Assembly (NCBI GenBank): GCA_963850795.1
Contig: CAWKNS010000043.1
Span: 1,021-65,020, forward strand
Reading direction: 5' to 3'
Source of the DNA: an uncultured Acidobacteriota bacterium
GTDB lineage: Bacteria; Acidobacteriota; Terriglobia; Acidiferrales; UBA7541
Length of the DNA stretch: 64,000 bases
The position numbers and the translations under genes were made by a program. Below are positions 1-64,000 of the stretch, in pieces; the stretch's first letter is position 1; every line of letters starts with the position of its first letter. The notes under the pieces are model-generated. The model made no database searches. It saw only the letters and a list, made by a program, of their open reading frames with translations, and was not told where the DNA came from.

Positions 1-70
1 CTAGATGTTTAGGCTAGATGATTATGTTTGTCACTGCAAGCTCATTTATTTTCCCAGCTAGATCTCGGTC

Positions 71-2183
71 ATGAAACTCGTCCTCTTAGTCACTGCTCTC
101 ACTTTGTCGCTCTGAACAGACTGCTAGGGGGCACATCGGCCACAAGAAGCCGCCCGCCGCGATTGGGCGATGAACGGCGGGGAGACGAATAACACCCACT
201 ATTCGCCGCTGAGGCAGATCAATCGGGAGAATGTGGGGCAGCTGCAGGTGGCGTGGTCGTACGACACGGGGGAGACGGGCGGGCTGCAGACGAGTCCGAT
301 CATTGTGGACGGCGTGTTGTATGGGCTGTCGCCGACGCAGAAGGTATTTGCGGTGAATGCGGCGACGGGCAAGGTGGTCTGGAATTTTGATTCGGGGATT
401 GAAGGGGACGCAGCCGGTGCGTGGGCTAGCGTATTGGGCGAGCGCGGATGGGGCGGACAAGCGGATTATCGTTGGCGTGATGAATTTTGTTTATGCGCTC
501 AATGCGGCGACGGGGAAACCGATCGCGACGTTTGGGACGGATGGGCGCATCGATTTGCGCGACGGCTTGAGCCGCAAGGATCCCGACCCGTTTGTGTCGC
601 TAACGAGTCCGGTGGTGATTTACAAAGACATGTTCATCGCCGGCGGGCGAAATTCAGAGACGCTGCCGGCGGCGCCGGGCGACATTCGCGCGTTCGATGT
701 GCGCACCGGAAAAATGCGCTGGGCGTTTCACACGATTCCGCAGCCGGGCGAGTTTGGTTACAACACGTGGCCGCCGGATGCGTACAAGACGATCGGCGCG
801 GCCAACAACTGGGCCGGGATGACCGTCGATGTGCAGCGCGGCATTGTGTTTGTGCCGACGGGTTCGGCGGCGTTTGATTTTTACGGCGGGAATCGGCTGG
901 GCGACGATCTCTTTGCGAATTGCCTGCTGGCGCTGGATGCGAATACCGGCAAGCGCATCTGGCATTTTCAGGCGGTGCATCACGATATTTGGGATCGCGA
1001 TTTTCCGTCGCATCCGGTGCTAGTGACCATTCAACGCGACGGGCAAAAGATCGAAGCGGTCGCGCAGACGAGCAAACAGGGATTTGTTTATCTCTTCGAT
1101 CGCGCGACGGGCGCGCCGCTGTTTCCGCTGGAGACGAAAAAATATCCGGCGAGCACGATTCCTGGGGAAGTGCGGCTGCGGTCGAACAGTCGCTGCCGGC
1201 AAAGCCCGCGCCGTACGCGCGGCAGATGCTCACCGAAAACATGTTGAGCGATCGGACGCCGGAGATTCACAAATGGGCGCTCGATCAATTTCACGACGCG
1301 CGCAGCGAAGGGCAATTCATTCCGTTTGGCCTTGGCAAAGAGACGGTGATTTTCCCCGGCTTCGACGGAGGCGCGGAATGGGGCGGTCCGGCGCTCGACC
1401 CAGATTCGAACATTCTCTATGTCAATGCGAACGAAATGGCATGGATGGCTTCGCTCGGCGAAAACAAGCCGGGCAACACGGCGCAGTCGATCTACTTGTC
1501 CCAGTGCGCGATTTGCCACGGAGACAAGCGCGCCGGCTCGCCGCCTGCTTTCCCGTCGCTGGTAAATATCGGCGACCGGCTGACGCCCGCGCAGATCACG
1601 AGCACGATTCGCACGGGCAAAGGGCGCATGAACGGATTTCCCGGGCTTTCGAAGGATCAGGTGCAGGAGCTTGGTCGATTTCCTGACAGGCGCGCCGCAG
1701 AAAGAAGTTACGAGTTCCGAGCCGGCACCGACGGACATGAAATATCGCTTCACCGGGTATCGAAGATTTCTCGATCCGGATGGATATCCCGCAATCGCGC
1801 CGCCGTGGGGTACGCTGAACGCGATCAATCTCAACACCGGCGAGTACGCGTGGAAAATTAGTCTCGGCGAGTATCCGGCGCTGGCCGCGCAAGGAATCAA
1901 GGACACGGGCAGCGAAAACTATGGCGGGCCGATCGTCACCGCGGGCGGAATCGTTTTTATCGGCGCGACGAACTTCGATCAGAAATTTCACGCGTTCGAT
2001 AAAGCGACCGGAAAATTGCTGTGGGAGACGAAGCTGCCATTTTCTGGAAACGCGACGCCGGCGACGTACATGGTCGATGGAAAGCAATACGTCGTGATCG
2101 CGGCCGGCGGCGGGAAAGATCCGAAACATCCGAGCGGCGGAGTTTACGTCTCATTTGCGTTGCCTGCGACGTCGAAGCCGTGA
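71..2183 (+). CDS. PQQ-dependent quinoprotein (glucose dehydrogenase-like) with embedded cytochrome c domain; several frameshifts
   Basis: Joined ORFs 170-877, 357-1247, 920-1861 and 1671-2183 give YSPLx[32 protein letters not shown] haem motif and PPWGTLNAI. Signal-like ATG at 71. Confidence 0.88.
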
Positions 2184-2244
2184 GCATCAGCTACTGCGCA
2201 AGCTCAAAGATTTTCGTCGTTCGCGAGCCAAACTGACAATTCGG

Positions 2245-3144
2245 TCATCGCTTCTTCAGCGTCTCTAATTCTTCGAGCGTGCGGGGCCAATCTTCGCCGA
2301 GAAGACGCGAGAGACTCCGATCGGCGAGAAGTTTTCCGCCGGTCTGGCATTTCGCGCAGTAGTTCGTCTCTTTGTCGGCGTAGCGGATCCGCTGGATTTT
2401 TTCGCCGCAGCGCGGGCAGGGCTTGCCAAATTTTCCATGAGCGGCCATCTCTGGACGAAACGCCGTGACTTTCTCCGGAAAATCTTTCCTCGCTTCGGCG
2501 CTGAGCTGATCCATCCACAATTTGAGCGTCCTGCGTGTAGCTGCGTAGAGGCGATCCCATTGTGCGTCGTTCATTTTTTGCGTTTGCAGAACAGGCGAGA
2601 GCTGCGCGGTGTGAAGAATCTCGTCGGAATAAGCGTTGCCAATGCCGCTGAGGTAGCGCGGATCGGTAAGAGCTCGCTTGATCGTGTGATTTTCTGCGGT
2701 GAGCGCAGCGCGAAACGCTGCAAGATCGCTAGCGAAAACGTCGATGCCACCCGCGTCGAACGCCGATAGATTTTCCGCGCCGCTGACGACGTGCAGCGAT
2801 GCGCGGTGCTTGGCGCCAGCTTCCGTAAGCACAAGCGAGCCGTCGGCAAAATCGAACGCGGCGAGCATATTTTTGCCGGAGAGTTTCGCACCGGCAGCGC
2901 GCCAGTGCAGACGGCCCGCGATCATCAGGTGCAGAACGAACCACAAATCGCCGTCGAGGCCAACCGCGATGCGTTTGCCGATGCGGCGCAATTCGCGGAC
3001 GGTGCGGCCTTCTGCGTCGCTAACCGGCGGAATCGCCGTGCGCAGCAAAAACGGGGTCCCGAGGCGCACGCGTTCCAGACGCTTACCGACAACGCGCGAT
3101 TCCAGCGCAACGATATACGCCGTGATGTCGGGCAACTCGGGCAT
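2245..3144 (-). CDS. Fpg/Nei family DNA glycosylase
   Basis: N-terminal MPELP, HLMIAG, H2TH GIGNAYSDEIL, C4 zinc finger CPRC...CAKC. Confidence 0.93.
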   Translation of the reverse strand: MPELPDITAYIVALESRVVGKRLERVRLGTPFLLRTAIPPVSDAEGRTVRELRRIGKRIAVGLDGDLWFVLHLMIAGRLHWRAAGAKLSGKNMLAAFDFADGSLVLTEAGAKHRASLHVVSGAENLSAFDAGGIDVFASDLAAFRAALTAENHTIKRALTDPRYLSGIGNAYSDEILHTAQLSPVLQTQKMNDAQWDRLYAATRRTLKLWMDQLSAEARKDFPEKVTAFRPEMAAHGKFGKPCPRCGEKIQRIRYADKETNYCAKCQTGGKLLADRSLSRLLGEDWPRTLEELETLKKR

Positions 3145-3217
3145 GTCATCACAATGCAGGCGGGCGCATGTGTTTGCAACTCAACGCAGTCGCAGACCTG
3201 CACAGTCGCAAAGACAT

Positions 3218-4069
3218 CTAGTCTTTGCGGAGTGTCGCTTCGATCGTGCCTTGGGGTTCTTCTGTCGGCAAAAATACGAACGACGGATTGTCCATGCCCA
3301 GCGGATCAAGGTCGATGAGATCGAAATGTTTGTTCGGCAGCGAAAGATGAATCTCGCGCACATTGTCGAAATTATTGAGCACCGTCTCGCCCATGGCGTA
3401 CAGCGTGTGCTGGAGTGACATGCTCTTATGCTCGGCAAACGTTTCAAGCAGCATCTGGCGCACGCCGTGCCACATGGGCCCGAACTGCACATCTTCGTCA
3501 TCGCTCGGGTACAGCCAGTCGGCTTCGATCACCGTGGCGAGAATCTGATTTTTTTCATCCTTCAACGTCGTGAACGGATCGCGCATGAATTTTTCAAACT
3601 GTGCGTTCGACGTTTTCAGCACCACAAGGTTGCGAATGCCGGAGCGAATCGTAGTGCCCTCGCGCGTGCCGACGAGCACCGTGGTTCTGCGTTCGTCGCC
3701 GTTGCGCGTAAACGCGCTCGCGTGTGGTTTTCCACCGAGCGGCAACCGCGCCCATGGCGTTTCGTCGATCGAAATGTGCACGCGCGAAACTTGCGTGTTG
3801 TAGGTGACGAACTGATCCATCAAATGAAGGCCGAATTCCTCGACAGGCTCCACCGAATGCTGGCGTGCCAGCGCATACACGGCGTTTTTCATCGTGTCGG
3901 CCGGCAAAATTTTGGCGTTGTCGCCTTTAGTATGGGCCGTCTCGAAATCGCCCTCGAAGCGAATCGAGATCGACAGCTCGCGAATGTCGTGGCGTCCTTC
4001 CTGGCGGGCAACGCGCAAGAGGCGAACTCGCGATTCACCATAACTGTTTTCGCCGAGACGAATCGCCAT
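3218..4069 (-). CDS. pucL: Factor-independent urate hydroxylase (uricase)
   Basis: LGENSYGES, DTMKN, VLKTS, SLQHTLY, LPNKH, PQGTIEAT motifs. GGAGG RBS before ATG 4069. Confidence 0.92.
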   Translation of the reverse strand: MAIRLGENSYGESRVRLLRVARQEGRHDIRELSISIRFEGDFETAHTKGDNAKILPADTMKNAVYALARQHSVEPVEEFGLHLMDQFVTYNTQVSRVHISIDETPWARLPLGGKPHASAFTRNGDERRTTVLVGTREGTTIRSGIRNLVVLKTSNAQFEKFMRDPFTTLKDEKNQILATVIEADWLYPSDDEDVQFGPMWHGVRQMLLETFAEHKSMSLQHTLYAMGETVLNNFDNVREIHLSLPNKHFDLIDLDPLGMDNPSFVFLPTEEPQGTIEATLRKD

Positions 4070-4157
4070 GCGTCCTCCGAGCCACGCGTTTGCCAACCAA
4101 GACGCGCTCCATACTAGCGCAGCCTCCGTCCAGATGCTGGTGTCGATGGTTAGACGA

Positions 4158-4949
4158 TCAGATGCGCTCGGGCGTTAGTTCCGCGGTGAGGCGAAGGACG
4201 CGCGCGTAGTAATCGTGATGCTTGAGGTTCGCGCCGGCGTCTTGATCGACGATGAACGTCACATCGGGATGATGCTGCAACGCGGACGCGGTGATGCTCG
4301 CGGTCACCGGCCCTTCGATCGCCTGCGCGATGGAGGTCGCCTTCGACGATCCGCTGGCGAGCAACAAAATCCGCCGCGCTTCGAGAATCGTACCAATGCC
4401 CATCGTGATCGCGCACTCTGGAACTTTTTCGCCGGGCTTGAACGACTTGCGATTGTCGTCGATGGTTTCTTTCGTCAGCACTTTCAAGCGCGTACGCGAG
4501 CCAAGACTCGAAGTCGGCTCGTTGAATCCGATGTGGCCGTTGCGCCCGATGCCGAGAATTTGCAGATCGATTCCGCCCGCGTCGCGAATCGCCTGCTCAT
4601 ACGCGCCGCAATAACGGTCGTAGCTTTCAGAAATCGTGCCGTCAGGAATGTGGATGTTTTCCGGCTTCGCGTTGACGTGCCGAAACAAATTCTCGTGCAT
4701 GAAATAGTGAAAGCTCTCGGGATGCGTCGCGGTCAGGCCGAGATATTCGTCGAGATTGAAGCTGACAATACCCGAGAAATCGAGATTCCCTTCGCGATGC
4801 ATTCGTACCAACTCTTTGTAAAACGTGAGCATCGTGCTGCCGGTCGCGAGACCAAGCCGAATATTCGGATTGCGGCGAATGGCGTTCGCAACGATGCGCG
4901 CGCCTTCGCGGCCCAGCTGTTCTTTGTCGGGTTTGAGTATCAGGAGCAT
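4158..4949 (-). CDS. nagB: Glucosamine-6-phosphate deaminase
   Basis: GLATGST, FNLDEY, GIGRNGHIGFNEP, ITMGIGTI. Confidence 0.96.
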   Translation of the reverse strand: MLLILKPDKEQLGREGARIVANAIRRNPNIRLGLATGSTMLTFYKELVRMHREGNLDFSGIVSFNLDEYLGLTATHPESFHYFMHENLFRHVNAKPENIHIPDGTISESYDRYCGAYEQAIRDAGGIDLQILGIGRNGHIGFNEPTSSLGSRTRLKVLTKETIDDNRKSFKPGEKVPECAITMGIGTILEARRILLLASGSSKATSIAQAIEGPVTASITASALQHHPDVTFIVDQDAGANLKHHDYYARVLRLTAELTPERI

Positions 4950-4973
4950 GTTCGCAATTTTACGGACAATAGA

Positions 4974-4987
4974 TTAAACCGATTTAA
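4974..4987. promoter_or_regulatory. LacI-family-like operator palindrome TTAAACCGATTTAA next to the nagB -10 (TAAAAT, 4957-4962, minus strand)
   Basis: 14-bp palindrome with one mismatched pair and a central CG, in the divergent nagB/SSS intergenic region. Confidence 0.55.
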
Positions 4988-5195
4988 ACGTATAATTCCA
5001 GCGCGTTGCAGAGTTTTTAGACGCGACGGGCCCGCGGCTCAACGACGCTTCGCCGCGCCGTCGAAACGCCGACAAATTTCGTTCATCGGGAAAGATTTCT
5101 GGCCACGCAACACACTATTGGGTCTACACTTCCGGGTCAACGTTGTTTTGCAATTTGGCTTTTCGCATTTCGGGTTTTGGGGTGATTCCTAAAAA

Positions 5196-7118
5196 ATGGC
5201 ACTGAATTCGACCGACTGGATTGTCATTGCCGCTTATCTGCTGCTGAATCTGGCAATCAGTCTTTACTACCGGCGGCGCTCCTCGGGCAGCACCGAGGAG
5301 TTCTTCGTTTCTGGGCGCAACGTTTCGTGGTGGCTGGCCGGCACCTCGATGGTGGCGACAACGTTTGCCGCCGACACGCCGCTGTTCGTCACCGGCGTGG
5401 TGGCGAAGCAAGGCATCTCGGGTAACTGGATCTGGTGGTCGCAGTGCCTGTCGGGCATGATGACCGTTTTCTTTTTCGCGCGGTATTGGCGGCGCGCGGG
5501 AATCCTCACCGACGTTGAGTTTGTCGAGCTGCGCTATGAAGGCAAAGCCGCCGCTTTCCTCCGTGGATTTCGCGCAATCTACCTCGGCGGCCTGATGAAC
5601 TGCCTGATTCTCGGCTGGGTCATCAAAGCGATGATCAGTATTACGACGGTGCTGCTCGGCGACGCAATCGCGCAAGGCCGCGTGCTATCGATCGGCATCA
5701 GCGGCCACACGTTTTTCACGTACACTCTCGGTGAACCTGCGCACACGGGCTTGCTGATCTGCGTGCTGCTGCTCGTTCCCTTCACCGGAATTTACACCTT
5801 CATCGGCGGCCTTTGGGGCGTGCTGGTCACCGACCTTTTCCAATTCATTTTGAAAATGACGATGATCGTCGTGTTGGCGTGGGTCGCGGTGTCGAAAATC
5901 GGCGGTATGACGCTACTCAAACTGCAGCTGTCTCACGTGAACGATGCCGCGCGCGCGAACGGCCAAACAACGAGCGACATCACTGCGTTCTTCCCGAATT
6001 TCCACCAGGGTTGGACAAGCGACGCGCTCTGGACGCTGCCTGTCATCACGTTTGTGCTTTATCTCGGCGTGCAGTGGTGGGCCAGCTGGTATCCCGGCGC
6101 CGAGCCCGGTGGCGGCGGTTATGTCGCGCAGCGCATGTTCAGCGCGAAAGACGAAAAAAATTCTCTAGGCGCGACCCTCTGGTTCAACATCGCGAACTAC
6201 GCGATGCGCTCCTGGCCATGGATCGTCACCGGCCTCGTAGCGGTCGCCGTTTACTCAACGCACGGAGGCTTGCATCCCAGCGCGGAATTCGCCGCCGAAC
6301 CCGAAAAAGGCTACGTGATGGTGCTGCGCGATTTTCTTCCCCCGGCGTTGCGCGGCCTGATGATCGCGGCGTTTCTCGCGGCGTTTATGTCCACTGTCGG
6401 CACGCAGCTCAATTGGGGTACGTCGTACTTCATCAACGATTTCTATCGCCGCTTCGTCGTCCGCAAAGGCTCGGAAAAGCACTACGTGACCGTCAGCAAG
6501 CTCTTCATCGTGCTGCTCGTGATTTTGAGTGGCTACACCGCGGCGCACATCACTTCGATTCAATCGGCATGGCAACTTCTTCTCGGTATGGGCGCCGGAA
6601 CCGGCGGCGTGCTGATGCTGCGGTGGTATTGGTGGCGTGTGAACGCGTGGAGCGAAATCTCCGCGATGGTCGCGGCATTCGTTACGTCGATTTCTCTCGC
6701 GCAAATGTCTTTCACGGGTAACACAACGGTCGTGTTCGCAAAAACCGCGCTCATCACCACCGCCGTAACCACAGTCGTCTGGCTGGTCGTGACGATGGTC
6801 ACACCGCCGGAATCGGACGAACGTCTGCTCAAATTTTACCGTCGCGTCCACCCCACGCTTCTCGGATGGAAGCGCATCGCCGAACTCGCGCCTGAGATCA
6901 AGCCGGTCCGCGATCTTGGCGCCAACACCTTCGACTGGATCATGGGCTGCACGCTCGTCTACTGCTGCATGTTCGGAATCGGCGAGCTGGTGTTGCAGGA
7001 GTGGATCACCGGAATTGTGCTGCTCGTCATCTCAGCCGTCGCCGGATATTTCATCTACTGGAGCTTGTCACGCCGCGGTTGGGAGACTCTCTCCGGCGCG
7101 TCCGACAGCGCGGACTAA
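5196..7118 (+). CDS. Sodium:solute symporter family protein
   Basis: Multi-TM; SMVATTFAADTP, PGAEPGGGGYVAQRM, AAFMST. Confidence 0.92.
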   Translation: MALNSTDWIVIAAYLLLNLAISLYYRRRSSGSTEEFFVSGRNVSWWLAGTSMVATTFAADTPLFVTGVVAKQGISGNWIWWSQCLSGMMTVFFFARYWRRAGILTDVEFVELRYEGKAAAFLRGFRAIYLGGLMNCLILGWVIKAMISITTVLLGDAIAQGRVLSIGISGHTFFTYTLGEPAHTGLLICVLLLVPFTGIYTFIGGLWGVLVTDLFQFILKMTMIVVLAWVAVSKIGGMTLLKLQLSHVNDAARANGQTTSDITAFFPNFHQGWTSDALWTLPVITFVLYLGVQWWASWYPGAEPGGGGYVAQRMFSAKDEKNSLGATLWFNIANYAMRSWPWIVTGLVAVAVYSTHGGLHPSAEFAAEPEKGYVMVLRDFLPPALRGLMIAAFLAAFMSTVGTQLNWGTSYFINDFYRRFVVRKGSEKHYVTVSKLFIVLLVILSGYTAAHITSIQSAWQLLLGMGAGTGGVLMLRWYWWRVNAWSEISAMVAAFVTSISLAQMSFTGNTTVVFAKTALITTAVTTVVWLVVTMVTPPESDERLLKFYRRVHPTLLGWKRIAELAPEIKPVRDLGANTFDWIMGCTLVYCCMFGIGELVLQEWITGIVLLVISAVAGYFIYWSLSRRGWETLSGASDSAD

Positions 7119-7119
7119 A

Positions 7120-7249
7120 GTAGCGCTGGCTTGTCTTGAGGAACCGAAGGGCATCTTGCCGGCGTTCTTCCTGCGCATCGAGCAAGACCGAAATTAAGTT
7201 CGCCGACTTACTTCAAAAGTCAAACCCGCCGGCAGGATGCCGGCGCTAC
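7120..7249. repeat. Inverted pair of GTAG-type REP palindromes (REPIN-like); left copy interrupted
   Basis: GTAGCGCTGGC...ATCTTGCCGGC at 7120-7163 and its reverse complement GCCGGCAGGATGCCGGCGCTAC at 7228-7249. Confidence 0.7.
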
Positions 7250-7254
7250 CAAAT

Positions 7255-7284
7255 AAAAAAGGGCGGAGATTTCTCTCCGCCCTT
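7255..7284 (-). terminator. Rho-independent terminator
   Basis: AAGGGCGGAGA-TTTC-TCTCCGCCCTT hairpin with an A run (U run on minus strand), downstream of the SYLF gene. Confidence 0.8.
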
Positions 7285-7308
7285 CTCCTTCAGTTAGTGT
7301 GAATCTGC

Positions 7309-8043
7309 TCAGGGCTTCAGGTGCGGCGAAGCCTTTTGCAACCGCGCGAGCAGCTTGTGCGCCGAATCCGGAGCATGCAGTCGCGATTCGGTGATGATAT
7401 CTTCGGCCGACACGGTCTTGCCGTAGACGCGCTTGTTAGCATCATTGTCCGGGCGAACCGTCGAGCCTTCGAGCGAAATGCCCGCGAAAACGCCGCGCGA
7501 ACGCGAATAGCTCAACATTTCCGCGCGCATCGTGACGTCTGTTTCAGCCGAAGCGGTACGTCCCTTCGGACCGGCCGCGATAGAAGCATCGCCGCCCAGC
7601 TTCACTTTGCTGTGCAGCACGCTGTCGGCGCCGCGGTTATTCATGACGAGAATGACGAAGTCGGTCGCTTGGCCGCCGATCTGGAAGCCGACGCTGCCGC
7701 CCTCTAGCGCCATCATCGTGGGAGCGCCCCAGGGGCCGGTGTAGTCCGCGTGCGTGCGGCACACCATCACGCCGCGGCCGTAGCTGCCGCCAACGATGAA
7801 GGCTGCTTTTACGACCGACGGATAAATGAGCACGCAGCGCGCCTTGTCGAGCAGGTCCTGCGGAATGTCATCTGGAATATCAACAATCTCGCTGAAAACC
7901 GTTCCGGCGTTTTCGATGCGATCGTTATCCTTCGTGTCGTCATCCTTGGCCTTCGCCTTGGATACCGGCGTCAGCGCAAGCCCTGCAACGACGAATGCGC
8001 CTGCCAATAACGTTGTAAAAAGCCTTTTGTGCAACTGCTTCAT
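7309..8043 (-). CDS. Ysc84/SYLF lipid-binding domain protein, secreted
   Basis: Signal peptide; KAAFIVGGSYGRG, GGSVGFQIG, YSRSRGVFAGISLEG. Confidence 0.92.
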   Translation of the reverse strand: MKQLHKRLFTTLLAGAFVVAGLALTPVSKAKAKDDDTKDNDRIENAGTVFSEIVDIPDDIPQDLLDKARCVLIYPSVVKAAFIVGGSYGRGVMVCRTHADYTGPWGAPTMMALEGGSVGFQIGGQATDFVILVMNNRGADSVLHSKVKLGGDASIAAGPKGRTASAETDVTMRAEMLSYSRSRGVFAGISLEGSTVRPDNDANKRVYGKTVSAEDIITESRLHAPDSAHKLLARLQKASPHLKP

Positions 8044-8146
8044 GAACGCTTCTCCTTTTTTCTGGTGCGACTCTTTGATGCGACGACCAGGCTATTTGTT
8101 TTGTTACGTTTCAGCAAAATTCGATGGACGATATTCTTTCGAGTGT

Positions 8147-8356
8147 TCAGCCCTTGCGGTCCGAAACCAGTATCACGACCCCGCCAATCAGTGCAAGCGC
8201 TCCCAGAATGGGTGGCATTGGGACGCTGTGGTGCTCTTCCTTCGTCGCCTGGATGGGGCCAACGTCCAGAACTTTCTTGTGCGTAGTGTAGGTAAACCCT
8301 TGGTACATCAGAGCGAGAACTCCGAGAACGATCAAAATCAGTCCGAGTGGCTTCAT
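8147..8356 (-). CDS. Small two-TM membrane protein (DUF3185-like)
   Basis: MKPLGLILIVLG...YQGFTYT...DVGPIQAT...PPILG; GGAGG RBS. Confidence 0.75.
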   Translation of the reverse strand: MKPLGLILIVLGVLALMYQGFTYTTHKKVLDVGPIQATKEEHHSVPMPPILGALALIGGVVILVSDRKG

Positions 8357-8470
8357 TGTTTCAATTCCTCCTGGATGCGCATTGCTGTGGCAAGCAAGAC
8401 CAGTCACTCGCCACCCCTCCGTCAAAATTCATAACCCGTTTATTCGGCCTTGACTCTTCCGTTCCGAAAA

Positions 8471-8635
8471 CTAGGTCCGGCGAAGCAAATGCCCGACCAA
8501 AGTCACTACGAAGAGAATCAAGAAAATGAAGAACAGGATCTTCGCGATGCCAGCCGCCGCGACGGCGACGCCCGTGAAGCCAAGCAGAGCCGCTACCAAC
8601 GCAACGATGAAAAATGCCAGCGCCCAACGCAACAT
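8471..8635 (-). CDS. DUF1328 (UPF0391) membrane protein
   Basis: [39 protein letters not shown]; AGGAGG RBS. Confidence 0.9.
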
Positions 8636-9293
8636 CACAAACCTCCTGACAGGTGCTGCCTGATTTGACAATCCTTCAAACTTTAAAAAGGGCCCTGAAC
8701 CGGGCGAACGATGTCACTGCCTGACTTGGGCCACGATTCCCTAATTTTGTACAACTCGTGTATCTCATGCTCCATACGGTATCGACCTTAGTGCTTTTGG
8801 AACCATCGTGTAGCGGAAACGGATGACTGAGGCGGTTGCAATACGAACCAGTGAGCTTAAATGCGCGGCAGACCCGTGTTTTCGCGTAAGACTGTTGGCG
8901 AAGGGCCGGTGAGCGTTGCGCTCGCGTTACGTGCGATAAACGTCATATTCAGCGCAGGCTCGATCGAGTGGGAAATGTTTTGCCCACGAGTTTTTCGCGG
9001 TCGGTGTAAAAATTTCGGCGTGTTATCAGGACGCTGCAAAACGTACTAGGACGTTGCGGCGTCATAAGCTCCTTAGTGTGTGCATCTTCTGCGCCTCCTA
9101 AATTCATGTACTGATTGGCGGGCGAGATGCACCTAAGGGAGTGGTGAGTTCTACATAGATTACTGCAACCGCTTTGGACCTTTGCGTCGTCTTACTAAGT
9201 GACAGGGTTCAGGCATCCGGTAAGAAGTGCGATACCTCGGCAGCGTCACGCTGCGCACAGCCGATGCCGGTCGGAAATCCAGGAGGTACAAAG

Positions 9294-9965
9294 ATGGAAC
9301 CCATACGTTTGCTGGTAGCAGATGATCACGAGATTGTCCGTAAAGGCATCCGTTCGCTGCTCGAAGCTCAACCGGGCTGGCAAGTGACCGCGGAAGCGAG
9401 TGATGGCCGCGAGGCCGTCGAAAAAGCACGCGACTTGAAGCCCGACGTAACGGTACTCGACATCAGCATGCCGTCACTGAACGGCTTGGAAGCAGCGCGC
9501 CAGATGATCAAGAACGATGCGCGCGCGAAAATTCTCATTTTGACGCAGCACGAGTCGGATCCACTGATTCGCGAAGTGCTCGACGCTGGCGCGCGCGGAT
9601 ACGTGCTGAAATCGGACGCCAGCCGCGATCTGATCACGGCCGTGAACGCGGTTCGCAGCAATAAGACGTTTTTCACGGCGAAAGTTGCGCAAATCGTTCT
9701 CGACGGCTATCTGGACAAGAAGCCGAAGAAAACGGCGACCAACGAAGAGCGCAAAGAGGACGCTCGCAGCCGCCTGACACCGCGCCAACGCGAAATCGTG
9801 CAGCTTTTGGCCGAAGGCAAGAGCAGCAAGGAAGTCGCTGTAGCACTCGGTTTGAGCGTGAAGACGGCCGAAACGCACCGCGCCAACATCATGCGCCGGC
9901 TCGATTGTCACTCGATCAGCGAACTCGTCCGCTACGCGGTGAGGAACAACATCATCGAGGCCTGA
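9294..9965 (+). CDS. NarL/FixJ family response regulator (REC + LuxR HTH)
   Basis: ADDHEIVR, LDISMP, LTPRQREIVQLLAEGKSSKEVA...KTAETHRANIM; AGGAGG RBS. Confidence 0.95.
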   Translation: MEPIRLLVADDHEIVRKGIRSLLEAQPGWQVTAEASDGREAVEKARDLKPDVTVLDISMPSLNGLEAARQMIKNDARAKILILTQHESDPLIREVLDAGARGYVLKSDASRDLITAVNAVRSNKTFFTAKVAQIVLDGYLDKKPKKTATNEERKEDARSRLTPRQREIVQLLAEGKSSKEVAVALGLSVKTAETHRANIMRRLDCHSISELVRYAVRNNIIEA

Positions 9966-10002
9966 GCAGCGAATATCTGGGCTCGATACAACTCAATTCT
10001 TC

Positions 10003-10034
10003 AGCGGCGCAGAGATTCTGCGCCGCTTTTGTTT
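10003..10034 (+). terminator. Rho-independent terminator
   Basis: AGCGGCGCAG-N5-CTGCGCCGCT followed by TTTGTTT. Confidence 0.8.
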
Positions 10035-10182
10035 GTGCACAGCACGTATTCGCGCGAAAAGTCAGTACTAAGAATCCGTACAACATGCGTCGCTCTCACC
10101 TTGAATGATTCACCCTATTTCACTGTGCATTCCCGAATGTTTTTCTGGATTTGTATCACGAAGTTCGTAGATAGGAGGTTCC

Positions 10183-10428
10183 ATGAATTGGGAGCAAGTT
10201 GAAGGAAAGTGGAAGCAAGCCTCAGGCACCGTGAAAGAAAAATGGGGCAAGTTGACCGACGATGACCTCCAACGCATCAGTGGAAAGCGTGATCAACTCA
10301 TCGGCCGTATTCAGGAGCGCTACGGCATCGCGAAAGAAGAAGCCGAGCGTCAAGTGGACGAGTTCTCTCGAACGTACGGCGCGGATGCCACCGTACCTCA
10401 TGCAAAGGTCCGGAGCACGAGCAGCTAG
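10183..10428 (+). CDS. csbD: CsbD family general stress protein
   Basis: MNWEQVEGKWKQASGTVKEKWGKLTDDDL...IQERYG; AGGAGG RBS. Confidence 0.92.
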   Translation: MNWEQVEGKWKQASGTVKEKWGKLTDDDLQRISGKRDQLIGRIQERYGIAKEEAERQVDEFSRTYGADATVPHAKVRSTSS

Positions 10429-10492
10429 TTGAGCCCGGTTTTCGGCTTCGGCTCTAACTATTCGTGCATTACGAGCATTCGTTAGCAAAATT

Positions 10493-10531
10493 GAGGCGAG
10501 TTCGTTGTTCCCGAGACTCGCCTCTTTTTTT
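10493..10531 (+). terminator. Rho-independent terminator
   Basis: GAGGCGAGT...ACTCGCCTC followed by T7. Confidence 0.7.
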
Positions 10532-10550
10532 GTTCGGCTGACGAGATTCT

Positions 10551-11677
10551 CTATTTTGAGCCCAGTTCAAACGGATGATCGTAACCAGTCATTTCCAGGT
10601 AACCGACTCCGTGAGCATTCGTGTCCGCCATCGTTCCGGTATATGTCACAGATCCCTCCCAGTAGGATGGCGTTAGCGCTCCCGCGCCACTTGTCAATTC
10701 CTGCGAAGGAAGCGGCGTCCGTAGCTCCAGTTCGAGGCCAAAAATCTCGGCACGGAAATTTTCCATTGCACCGGATAAGTTGCCTTCGTCACCGGACTGG
10801 CCCACGTTTGGCCAACCGGTACGAGAGAGAAATCGGCCGGCCGTAAATGTGTCGCTCGTCCGTGCTGGTCGATGATTGTGCGCCGAGGAAAACGGGTCGA
10901 TGGAGCCATCTTTGCGGCGAATGCGAAACAGCATGATTTCCGTATTACCGTCGAGTTGAATGCTGAACCAATCCCAACCGATCTGGTCGCTTTCAAGCTG
11001 ATGCGTGAAGAATTCGTGATCCATCCAAGCCAGCCCGCTGACTTGAAATGATTTTCCGTTCAGCACGATCGTGCCGCTGGTCGCGAGATGCGTCAGCGAG
11101 ATGTAATGCGACGCGTGCCCCGCGCCATCCGCCTTCTGGCTCACGCCGTTCTCTCCCTGAATCACCGGCGGCTTTTCCGAACGCAGCGCCAGTTGCAATT
11201 CAAAGCGCGCATCGGTCGCCCGTAACGATTGCTCGTCGCCCTTCCACTGAATCTGCCAATTCCCATTCCAGATGCGCCCGTCGCTGCTGCTCACTCCCGC
11301 GATGCCCGGTCCGGCTCGATTCGTTCGTTCGGTGTGATAAAAACGTCCGCCATCGAGGTCGCTCAGAGCGAGATGGGCGAGATACAGATCACGTACATCC
11401 CATGCGCCGTTTTTAGACTTGTCGCGATCCACGCCTTGTCGAAAAAAAGTCAGCTCGAATCCGAACCGCCGCCCATCCGCCGCTTTGACGTTGCCCGTGT
11501 AATACCACCACTCCGTCTGATATTCAGGATGATCGAAATGATCGCGACGAAATTCGTAGCGATACCCGGGCAGCGCAACGCTGTATTGCGATTCGCGGGC
11601 AGCTTGCGCGCGAAGGCTAGACAGGCTGCGTCGCAAAAAGCAACGCCAGCGCAAGACCGCGATGCGCTACTCCTCAT
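10551..11677 (-). CDS. AttH-like / CrtC-like lipocalin-domain secreted protein; frameshifted
   Basis: HPEYQTEWWYYTG, FGFELTFFR, WMDHEF, GWDWFS, YWEG, GYLEMTGY. Confidence 0.85.
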
Positions 11678-14284
11678 GCACAACCTCGATCGGATTCAAC
11701 CGAATCGCAACATTCGCGGGATACAGCCCGGCAAGCACCGTCGCGATATATACGAGACTCAGCGCGCCGAGCAGAATCTCCACTGGCCAGTGAAATCGAA
11801 TCGTCCACCCGAACGACTGCTTGTTGATCACAAAAACCAGAATCAGAGAGAGCGCGAATCCCTGCACCACTCCGGCGAGTGTGGCGAGCAAGCCAATCAG
11901 CCCCGCCTCAACCAAAATCAATTTGCGAATCTGCCACGAAGCCGCGCCCAAAAATCGCAGCAGCCCAAGCTCACGCCGCCGATCGATCACCACCGCCAGC
12001 AGCGCCCCCGCGACCCCGATCACGGCAACAATGACCGCGACCGCCTCCAGTGCATACGTAATCGCAAATGTCCGATCGAAAATCATCAACGCCTGCGCGC
12101 GCAAATCGCGATTCGAGAAAATCATAATCCGGTAATTACCCGCAGCCGCCAGGTCTTCGATTTTTCGCCGCACGTTCGTCAGCGAAGCTCCAGGCGACAC
12201 ATAAATTGCGAGACTCGCCGGCGCCGGATCAGGCAAATATTTCAGCGCCGTCGCCCGATCCATCACCACGGTTCCGCGCTCGCTCGAATAGTCGTAGAAA
12301 ACATCGACCACGCGAAAATCCGCTTTGGCGCCACCAAGCGACAGCGTGATCGAATCCCCGCGCTTCACATGATGCTTGTTCGAAAATGGCTCGCTGACAA
12401 CAACCGCATTTGCGCCGCGCATCTCCGCCAGCACGTCTTGCGTCTCGCGGCCCGACATAAAATTTGCCTTGTGATACACCCGCTGCGCGTCGAGCTCCGC
12501 CGACGCGAGCCCAGCCGGCATTCCTTCGTAATTGATCTCGTAATCGCGCAACCGATCCACAGTCGCAACTCCCGGCAGCCGCGCAATCTTGTCCGCAAAC
12601 TCCAGCGTCAGGACCGGATGCCGGTCCGCCGCAGGCACGCCTCCTGCACGCATGTACAAATCGGCTGGCACCTGATCGTTCATCCACAGCAAAACCGTCT
12701 CGCGAAAACTCCCGACCATGATCCCGACCGCCGTCATCATCGCAATCGCCGTCGATAGCGCGCCGACCAAAACCGAAGTACGCCGCAGCGATGCCGACAA
12801 ACTTTGCGATGCAAGTGAAGCCTCGACGCCAAGAATCGCCCCGAGCGCGCGCGTCAACACCCGCATCGTTAGATCGACCACCGCCGGAATCGCCAGCGCC
12901 GACGCCGCGATGACCAGGAGCGTCGCGAGATATCCGAATAGCGGTTTGCCCGCCACAGCAGGCGCGCGCGAAGCAAAAAACGCGCCCAGTGCCAACGCAG
13001 CAGCGATCGCAACATCACGTAACTTGTGTACGCGCGCCACATATTCGCGCCGTCCCCGCGCCATCGCTTCCACCGGCGCCACCAACGACGCCTCCCGCGC
13101 TGGCGCATAAGCCGACGCCACCGCCACTCCGACTCCAACGATCAACGCGAGCACCACAGACTCCGCGCTCAGCGCGATCGCACCCGGCCGGCTACTGACA
13201 TACAGCGCCTCCACCGTCGCCGACATCAACTTCACCGCCCCGCTCGCCATCAATCTCCCGAGCGGCAATCCAATCAACGCGCCAATCAGTCCCGAGACTC
13301 GCAGCTTCGCCAATGAACGCCGCCAAAACCGTCGCGCGATTCGCACCCAACGCGCGCACGATTCCGATCTCCGCGCGCCTCCGCACCACCGAAACCGAAA
13401 TCGTGTTGTAAATCAGAAACGCGCCGACAACGAGCGCGATGTAGCTGAGCAACTTCAAATTCCAGCGAAACGCCGCAAGCATCTTGCGATTTTCTTCCGT
13501 GCCGGTCCCAGCCGCGCGCAATTCCACGCCGTCCGGCAAAATCGCGCCTAGATTTCCGCCAGCGCAACGCCGTGACAACCGCTCTCACCGCCACGAAGCC
13601 GCTGTTGCCACTCGCTCGCGCTCGCAACATGCCCCGACCCGCCATCATCTTTCTCTGGCACTTTCACCAGAATGCGATCGACACGCCCGACTCGCCCGAC
13701 CACCCGCTGCGCCGCAGCCAGATCCATCACAATCGCCGCCGCATTTCCTCCATCATCCGGAAAAACTCCGCGCACAACATAGTCGCGCATCGCGATCGTT
13801 CAATCAGCAGCGCGACCCGATCGCCCGCGTGATAGCCAAGGCTCTGCCCAACCCAAACGCTTTCGTCATCGCCAAGATACTTCAGCGTCTCTTCCGGCTT
13901 CGCCATCGGAAACGCCGACGCCACATCCGAGTGATTCTGCCCCTCCGCCACAAAATCAAGTCCCAGCAGCGGAATCGTCCGCTTCCCATCGATCGCCGCG
14001 TAATCCTCGATTCGCGCCGAAATCCGCAACGAATACGGAAGCTGCGCGAGCTTGCCGACAACGCCCTCCGGCATGCCGCCCGCCGCAACAATTTCGAAAT
14101 CGTTGTCGCCCGAAAGCGTCTCCATCGAAGAGCGAAACGATCCCGCCGCCGCAAATCCCGCGAGATCGATCGCGAGCACCACTGCGACGCCCAGCGCAAT
14201 CGCCAGCACCGTCAGCGACGTCCGCACCGGCTCCGCAAACAGTGGCCGCACCATCAACCGGTAAAATAAAAGTAGCCGCGCCAC
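11667..14284 (-). CDS. FtsX/MacB-like ABC transporter permease (double domain); about 3 frameshifts
   Basis: Joined ORFs 13727-14284, 13548-13790, 13192-13578 and 11667-13346: ALGVAVVLAI, RRAEIGIVRALG, RRRELGLLRFLG, INKQSFGWT. Confidence 0.88.
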
Positions 14285-14961
14285 TATCGACGCTCCACGT
14301 TCTCGATTTTTCCGTCGCGCAATCGCACGACGACATCCGCCAGCGCCGCCGCCTCAGCGCTATGCGTCGCCATCACCGTCGCAGTGTTTTTCTCGCGAGA
14401 CAGTCGCCGCAGCAATTCCAGAATCACGTTCCCCGTCGTCGTATCGAGATTCCCCGTCGGCTCATCCGCCAACAACAATTTCGGCGCATGAATCAGCGCC
14501 CGCGCAATTCCCACGCGCTGCATCTGCCCGCCCGAAAGCTGATGCGGATAGCGATCGCCCAAGCCTTCCAGCTCCACCCATCGCAATCGCTCGAGCGCCG
14601 CCTCCCGAGCATTTGTCTTACCCGCAAGCAACAGCGGCAACTCCACATTCCCCAGCACTGTCAGCGTATGCAGCAACTGAAACGACTGAAAAATAAATCC
14701 AACTTTCTCTCTCCGTAGCCTCGTCAACTCGGCATCGCGCAGCGACGACGTCGCCACTCCATCGAGCGACACACTCCCCGACGTCGGAAAATCCATCGCC
14801 CCAGCCAAATTCAGCAGCGTCGATTTCCCGCATCCACTGCGTCCAACCAATGCGACAGACTGCCCCGCCTCGACATCGAGCGACACACCCTCCAGCGCCC
14901 GTACCGGCTGCCCATCGGTCGAATACTCCTTGCACACATTTTGTAGGGAAAGAATCGGCAT
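14284..14961 (-). CDS. ABC transporter ATP-binding protein (LolD/MacB type)
   Basis: GRSGCGKST, LSGGQ, LLADEPTGNLD, ATH. Confidence 0.95.
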   Translation of the reverse strand: MPILSLQNVCKEYSTDGQPVRALEGVSLDVEAGQSVALVGRSGCGKSTLLNLAGAMDFPTSGSVSLDGVATSSLRDAELTRLRREKVGFIFQSFQLLHTLTVLGNVELPLLLAGKTNAREAALERLRWVELEGLGDRYPHQLSGGQMQRVGIARALIHAPKLLLADEPTGNLDTTTGNVILELLRRLSREKNTATVMATHSAEAAALADVVVRLRDGKIENVERR

Positions 14962-15088
14962 AAATAGGAAGGGCGCAGTCACCCTGAGACACAAATCAAA
15001 ACGTCAAAGGGTTGCCGCGCCCATCTTCTCAATAAGTTGTTACGTTCCCGACAGCAAATCGGATGCGATCGATATCAACGCTCGCGAC

Positions 15089-15646
15089 TTACTTCGCCGC
15101 CAGCGCCTTCTCGATCGCCGCCGTCACTTCCGGCGCATCCGGCGTTACCTTCGGCTCAAACCGCGCCACGATCTGCCCATCGCGCCCGACCAAAAACTTC
15201 GTGAAGTTCCACTGAATCTCGCCGCCCGTCGAAGGATTCGTCGACTTGTCCGTCAAATATTGATACAGCGGCGTCGTGTCGTCGCCCTTCACCGAAACTT
15301 TCGTCGTCATTGGAAACGTCACGTTGTACTTCGACGAGCAGAACGTCTTGATCTCCGCGTTCGTTCCCGGCTCTTGCGCGCCGAAATTGTTCGCCGGGAT
15401 TCCGACGATCACAAATCCCTTGTCCTTGTACTTCTCGTACGTCGATTCCAGCGCCGTATATTGCGGCGTGAATCCGCAGCGGCTCGCCACGTTCACGAGC
15501 ATCACCACTTTGCCCTTGTACGTCCCGAGCGACGTCGGCTGCCCATCGATCGAATTCAGCGTGAAATCGTAAATCGATTTTCCGCCCGCGATTACCGCGG
15601 CAGCGCAAAACAACAAACCAAACACCAACGGCGCAATCATCTTCAT
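15089..15646 (-). CDS. Glutathione peroxidase family protein with signal peptide
   Basis: VNVASRCGFTPQY, PANNFGAQEPG, QWNFTKFLV; GGAGG RBS. Confidence 0.93.
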   Translation of the reverse strand: MKMIAPLVFGLLFCAAAVIAGGKSIYDFTLNSIDGQPTSLGTYKGKVVMLVNVASRCGFTPQYTALESTYEKYKDKGFVIVGIPANNFGAQEPGTNAEIKTFCSSKYNVTFPMTTKVSVKGDDTTPLYQYLTDKSTNPSTGGEIQWNFTKFLVGRDGQIVARFEPKVTPDAPEVTAAIEKALAAK

Positions 15647-15832
15647 CTTCACTTCCTCCCAGTTAGCTTGCGAGTTCGATCTGCTCCGACACAACTTCGG
15701 GCGGCGCATCAATATCAATCGGAGCGAACCCTGCGTGCCCGCAAATACCGATCGCCGGGACGCCGCTGCGTGCCCCCATTCTACGACATTCGCAGGCCTC
15801 CGCGCCCCTTACGCCCACGCGTATCCGTGCCC

Positions 15833-15858
15833 CTCTGCGTCCTCCGCGTCTCCGCGTT
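15833..15858. repeat. Short imperfect tandem repeat CTC(T/C)GCGT x3 (CGCAGAG-type ladder); related ladder in opposite orientation at 29748-29773
   Basis: ctctgcgtcctccgcgtctccgcgtt; ccacagagtacgcagagttcacagag. Confidence 0.5.
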
Positions 15859-16043
15859 GTCTTTTTCTTCTCTTCTTCCCTCTTGCCGCGCGAATTCAAC
15901 CCATTGAGCCCGCCCACCCGCTGTTATAGACTTCGCCGCGCGCAATTTTCGCATCCCAGCTGTAAGCTGCTCGCGGTCAGGGTCGCAAAAACCGCAGCAG
16001 ACATAGTCGCCGTTCGCCGTCACGCCGATTTCACGGAGGCTCG

Positions 16044-17732
16044 ATGCTCCTCGCAGCAGCAGGAGTCGCAGTCACGCACCGGACGCTCGCCCCGGTCGAT
16101 CTCGTCATCATCGGTCTCTACTTCGTACTCGTCTTCGGTATCGGCTTCTATTTCTCGCGCAAAGAGCGCACCTCCGAAGACTACTTCCTCGCCGGTCGCA
16201 ACATCGGTTGGTTCGCCATCGGCGCTTCCCTCTTCGTTTCCAACATTTCCACCGAGCATTTCATCGGTCTCGCCGGCTCAGGCGCGACCTCCGGACTCGC
16301 CGGCGGAAATTTCGAGTGGCAAGCCTCCTGCATCCTCCTGCTCCTCGGCTGGGTCTTCGTTCCCTTCTATCTGCGCTCCAACGTTTTCACCATGCCCGAG
16401 TTTCTCGAGCGCCGTTTCAATCGCAACTGCGCCACATATCTCGCCGGAATTTCGATCATCGCGTACATCTTCACCAAAATTTCCGTCCATCTTTACGCCG
16501 CCGCGATCGTGCTCGAGCGCGTCGTCGGCTGGAATCAGTGGACCGCCGCGATCATCCTCGTCGTCGCCACCGGCATCTACACGGTCGCCGGCGGACTCGC
16601 CGCCGTCATTTACACCGATCTTGTCCAAACGCTGATCCTGCTGGCTGGCGCGATCGCGCTCACGTTCATCGGCCTCGATAAAGTCGGCGGCTTCAGCGCC
16701 CTGCGCGCCGCCGTGCCTGCCAGCTACTTCCACATGGTGAAGCCAATCAGCGATCCCGATTTTCCATGGACTGGAATTTTCTTCGGTGCTCCCATCATCG
16801 GCATCTGGTACTGGTGTACCGACCAAGTCATCGTCCAGCGTGTGCTCTCCGCAAAAGACGAAGGCCACGCAAAAGCCGGCACGATTTTCGCCGGATTTCT
16901 AAAGATACTCCCCGTCTTTCTCCTGGTGATTCCAGGAGTGATTGCGTTCGCCCTCTATCCGCAACTCTTTCACATCGAAAATGGCGCGGTCACGAACGGC
17001 GATATCGCATTCCCAACCGCTGTGGTGAATTTGCTTCCCACCGGTTTCGTCGGCCTGATGGTCGCCGCACTGCTCGCCGCCTTGATGGGCGCCATGAGTT
17101 CGGTGTTCAACTCCACCTCAACGATGGTCACGCTCGACTTCTACAAAAAGTTCCGCCCGGCGGCGACCGAGAAGCAGCTCGTCACCTTCGGCCGCATCGC
17201 CACCGCCGCGATGGTCGTGCTCGGTTTGCTCTGGGTGCCGTTCATTCACCTACTCAGCGCGCAGCTCTGGGTCTACCTGCAAAGCGTGCAGGGTTACATC
17301 AGCCCGCCGATCGCCGTCTGCTTTATCTTCGGAATTTTGTGGCCGCGCCTCAACGGAACCGGCGCGATCACGACCTTGCTTGCCGGCTTCGTGATGGGCG
17401 CCGGACGCTTCGTCTTCGAAGTGCTCGACAAATCCGCGCACTATACTTCGCCCTTCCTCCGCTGGCTCGTGGACATGAACTTTCTCCACTACAGCATCCT
17501 GATGTTCGTCGTCTGCGCTCTGATCTTGATCGTCGTCAGCCTGATGACGCCCGCGCCCGACCGCAGCAAACTCGCCGGCCTTACCTTCGCCACGGTTGAC
17601 GACAAAATCGAAACCATCGACGTCAAAAAAGTAGACCTGGCCCGAGAAACCCGCACCGAACACAAAATCAACGTCGCACTAACTTACGTCTTGCTAGCCA
17701 CCTGCCTGATCCTCTGGATCTATTTCCGCTAA
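16044..17732 (+). CDS. Sodium/sugar symporter (SSS, vSGLT-like)
   Basis: YFLAGR, SNISTEHFIGLAG, TMPEFLERRF, WYWCTDQVIVQR. Confidence 0.94.
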   Translation: MLLAAAGVAVTHRTLAPVDLVIIGLYFVLVFGIGFYFSRKERTSEDYFLAGRNIGWFAIGASLFVSNISTEHFIGLAGSGATSGLAGGNFEWQASCILLLLGWVFVPFYLRSNVFTMPEFLERRFNRNCATYLAGISIIAYIFTKISVHLYAAAIVLERVVGWNQWTAAIILVVATGIYTVAGGLAAVIYTDLVQTLILLAGAIALTFIGLDKVGGFSALRAAVPASYFHMVKPISDPDFPWTGIFFGAPIIGIWYWCTDQVIVQRVLSAKDEGHAKAGTIFAGFLKILPVFLLVIPGVIAFALYPQLFHIENGAVTNGDIAFPTAVVNLLPTGFVGLMVAALLAALMGAMSSVFNSTSTMVTLDFYKKFRPAATEKQLVTFGRIATAAMVVLGLLWVPFIHLLSAQLWVYLQSVQGYISPPIAVCFIFGILWPRLNGTGAITTLLAGFVMGAGRFVFEVLDKSAHYTSPFLRWLVDMNFLHYSILMFVVCALILIVVSLMTPAPDRSKLAGLTFATVDDKIETIDVKKVDLARETRTEHKINVALTYVLLATCLILWIYFR

Positions 17733-17737
17733 CCATC

Positions 17738-18408
17738 ATGCACACCAATCTCAACATCCGCAGACCAAGGTCATGTAGGGGCGCAGCCCGCTGCGCCCCA
17801 GCTTGCCCGGACGTCAACGCCAGAATTCTTTCTTCGATCCACACGCTAAAATCGAAAGTCTCCCAATCCGACGCGTTCCGAAAATTCTCCGCCGCCGGCC
17901 CCGCCTGCGCTACTTCGCAATCTCCGCCTCGGCCCACTCCAACGCATCGCCGAGGTCTACGTCCCCTTCCACCTCTACCGCGTCAACTACGATCTCGGCC
18001 GCGAGCACCAATCCCGCCTCTTCGCCATCGATGCCGTCCAAGGCACCCTCGATCTCTTCGAATTCCCCGCCATCCCCAAACAAGACGAACTCGTGCAGAT
18101 CGAAACAAAAAACGCTCTGCCCGTAAAACTGAGTGACGCCGACAGCCGAAAATCTCCTGCGCGAAAAAGTCCTCCGCATAGTCTTCCAACAAGGCTTCTT
18201 CAAATTGCGCGACGCAAATCTCACGATCGAACGCCTCCCGCTCGACTTGCACCTCTCCTACTGGCTCGCCTTCCACGGAAAAGAATCAGCCGCAATTGGC
18301 GCGCGCGTTGCCACAAGCACCGTCCGCTGCCGCGTCCTCGACTCCACCCGCAACCGCATCGAAGGCGCCAAAGCCACCGCCCTCTTCGAATCCTGGCTCT
18401 CCGCGTAA
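17738..18408 (+). CDS. Hypothetical protein, frameshifted; putative N-terminus overlaps a REP
   Basis: Protein-like segments across frames with C-ending codon bias: ...RIAEVYVPFHLYRV...IDAVQGTLDLFEF...LREKVLRIVFQQGFFKL...IEGAKATALFESWLSA. Confidence 0.65.
17775..17818 (+). repeat. GTAG-type REP, family A (GTAGGGGCGCAGC-N-GCTGCGCCCC plus tail)
   Basis: Near-identical copies at 18433, 20484 (+) and 26959, 29791, 30421, 35273 (-). Confidence 0.85.
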
Positions 18409-18432
18409 ACATGCAGCATCGCGCCCGCTTTT

Positions 18433-18477
18433 GTACGGGCGCAGCACTGCTGCGCCCCAGCTTGACCGGGCGTCAGC
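18433..18477 (+). repeat. REP family A
   Basis: gtacgggcgcagcactgctgcgccccagcttgaccgggcgtcagc. Confidence 0.85.
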
Positions 18478-18501
18478 ACCTGCACAGTCTGTTTTGAATT
18501 T

Positions 18502-20544
18502 TTAATTCAGCAGAAAAACCGAAACCGATTCCGCCGGCGCACGAACAACAATTCCACTCCCGCCAACTTCCACTCGCCCATCACCCATCAACTTCTCACT
18601 CCCCGCCGCGCCCGCCGCAGGCGTCTCGCTCACCGCCACATGCAATTCCCGCGCGCTCTTCGACAAATTGAACGCCACCAGCACTTTCTCTTCATCCGAC
18701 TCCCGCAGAAACACAATCCCCGACTCATCCGACAGCAAATCCCACTGCCGCCCTTCACTCAGCGCCGGATGCTCGCGCCGCACCCGTAATAAATTCTGCA
18801 CAAACGAAAACACCTGCTGCTGCTCCGGCGTACGTCCGCCCTCGACAAACGCATTCTTCGGATCGTCGCGCCATCCGCCCGGAAAATCGTGCCGATTGTC
18901 AGGATCGCCGCCACCACTCATTCCAATCTCATCGCCGTAGTAAAGTTGCGGAATCCCGCGCATCGTCAGATTCAATCCAAACGCCAGCTTCAACTTCGCC
19001 AAATCCGTACTGCCGCCACAGCCAGCAGGCCCATCCGCTCCCGCAAATCGCGTCGTGTCGTGATTGCCGAAAAACGTGACAAGCTGCTCCGGCCGCACAT
19101 ACAGCGAATCGTGGCGCAACACATCCGCCAATTTCGCCGCTGGAGCATTCCCCGCCAAAACATCGCGCAACGCAAAATACATCGGGTAGTCGAACACCGT
19201 CGTCACGCCCGAATCGACGCCGTCGAATCGCCGCTCTCCGCCCGCAAAAAACGAAGTCACGCTCGGATCGGGATGATAAACCTCGCCGATCGTCGTCATC
19301 CGCGGGTAAATCTTTTTCAGCGCCGCGTGCCAGCGCGACCAGAAAATCCGCGGCACATACGGAAACGTGTCGATGCGAAATCCATCGAGTCCGGAAGACT
19401 CCGCCCACCAAATCGCATTCTGCTGCAGATACGTCGCGACGATCGGATTTTCCGTATTTAAATCCGGCAGCACGCCGAAAAACCATCCGTCAGTCAGATA
19501 GCGCCACAAACTCGGCGGCGCGTGAGGATCAGTCATCGCTTCGAACGGATCGTGTCCAAAGGCCTGCTCGCGCGATTCGCCGTAAAATACCGCAGCCGGT
19601 GCAATGCCCGAAGCAGGATCGACCGGCATCGACGAATCGATGTGATGCGCGACCGTTCCGTGAAACCAATCGCTCATCGGCGGATTCATCGCCCAAGGAT
19701 GCTTCGGCCCCACGTGATTCGGCACGATGTCGAACAACACCTTCATCTTTTGCGTGTGCGCCGCGTTGATCAGCTCCTGATAGTCGCGCAGCGTGCCGAG
19801 ATGCGGATCGACCGCGTATAAATCAACCGCGCCGTAGCCGTGGTAATCCTCGGTCGCGCCGTTCTTCACCACCGGCGTCAGCCAAAGCGTCGTGACACCA
19901 AGACTTTTCAAATAATCGAGATGCTCGCGAATGCCGCGCAGATCGCCGCCGTGATACGCGCGCGCCTTCGAGCGATCGTGCGAACCGGCCGCGCCCTCAG
20001 GCTCATCGTTGGTCGGATCGCCATTCGCGAAATCGATCCGGCATGATCAGATAAATCACGTCGTCGGGAGTGATCCCCTGAAATCGATGGATCGTTTCCG
20101 TTCGCGACAGAAATCGGCAGCTCGAACGAAGCCACTCCGCCATCCGCATTCGTGACGCGGCAAACCAGCGTCCCTGATTTCACATCGGCGCCAAATTTCA
20201 AGCCACACAAAGAGATAATTCCCGTTGCCGGCCGCCTGTGTGCGCTCCACAAGCACGCTCGACAAATTGCACTTCACCTCGTTCGCATCCAGCCCGCGCC
20301 CCGACACCAGCACCATCACTTCCGGCGTAAGCCCGACCCACCAATTCGGCGGCTCCACCTTCGTTACGACAGGCGATTTGTCCGTCTTCGCGCCGCCTTG
20401 TCCTTGAGCGCCACGGACGACACCCGCCATCGGAAAGAGACAAACAAAAACGGAAAGCGTAATGAATCGCAGCGCCCAAATGTGTAGGGGCGCAGCATGC
20501 TGCGCCCCTGCTTGCCCGGACGTAAGCCGTTCAGAGTTTTTCAC
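18502..20544 (-). CDS. GH13 alpha-amylase/cyclomaltodextrinase with N-terminal CDase domain; frameshifted
   Basis: KVEPPNWW, YHGYG, DIVPNH, LPDLN, GFRIDTFPYV, GEVY, NHD, GIPQLYYGDEIG. Confidence 0.9.
20484..20526 (+). repeat. REP family A inside the 5' end of the GH13 gene
   Basis: gtaggggcgcagcatgctgcgcccctgcttgcccggacgtaag. Confidence 0.85.
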
Positions 20545-20547
20545 CAG

Positions 20548-21234
20548 TCACTTCTTCCCGTCGCTAAACACGAGCTTTCCAAAAACTTCCGGCACATGAA
20601 ACTGCGGCACCGGCGTCTTCGTCGGCTGCCACGAAGCATAAAATCTCGGCTCGCTCGGTCCTTCAACGCGAAAGAAATTCACACGCCACACCTTCGACGG
20701 ATCAAAATTCCCTGCGACAAGACTTTTCATCGGCAGCGCCAACACCGCGCGCCAAGTCTTTGCCGCTTCGTCGACGCTGGCACGTCGCTTCAATCCGCTC
20801 GTCAAATCACGCTTGCCGTGATGGTCGCCGCCATCGAGATTGATGTCGAGATCGATCCAATTCCCATTCGGCGCGACTTCAAATTCCTGATATTTCCGCG
20901 GCTGCGAAGGATCGCTCTGCACAAACAATTCGCAAACATCCTTGTCCCACAATTTGTCGCGCCAACCGCGCGAATCCGCATCGTCGTAAACCGTGATGCT
21001 CTGAAATTTCGCGCGAAATTCGACGAACAGCGTTTCCGGAGTCCAGAGCAGTCGCACCTGCGTCTCGCGCGTCGCATCGAGATTCGCGCCCTGCCAATCC
21101 CAATCGAATTGCGCGCCGGGCACCGTCTCCCAAGCCGCATCCGGCGGAAATCCTTCCGCGTCCATCGAGCCCGTCCATCGAATGGCAGTGATCGTGTCCG
21201 TTCTTGGCGGCATTCCCGCGTCGCCGGTCATCAT
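20548..21234 (-). CDS. Carbohydrate-binding family 9-like (DOMON-like) protein
   Basis: TQVRLLWT, LWDKDVCELF, YQEFEVAPNG, WRVNFFR, FHVPEVFG. Confidence 0.82.
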   Translation of the reverse strand: MMTGDAGMPPRTDTITAIRWTGSMDAEGFPPDAAWETVPGAQFDWDWQGANLDATRETQVRLLWTPETLFVEFRAKFQSITVYDDADSRGWRDKLWDKDVCELFVQSDPSQPRKYQEFEVAPNGNWIDLDINLDGGDHHGKRDLTSGLKRRASVDEAAKTWRAVLALPMKSLVAGNFDPSKVWRVNFFRVEGPSEPRFYASWQPTKTPVPQFHVPEVFGKLVFSDGKK

Positions 21235-21249
21235 CAAGAAATCTCCCTG

Positions 21250-21309
21250 GGAGGGCACGACTTCAGTCGTGCCGTAAGCCCGCAGTAACGAGGGGCTTCA
21301 GCCCCTGCG
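21250..21309 (+). repeat. Double-hairpin REP, family B
   Basis: ggagggcacgacttcagtcgtgccg...aggggcttcagcccctg; reverse-oriented relatives at 32693 and 33362. Confidence 0.8.
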
Positions 21310-21521
21310 GCAGCAGCACATGATCTTGCCACGAATCGCGTTGCACCGAGCAGCCAGTGAGCGTCTCCAGCGCTTGCGGCGGTGACGCGCGAAGTACAGC
21401 GACGTTTTGCGCACACTGGCTGCGGCTGCGCGAAAGTGCGCGCTGGGCGCGTGCTAGCATCGAATTTCGGCCCACTCTAGCGTCGAGCCGGCATCGCGCG
21501 GCGATTAATTCGGAGGCCTCA

Positions 21522-22360
21522 ATGCCCCAACGGAGCAGCACAACAACCGCCGTCTTCACGGCCAGCGCGCAAGTCGACGCGTCGCGATCCGTCGCAATTT
21601 CAGCACGTCAAACTCGCCATCGACAACAACGTGGCGCGCATCACGCTTTCGCGGCCCGATCACAATCTTTTGAACGAAGGAATGCTGCGCGAAATCACCG
21701 ACGCGATCCTGACCGCGGGCGAAAACGAAACGGCGAAATTGATCGTGATGGATTCGGCGTGCAAGGTTTTTTCGGGCGGAGTGGACATCGGGGAGTACAC
21801 GTCGCAGCGCGTATTTCAAATGCTGGACGCGTTTCACAGCGTGTTCGGGGCGATGCTGGAGGTGGGCAAGCCGGTGTTGTGCATCGTGAACGGACCGGCG
21901 ATCGGTGGGGGAACGGAACTGGCGCTATTCGGCGATTTGGTCGTCGCGACGCCGAAGGCGCGATTTGCGCAGCCGGAAATTACGATCGGTGTTTTCCCGC
22001 CGCTGGCTTCGACGATTCTTCCGTACCTGGTCGGGCCAAAGATGGCGCTGGAAATTATTTTGACCGGCGAGCCGATCAATGCGGAGCGTGCCCTGGAATT
22101 TGGGAATGATCAACCGGTTGGTGCCGGAGGCCGATCTCGAAAAGACCGTTGCTGAATTGACGGCGCGGATTACAGCGCATTCAGGTCCAGTGCTGAGCAT
22201 GGCGAAGAAGGCGATTCTCGGCGGGATGGGCTTGTCGCTCCGCGATGGGCTGGCGCAGTCGATGGATATTTTTCTCAACCAGCTTTACAAGCTCGAGGAT
22301 TCGCAGGAAGGTTTGCGCGCGCTGGTCGAAAAGCGGAAGCCGAACTGGAAGAATCGCTGA
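21522..22360 (+). CDS. Enoyl-CoA hydratase/isomerase (crotonase, Dch-like); 2 frameshifts
   Basis: FSGGVDI, AIGGGTEL, FAQPEITIGVFPP, EDSQEGLRALVEKRKPNW; GGAGG RBS. Confidence 0.88.
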
Positions 22361-22539
22361 TCGCGTTTTAGCGGATACGGTTTTTAGCGAGTACGGGCGC
22401 GTTGACACTCTGCGCTGGTGAACCATACACTTTTTGTTCTGTTTGCCGTTTGGCCGAAACGCGCCGCCAGTTTGCTGTCGCACCGATCAGAGCTTCTTTG
22501 CGTAAACGCAATTATTTTCGACGAAATCAGGGGAAATTC

Positions 22540-23664
22540 GTGCAGCGAAGCTCTTTCGCCCAAAATCTTCGCGTAGCTGGTCGTTTCGCAGTTGCGTTGC
22601 TTTTTCTCGCAGCTTTTTCTTTGCGTTTGAGGGCTCAGGAAACACAGACTCCCGCAACTGCGGCCAGTTCGACAGTGCCAACGGCGAACGCGCCGATGCG
22701 CGAAGTGACCGACGAAGTCGGCCGCAAAGTTCAGATTCCGGTGACAATTCATCGCGTGGTTTCGCTGGCGCCGAGCATCACGGAAACTCTTTACGCGCTC
22801 GGATTGCAGGATCGTTTAGTCGCCGACAGCGACTATTGCGACTATCCGCCGGAAGCGAAGCAGAAACCGCACGTCGGCGGAACGATCACCCCGAGCATCG
22901 AAACGATCGCGTCGCTGCATCCAGATGTGGTGCTCGTAACCAAGGGGATCAACCGGCTCGAAACGGTGAATTCGCTCGCATCGCTTGGGATTCCTTCGTA
23001 CTCGACCGATGCGCATTCCGTGGCCGAGATACTTACGTCAACGCAGCAACTCGCGGCGTTGTTAGGCGACGCGCAGGCAGGCGATGAGCTCGCGACGCAA
23101 GTTGCGACGGGAACTTTTGGAGACGCGGCAGCGCGTGGCGCCGTATCCGCCGCGGCCGCGTTCTATATGTGGTGTGGCCGCAGCCGCTGATTTCGATCGG
23201 GCAGGACACGTTTATCGCGGACGCGCTGCGCTATTCGGGCGCGACGTCGATCATCAATGAGCCGCAGTCGTGGCCGCAGATCAGCCTGGAAGAAGTGGCG
23301 CGATTGCAGCCGGAGTTTCTCGTTTTCTCGGGATCGCACATGGCGTCGGCATCGGTCAACATCGATGCGCTGGCGGAATCGCCTGGATGGCGAATTTTGA
23401 ATGCGGTGCGCGAGAAGCGATATGCGAACACATCGGACGCGATCGAGCGCACTTCGCCGCGCATCGTTTCGGCGATCGCCGATCTCGCGCGGCAATTTCA
23501 TCCCGAAGCATTTGAAAGATGCGACGCACGAATCTGAAAAACTTGAGACGCGGACGGTCCCGATGATTCCCACTCAAGACACGCCGATCGACGGGCAGAT
23601 CAAGCCGCGACCGCAGGCGCAACTCGATGTCGTCGATATTGCGGAGTGTGCATGCGCCCGCTGA
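22540..23664 (+). CDS. Cobalamin/iron-complex ABC substrate-binding protein (BtuF-like); frameshifted
   Basis: RVVSLAPSITETLYALG, YCDYPPEA, WPQISLEEV, ERTSPR. Probable C-terminus overlaps the next ATG. Confidence 0.85.
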
Positions 23665-24695
23665 CGTTTACGCGACTCATCGTCAATTGCTTTTATCTTG
23701 CGGTGGTTTTGTTTGTGGTGATGGTGATCGCGCTGAAGCTGGGCGCGGTGCCGGTTTCGCTTTACGGTCTGGCTGCCGATCTCTTGCAGGTTTTGTTTCA
23801 CCGGACGAGCGCGCTTTCCAGCAATTACGACATGATCGTGATCGACATTCGCTTGCCGCGGATTTTGCTGGGCATCGTTGTCGGCGCGTCGTTGTCAGTT
23901 GCGGGTACGGCGTTTCAGGCGCTGCTGCGGAATCCGCTGGCCGATCCGTACATACTTGGCGCTTCGAGCGGCGCGTCGCTTGGCGCGATTCTGACTTTGA
24001 TCGTGCAGCCTTACATCGCGCTCCCGCTGGCGATTGCGGTTGTTTTCACGCCAATCGGTGCGTTTGTCGGTGCGGCCGCGGTCATCGCCGCGGTCTATTT
24101 CCTCGGGCGACGCGACGGGCAACTGGACAGCAACACGCTGCTGCTTTCGGGCATCGTATCGGGGTCATTTCTGTCGGCGATCATCATGTTTTTGATATCG
24201 ACGCTGGCGGGCCGCGGCGATTTGCGTGGCATCCTGTTTTGGTTGATGGGCGACCTTTCGACGGCAATTCCTCCGACGCTGCGCTGGATGCTGGGCGCGG
24301 GATTTTTGCTGGCGAGCGGCGTGATTTATTCGACGGCTTCGGATTTGAACCTGATGCTGAACGGCGAGAAAGAAGCGATGCATCTTGGCGTCGATGTGCC
24401 GCGCGTGAGGATCGTGGTTTACATCGCTGCGTCGCTGTTGACGGGGCTCGCTGTTTCGGTGAGCGGCGCGATCGGCTACGTCGGGCTGCTTGTGCCGCAT
24501 GTGATGCGGCTGATTTTTGGATCCGATCATCGCATTTTGATTCCGACGTCGGCGTTTGGCGGAGCGATCGCGGTGGTGCTGGCGGACACGCTGGCGCGCA
24601 CGATTGTGGCTCCCAGCGAATTGCCTGTCGGCGCGATGACGGCGCTGGCGGGCGCGCCGTTGTTCATTTATTTGCTGCGGCGGAAGTTCGCATGA
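23652..24695 (+). CDS. FecCD/BtuC family ABC permease
   Basis: IRLPRI, QALLRNPLADPYILG, GYVGLLVPH, LADTLAR, GAPLFIYLL. Confidence 0.94.
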   Translation: MRPLTFTRLIVNCFYLAVVLFVVMVIALKLGAVPVSLYGLAADLLQVLFHRTSALSSNYDMIVIDIRLPRILLGIVVGASLSVAGTAFQALLRNPLADPYILGASSGASLGAILTLIVQPYIALPLAIAVVFTPIGAFVGAAAVIAAVYFLGRRDGQLDSNTLLLSGIVSGSFLSAIIMFLISTLAGRGDLRGILFWLMGDLSTAIPPTLRWMLGAGFLLASGVIYSTASDLNLMLNGEKEAMHLGVDVPRVRIVVYIAASLLTGLAVSVSGAIGYVGLLVPHVMRLIFGSDHRILIPTSAFGGAIAVVLADTLARTIVAPSELPVGAMTALAGAPLFIYLLRRKFA

Positions 24696-24727
24696 GCCCC
24701 CGCGCGCACAACATTCGATAAATCGCG

Positions 24728-25567
24728 ATGCCTTCTCCCTCCATGCAGCCTGCCAATCCGCGCTCGCAAGAAGTTCGATTGAGCGTCGAGCAAGTGAGCT
24801 ACGCGTACTCGCCGAATCCGAATCAGGCGCCGATTTTTACGCTGGAAGCGAGCAGCTTTCAGGCGCGTGCCGGCGAGATCGTCGCGATCCTTGGGCCCAA
24901 CGCGAGCGGAAAATCGACGCTACTGAAATTGATCGCCGGGTCGCAGCCGCCTCTTTCGGGGCGCGTGTTGCTGAACGGCGAGACGACGCATTCGCTGGCG
25001 CCGCGCGTGCGCGCGCAACGGATTGCGATGGTGCAGCAGGAGAGTCCGCTGCTGTTTCCGACGCGGGCGTGGGAATTTGTGCTGCAAGGGCGGCACGCGT
25101 ACGGCGGTTCGCTGCAATTTGAGAGCGCGAATGACATGACGATCGCGCGGAATTCGCTGTCGCAGGTTACGGCGGCGCATTTGGCGGATCGGTGGATGGA
25201 TCAGGTTTCGGGCGGCGAGAAGCAGCGCATCGTGTTGGCGCGGGCGCTGGCGCAGCAGCCGGTATTGTTGCTGCTGGATGAGCCGACGCTGCATCTTGAT
25301 ATTGGCGCGCAGGTTGGGCTGCTGGACACACTGCGAAAATTAGCGAACGAGAGTCGGTACACCGTGGTGATCGTGACGCACGAGCTGAATCTGGCGGCGC
25401 AGTATGCGGATACGATCGTGTTGCTGCACAAGGGCAAGAGTTTGCGCGTTGGGCCGCCGTCGGCGGTGTATTCGCGCGAGTTGCTGGAGCAGGTGTTTCA
25501 GACGCCGTTGTCGGTGGAGATGGAGTCGTCGGGGCGGCCGCGGGTTACGATTTTGCCGACGAGTTGA
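24728..25567 (+). CDS. FecE/BtuD family ABC ATP-binding protein
   Basis: GPNASGKST, VSGGEKQR, LLDEPTLHLD, THELNLA. Confidence 0.93.
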   Translation: MPSPSMQPANPRSQEVRLSVEQVSYAYSPNPNQAPIFTLEASSFQARAGEIVAILGPNASGKSTLLKLIAGSQPPLSGRVLLNGETTHSLAPRVRAQRIAMVQQESPLLFPTRAWEFVLQGRHAYGGSLQFESANDMTIARNSLSQVTAAHLADRWMDQVSGGEKQRIVLARALAQQPVLLLLDEPTLHLDIGAQVGLLDTLRKLANESRYTVVIVTHELNLAAQYADTIVLLHKGKSLRVGPPSAVYSRELLEQVFQTPLSVEMESSGRPRVTILPTS

Positions 25568-25980
25568 GTGATTTTGAGGTTCCTTCCTACGAAGTCAGTT
25601 CCATTTTGAATTTTGGGTGGGCTGTGTACCCCACACCCCCGTGTTTTTCCAAAGAGTGCGGAAGCTGTTTATCTACTGCGACTTACAAGACTACAGAAAA
25701 CGGGAGTGTGCAAGCTGTTGCAACGAAGCAGCTTAGAGCGTTGCGTAGTTCGAAAATTTGTTGGTTGTTTTTGGATTTGCAGAAGCGGAACGTCGTTGAC
25801 TCGCGAGGACGGAGTTTTCTACGCGCGCAGGATAGCAGAGATTGTTGTTCGAAGAGATCGATATTCGGGGAGTGGTTGAATTTTGCGGGTGAATGGTTGG
25901 AAGTCGGGGTTGAGATGTCGATTTGGATTTCGAATGACGGTAAGAAGCAAAAAAAGATGCGACGTCGCTCTGATCGAAGA

Positions 25981-26285
25981 GAGATTCCTCTACTGCGCGA
26001 GCCGACGCGCCCACAGGAAGTGAGCGTGAAGAAAAAGCGTCGGCTCGCTCCGGTCGGAATGACACGCGCGCTTACTCAGGCGATGCGTTCATGTGACACG
26101 TAGTGAGTTGAGTTTTGCGCCAGGATCCCTCCACTGCGCAGCCCGACACGTTCGCTCGGAAGCGAACGTGAAGAAAAGACGTCGGGATGCTTCGGTCGGG
26201 ATGACACGCTTATTAGTTTTGGTGCGGGGATGGATCGATTGCGATGGGGCTGATGCTGAGATCCTTCGCTTCGCTCAGGATGACA
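25981..26285 (-). repeat. Cluster of three TGTCAT-type palindromic repeats, family C (25981-26064, 26121-26206, 26258-26285)
   Basis: Shared ends G(A/G)GAT(T/C)C...G(G/A)ATGACA; two long copies with an internal hairpin and one short copy gagatccttcgcttcgctcaggatgaca. Confidence 0.85.
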
Positions 26286-26328
26286 ACGTAATTGGGATGG
26301 TGCATCGCGTGACACTAGGTGATTGAAA

Positions 26329-26796
26329 TTATTTTGAGGTGGCGGCGGTGAGGGTTTCGGCGGCGTGGTTTTTGACGCGGACGGAGTCCCAGATTTGGGC
26401 GATGCGGCCGTCGGGGTCGATGAGGAAGGTGCTGCGGACGATCCCTTTGAAGGAGCGGCCCATAAATTTTTTCATGCGCCATTGGCCGTAGGACTCGATC
26501 ATTTTGTGGTCGGGGTCGCTGAGGAGGGGGAAGTTTAGTTTTTGTTTTGTTTTGAAATTGACGAGGGCTTTGACGGGGTCGGCGCTGACGCCGAGGACGA
26601 CGATGTCGGCTTTGTTGAATTTGGGGCGGAGGTCGCGGAAGTCGCAGGCTTCGATGGTGCAGCCGGGGGTGCTGGCTTTTGGGTAGAAGTAGAGGACGAC
26701 TTGTTTGCCTTTGAAGTCGGAGAGGGAGATGGGCTTTCCGTCGTCGGCGGTGAGGGTGAAGTCGGGGGCTTTGTCGCCGGGTTTTAGGGTGGGCAT
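26329..26796 (-). CDS. bcp: Thioredoxin-dependent thiol peroxidase (BCP/PrxQ)
   Basis: [33 protein letters not shown]. Confidence 0.95.
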
Positions 26797-26841
26797 GGGT
26801 TGGGTGCCTGTCGTTGAGATTGGGTGGTGCGGTTTACAGCT

Positions 26842-27066
26842 GAGATCCTTCGGCTATCCTCGTCGGATAGCCTCAGGATGACAAGTTATTTTAATTTTGC
26901 CAAAAAAACTTTGTCGGCACCGTTGAACTAGCGACAAGAAAAACGGATCGAGATGAATGTTGACGCTCGGGCAAGTTGGGGCGCAGCGGTGCTGCGCCCG
27001 TACATGAGAGGCTTCGCGATCGATTGAGGTCGTGTTGACGCCGGGCGGGGCGAGCCCCGCCCCTAC
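26842..27066 (-). repeat. Repeat cluster: family C (26842-26883) plus two GTAG/GTAC REPs (26959-27003, 27034-27066)
   Basis: gagatccttcggctatcc...ggatagcctcaggatgaca; ggggcgcagcggtgctgcgcccgtac; gggcggggcgagccccgcccctac. Confidence 0.85.
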
Positions 27067-27105
27067 AACGGCAACAGCAGATCGCGACTTGCGGTCGGAT
27101 CGTCG

Positions 27106-28590
27106 CTATTCGGAGAGGAGTTTGCGGACGATGTCGTTGACGGTTTGGGGATTGCCTTGGCCTTTGGTGGCTTTCATGACTTGGCCGACGAAGAATTTGA
27201 AGACGCCTTCGTTGCCAGAGCGGAATTTGGCGAGGTTGTCGGGGTTTTTGGCGATGACTTCACGGGCGGCGGACTCGATGGCGCCGGTGTCGCTGATTTG
27301 GGCGAGGCCTTCGGCGGCTACAATTTCGGAGGCGGAGCGGCCGGAATCGAACATCGTAGCGAAAACTTTTTTGCCGATGGAGCCGCTGATCTGGCCGGAT
27401 TCGACGAGCTTTAGCAAATCGGCGAGAGCGGCGGGGGCTACGGGGCTGTCTTCGATTTCCTTGCCGCCGTCGTTGAGGCGTCGCAGCAGTTCGGTCTGAA
27501 TCCAGTTGGCGGCGTTTTTGCCCGTGGCGCCGGCTTTTACCATTGCTTCGAAATAATCGGCGCGGGCTTGCGTGGTGGCGAGGACTTCGGCGTCGTAGGG
27601 GGTGATGCCGAAGGCGCTGACGAAACGGGTGCGTTTGGCTTCGGGGAGTTCGGGGATGGTGCGGCGAATTTCTTCGCGCCAGGCTTCGCTTACGTGGACC
27701 GGAAGCAAGTCTGGTTCGGGAAAATATCGATAGTCGTGGGCTTTTTCTTTGGAGCGCATCGAGACGGTGAGGGACTCGCGCTCGTTCCAGAGGCGCGTCT
27801 CTTGCGGAACGCGGGCGCCGCCTTCAATCACGCCGATCTGGCGCTCGATTTCGTATTCGATCGCTTTTTGCACGAAGCGGAAGGAATTGAGATTTTTGAT
27901 TTCGACCTTCGTGCCGAACTGTTCGGCGCCGCGTGGGCGGACGCTGACGTTGGCGTCGCAGCGGAGCGAGCCTTCTTCCATGTTGCAGTCGCTGATGGCG
28001 GCGTAGAGCAGGATCTGGCGGAGCGCGGTGAGGTAGGCGTAGGCCTCTTCGGGCGTGCGCATGTCGGGCTCGCTCACAATTTCGGCGAGTGGGGAGCCGC
28101 AGCGGTTGTAGTCGATGTAGGCCTTGGTGGCCGACTGCGCAAAACCTTCATGGAGATTTTTGGCGGCGTCTTCTTCGACGTGGAGGCGCGTGATGCCGAT
28201 GCATTTTTTTGCGCCGGAGATTTCGATTTCGACGAAGCCCGCGGTGGCGAGCGGGAGTTCGAACTGAGAGATTTGGTAGCCCTTGGGGAGATCGGGGTAG
28301 AAATAATTTTTACGGGCGAAGCGGGAGTGTTCGTGAACGGTGCAGTTGAGAGCGAGCGAGGCACGGGAGGCGAGTTCGATGACGCGCTTGTTAAGGACGG
28401 GCAGGGTGCCGGGGAGTCCGAGGCAGACGGGGCAGGTGTTGGAGTTGGGAGCGTCGCCGAAGCGGGTGGAGCAGGGGCAAAAGATTTTGGTTTTGGTGAG
28501 GAGTTGGGCGTGAACTTCGAGGCCGATGACGGGCTCGTATTTGGCGAGGATTTCGGGAGAGAGGGTCATTTCTGTCGCGGTTTTTGGCAT
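27106..28590 (-). CDS. gatB: Asp-tRNA(Asn)/Glu-tRNA(Gln) amidotransferase subunit B
   Basis: VIGLEVHAQL, RKNYFYPDLPKGYQISQ, LRCDANVS, DYRYFPEPDL. Confidence 0.98.
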   Translation of the reverse strand: MPKTATEMTLSPEILAKYEPVIGLEVHAQLLTKTKIFCPCSTRFGDAPNSNTCPVCLGLPGTLPVLNKRVIELASRASLALNCTVHEHSRFARKNYFYPDLPKGYQISQFELPLATAGFVEIEISGAKKCIGITRLHVEEDAAKNLHEGFAQSATKAYIDYNRCGSPLAEIVSEPDMRTPEEAYAYLTALRQILLYAAISDCNMEEGSLRCDANVSVRPRGAEQFGTKVEIKNLNSFRFVQKAIEYEIERQIGVIEGGARVPQETRLWNERESLTVSMRSKEKAHDYRYFPEPDLLPVHVSEAWREEIRRTIPELPEAKRTRFVSAFGITPYDAEVLATTQARADYFEAMVKAGATGKNAANWIQTELLRRLNDGGKEIEDSPVAPAALADLLKLVESGQISGSIGKKVFATMFDSGRSASEIVAAEGLAQISDTGAIESAAREVIAKNPDNLAKFRSGNEGVFKFFVGQVMKATKGQGNPQTVNDIVRKLLSE

Positions 28591-28693
28591 TGGAGTTGGA
28601 GCGGAATTATAGCATCGGCGCGTGAGGTTTCAGATTGGCGGGTTAACGGTGGGCGGGTAGTCTCCTCGTTTCGTAGTCGCGAGGGTTGGTAGC

Positions 28694-28779
28694 CAGGATC
28701 CCTCCACTGCGTGAGCCGACGCGTTCGCAGGAGCGAACGCGAAAGAAAAGGCGTCGGCTCACTTCGGTCCCGACTGACA
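28694..28779 (-). repeat. Family C long palindromic repeat
   Basis: caggatccctccactgcgtgagccgacgcgttcgc...gcgtcggctcacttcggtcccgactgaca. Confidence 0.85.
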
Positions 28780-28802
28780 CGCCTAGATAGACGGCGCGAC
28801 TT

Positions 28803-29684
28803 TTAGAGATGGAAGGTAAGGTCGTCGGAGGTTGAGGAAGAAGGTTCGATGAAGAGGTTGTCGATGAGGCGGGTTTTGCCGATGGTGGCGGCGAGGAGGA
28901 TGTAGGTGGGCTTCGAGATACGGGTGATGGGGTCGAAGGTGTCGGCGTCTACTATTTCGGCGTAGTCGAGGGAGGCGAGGGGTTCGGCGGCGAAGATTTT
29001 TTGGATGGTGGATTGGAGTTGCAGAGTGTCGCGGGTGCCGGAGGCGAGTTCGTCGCGGGCGGCGGTGAGGGCGCGGTTCAGGACCAGGGCGGACTTGCGT
29101 TCGTCGGGGGTCAGGTAGACGTTGCGGGAAGAGAGGGCGAGGCCGTCGGGTTCGCGGACGATGGGGCAGATTACGATCTCGACGTCGAGGTTCAGGTCGC
29201 GGACCATTTGGGAAATGATGCGGACTTGCTGGGCGTCTTTGCGGCCGAAGTAGGCGTAGGTGGGTTGGACGATTTCGAACAACTTCAGGACGACGGTGGC
29301 GACTCCGCGGAAATGGCCGGGGCGGGAACGGCCTTCGAGGCGATCACTGAGGTTTTCCACGTTCACGTAGGTGCGGAAATTTGGTGGGTAAATGTCGGCG
29401 GGTTGCGGGGCGAAAATGGCGTCGACGCCCGCGGAGGCGATTTTTTGGGCGTCGGATTCGAAGGTGCGGGGGTATTTGGCGAGATCTTCTTTGGGGCCGA
29501 ATTGGGTGGGGTTGACGAAGATCGAGGTGACGACTTGGGTGCACTCGCGCTTCGCGCGTTCGACGAGGGACATGTGGCCGGCGTGGAGGGCACCCATGGT
29601 GGGGACGAGGCCGACGATTTTATTTTCGGCGCGGGCGAGGCGGGCGGTTTCTTTCATCCAGGATACGGTTCGGATTGTTTCCAT
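28803..29684 (-). CDS. panC: Pantoate--beta-alanine ligase
   Basis: PTMGALHAGH, SIFVNPTQF, RPGHFRGV, GLALSSRN, TRLIDN. Confidence 0.98.
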   Translation of the reverse strand: METIRTVSWMKETARLARAENKIVGLVPTMGALHAGHMSLVERAKRECTQVVTSIFVNPTQFGPKEDLAKYPRTFESDAQKIASAGVDAIFAPQPADIYPPNFRTYVNVENLSDRLEGRSRPGHFRGVATVVLKLFEIVQPTYAYFGRKDAQQVRIISQMVRDLNLDVEIVICPIVREPDGLALSSRNVYLTPDERKSALVLNRALTAARDELASGTRDTLQLQSTIQKIFAAEPLASLDYAEIVDADTFDPITRISKPTYILLAATIGKTRLIDNLFIEPSSSTSDDLTFHL

Positions 29685-29790
29685 TGGGGAGAGTTTACCG
29701 GAAATTTTATTTGTAGAGCGATTGCACTGATCAAGAAAAAGAATCGACCACAGAGTACGCAGAGTTCACAGAGCTAAGCACGTTTGATCT

Positions 29791-29826
29791 TGCGGACATG
29801 GGGCGCAGGAGTCCTGCGCCCGTACA
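29791..29826 (-). repeat. REP family A
   Basis: First 31 bp identical to the copy at 30421. Confidence 0.9.
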
Positions 29827-29848
29827 ACATCTTGCCAGGATCAAAAAT

Positions 29849-30358
29849 TTAGGCGGAGGCGGCTGAGGCGCGTTCACGGTAGAAGTGCATGAGGTCGGTG
29901 AGGACGGGTTGAGCGCCGAGTTGGCGGAGCATGGTGGTGATCTGGCCGCGATGATAGGTGCCGTGATTTACGACGTGTTGGAGGGACTGCCAGAGCGGAT
30001 TGGAGTAGACGCCGAACTTCATTGTCTTGTATTCGACGACGCGGTCGATGTCTGGCTGCGTGAGGTTGCTGACGAAATTGAGGAGATCGGCGGCGATGGG
30101 ATTCCACTTTGCCTGGAGCGAGGCGATGTCGGTGATTTGAGAGAGATCGGGGAAGGCGGATGGGGATTCGCCGTGGAAGCGCTGGAGCCAGATGGTTTCG
30201 GCACCGTAGAGGTGAGCGAGCGTGTCGCGGACGGAGGAGAAGCTGTTGCCGAGGGGTTTGGTGAATTGTTCGGGGGTTAGGGTGGAGGCGGCTTGGAGGG
30301 CGCGTTTGTTGGCCCAGTCGTTGTAGGTGAAGAGGAGATGGAGTTCGTTGGGGGTCAT
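29849..30358 (-). CDS. DinB family protein
   Basis: YNDWAN, SVRDTLAH, HVVNHGTYHRGQ (His triad). Confidence 0.92.
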   Translation of the reverse strand: MTPNELHLLFTYNDWANKRALQAASTLTPEQFTKPLGNSFSSVRDTLAHLYGAETIWLQRFHGESPSAFPDLSQITDIASLQAKWNPIAADLLNFVSNLTQPDIDRVVEYKTMKFGVYSNPLWQSLQHVVNHGTYHRGQITTMLRQLGAQPVLTDLMHFYRERASAASA

Positions 30359-30420
30359 TGGTTTTTTCCTTTCGCGTTTTGAGTTCAGGAAAGAAAGAAC
30401 GGACTCGAAATTTCATATCG

Positions 30421-30456
30421 TGCGGACATGGGGCGCAGGAGTCCTGCGCCCCTACA
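30421..30456 (-). repeat. REP family A
   Basis: tgcggacatggggcgcaggagtcctgcgcccctaca. Confidence 0.9.
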
Positions 30457-30520
30457 CGATCGCCATGAGGATTTCATTTTGCGTGGCGGATGCATCGCGG
30501 CGTGGCGTGCGTGCTCGCGC

Positions 30521-31397
30521 TTAGCAGGCGATGTGGATGGGTTTGCGGCGCTTGAGGGATTCGCCGGAGTGGTAGGACTCGGCGTCGGATGGGAACGAGC
30601 CAGCGCGGACGTCGTCGCAGTAATTGCGGACGGCGGTTGAGATGACTTCGCCGACGTTGGCGTATTGGCGCGCGAATTTGGGGGGCGCGTTGAGGGTGAG
30701 GCCGAGGAGGTCGTGGGCGACGAGGATCTGGCCGTCGCAGTCGGGGCCGGCGCCGATGCCGATGGTGGGGATTGTCAGCTCGCGGGTGATTTGGGCGGCG
30801 AGTTCACGGGGGACGGCTTCGAGGACGACGGCGAAAGCGCCAGCGGCTTCGACGGCGTGCGCGTCGCGGAGGAGCTGTTCGGCGGCGTCGGCGGTCTTGC
30901 CCTGGACGCGATAGCCACCCATCGCGTTGACGGACTGAGGGCGTGAGGCCGACGTGGCCCATAACGGGAATTTCGGATTCGGTAAGGCGCGCGATGAGCT
31001 CAAGGCGGCGCTCGCCGCCTTCGACCTTTACGGCTTCGGCGCCGGCTTCCTTGATGATGCGGACGGCGTTGCGAAGGGCTTCGGAGATGTCGGCGTGATA
31101 GGTGCCGAAGGGCATGTCGGCGACGACGAGGGCGTGTTTGGTGCCGCGGCGGACGGCGCGGGTGTGGTGGATCATTTCGTCGAGCGTGACTGGGAGGGTG
31201 TTGTCGTAGCCGAGGACGACCATGCCGAGGGAGTCGCCGACGAGGAGGACGTCAACACCGGCTTGGTCGGCTAGGCGCGAGGTCGGGTAGTCGTACGCGG
31301 TGAGGCAGACGATTTTTTGAGATGCGGGATCGGACTTGCGATTGAGGAGAGCGGGGACGGTAATTTTGCCGTCGCCCTGGGTGGGGTGAATGCTCAT
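30521..31397 (-). CDS. panB: 3-methyl-2-oxobutanoate hydroxymethyltransferase; 1 frameshift near 30940
   Basis: LTAYD, LVGDSLGM, VKVEGG, GHVGLTP|QS, IGIGAG, DGQILV. Confidence 0.96.
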
Positions 31398-31500
31398 TGT
31401 GGCCTCCGGTGCCATTCCCTTTTTACAGCGGGATATAGCCCTGATCCAACGACACCATTATATCACGGATGGGCAGATTGGTGTGGTGTGCGGCGAATGG

Positions 31501-31848
31501 TCAGGGTTGCAGAGCGGTTTTGTGTTTGGGTTGGTAGAGGCCGATTTCGGCGCCGCTGGGGAGGCGGAGTTTGGTGATGGAGCCCCAGCGGGCTTCTTCG
31601 ATGGGGGAGAATGTGCGCGCCCTTTTTTGTGAGGGCGGCGATTTCGGATTTGAGGTCGTCGCACATGAGGTAGAGCTCGTGTTTGGGAGCTGTTCGGCGG
31701 GATGGATGGCGGCTTCGGCTGGCGGGAGGGCGAAGATGAGCCAGCCGTGGCCGGCATCGACGTGGTGGAAGCCGAGGGTGTCGCGGAGGAAAGCGCGGTC
31801 GGCTTCGGCGTTGGTGGAGTAGAGGACGGTGTGGGTGCCGGTGATCAT
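31501..31848 (-). CDS. VOC/glyoxalase family protein; compensating frameshifts
   Basis: ADRAFLRDTLG, GWLIFALPP, alternate-frame LYLMCDDL, RWG...LPSG.EIGLYQPKH. Confidence 0.85.
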   Translation of the reverse strand: MITGTHTVLYSTNAEADRAFLRDTLGFHHVDAGHGWLIFALPPAEAAIHPAEQLPNTSSTSCATTSNPKSPPSQKRARTFSPIEEARWGSITKLRLPSGAEIGLYQPKHKTALQP

Positions 31849-31904
31849 GCGGGCTCCTTCATTTGCGTGGCTGATGGACGCGGATTGTAACTCAGCGTTC
31901 CGAG

Positions 31905-33214
31905 TCAACGTGATGACTTCGGAGCTTGGGAGCGGCCTTTCCATTGGGCACCGCGGTTGGTCCAGTAGCGCGTGGCGGAGAGGAATGTGGCGGCGGCGTA
32001 GAACAGCGGCGGCAAGCGGGAGGGTGGCGGACCAGTGGGTGGAGATGCGGTAGAAGCGGACGGTCGGCAGGAATAAGAGGGACATGAGGAGCCAGGTGGA
32101 GAGCGCGATGAGGCGCGTGGGGGTGTCGTGTGAGAAGAGTAGGGCGATGGGGGCGAGGTAGGTGATGGCGAGGCCGAGGAGTGTGCCGATGAGGAGGAGA
32201 GTTGAGTAGCGGAGTTGAGTAAAGGCGGTGCGGGCGATCATGTCGCGGATTTCGGCGAAAGTGGTGTAGGCGCGAAGGCTGTGGCTTTTGCGGGTGAGGC
32301 CCATCCAGATTTTTGGCGGCGTTGCGTTTGCGCTCGGCGCGCGAATGTTTGACGGCGCGGGCGAGGGCGCAGTCGTCGATGACTTCGTTGCGGATGGAGG
32401 CGAGGCCGCCGATGCGGTCGAGCACGGTGCGGCGGAGGAGGATGCAGCCGCCGGCGGCTCCGGCTGCGCGGGATTCTGGATCGGCGATTTTCTTGGGCGG
32501 GTAGAGCATGAGGAAGAAGAAGAGGAATGGGGGGATGAGGAATTTTTCGGGGAGGGTTTCGGCGCGGAGGAGGACCATCAGGGAGGTTAGGTCGAGATTG
32601 TTTTTTTCGGCGCGGGCGACGAGGCGGGTGAGGGTGTCGGGGGCGTGGACGATGTCGGCGTCGGTGAACCAGAAGTAGGTGGGGCCGGAGGCCCCAGGGG
32701 CTAAAGCCCCGTTTACGACATCGAATTGCGGCACGGCTAAAGCCGTGCCCTCCCGGGCGGCAAAGTCGGATGGTGGCCACGTTGGGTGCACGCTTTTTTG
32801 CGTCGCGTAGCTTAAGCCGGCGTTTAGAGCGGAGAGTTTGCCGGTCCAACCGGGTTGGAGTTGCGGGGCGGAGAGAATCGTCACGTCGATGGTCGCGTTT
32901 TGAGTCGAGTGATCTTGCTGCGCGGCTTGCGAGGCGAGTTTGGCGGTGGCGTCTTCGCTGTGGTCGTCAACGACTATGATTGAAAATTTGCCGGGATAAT
33001 TTTGTTGCGCGAGTGAGGCGATTGTCTGGGCGATCGTTTCGGCTTCGTTGCGTGCGGGGATGATCGCGGTGACGGCGGGCCAGTTGGATCGAGCGGGGTG
33101 AATCGAATCGTCATCGTCGAAGGGATGCAAGTTCCAGAAATTTCCGTGCGCGAGTAAAAGATAGAGCCAGATGATGAGTGAAATTAGCGCGACGAAGAAT
33201 AGGGCTGAGGGCAC
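31905..33214 (-). CDS. hpnB: Hopene-associated GT2 glycosyltransferase HpnB-like; frameshifted, with in-frame REP insertion
   Basis: IIPARNEA, VDDHSED, GWTGK, TDADI, AAGGCIL, IDDCALA, MIARTAFTQL, WKGR. Confidence 0.88.
32693..32752 (-). repeat. Double-hairpin REP family B inside hpnB
   Basis: ggggctaaagcccc (32697-32710) plus ggcacggctaaagccgtgcc (32730-32749); reverse complement aligns to 21250-21309. Confidence 0.85.
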
Positions 33215-33309
33215 GAGGTATTTTGCAATAGCAGGCAGTGTTTGAGCGAGCGGGCGCAGTCTCAACGAAGCGGCTCGAACGTTAGTGAGCCCTGACCGAA
33301 GAGAAGATT

Positions 33310-33421
33310 CCATCCTCAAGAATCGAGGGTGGGGCACGCGCGCGACATCACACACTTACTTAAGGGGCTGAAGCCCTTTGCCTTTTGATCGGCTGATGTC
33401 GCGCCTGAAGGCGCGACCCAC
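33310..33421 (-). repeat. Two REP-like palindromic elements (33310-33340; family B-like 33362-33421)
   Basis: ccatcctcaagaatcgagggtggggcac; gggctgaagccc...gtcgcgcctgaaggcgcgacccac. Confidence 0.7.
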
Positions 33422-33577
33422 AAATCAAAATCGCTACGTTCTGCGCGGTCGCGCTGGTAGTATGCCGCGCGATGGTTGGGTATGGGCGGGGATGGGGCTG
33501 GGCGCGATTATTTTCGGTGGCAGGAAACGATCTCAAACAGCAGTCGCGACGGCGCGCGGATTCGAGGAGAAATAATA

Positions 33578-35219
33578 ATGCGGGCGAGACTTTCTTGGCG
33601 ACTGCGTGTGAATTGGTCAGAGGTGTTTCGAGTGGGTGTGTTGTTGTGTGCCGTGATGGGCGCGGCGCAGTTCGCAGCGCTGAAGATCGCGGCGGGGCAA
33701 ACGCCGCAAGCGTCGAGTGGCGGCACTGAGCCGGAGCAGGCGGGGCCTTATGGGTCGATGGTGATTCGGGATGTGACGGTGATTGATGGGTCGGGGGCAC
33801 CGGCGTTTGGGCCGGCGGATGTGTTTGTGAAGGGCAACCGGATTGTGCGGGTGGTGGCTTCGGATGCGATTTCGCGAGAGGAAGCGAAGGCGGAAGCGGC
33901 GCACGAGGCGAAGCCGGCGGCGCCGGATCGCGTGATCGATGGGAAGGGGATGTATTTAACGCCGGGACTGATCGATGCGCATGCGCACATCAATGAGACG
34001 AAGGATGTACCGGCGGAATACATCTACAAACTTTATCTGGGACACGGCGTGACGACGGTGCGGACGTTCAACGTGGGGAACGGTTCGCCGAAGGAAATGG
34101 TGGAGGTGAAGAAGAAAATTGCGGCGAATCAGATTGTGGCGCCGCGAATGTATGTGTATCCGTTCTGGAAGGAGTCGGATCCGCGATCGAGCACGGTGGA
34201 AGGCGCGAACCAGATTGTGGACGAGTGGCATGGCTTGGGCGTGGACGGGATCAAGATTTTGGGGAAGCCGGGATTGTGGCCGGATATTTTTCAGGCGATC
34301 ACGTCGCGCGCGCGAAAATGGAACATGGGGGTGGCGGTACACATCGGGCAGGACGGCGTTTATCCGATGAATGCGGTGCGCGTGGCGGCGGATGGGGCTT
34401 CGACGATCGAACATCATTATGGATATGCGGAGTCGTCGTTTGAAACGCACAACGTGCAGATTTTGCCGCCGGGATACAACTATTCGAGCGAGCCGGATCG
34501 ATTTTTGGAGACGGGGCGGGTGTGGCTGCAATCCGACTGGGCGAAGCTGCACGGCGAGGTGATCGATTCCCTGCTGAATTCGATGCACAAGACGGGCTTC
34601 ATCATGGTGCCGACGTTTGGCATTTACGAGGCGAATCGCGACGTGGAGCGCGCGATGACGTTGCCGTGGCACGCGACGTACACGCTTGCCGGTGGTGATG
34701 GATTCGTTTTTTCCGAATCCGGCGCATCACGCTTCATATTTTTATGAGTGGACTTCGAACAAGGAAGCGGATTGGGCGCAGGCGTACCGGATCTGGATGG
34801 AGTTTGTGAACGATTACAAGAATCGCGGCGGAGTGGTGGCGGTCGGGTCGGACACGGGATTTTTGTTTGAGATCTGGGGATTCGGGACGATTCGTGAATT
34901 GGAGTTGCTGGAGGAGGCGGGATTCACGCCACTCGAAGCGATTCACGCGGCGACGGAGAATGGCGCGAAGGTGGTGAAGAATCCGGAGCTAGGGCTGATT
35001 CGGCCGGGGTATTTGGCGGACATGGTTTTGCTGACGGAGAATCCGCTGGCGGATGTGAAGGTGTTTTACGGAACCGGGGTGGCGCGGGCGGGGGCGGATC
35101 GGAAGTTGGTGCAGGAGAAGTGCGTGAAGTACACGATTCGCGATGGAGTGGTATTTGATTCGCAGGCGTTGCTGAAAGATGTGAGGGAGATGGTGGAGAA
35201 GGCGAAGGGGGCGAAGTAA
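33578..35219 (+). CDS. Secreted metal-dependent amidohydrolase; 1 frameshift near 34690
   Basis: PGLIDAHAH, GVTTVR, IEHHYG, GSDTG, EAIHAAT, GYLADMV; GAGGAG RBS. Confidence 0.9.
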
Positions 35220-35272
35220 GTTTGCAGCCGAAGTTGTCGGCTGCGTGGAAAAAGCTTTAACTCACGAGATTG

Positions 35273-35307
35273 TGCGGACATGGGGCGCAGCAGTGCTGCG
35301 CCCGTAC
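35273..35307 (-). repeat. REP family A
   Basis: tgcggacatggggcgcagcagtgctgcgcccgtac. Confidence 0.88.
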
Positions 35308-35324
35308 ACGATCGCGATATCCGA

Positions 35325-37553
35325 CTAGGCAAGGTCTTCGGGTTTGATGGGCAGGCGGCGGATGCGCTTGCCTGTGGCGGAGAAGATGGCGTTGCAGACG
35401 GCGGGGGCGATGACCGGCAGACCGGGTTCGCCGATGCCGGTGGGCTCTTCGGTGCTCTGCACGACGTGGACTTCAATTTTGGGAGTCTCGTTCATGCGCG
35501 GCATCTGGTAATCGTTGAAGTTGGATTGTTCGACGCGGCCTTTGTTGATGGTGATCGCGTCTTTCATGAAGGCGGAGACGCCGTAGATGGCGGCGCCTTC
35601 GACCTGCGCCTTGATGCCGTTGGGATTTACGGGGCGGCCGCAATCGACGGCATAAACGATGCGCTGGACTTTGAGCTTGCCGTCTTTCAGTGAGATCTCG
35701 GCAACACCTGCCGTGTAAGAGTCGAAGGAAAAATATCCGGCGATACCGCGATAAACGCCCGGCGGCAGCGGCTTGCCCCATTCCGCTTTTTCAGCGACGA
35801 GTTTGAGCACGGCTTTTTGACGCGCGGTGTCGAGCGGCTTCCCTTCTTTCGGATCGTTGAAATCGGGGATCTTGCGATCGTCGCCGATGGTGCGCATGCG
35901 AAATTCGTAAGGGTCGGCGCCGGCTGCGGCGGCGAGTTCGTCGATGAAGCTTTCGACAACGAAGCCACTACTGGAGTGTTCGACGGAGCGCCACCATGCG
36001 CGCGGGACGCCGGATTTTCCGAGCGTGTATTCGATGCGATAGTTTTTGGTGGCGTACGGGATGAACGCGGCGGTGGCGAATTCGCTGGCCTCGGGCTTTT
36101 CGAGGCCGTTCTTCTCCCACATCGCGGCGATCGACGTGGACGTCTGGAAATGCTTCCAGGCTACGAGATTTCCCTGCGCATCGACCGCGCCCTGCATGTG
36201 GTGGTACGACGCGGGCCGGTAAAAATCGTGCTGCATGTCGTCTTCGCGTGTCCAGAGCACCATGACGGGCTTGTCACCGATGGCTTTGGCAACCTGCGCG
36301 GCCTCCATGACGAAATCGCCTTGATAGCGGCGGCCGAATCCTCCGCCCATCAGCGTGGTGTGGACGATGACTTTTTCTTTCGGGAGCTTTGAAACGGCGA
36401 CGATGGTGTCTTGCGCCCACTGCGGCGCTTGCGTCGGCACCCAAGCTTCAGCGCTGTCGGGACCGATGCGAACAGTGCAATTCATCGGTTCCATGCAGGC
36501 ATGCGCGGCGAACGGGAGTTCGTAGACGATATCGACTTTTTTTCCGGCGGGCGCGGCTGCGATCGCGGCGTTGGCGTCGCCGTCGTTGCGGACGACTTTG
36601 GCGGGTTTGGAGGCGTTGTCGATAAATTGCTGGCGCAACGAGGCGGAGGATTCGGCGGCGTGGGGGCCTTCATCCCAAGTGATGTCGAGCGCGCGGCGGC
36701 CCTGCATGGCGGCCCAGGAATTGTCGGCGAGCACGACGATACCGCCGGCGCTGAACGACGTGCTTTCGGGAACGGGTTCGATGGAGATCACGTCGCGAAC
36801 GCCGGGGACGGCTTTGGCTTTCGTGGCGTCAAATTTCGCAGGCTTGCCGCCGAAGACGGGACAACGGGCGATGACGGCGTAAGTGAGATTGGCGGGACGC
36901 GAGTCGATGCCGAATTTGGCGGTGCCGGTGGATTTGGCGCGGGCTTCGAAACGATTGCGGTCGCGGCCGACAATGGTGAAGTCGTTGGAGTTTTTCAGCG
37001 GAACGGTGTTGAGATTCGGGACGGGGAGAGTGGCCGCGACGGAGACGAGTTCGCCGTAGGTCAGATATTGATTGCGGGCGCCGTGGAGAATGCCGCCGTC
37101 TTTCGGTTTGCACGTGTTGCGATTGACGTTCCAATGTTGCGCGGCGGCGTTGATGAGCATTTCGCGCGCGGCTGCGCCAGCCTGGCGCAGCGGGAGCCAT
37201 GAGGCGGCGATGCTGCCGCTGCCACCGGTGCCGTGATCGTAGATGGCGGGGTCAGTCGGAGCTTGTTCGATCTTGACCTTGTCCCATTCCAGATAGAGTT
37301 CTTCGGCGAGGATCATGGGGAGCGCGGTCATGATGCCCTGGCCCATTTCGGATTTGCCGAGGATGAGCGTGACTTGATTGTCGGGCGTGATGCGGACCCA
37401 TGCGTTGAAGGGATTTACGGTCTTCTTTTCTTGATCGACGGCGCTGGCGTCGGCCGCTGACGGGTGGAGATGGAAGCCGATGACGAGGGCGGCGCCGGCG
37501 GAGGCGGTGGTTTTCAGGAAGGCGCGGCGATTAACGAGAGTTGCGGTAGCCAT
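35325..37553 (-). CDS. iorB: Xanthine dehydrogenase family molybdopterin-binding subunit (IorB-like), Tat-exported
   Basis: NRRAFLK Tat motif, SEMGQG, HACMEP, GGGFGRR, GIGEPG. Confidence 0.93.
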
Positions 37554-37607
37554 GGAGAGTACCTCTATTCGGATTGGGAAATTGACAGTCGAGGTTGAAA
37601 GAAAAAA

Positions 37608-37629
37608 CGCCGGCGAGAGCCGGCGCTAC
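37608..37629 (-). repeat. GTAG-type REP between iorA and iorB
   Basis: cgccggcgagagccggcgctac; same type as 7228-7249. Confidence 0.7.
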
Positions 37630-38098
37630 CTACGCTTTGCCGGATTGCAGGTCGGCGGCGCGATGGATGGCTTTGCGGATGCGCTGGTAGGTGCCGCAGC
37701 GGCAGATGTTGCCGCTCATGAAGTCGTCGATGTCGGCGTCGGTCGGATTGGGATTTTTTTGTGAGCAATGCGACAGCGGACATGATTTGTCCAGACTGGC
37801 AGTAGCCGCACTGCGGAACGTCTTCCGCGATCCAGGCTTGCTGGACGGGATGTAAACCTTCGGCGGAGATTCCTTCAATGGTGGTCACTTTCTTTCCAGC
37901 GACGCTGCCGATTTGCGTGATGCAGGAGCGCGTCGCTTCTCCATTGATGTGGACCGTGCAGGCGCCGCAGAGCGCCATGCCGCAGCCGAACTTTGTGCCA
38001 GTCATGTTGAGCGTGTCGCGCAAAACCCAGAGCAGCGGCATCTCGGGGCTGACGTCAACCGTTTGGGCTTTTCCGTTGAGTGTGAAGCTGATGGCCAT
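37630..38098 (-). CDS. iorA: (2Fe-2S)-binding subunit (IorA-like); frameshift in A-run near 37755
   Basis: [32 protein letters not shown]. Confidence 0.93.
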
Positions 38099-38239
38099 GA
38101 AACCCTCCTCGGCGAGAACGCTATCGTACAACAGGTTGGGGTGGGTGAAAATCACCGAAATACCGTCGATGCGAGGTTTTTACAAGTGACTTTGAAGGGC
38201 CGACGCGCGCACCTATGTTTGGGCGGCAAGGTTACAGCT

Positions 38240-38267
38240 GAGATCCTTCGTTTCGCTCAGGATGACA
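38240..38267 (-). repeat. Family C short repeat
   Basis: gagatccttcgtttcgctcaggatgaca; one difference from 26258-26285. Confidence 0.9.
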
Positions 38268-38303
38268 ACTTTTTTCGTCGCGGCCTCCACGGGATTGAGC
38301 GAT

Positions 38304-41300
38304 CTAAGCTGGGGCGAGAGTTTTGGGGCGGTCGGTTTCGACGCCGCGCCAGCCGACGGGGCGGCCGCTGATGGCTTCTTTCACCGAACGGAATAAGACG
38401 ACGTACATCAATTGGCGATAGTAGAAGCGCTGGAGAAGAACTGGGATGAGGAGAGTCCAATCCTCGTTCGGCTCCAAGAGAAATGCGATCGCGCAGGTCA
38501 GAACGTCGATGATCAGGAAGCCGAGGAAGAAGAGGACAGAGCGCTCGACGTCGGCGGTTGTCCAAATTTGTGGAAGGTGCGCGACTTTTTGGCCGAGCGC
38601 CCAAAGCACGAGCGAGCCGAAGAACATCAGGTCGATCACAGGCGAAATCAACGGCAGAAAAAGTTGAAAGACGAAAATGTTGGGCAGCGCGACCCAGCCG
38701 AGCGTGCCGTATTTCGGACGGAAGAGCGTGTCGCTGTGCTTCCAGAACGCTTGCAGCGTGCCAAAGGTCCAGCGGAAACGCTGGCGGATGAGTTGGCCTG
38801 CGGTTTCGGGCGCTTCGGTCCAGGCGATGGATTCTTCGTCGTAACCGATGCGCCAGCCGAGGCGGCGAATCGCGATGGTGAGGTCGGCGTCTTCGGCGAC
38901 GGTGTCTGCGGTGATGCCGCCGGCTGCAGCGATCGCTTCCTTGCGCCAGGCGCCGAGCGCGCCGGGAACGACCGTGATGCAATTCAGCAGATCGAACGCG
39001 CGCTTCTCCATATTCTGGCTGGTGATGTATTCGAGCGCTTGCCAGCGTGTGAGCCAGCGTGAACGGTTGCCGACTTTCACGTTGCCGGCGACGGCACCAA
39101 GTTTGGGATCGGAGAAATGACGGACGAGTTTGCTGATCGCGTCGGGTTCGATTTCGGTGTCGGCGTCGATGGTGACGACGATTTCGGTCGTCGCTTCGGA
39201 CATAGCATGAGTGAGCGCAGCCGATTTGCCGCGGTTGACCTGATGAATGATGCGAACGCGCGGCTCGGTGCCGAAGTTCGTGTCGAGGATTTCGCCGGTT
39301 TTATCGGTTGAGCCGTCATCTACTACGATGATGTGCAGATCGGGATAGTCGGATGCGAGAACCGATGTGACCGTTTGCGCGATGACGGATTCTTCGTTGT
39401 GCGCAGGAACGAGAACGGTGACGGCGGGCGGCGGCACGGGCATCGAGACGTGGTCGGGGCGGAGCTTTTCGATGAACGCGAGAAGCCCGATGATCAGCGC
39501 GCGACCGCTGACGAGCACGATGCCGATGATAAAGATCGTCGCGATGCCGGCGCGCAGCCAACGATACATACCGAAGATGAACCCGTCGGCGCGAGCCTGC
39601 CAGCGCTCCATTGAGCCGAGCGGCATCATCACTTCGGCGCGGGTCTTGCCGATCAAATCGGAAACCGAAACGAAGTCATATCCCTGCATGCGCAGCGCGT
39701 CGATGATTTTCGGCAGCGCCTTCACAGTGTTGGCGCGCTCACCCCCGCCGTCGTGGAAGAGCACGATGTTGCCATCTTCGGCCTGGCGCATGATGTTGTC
39801 GATGATTTCCTGCTCGGGAATCTGGCCGCCTCCAGGAAGCTGCTGCCAGTCGTGGGCGTCGATTTTCTGGCCGACGATGAGGTAGCCCATGTCTTGCGCG
39901 ATGGGCAGCTGCGCGACTTCTTCGGCGTATTCGGGCTGATGATCGATGCCGTACGGCGGGCGGAACAGAATTGATTTCACGCCGATGGTGCTTTCGATCA
40001 GGCGCTGCGTGAGGTTGAGCTCCCAGCGGATTTGGGTTTTCGTGATCTCGTCGAAATTCGGATGGGTGTAGGTGTGATTGCCGATTTCGTGGCCGTCGGT
40101 GTATTCGCGCTTGAGGATTTCGGGATTTTCGCTGGCTTGCGAGCCGATGATGAAAAATGCTGCGGGGACTTTTTTCTGTTTCAGGATGTTGAGGATTTGC
40201 GGCGTCCAGCGCGGGTCGGGGCCGTCGTCGAACGTTAGCGCGAGCTTTTTCTTGGCGGCGCCGATCTGATCGATGTCGTAGGAAAGCGGGATCGCGTCGT
40301 AGTTTTCGTCGGTGAAAAGATCGGTGGCAGCGTCGTAGGTAAACGTGCGCTTGCCGCGCTTTGGCGTATCGGCGAAACGCCAGACGTCGCCGTTGCCTTC
40401 GAGGATCAGGTCGGGGCCGGGCGGGATGTCTTCGAGTTGCGCGCGCATCGCATCGTCGGGCGCGTCGCATCCCAGATGCGCCAGATCGAAGTGTCGGAGT
40501 GGCCGAGGCGGAACAGCATCGTGCCTTGCACGCCGAGGCGCTCGCTGGCGCGCAGCTGGTTGTAGCCGGTGACGGCGTCGAGCATCCACACCTGGTGCTC
40601 GTGATTGTTTTCGTCCACGTAGGAGTAGCGCGGATTGAGCGAATCGCTGTCGAAATCGATGTCGGTTTCGGACTCGAACGCGTGGAGGAGCGCTTCCTGG
40701 ACGCTAAATTCGGTGGCGGAGGCCCACTTCTTGTCGTCTTTACGCGGCCAGTCGTAGGCGAAGTTTGCGACGCCGACGACGATTTTCTGCGCGGGAACTT
40801 CTTTCATTACCTGATGGAGATTTTCGACGAACCAATCCTGCGCGGCGATCGGACCCGGGGGAGACGAAACCCAGTGCTGATCGAAGTTTAGCAGGACGAT
40901 CGCATCGCACTCTTTACCGAAGAATTTGTAGTCGTAGGCGTCGTCGCGCGCAGGAAGTTCGACCATGAGTTTGAGGCCGACGGAGTGGAGCGCCGAGCCG
41001 AGCTCGGAGACGAATTCGCGGAACTCGGATTGAGACTTATCGGGGATCGACTCGAAATCGACGACGATGCCGGATTGGTGCGACTCGACGGCGTATTCGA
41101 CGATATTGCGCACGAGGCCGTGGCGCGCTTCCTGATTCGAGAGCATTTGCGCCATTTCGTTGACGCGCCAGACTTGGCCATCGTAGTTGTTGAGCAGGCC
41201 CATGATCGGAATTTCAACGTTGGCCGATTTCATCCAGCGATGGAGCTTGTCGTCTTTGAGGAGGGAGATCGCTTCTTCGGGCGACGCTTTCACCGTTTGG

Positions 41301-41725
41301 TAGCGCTCGTAATCGACGATGGTGAGAGCGCCGTCGGACGTGACGGCGTGGAGCTGCTCGGGAATGAGGACGTCGATATCTTTATAGTGGCGCTTGAGCG
41401 ATGCGAGGCTGTTGGAATCCCAACTGACGTAATACGCAGCGCGCAGTGGATCGTAGCTCGCCGGAACGTTGCCGATATTTTCAACGCGGCGATGACGGCC
41501 TTCGCGGCCGGGAACGACTTTGGGTCCAGTTTTGAGCTTGAGCGCTTTGTAAATCGGCCGCGTGTCGGGGATCAGACCTGCGGGAAGCTCGACGCTCGCC
41601 GCGATATTGACGAAAAAATACGCGAGCAGCGCGGTCAGCAGGACGCCGGAAATTTCCATGATACGGCGCGTGCGACGCCAACGGACGCGCTCTGCGTCGT
41701 AAAAAATTGGACCGCGTTCCTTCAT
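38304..41725 (-). CDS. GH18-like + polysaccharide deacetylase (CE4) + processive GT2 fusion (IcaA/PgaC-like); frameshift near 40460
   Basis: GIVVDFE; TFDDGP, HTYTH, FRPPYG, LFHDGG; DDGS, DAD, AEDAD, QRFRW. Confidence 0.9.
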
Positions 41726-41824
41726 TCAACCTTTCACAATTGCGTTACGGCTGGGCACCTGAGCGCCGGCAGTGGAGTCCTTCTGCCTGATTGCGTCTGC
41801 TCTATTGTAAGATGCGGCTCATTG

Positions 41825-43319
41825 ATGAAGCGAATTTTCTGGAGCTCGGGTGTCGCGCTCGTAGCGGGATTGTGCCTTCGCTTGTTCTTCATTTTGCGGT
41901 TTCCGGCGAGTTCCGGGGATACCGTTCTATACGAACAAATGGCGAGCAATTGGCTGCTGCATCACGTCTACGCGATGGATGTGGGCGGAGTTGTGACGCC
42001 GGTGGATTTGCGGATGCCGGGATATCCGATTTTTTTGGCGATTGTTTATGCGATTACAGGTCGGATGGGCGATGCCGCACATTTTGCGCTGATGATTGCG
42101 CAGGTTTTTGTGGATCTAGTTTCGTGTGTATTGATCGCTACGCTGGCGGCGATTCTGGCGTTGATGGTGAGCGAGCAGGCGCCGGCGCGGCGGATTTTTG
42201 TGGCGGGGATATGGCTTGGCGGCGCTTTGTCCTTTTACGGCGAACTACACGGCGGTGACGCTGACGGAAGTGTTCGCGATTTTTTTTACGGCGGCGGCGC
42301 TATTGCCGCTGTGTTTGCTGGTGGGCCGGCCGCGGAATAACGGATGGCTGTTTCTAAAGCGCGCGTGGACTCGCGCGAATAATTATCGCTATCTTGCGGC
42401 GTCGGCAGCACTTCTGGTTGGGATTTGCACGCTGTTTCGGCCGGAGTCGCCGCTGCTGCTGATCGCAGCTTGGGTCGTGCTTGCGGTGGTTTTGTTTACG
42501 CAGCACGAGGCGAAGCGGTGGATTTTTACCGTTGCCGGAATGGGATTGATCTGCGCAATTCCGTTGATGCCATGGACGGTGCGCAACGCGGTCACGCTGC
42601 ATGAGTTTCAACCGCTCGCGCCAAAGTATTCGAATCTGCCGGGCGAGCTGATTCCGTACGGCTTCATGAGTTGGGAGAAGACGTGGCTGTATCGCTTTCG
42701 CGACGTTTATCTCGTGCCTTGGAAGCTGAATGATGAAGCGATTCGTGTCGAAGACATTCCCTCGTATGCATTTGACACAGATGAAGAGCGCGAGCGTGTT
42801 GCGTCAATTCTCGAGCCGTACAACAACGATTTGACGCTGACTGCGGATGAAGACGCAGCGTTCGGGAAAGTGGCACGCGAGCGAACGGTGCGGCATCCTT
42901 TGCGCACGTATGTTTGGCTGCCAATTGCGCGGGCGGTGGTGATGTGGTTTACGCCGCGGATTGAGCTGATTCCGGTGTCGGGAACGGTGTTTCCACTCGT
43001 GCAGTCATGGCAGGACGACAAAGTCGATCAATCGGTGACGGTCGGATTTTTTCTACTGAACATCGCGTATATCGCGCTTGCGATTGTTGGCGCGGTTCGA
43101 TTGTGGCGACGGAGCGCGGCAGTTCGTCCCGCGCTCGGGATGATGATTTTATTTGTGGTGTTGCGTACGGCGTTCCTCACAACGATTGAAACGCCGGAGC
43201 CGCGCTATGTCTTGGTTTGCTTCCCGATCGTCTCGCACTGCCGCGCAAATTACTATCGGCCGTCGACGAAGTCTAGGCTTCCGATGCAGCTCGCGACCAA
43301 CACAGGCGTGTCGAAATAA
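41825..43319 (+). CDS. GT-C fold membrane glycosyltransferase (GT39/ArnT-like); frameshifted, 3' end uncertain (about 43276-43319)
   Basis: GDTVLY, RMPGYP, LTEVFA, LFRPE, PWTVRN, PEPRY; multiple TM segments. Confidence 0.8.
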
Positions 43320-43327
43320 GCTTTCAC
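43253..43327 (-). pseudogene. Truncated PIN/VapC toxin remnant
   Basis: GTG overlaps the antitoxin stop (GTGA) and reads MKAYFDTPVLVASCIGSLDFVDGR*, a PIN-like N-terminal hhhDTxVLV motif. Confidence 0.7.
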
Positions 43328-43584
43328 TGGCCTGCGATCTCATCGAGTCGCTCTTCTCGAAGATCGTCGACGAGATCGGCCTGTCGAACCGAGCGAGGAA
43401 CCTCGCCGACATAAACCAACAACCCATCGCGGAGCACAATGGCAGGACTCTGCGTCAACGGACGAAGCACGAATGATGAGGTGCCTTCTTCGATTTCCAG
43501 TGTCGAGCCTTCGTGCAAACGATACCGATCACGAAGTGGCTTGGGGACGACGATTCTGCCGGCGGCGTCGATTGTGACCTTCAT
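43324..43584 (-). CDS. AbrB/MazE/SpoVT family DNA-binding protein (antitoxin)
   Basis: MKVTIDAAGRIVVPKPLRDRYRLHEG. Confidence 0.92.
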   Translation of the reverse strand: MKVTIDAAGRIVVPKPLRDRYRLHEGSTLEIEEGTSSFVLRPLTQSPAIVLRDGLLVYVGEVPRSVRQADLVDDLREERLDEIAGQ

Positions 43585-43620
43585 ACCATTTATTTTACCA
43601 CATACCATTTTATTTGGCAA
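43582..43620 (-). promoter_or_regulatory. Sigma70 promoter TTGCCA-17-TAAAAT (leaderless) with AAATGGTATG direct repeats
   Basis: -35 at 43615-43620, -10 at 43592-43597, ATG 7 nt downstream; 10-bp repeats 19 bp apart. Confidence 0.75.
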
Positions 43621-43647
43621 TTACAGTAAAGTATTTTTTTCAATACA

Positions 43648-55171: not shown

Positions 55172-55531
55172 ATGACCGGAGAATTTATAGGCCTCGTCGC
55201 TGTAATCCTCACCTGCGGCATCCCTGTCGCTGGCATGTACACCTATTATCAGGTTCGCAAACTCCGCAGCCAGGAACGCCTCGCCGCCATCGCGCGCGGC
55301 GTCGAAATCCCCATGGCCGCCGAACTCCCCGAGTCCGCCCGCTCCCGCCGCGCCGGCATCCTGCTCTGCGCCGGAGCCATCGGCTACATCATCACCTTCG
55401 GCTTAATCGCCCAAATCGCGCGCGACTCCGACACCTGGATCGCCGCCTCTTTCGGCATCATCCCCCTCGCCGTCGGCATCGGCTATTTCCTCGACTACAG
55501 CCTGATCCGCCGCGACGCCAGCGCCAGCTAG
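55172..55531 (+). CDS. DUF6249-like membrane protein
   Basis: TM, ERLAAIARG, then two TM (GIIPLAVGIGY); AAGGAG RBS. Confidence 0.75.
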   Translation: MTGEFIGLVAVILTCGIPVAGMYTYYQVRKLRSQERLAAIARGVEIPMAAELPESARSRRAGILLCAGAIGYIITFGLIAQIARDSDTWIAASFGIIPLAVGIGYFLDYSLIRRDASAS

Positions 55532-55568
55532 TCCGCTCGATCCTGTTCGTATTTTCGCGTTTGTCTAG

Positions 55569-55592
55569 GTGGGCGGGCCTCGGCCCGCCCAC
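55569..55592. terminator. GC-rich hairpin (terminator or REP-like)
   Basis: gtgggcgggcc-tc-ggcccgcccac. Confidence 0.55.
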
Positions 55593-55761
55593 TGCTGTTA
55601 TTGCGCATCAGCCGGGCTTATCTCGGCCCCGCGATGAAGTTTTTCGCTCAAGTTAGGGCAGACACCCTGTATGCCCTAACCATAAATACTTCTTTGCTTA
55701 TAACAACCCAGTTTCTTCACCCCAAATACTAAAATCCGAACATCCCAATGCGGCGGGTCTC

Positions 55762-58700
55762 GTGGAATTTTTCCCGTTCTTATTAATCGGGCTGTTCATT
55801 CTCTTCGGCCCATGGATTCTCGTATTGCGCGCGAGTCGCGACCGCAAACTCGAACGTGAGGAAGATCTTGACCGTTGGCGGGAACTTTCCCAGCGAGTCG
55901 TCGCGCTCGACGGTAAGGTTAAGGAACTTCAAAATCGTGCAGTGGGGCCCGTCGCGCCACCAGTCGACGCACAGCCTCCTGTTGCGCCGCGCGCGACGAA
56001 GACCGCAGCCAACCCCTGCACCATCGCCCGTCGCCCCTGCCATTCCTGCGAAACCGCCCATTCAGCAGCAACAACCCGCGCAGCCGCCAAAGAGTTCTCC
56101 CATCGTTTCGCCGACACCTCCCGCCGAACAACCGAAGCGCTCTCCTGCCGCCTCGCCAACACAGCCTCCCGGCGTGCGACCTCCTTCTCCCACGCCTGTT
56201 CGCCCGCCAACGTTCTCTCCCATCACCGAATCTTCCGCCTCGCCCGACCGCCCAACCCGGTCCTCGCACGATCTCGAAGAAATCCTCGGCACCAACTGGC
56301 TCAACAAACTCGGCATCGTCATCCTCGTTCTCGGCGTCGCCTTCTTCCTCGCCTATCAACTTAAGACGTTAGGCCCCGTCGGCAAGGTTTTGGTCGGATA
56401 CGTCGTCAGCGGCACCCTTCTCGGCGCTGGCGTCTGGATGGAACGCCACAATCGTTATCAGATTCTCGCGCGAACTGGCATCGGTGGCGGATGGGCGCTT
56501 CTGTTCTTCACGACTTACGCGATGTATCACGTCCCCGCCACGCAAGTTCTAAATTCACAGATCGTCGATCTGCTGCTCATGTTCGCGGTCGCCGCCGTCA
56601 TGGTGTGGCATACGCTGCGCTACCGCTCCCAAGTCGTCACCGGCTTGGCATTCCTTCTCGCTTCTCTCACCGTCACGATCAGCCATTCGAATGTTTACAG
56701 TTTGTCGGCTGGCGCGATCTTGGCTGCCGGTCTTAGTCGTCATCGTTGGTCGCATGCAGTGGTTCGAACTCGAAGTCGTCGGCATCCTCGCGAGCTATCT
56801 CAATCACTACCTATGGTTGCGCCCGATCATTGAACCGATGGAGGGCCATCACCGCCCGTTTCCGCAATTCGCCGCCAGTGCCGGAATACTCGTCCTCTAC
56901 TGGCTCATCTTTCGTCTCTCCTATCTTTTCCGAAAGCCCGACGACGAAAGAAAAGAGCACCTCTCAACAGCCGCCGCTTTGCTCAACACCTTGCTCCTCC
57001 TGCTGCTCTTCAAATATCAATCGGTCCATCCCGAATGGTCCTTCTGGGCGCTGCTGGCCATCGGTGCGATCGAAACCTCTCTCGGACAAATTCCCATCGC
57101 CAAGCGTCGCCGCTCCGCCGTCATCGTATTGACCACCATCGGCACCGTCTTGATGGTTGCAGCCTTCCCGTTCCGCTACTCAGGAACGCGCCTCTCGCTG
57201 TTCTGGATCGCCGAAGCGGAAGCTCTGCTCTTAATCGGAGTCTGGACTCGCGAAATTGTATTCCGCCGTTTGGGAGCCATCGCCGCCGTCCTCGCCGCAG
57301 GCCAAATGATTTCTTTCGACGCCGCCAGCGTGTACGGAGCGCGCTCGGACAATGCGTATCTCGCCAGCGAACCTCGCATCGCCATTCTTTTCGCCGTCGC
57401 CGGCGCAATCTTCTACGCAAACGCGCACTGGATCGCGCGCCGCTGGAGCGATCTGTTCGAATATGAAATCGACCAGACCGTCATGGCGCGCTTCTCTTAC
57501 CTCGGCGCCTTCATGGTTTTCACCGGCGCCTGGATTCTCTGCCCCGAAGCATCGACGGCAGTGGCGTGGGCTTCCCTAGGTTTGGCGCTCGCGCTCGCAG
57601 GTCGCCGCTGGAAAATCCTCGACCTCGGCTATCAGGCGAACTTCGTTGCGACGGCCGCGCTGTTTCGCACCGTCATCATCAACTATGAGATTACGAGCAA
57701 ATTTCATGGCGTCAGCGAAAGACTGCTTTCGATTTTGCTGGTCGCCGCTCTTCTCTACATCACGTCGCGCTGGAGTTGGCCCGAGGAGGACACGGAGCGG
57801 CTGACACTCGCCGATACTCCCTATTCCGTTCGCGCCGTAGTTGGCGGCGCCTACACCTGGGCAGCATCCTTCTTGCTAGCTCTGTTGGCGTGGTACGAAC
57901 TGCGGCCCGTCAGCGTAGCTGTCGCTTGGATGCTCGGCGGCCTCCTCTTGTTGGAGATCGGCCTAAGCCGAAAGTCTCTCCAGCTCCGTGTCCAGGCCTA
58001 CTTCGCACTCATCGCCGCGTTCTCACGCATCTGGTTCGTCAATCTCGACGCCTCCGGCATCCCCGGTGAAGTTAGCCCGCGCTTCTACACCGTCGTACCC
58101 CTCGTCCTCGCGTTCTACTACGCATATTGGAGGCTTCGAAACGCCCCCGACGAACTCACTCCGTCCGAGGGCAAGTATCGAGCCGCCGAATTCTGCTGCT
58201 GGCTCGGCACGATCTCCTTCGCTGCACTGGTCCGCTTCGAAATGCCAGCCGACTGGGTTGCCGCTGCTTGGGCCGCGCTCGCCCTAGCTTTACTTTTGAT
58301 CGCCTGGAGAAGTACTCAACGTCTCTTCCTGCATCAGGCGCTGCTCGTCGTCGCCGGAGTCTTGGCGCGCACGTGCTTGCACAATTTTTACGAGCGAAGT
58401 TATTTCCCCGCACCGGTCTGGCAGAGCCGCTGGGTCTGCGTCGGAACAACGGTCGCCTTGCTCCTCGTCGCCCTGCCCATCCTCTTTCAATTGCGAATCA
58501 AAGATTCGGCGGAACTGCCTTCAGCGCCCGTGCCTCGACTCCTCTCTCTCATGAATCGTCGCCCGGAACAGGTTTTCTTTTTCGCCGCTATCACTCTACT
58601 CACGGTTTTGCTCGGCTTGGAAATGCGCCACGGGATGGTCACGCTCGCCTGGGGTTTGGAAGGCTCGGCAATCTTTGTGCTGGCGATAAAAGAACGCAGC

Positions 58701-58877
58701 TTCCGTCTCACAGGACTTGGCTTGTTGTTGCTTTGCGTCGTCAAGATCATCGCGATCGATGTCTGGCGGCTCAATCCTCGCGACCGCTATCTCACTTTCA
58801 TCGTCCTGGGCGCCGCTCTCTTGCTGGTTTCATTCCTCTACACGCGCAATCGGGAAGCGATACGGCAATACATATGA
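55762..58877 (+). CDS. DUF2339 domain polytopic membrane protein; 2 frameshifts
   Basis: TM, coiled coil, Pro-rich linker, LEEILGTNWLNKLG, many TM, RYLTFIVLGAALLLVSFLY. Confidence 0.85.
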
Positions 58878-60577
58878 AGCGCTGGATAACACTAACGGCA
58901 ATTCTTGTTCTCGGCGTGGCCGCCATAGTCTTTGCGGAGCGTCGCAAGGTGGATTCCGAGGCGAGCGCTGCCGCGATTTTAAATCTCGTTGCCGACACCG
59001 AGCATGAACTCACCCGCATGCCGGTCCGTTTCACACGCATGTCCGATGGAGATGAAATTCGCGCCGGCAATGACCTCGCTAAAGGCTACTTCCCGGATCG
59101 CAACGAGAATCCTTCGGACGACTTCACGCGCATTCAGTCATACCTCAATCAAGTAGGCGCGCCGCTCGCACAACGGGCACACCGTAAACTTCCCTACAAA
59201 TTCCACTACATCTCCGACAAAAATTTCGTCAACGCGTTCGCCCTGCCCGGGGGACATGTCTTCGTAGGCGCAGGCATGCTCGCGCTGATGGACAGCGAAG
59301 ACGAACTCGCCGCCGTGCTCGGCCACGAGATCGAACACATCGATCACTATCACTGCGCCGAGCGCCTCCAGACTGAGCAAGCGATGCGCAAAATTCCGTT
59401 GGCCGAGTTAGTGACTCTTCCCGTCGCGATTTTCCAGGCGGGTTACAGCAAAGAGCAGGAGTTGGAAGCCGACCGTGAAGGCACGCGGCTCTCCGTCGAA
59501 GCAGGTTATTCCGCGACTGGCGCGATCCGCCTCTTCGAACGCTTTCAGCGTCTCTACGACGAGACTCACACGAAGGCCAAAACCCCGCAGGATGAAATCT
59601 CTCAAGTCGCGATCGACACGCTGGAAGGCTATTTCCGCTCGCATCCTCTGTCATCCGAACGTATCGCCCAAATCAACCAATTGATTGCCAGTTCGTCCTG
59701 GCCAAACCGACCGGAACGCGACTTGGTCATCGCCGACATTTTCTGGACCGAGAAAGCCGAGGAGGCCTTGCGCCAGGGCCAATATCCGCAAGCGCAGCAA
59801 TTGGCAGCGCAAGCTGCGAAGATCCATGCATATAGGAAGACTCTCGAGATATTGGCCCAGGCACAATTCCTTCAGGCCGATTTCACCGGTGCCGCAGCGA
59901 CTTACCGCAAAATTCTCGACGGAGATGTTTGGTCCCCCGATCTCGCCTACTCCTACGCTTGGTCGCTGGCCGCGTCGCATCAACAAGGCGCAGCAAATGA
60001 GTTTCAACGCTGGATCGCGTTACTGCCTGGCGATACGACATCGCTGCAAGTGCCGCGGGTTGGCCTTTTGTTGATCGCCGGAGATCCTGCTCCCGCTCGC
60101 CGCTCGGAGACGGACCTTCTCGCCCAAATTATTACGAGTAATTCGGGCCCAGAGCTTCTCTCCGACCTGAGTTGGTGGTGGTATTTGGCCAAAGACAATT
60201 CGAACGCCGCGAAGCTCCAGAAGGAAGCGATCCAGCGGCGCCCCGGCAACCTTCGCATGCTCATCCGCATGGCCTGGATCGACATCGACCAGGGGCGCTT
60301 GGCCGATGCCTTCGAAGCAATCGTGCGAGCGGACCAAATCGAAGTCGCCCACGAAGCAGTTTCCGAAAAAATGATGGCCGCCGCAGTGGAACGCTGGCAA
60401 GCTCACGAAACAGACACCGCTCTTCTCGGCTTCGACCGCGCAATCTCTCATCACCCGGAATGGACAAACCCTAATTGGGTCGCAAGCCTCTACTCTCCGC
60501 TCGTCGCTCAAAGCATCCAGCAGATGCAAGCCGAGAGCGATCGCCGGAAGAAGACCAAAGCGAAATCGGCCGGCTAG
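58874..60577 (+). CDS. M48 family metalloprotease with C-terminal TPR-like region
   Basis: ATGA overlap; VNAFALPGG, ELAAVLGHEIEH, ELEADREG, SHP. Confidence 0.92.
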   Translation: MKRWITLTAILVLGVAAIVFAERRKVDSEASAAAILNLVADTEHELTRMPVRFTRMSDGDEIRAGNDLAKGYFPDRNENPSDDFTRIQSYLNQVGAPLAQRAHRKLPYKFHYISDKNFVNAFALPGGHVFVGAGMLALMDSEDELAAVLGHEIEHIDHYHCAERLQTEQAMRKIPLAELVTLPVAIFQAGYSKEQELEADREGTRLSVEAGYSATGAIRLFERFQRLYDETHTKAKTPQDEISQVAIDTLEGYFRSHPLSSERIAQINQLIASSSWPNRPERDLVIADIFWTEKAEEALRQGQYPQAQQLAAQAAKIHAYRKTLEILAQAQFLQADFTGAAATYRKILDGDVWSPDLAYSYAWSLAASHQQGAANEFQRWIALLPGDTTSLQVPRVGLLLIAGDPAPARRSETDLLAQIITSNSGPELLSDLSWWWYLAKDNSNAAKLQKEAIQRRPGNLRMLIRMAWIDIDQGRLADAFEAIVRADQIEVAHEAVSEKMMAAAVERWQAHETDTALLGFDRAISHHPEWTNPNWVASLYSPLVAQSIQQMQAESDRRKKTKAKSAG

Positions 60578-60625
60578 CGCACTTCAAATCGGGAACCAAC
60601 CACTCACGGGGGGTGTCTATTGGGC

Positions 60626-61861
60626 GTGAGACTTCTCTTTGTTCTCAGACTCGCCTTGACTGTGTGCGTTGCAGCTATCCCTATCGGTCCAGCGTTTGCG
60701 TGTCAATGCTCTGCGACCTACTTCGATGCCAACCCTGGATGGGACGCGGCCAGGCTTGAGACTGACGGGTCGACAGCGATTTTTGAGGGCACACCGGAAC
60801 ACTTCGAACTGCTGTGGAGTGTCCTCAGTGCGAACGTTGGTGCGTGGATTCCCACGGAAAACTATAGTGCGTCCCGATCTCACCGACTCCCCAAAGATGC
60901 TTGTGACGTTTCGAGTACTCAGAACTTACAAAGGAGATTTGGGCCGGAAATAAGAATTGAAACCGGTCTAGGCGGAGGAGACTGTGGCGCGGTGTACGCG
61001 CCGGGTCTCACATATCTAATTTTCACGCGCAGTTCCCCTTCCGGGGTTCCCGGCGTCAGCATGTGCAGCCCGGGCGGCTGGATCGGAAATGCGCATCAAG
61101 CAGTCGAATTGCGTTACCTCAGGAAAGAGCGCCCAATCGCCAGTGATTTGAAGCCACCGCGTCGGTGGAACCCTAAACAGTACGCAGCGCAGCAGGAAGA
61201 AAGAAAGAGCGACTACGAAGAATACGAAAAGCGCTATTCGGCCGTGACAGGCGAAATTTGTGGAAAGGTCACTGCCGAAAACGCGAAAGGCGGCAACGCT
61301 GGGATCATTTCGTTTCTCTTCGCCGGAGGCTTCTCGCCGTATGCGGCACCCATGATGAACGTCGGCGCAGACGGTTCATTTTGTTCAGGGCGGCTTGGAC
61401 CGGGAAAATATTTCTTGTATTTCAATGGGCACACGGATGACGACCCGACTTACGCGGCTTACTATCCGGGGGTGGCAGGCAGAGAAGAAGCAGCGACGAT
61501 CGAGGTCCATGCCGGCGAAAACTTGTCGGGGATTACGTTCAACGTACCCACTCAGAAGACCTACTCGGTGCGAGGCATACTTTCAATCTACGACAGTGCG
61601 CGAACAGGCGACCATCGAACGTCCCTCGAGCTGGTAAGTTTGGATGCAGTCGCCTTCCCGATCATGCGACGCTTGAATATCGATTTCGAAGGCTCATCCG
61701 CTCTTCCGAAAATTAAGTATTTTCACTTCGAAAACGTGCCCCCAGGTCGCTACACGGCCTATGTCTCGATGCTCGGTAAAGAATGGCACACAAGGAAAAA
61801 AGAAATAGACGTAACCGATCACATGAAGTTCATTTCGCTCGAGTTGATGCATCAGAAGTAG
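60626..61861 (+). CDS. Secreted protein: TIMP/NTR-like N-domain plus carboxypeptidase-regulatory-like beta-sandwich repeats; compensating frameshifts near 60880-60945
   Basis: AFA|CQC, AIFEG, alternate-frame FRVLRTYKG, TGLGGGDCG, YLIF, MCS; LGPGKY, YYPG, VPPGRY. Confidence 0.7.
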   Translation: MRLLFVLRLALTVCVAAIPIGPAFACQCSATYFDANPGWDAARLETDGSTAIFEGTPEHFELLWSVLSANVGAWIPTENYSASRSHRLPKDACDVSSTQNLQRRFGPEIRIETGLGGGDCGAVYAPGLTYLIFTRSSPSGVPGVSMCSPGGWIGNAHQAVELRYLRKERPIASDLKPPRRWNPKQYAAQQEERKSDYEEYEKRYSAVTGEICGKVTAENAKGGNAGIISFLFAGGFSPYAAPMMNVGADGSFCSGRLGPGKYFLYFNGHTDDDPTYAAYYPGVAGREEAATIEVHAGENLSGITFNVPTQKTYSVRGILSIYDSARTGDHRTSLELVSLDAVAFPIMRRLNIDFEGSSALPKIKYFHFENVPPGRYTAYVSMLGKEWHTRKKEIDVTDHMKFISLELMHQK

Positions 61862-61936
61862 CGTTAGAAGAGTCGAGCGGCCTGAATCTAACCTTCTCAC
61901 CAGGACGCTCGAATCCGTGTGCTACCATAGCCCTTC

Positions 61937-62710
61937 ATGCATCCGGCAATTCCTCGCCTCATCGACCTCCAAACCATCGATCTGAAGATCGCCGAATTCC
62001 GCGCCCAACTCGAAGCTTTTCCGAAGCGAATCATGGCCCTCGATCACAAGCTGACCGACGCGCGCACGGCCGTCGCCTCCGCCAAAGAGGCTCAGGTCAA
62101 TTCGCTCAAAGAACGAAAGAAATTTGAGCTCGACGTCGAGCAATGGAAAGAACGCGCGCGCAAATATCGCGACCAGAGTGGCGCAGTCAAAACCAACGAA
62201 GCCTACAAAGCGCTCCAGCACGAAATCGCTAACGCCGAAGCCGAAGTCTCCAAGGCCGAAGATCGCCAGCTTGAACTCATGATGGGCAGCGAAGAGATCG
62301 ATGCTCGCTTTCGCCATGCCGACGCCGATCTGAAAGAAGCCGAAAAATCCGTCGCCGGCGACCGCAAGGAAGTCGAAGTCCAATACGGCGCAAAAAAGAA
62401 AGAGCTTGCCGCCGCGCTAGCCGAGCGCGAAAAAGCCGTCACGCCCATTCCCGAAGATATGCTCGTCCTCTACGACCGCGTCGCCAAACGCCACAACGGT
62501 CACGCGCTCGCACAGGTCAAAGACGGCCAGTGCAAAGGTTGCGGTCTGCGCGTCCTTCCGCACACGCTGCAACTGCTCACGCAGGATCACGACGACGAGG
62601 AAGTCTTCCGCTGCGAAAGCTGCGGCCTGATTTTGTATTCGCTCGAACCGCTGACTGCAATTAATACCGACTCTGCTCCGGGCAACGCCGCTTCTGCCAC
62701 AATTACCTGA
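61937..62710 (+). CDS. C4-type zinc-ribbon coiled-coil protein (DUF164/CT398-like)
   Basis: LQTIDLKI, long coiled coil, CKGC...CESCGLILY. Confidence 0.92.
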   Translation: MHPAIPRLIDLQTIDLKIAEFRAQLEAFPKRIMALDHKLTDARTAVASAKEAQVNSLKERKKFELDVEQWKERARKYRDQSGAVKTNEAYKALQHEIANAEAEVSKAEDRQLELMMGSEEIDARFRHADADLKEAEKSVAGDRKEVEVQYGAKKKELAAALAEREKAVTPIPEDMLVLYDRVAKRHNGHALAQVKDGQCKGCGLRVLPHTLQLLTQDHDDEEVFRCESCGLILYSLEPLTAINTDSAPGNAASATIT

Positions 62711-63428
62711 TGCCAAAACGCCCATCACCACCCGAAGGCGCACGCCTGTTCGGCGACGCCGCAACTGACTCGAAGCCTGCCGCGACGACTGGTACTGCTC
62801 CACACCGCGCTAACATCGACGGCGGCTCGCGTGGCAATCCTGGTCCCGCCGCATACGGCGTCGTTATCCGTGACCCGAAGGGCGAAATCGTCGCGCGCCT
62901 GAAAAAATTCATCGGCCGCATGACCAACAACGTCGCCGAGTACTACGGTTTGATCGCCGCGCTCGATTACGTCGAGTCGCAAGGCATTCGCGCCCTGCGT
63001 ATCGAGAGCGACTCCGAACTTCTCGTCAAACAGATGAAGGGGCTCTACAAAGTTCGCAGCGAGGAACTCGCGCCGCTTTTCGAGCGTGCAAAGAAAATGG
63101 CTCTGCGCTCGATTCCTTCCGCATCGATCACGTCTACCGCGAACACAACCGCGAAGCCGACGCTCTCGCCAACCAGGCCATGGACGAAGTCGAAGGCCCC
63201 GACGCAAAGCCCCGCGGCGAAAGAGGCAGCCCAAAGGTCGCCGCGCCAAGCGCAAACGCCGCATCGCCTGCGGTTACGCCAAAGGCGCAGCCACCATCTC
63301 AACTTCCCAGCGACGTCCGCAAAATCCGCGCCCGCTACCGCAGCGGCGTCCTCTACTTACTCGAAGATCTCGAAATGCCCGACGGCATCGAAATCGACAT
63401 CTTGCTAAAACTCCCCCGCAAATCCTGA
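62710..63428 (+). CDS. Ribonuclease HI family protein; frameshifted
   Basis: IDGGSRGNPGPAA, TNNVAEY, SDSELLVKQM, alternate-frame HVYREHNREADALAN. Confidence 0.9.
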
Positions 63429-63559
63429 CGGAGTCACGCCTTCACACGAAACGCTCCGCCATCACCCAGCATCACACCAAGAGGCGCGCCGCACCCCCGT
63501 CTCGGCAAACTCGATCCGCGACTTGTACCCGCGATCGCTTCCCAGATCGCGGGGTTTAG

Positions 63560-64000
63560 ATGCAACGAAACTCGGACCAACTCGACGTGCACCCAACTCG
63601 ACCCATCTCCGCGTCAGCTTCAACGCAACGCCACCGTAAGCTCTCCGTAATAAAAATATTCTCGCTAGTGATATTTCTCTTCATCGCAGGAATCACAACC
63701 GCCGACACCCTCTATTACCACCACATCTTCTTCGACAACAGCCTCGAACACGACGCCTACTTCTACAGCTCCGGCAACGCCTCCGCCCCCAGCTCTCTCA
63801 ATCTCATCCACGGCAAACTCCCCGTTGAAACAAAAGTTTTCTACACGCCTCCCAACGCCCTCCGCCTCGAATGGACCTCCGCCCGCACCGGCGGCTGGGA
63901 CGCCCGCATCGACGTGATGCGTTTCCGCGATCGCGAAATCAATTTCATCGGTGGCAATCTTTTCTTCTGGTGTTACTCGCCAGACGGTATCCCCGCCCGC
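63560..64000 (+). CDS. Secreted protein, probably glucoamylase-family/GH144-like N-terminus; runs off the window
   Basis: Open frame from ATG 63560: signal-like segment, then YYHHIFFDNS...FYTPPNALRLEW...GGW. Catalytic domain not visible. Confidence 0.55.
   Translation, partial: MQRNSDQLDVHPTRPISASASTQRHRKLSVIKIFSLVIFLFIAGITTADTLYYHHIFFDNSLEHDAYFYSSGNASAPSSLNLIHGKLPVETKVFYTPPNALRLEWTSARTGGWDARIDVMRFRDREINFIGGNLFFWCYSPDGIPAR

Follow-up and report, generated by a model that had tools for sequence, protein, structure and literature searches.

Alternating G/C Strand Asymmetry Tied to Chromosomal Position in an Uncultured Soil Acidobacterium and Its Genus

Sequence comparisons indicate that the chromosome of an uncultured soil acidobacterium of the Terriglobia ('Acidoferrales'/UBA7541-like; genome G000), like those of its genus, is under an ongoing strand-asymmetric substitution pressure that is tied to chromosomal position. 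This pressure disregards gene direction, is re-established after rearrangement, and slightly moves even the positions that determine amino acids. Polarity is mirror-imaged around about 90–100 anchor zones that recur about every 45 kb; it is strongest within about 10 kb from the zone and reaches zero about halfway to the next one. These skew domains are not explained by any pattern of replication, transcription, or rearrangement known from bacteria.

Skew Domains in the Window

In the window, i.e., the whole stretch of 64,000 nucleotides that was analysed, the GC skew of the + strand was calculated in 1-kb windows. It amounts to +0.19 at 0–1 kb and to about 0 at 3–11 kb, and is then negative in a C-rich half-domain (10,900–21,300) where it ranges from -0.15 to -0.33 (11–21 kb) and where C-richness grows toward an upward (C-to-G) switch. 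Through the zone of this switch (19,000–25,500) the skew climbs as a ramp of about 6 kb that crosses zero at about 21.0–21.6 kb; at neutral sites, in 500-bp bins, the skew passes from -0.68 (18.5–19 kb) through -0.04 (21–21.5 kb) to +0.74 (25–25.5 kb), the GC skew of the + strand being +0.01 to +0.09 at 21–25 kb, and neither an AT-rich tract nor DnaA boxes were seen in the zone. The G-rich half-domain that follows (21,600–43,000) peaks at 25–35 kb (+0.19 to +0.38) and then declines, with values of +0.11 to +0.23 at 35–43 kb and of some +0.1 to +0.2 by 36–43 kb. The downward (G-to-C) transition (43,000–50,500) is gradual, with skew near zero and lower GC; within 7 kb the skew drops from +0.05 to -0.10, and the successive gene-level values are +0.20, +0.03, -0.12, and -0.17. 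From 50 kb on the skew of the + strand is negative again, in a C-rich half-domain (50,500–59,000; -0.09 to -0.25) and a C-rich stretch (62,000–64,000; -0.11 to -0.27) preceding the next upward switch, which is located at C43:66.3 kb, just beyond the end of the window.

The initial annotation of this DNA had claimed that the G/C skew flips in blocks independently of gene direction and that synonymous codon endings follow the DNA strand. Both claims hold, and the flips are stronger than described, the skew persisting at fourfold-degenerate sites (±0.5–0.97) rather than vanishing there. On the + strand the fourfold skew is -0.35 to -0.70 at 11.6–21.3 kb, +0.46 to +0.97 at 23.6–37.5 kb, and -0.39 to -0.87 in the half-domain at 50,500–59,000, in each case with the same sign in + and - genes; in particular, it is +0.77 in gatB (27,106–28,590, - strand) and +0.68 in the + strand gene at 33,476–34,747. 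Codon positions 1+2 show little skew, and the shift inside and between genes is gradual in 500-bp bins. Three of the base counts given for single lines were recounted and proved exact (13,081, C29/G13; 32,101, G33/C7; 54,781, C32/G11). Of the 'G(T)-rich' description of the central block, the excess of G stands and that of T is weak: the overall composition of G-rich strands is A 0.195 and T 0.215, and A/T skew at fourfold sites is absent (-0.01 and +0.09).

Genome-Wide Pattern

Along the 5.05-Mb genome the skew switches upward about 91 times and downward about 80 times. The median spacing from one upward switch to the next is 45 kb, and the strands swap between G-rich and C-rich every 20–25 kb or so. 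The standard deviation of the skew is 0.16, against a sampling noise of about 0.03 per 2-kb window. Per-gene fourfold skew has a standard deviation of 0.42 and a mean of only -0.017 when referred to the coding strand; the + strand fourfold skews of neighbouring genes on opposite strands are correlated (r = 0.65), as is intergenic skew with that of the flanking genes (r = 0.84).

In gene-level plots the shape tends to a sawtooth, in which skew is 0.7–0.9 beside upward switches and decays over 15–25 kb. The median transition width is 4.75 kb for upward versus 9.25 kb for downward switches, and jumps between adjacent genes number 31 at +0.8 or more versus 15 at -0.8 or less; this asymmetry is thus moderate. 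The downward crossing lies close to the midpoint between two upward switches (0.53 ± 0.14 of the interval), and 20 zero-skew runs of at least 10 kb are present.

Orientation of REP Elements

REPs are present as many short, extragenic palindromes, with 27–90 copies per family; those of families A and F start with GTAG or GTAC. For each of ten REP marker k-mers, orientation is locked to the local skew in at least 95% of cases (Fisher p between 1e-7 and 1e-22); for the family-A elements of the window the rule rests on counts of 49 versus 2 and 34 versus 1. By family, the REP-like repeats agree with the local skew to 97% or more, those of the family flanking the RAYT gene included. At least eight distinct families follow this one rule, which holds 14 to 0 in the sister species G001. 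The elements cluster in high-skew zones near upward switches, where they leave no step in the profile: the skew is +0.34 on the upstream and also on the downstream side of a REP, and the paired differences average +0.027.

The window provides examples of both orientations. Three family-A REPs on the + strand, starting at 17,774, 18,432, and 20,483 (TGTAGGGGCGCAGC.. or TGTACGGG..; 17,774–20,509), and a family-E marker on the same strand (TCCCAGATCGCGGG; 63,540–63,553) have the orientation of C-rich blocks, and seven REPs of families C, A, and R on the - strand, starting at about 26,256, 26,991, 29,792, 30,422, 32,741, 35,274, and 38,254 (26,256–38,300), have the opposite one, as in G-rich blocks. 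A family-R copy on the + strand (TGGGAGGGCACGACTTCAGTCGTGCC; 21,248–21,273), found by reading the sequence and by pattern search, lies at the zero crossing; the same 26-mer forms the perfect 26-nt inverted repeats flanking an ORF with a Y1_Tnp domain, of RAYT type (C21:829.2–829.8 kb; L144:1929–2207).

According to a passage of PMC3971601 that cites Ton-Hoang 2010, single-strand transposons of the Y1 enzyme class insert in an orientation that depends on which of the two strands is exposed in single-stranded form at the fork. All REP-type families insert by the same polarity, and they are reporters of the asymmetry, not its cause.

Substitution Signature

REP orientation was used as an independent classifier of the predicted G-rich strand, on which fourfold sites contain 0.54–0.57 G, 0.22–0.23 C, and about 0.11 each of A and T. 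Relative to this strand 685 genes are co-oriented and 683 anti-oriented, with no gene-strand bias, and their skews are 0.40 and 0.44, respectively. Among polarised substitutions of the G000 lineage, C>G exceeds its complement 3.3-fold, A>G 2.3-fold, T>G 1.55-fold, and C>T 1.2-fold, and C↔G changes account for roughly 40% of all substitutions. Absolute skew climbs with fourfold GC content (0.72 to 0.855, rho = 0.49), the GC of codon positions 1+2 remaining flat; polarity displaces the latter positions by only about 0.065, a derived value. One strand is pushed toward G at freely varying sites, mainly by C→G with the addition of A→G and T→G. No single motif emerges from the oriented k-mers that stand out: they are pieces of REPs or reflect codon context.

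In Caulobacter, G:C→C:G and A:T→C:G changes require imuB and imuC (reviewed in PMC3901139), and the spectrum of this ImuA-ImuB-DnaE2 (ImuC) mutasome resembles the →G/→C signature described here. An imuB-dnaE2 cassette was found in G000 and in the sister species G001 and G010, and an imuB orthologue in 10 of the 19 genomes of the genus; with the same query imuB was not found in the strongly skewed G012 (97% complete), nor in G008 and G005 (94–97% complete). The ImuABC/DnaE2 cassette is common in bacteria without such skew. A causal role would call for the cassette in every strongly skewed genome, and is not supported by these results of the query.

Conservation among Related Genomes

The relatives compared were the collinear sister species G001 and G010, together with G005, G008, and G012. 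The pattern of the window is the same in G001 (r = 0.92) and G010 (r = 0.91), despite divergence from the sister species at 35% of the fourfold sites in common. The switches at 21.3 kb and 43–50 kb sit within gene orders that are collinear in both, and the gene adjacency spanning the former is also retained in G005 and G008; the switch points are neither inversion nor chimera breakpoints. In G012, G008, and G005 three genes are inverted relative to gatB and their coding-strand skew has changed from about -0.8 to +0.3 to +0.6, which indicates that genes truly inverted elsewhere have re-equilibrated to the local polarity. An additional upward switch lies within a collinear stretch of G010; anchor zones turn over among species with no insertions visible.

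Anchor Zones and Replication Landmarks

At the anchor zones no motif, DnaA-box cluster, or AT-rich dip was found, and DnaA boxes with at most one mismatch never exceed two per 500-bp window. The dnaA gene (C28:130.6 kb) is located within a uniformly C-rich stretch; there is no switch at the canonical position upstream of it, the nearest upward switch being 10 kb off, past gyrA. Among tRNA genes 11 are co-oriented and 5 anti-oriented with the polarity, a difference that is not significant. In G000 and G001 the 16S gene points toward the upward switch closest to it (anti-oriented), and in G010 it points away from that switch (co-oriented). Ordinary replication forks are disfavoured by the orientation of the 16S gene and by the missing gene-strand bias; a 16S orientation that differs among genomes would not be expected of any process that meets transcription on a regular basis.

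Possible Origin of the Asymmetry

On balance we lean, with a confidence somewhat better than even, toward an asymmetry that marks the strand repeatedly left single-stranded, or copied in an error-prone manner, during synthesis outward from the anchor zones. DNA synthesis or single-strand exposure would begin in about 100 such zones and proceed in both directions, candidate processes being local replication initiation or synthesis that depends on recurring breaks, nicks, or recombination. A polymerase that inserts C where the template base of the exposed strand is damaged or absent could produce the →G signature. An exposed strand usually loses C, and the outward direction is deduced from this rule, which may fail for a C→G process. 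Several findings count against local synthesis: the zones lack a motif, their ramps are several kb wide, and they turn over without insertions; gene-strand bias is missing, the 16S gene is oriented as described, and no switch precedes dnaA; moreover, the sawtooth is only moderate, the tRNA bias non-significant, and the amplitude at fourfold sites much higher than in known replication skews.

A more specific form, in which members of the genus would copy their chromosome from about 100 dispersed, motif-less initiation zones at intervals of about 45 kb, as their regular mode or as a frequent alternative one (for example, recombination- or R-loop-primed replication), appears quite unlikely. If it were true, fork direction would alternate along the chromosome in a eukaryote-like manner, and the sawtooth skew with the flipping REP orientation would be a fossil record of fork polarity.

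Among the alternatives to outward synthesis, the one that survives best, unlikely as it is, places hotspots of recombination or breakage at the anchor zones, with repair that is biased between the strands. Recurrent breaks or nicks would be resected, exposing opposite strands on each side, and heteroduplex or gap repair would favour G on one of them, the outcome being a conversion bias rather than a mutation bias, with silent-site GC also raised. The joint rise of absolute skew and fourfold GC over flat positions 1+2 is what a conversion-like drive toward GC should produce; the mirror symmetry, the decay over 15–25 kb, the zone turnover, and the lack of relation to transcription all fit, and resection would offer REP/RAYT elements a single strand of opposite polarity on each side. 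However, 3'-tailed resection with loss of C (or gain of G) predicts sharp G-to-C switches, whereas the sharper and stronger ones here are C-to-G; no nuclease site or Chi-like oriented motif emerged beyond REP fragments and codon effects, and the dominant C↔G class is unlike the products of known G/T or G/A mismatch glycosylases.

It is very unlikely that REP/RAYT elements drive the asymmetry themselves, by oriented nicking followed by one-directional strand displacement or repair synthesis, with like-oriented clusters making up the blocks. The near-absolute orientation lock, the enrichment near upward switches, and the existence of a RAYT-type gene whose flanking REP is copied at the zero crossing of the window would suit this role; however, the skew is continuous at REPs, and a single rule for unrelated families fits an external shared cue better than a shared activity. 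Furthermore, none of the G000 marker k-mers occurs in the G010 stretches sampled, where the skew pattern is present, and no Y1_Tnp match was found in G001 (93% complete).

Selection rather than mutation, keeping one strand G-rich for function in units of about 45 kb (polar translocase-steering sequences or structure-forming G-runs), is highly improbable. In other bacteria strand bias is known for polar G-rich motifs (for example, KOPS and Chi), and domain positions are conserved among close species; against this, nearly every silent G/C site is affected, with skews of up to 0.9, intergenic DNA is biased as well, positions 1+2 hardly move, the asymmetry is visible in substitution rates, and the standout k-mers hold no single oriented motif.

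The initial annotation had left a choice between very frequent inversions and a local strand-specific mutational or DNA-synthesis process acting over tens of kb; the second is supported as far as sequence can tell, and the first is not. A mosaic of many inversions on a strong ordinary replication skew would explain the blockwise change of sign and the sharpness of some downward switches (the 15 jumps mentioned above), but it is scarcely credible because the switches lie in collinear gene order, with breakpoints not coinciding with them, the transitions are ramped and of graded amplitude, no gene-strand bias travels with the blocks, and the pattern survives the silent-site divergence and re-forms in inverted genes. 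Finally, transcription-associated asymmetry or an assembly or sequencing artefact has a negligible probability: G000 apparently has the frameshifts typical of a long-read MAG (mutS, dinB, imuB, and dnaE2 are split), but skew is equal in co-oriented and anti-oriented genes and its sign does not track the coding strand, it is carried by silent sites of open reading frames, indel errors are incapable of G/C substitutions, and the pattern recurs in independently assembled genomes of other species.

Comparison with Known Systems

The skew described here reaches 0.9 at fourfold sites, which is far beyond any replication skew of which we are aware. It shares with the GC skew of bacterial replichores the binding to a strand, the presence in silent and intergenic sites, and the orientation bias of single-strand-dependent mobile elements (PMC3971601). 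Replichore skew, in contrast, has two switches, at oriC and the terminus, versus about 170 here in 5 Mb, and an amplitude that is constant rather than graded; it consists of an excess of G and T linked to C→T, whereas here C→G dominates and silent sites have no excess of T over A; its genes, especially those for rRNA and tRNA, are co-oriented with the G-rich leading strand; and its upward switch is at dnaA/oriC.

Human skew N-domains are sawtooth-shaped and reflect gradients of fork polarity between initiation zones (PMC3320577, PMC4729899). The upward jump, the gradual fall, the zero midway, and the broad, motif-less ramps resembling initiation zones are all paralleled here, but N-domains extend over about 1 Mb versus about 45 kb, and the amplitude found here is an order of magnitude larger; the present case differs also in being a bacterium with one dnaA and in its long zero-skew plateaus.

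The REP/BIME and RAYT systems (TnpA-REP, Y1 HUH) and IS200/IS605 elements have in common with the elements described here the GC-rich short palindromes, some with a 5' GTAG head, in many extragenic copies, the Y1_Tnp gene between inverted REPs, and an orientation bias tied to strand asymmetry. In the known systems this orientation flips once each at ori and ter, whereas here it flips every 20–25 kb or so, with a lock that is nearly absolute and common to at least eight families.

Strand Skew in the Window and Across the Genome

How a chromosome is copied is normally read from its strand skew, which in bacteria is taken to reflect one origin and one terminus. In the window, recomputation of the skew bears out the positions of the C-rich and G-rich blocks described in the initial annotation, and the three of its hand counts that were recounted are all exact. 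Its claim that silent positions follow the DNA strand also stands at fourfold-degenerate third positions, where the skew of G against C, the measure adopted here, persists and is about three times stronger than overall. In particular, the + strand fourfold skew is -0.35 to -0.70 in every gene, on either strand, at 11.6-21.3 kb, and +0.46 to +0.97 in every well-called gene at 23.6-37.5 kb, while codon positions 1+2 are almost unshifted; the few per-gene outliers are short ORFs, probably mis-called. The change from C-rich to G-rich on the + strand (upward switch; the reverse is a downward switch) is a ramp that extends over about 6 kb, with its centre near 21.0-21.6 kb. Skew is zero at 8000-11000, 43000-50000, and 60000-62000, where total GC is 0.52-0.57 versus 0.59-0.63 in the skewed stretches, in agreement with the rise of absolute skew with silent-site GC over the whole genome.

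Across the metagenome-assembled genome (MAG) under study (G000), the standard deviation (SD) of 2-kb skew is 0.16 versus about 0.03 expected by sampling. Among 3,179 genes, fourfold skew has an SD of 0.42 and a mean of -0.017 in coding-strand terms; in + strand terms, neighbouring genes on opposite strands have correlated skews (r = 0.65), and intergenic skew follows that of the flanking genes (r = 0.84). Segmentation gives 91 upward and 80 downward switches, positioned to about ±1-3 kb, with a median distance between upward switches of 45 kb. In gene-by-gene plots the absolute skew reaches 0.7-0.9 on both sides of upward switches and decays away from them across 15-25 kb to a gradual zero crossing, so that the overall shape tends to a sawtooth. 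The median transition width is 4.75 kb for upward and 9.25 kb for downward switches, jumps between adjacent genes of at least +0.8 outnumber those of -0.8 or below (31 versus 15, p = 0.026), and the downward crossing falls at 0.53±0.14 of the interval between upward switches. Unskewed plateaus account for 20 runs of at least 10 kb. In the full-text literature searched, no description of this pattern was found for Acidobacteriota or other bacteria.

Substitution Signature

The orientation of short palindromic repeats (REPs), used as a strand classifier free of base composition, predicts a G-rich strand on which fourfold sites contain 0.54-0.57 G, 0.22-0.23 C, and A and T at about 0.11 each. This composition is alike in 685 co-oriented and 683 anti-oriented genes, indicating neither A/T skew nor gene-strand bias; these data also put the shift that the pressure causes at codon positions 1+2 at about ±0.065. 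Absolute skew climbs with silent-site GC (0.72 to 0.855; rho = 0.49), with GC at positions 1+2 remaining flat, and G therefore increases at the cost of C, A, and T. The direction of substitutions was read from 85 orthologue triplets comprising G000, the same-genus genome G001, and the congener G010 as outgroup. In the G000 lineage, C>G exceeds its complementary class 3.3-fold, A>G 2.3-fold, T>G 1.55-fold, and C>T 1.2-fold, ratios that are probably understated, parsimony being rough at this divergence; C↔G transversions make up about 40% of all polarised changes. Along the G001 lineage this pressure is less strong.

Comparison with Related Genomes

Assemblies made independently for eight congeneric species, sampled across 60-220 kb per genome, contain the skew blocks, with 2-kb SDs of 0.09-0.16; the corresponding values are 0.06-0.09 in two sister-family genomes, and at the GatB loci of other Acidobacteriota, each a single locus, the 1-kb SD is mostly 0.04-0.06, with a few higher. 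Per-gene silent-site skew in the window correlates with that of G001 (r = 0.92) and G010 (r = 0.91). Since 35% of the fourfold sites shared by G000 and G001 differ, the pattern is being maintained and is not simply a legacy of common descent. The synteny check proposed in the initial annotation indicates that the switches are not scars of rearrangement such as inversion breakpoints.

Three genes at 28803-31003 of the window are inverted relative to gatB in the congeners G012, G008, and G005, and their coding-strand skew passes from about -0.8 to between +0.3 and +0.6, matching at the DNA level the new surroundings. In G005 and G008 the gene adjacency at the 21.3-kb switch is kept, yet no switch is present there. 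G010 has an additional upward switch where gene order is collinear; it lies between topA and a gene for an aminotransferase fusion, and dprA is truncated exactly at this point: the gene beside topA in G000 (C43:117541-118669, excised locus L143) is full length (375 aa, with DNA_processg_A and DprA_WH domains), and its remnant in G010 (C10:114946-115527, locus L138) is a 193-aa ORF with the winged-helix domain only. On these comparisons, the zones around upward switches (anchor zones) are stable between close species and turn over between more distant ones.

REP Repeats and Their Orientation

For each of ten asymmetric marker k-mers belonging to REP-like families A, B, C, D, E, F, and G, at least 95% of the copies agree in orientation with the local skew (for example 49 versus 2 and 34 versus 1; Fisher p 1e-7 to 1e-22), and G001 obeys the same rule 14 to 0. 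G-rich markers occur on C-rich strands and the opposite case is also found, so base composition does not account for the rule. REPs have a median absolute skew of 0.195, versus 0.115 across the genome, and lie closer to upward switches, the median gap at a polarity flip being 9.4 kb for upward and 21 kb for downward ones. At C21:829185-829778 (L144:1685-2280) a Y1_Tnp ORF is enclosed by perfect 26-nt inverted REPs (TGGGAGGGCACGACTTCAGTCGTGCC, family R), which is the arrangement of RAYTs, the Y1 transposase-like REP-associated enzymes. About 27 family R copies are spread across the genome and, by hand comparison with the skew profiles, follow the same orientation rule; in the window one copy lies at 21248-21273, at the zero crossing of the skew, and another at about 32741. 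A second Y1_Tnp ORF (284 aa) is located at 192 kb of contig C38 among different inverted repeats of 34-44 nt.

No skew step is observed at REPs or at the elements of family H, a second type of repeat; the possibility that REPs launch the skew was consequently set aside, and the repeats are read as reporters of the asymmetry. They are similar in this to single-strand transposons, whose orientation is known to depend on which strand is single-stranded at the fork (PMC3971601). REP orientation is thus usable as an independent polarity marker.

Sequence Features of the Anchor Zones

Around the 91 upward switches (±1.5 kb) no enrichment of an 8-, 10-, or 12-mer remains significant once the 15,348 tests made are allowed for (best p = 1.5e-5), the sole lead being family H. 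DnaA boxes (TTATCCACA, with at most one mismatch) are not enriched at switches and do not cluster anywhere in G000, no AT-rich dip occurs at switches, and the k-mers oriented beyond base composition are REP fragments and codon-context effects only, with no Chi- or KOPS-like candidate. The cumulative-skew extremes at upward switches are intergenic in 45 of 91 cases versus about 29% by chance, and between convergent genes in 14 of 91 versus 5%; the intergenic excess is weak evidence because REPs and terminators are also located there.

Family H is a repeat of about 150 nt, with 66 copies in G000 (examples are loci L100-L109 and C28:141715-141870), that contains a pair of CTTGCGCACTC boxes spaced by about 60 nt, as well as a GGGGGTATACCCCC hairpin with TCCCAAAATGGGAAC after it. 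Within 5 kb of an upward switch lie 60% of the copies, versus 20% by chance; they are orientation-locked as REPs are, aimed at the upward switch, usually from one side only, and present at 34 of the 91 upward switches. One copy directly follows gyrA, 10 kb from dnaA. No copy occurs in the window, where Rfam matches are also absent; family H itself matches nothing in Rfam, and its conserved RNA folding is limited to two small hairpins.

Origin of the Skew

A local strand-specific process acting over tens of kb, one of the two alternatives of the initial annotation, is supported at the level of sequence, the skew being strand-bound, transcription-independent, and rebuilt after inversion. Any such process has to act on a specific strand regardless of transcription, mirror its effect at fixed zones, reach over about 20 kb, and impose an orientation on single-strand-dependent repeats. 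These properties would follow if DNA synthesis began in the anchor zone and proceeded outward in both directions: the exposed strand (lagging-template or displaced) would be the + strand to the right of the zone and the - strand to the left, and a polymerase inserting C opposite damaged or lost bases of this strand would convert A and T, and also C by way of uracil or abasic sites, to G, leaving G untouched. A C-inserting polymerase would fit the observed substitution spectrum, and the broader reading, in which anchor zones are where outward DNA synthesis begins or single strands become exposed, is slightly favoured as the best explanation. The signature resembles the ImuB/ImuC-dependent spectrum of Caulobacter, in which G:C→C:G and A:T→C:G changes require imuB and imuC (PMC3901139). 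An imuB-dnaE2 cassette is encoded in G000, G001, and G010; however, the search for imuB orthologues gave hits in just 10 of 19 congeneric genomes and none in the strongly skewed G012, and ImuB-DnaE2 was rejected as a required factor, the gene not being found in several skewed genomes.

The main rival is conversion bias at recombination hotspots, which accounts for the rise in GC and for anchor-zone turnover but, with the usual resection polarity, predicts a sharp switch of opposite direction, and is considered unlikely. Replication of the chromosome from many origins would recall the skew N-domains and fork-polarity gradients of human chromosomes (PMC3320577, PMC4729899), to which the sawtooth is similar. 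The absence of gene-strand bias, however, argues against ordinary forks, as do the tRNA genes, which are not clearly co-oriented with skew and lie in weak-skew zones more often than expected (27 of 43 versus 40%, p = 0.003), the single dnaA, whose upstream side has no switch, and the conventional appearance of sister-family genomes. Moreover, the single 16S rRNA gene faces the nearest upward switch in G000 (C32:217659-219188) and G001 (C5:626983-628512) and faces away from it in G010 (C11:243527-245056). On these points many-origin replication is judged quite improbable. Very frequent inversions, the other alternative of the initial annotation, are contradicted by the collinearity of G001 and G010 across the window and most of contig C43; an assembly artefact is ruled out by the recurrence of the blocks in independent assemblies, and transcription as a cause by the equal composition of co-oriented and anti-oriented genes.

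About 100 mirror-image skew domains in a free-living soil bacterium and its genus, with extreme silent-site amplitude, an unusual C→G signature, and mobile elements oriented almost perfectly on the same map, imply either multi-site starts of DNA synthesis or a mutagenic or repair process that is strand-specific, strong, and local and is as yet undescribed for bacteria. Skew-based origin prediction and MAG assembly checks would wrongly call these genomes scrambled, and gene location affects codon usage and, slightly, amino-acid usage.

Genome Context and Minor Observations

G000 is a 5.05-Mb MAG in 43 contigs, and the window corresponds to C43:1021-65020; G001 and G010 are assembled into about 10 contigs. 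In G000, 3,941 genes were called by a codon-usage model, a heuristic of our own. The lineage, also named UBA7541, is known in the literature from soil MAGs only; among public contigs the nearest relatives of the window GatB belong to uncultured Terriglobia labelled Acidoferrales or Acidiferrales (at most 79% identity), and within the genus identity is 94% in G001 and 88% in G010. The completeness score is only 64% for a 5-Mb assembly, and mutS, a dinB-like gene, imuB, and dnaE2 (C4:5750-6305, C21:450531, and C10:123568-128340, locus L146) each lie in at least two frames, with longer open frames in G001 and G010; together these suggest that the frames are broken by indel errors, as expected of a long-read MAG, and that the genes are not true pseudogenes. 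In particular, mutS is present and its split over two frames is probably due to assembly indels.

The contig-level gene-strand fraction, compared with contig-level neutral skew in search of one global replication direction, gives rho = 0.26 (p = 0.17). No 23S gene occurs within ±20 kb of the 16S gene, and the rRNA genes are therefore unlinked. It may be that strongly expressed or conserved loci escape the skew pressure or withstand it; a tRNA cluster on contig C34 (Thr-Tyr-Thr-Gly-Trp) sits in a weak-skew region. A tRNA-SeC gene is located at C31:66421, and the organism probably uses selenocysteine.
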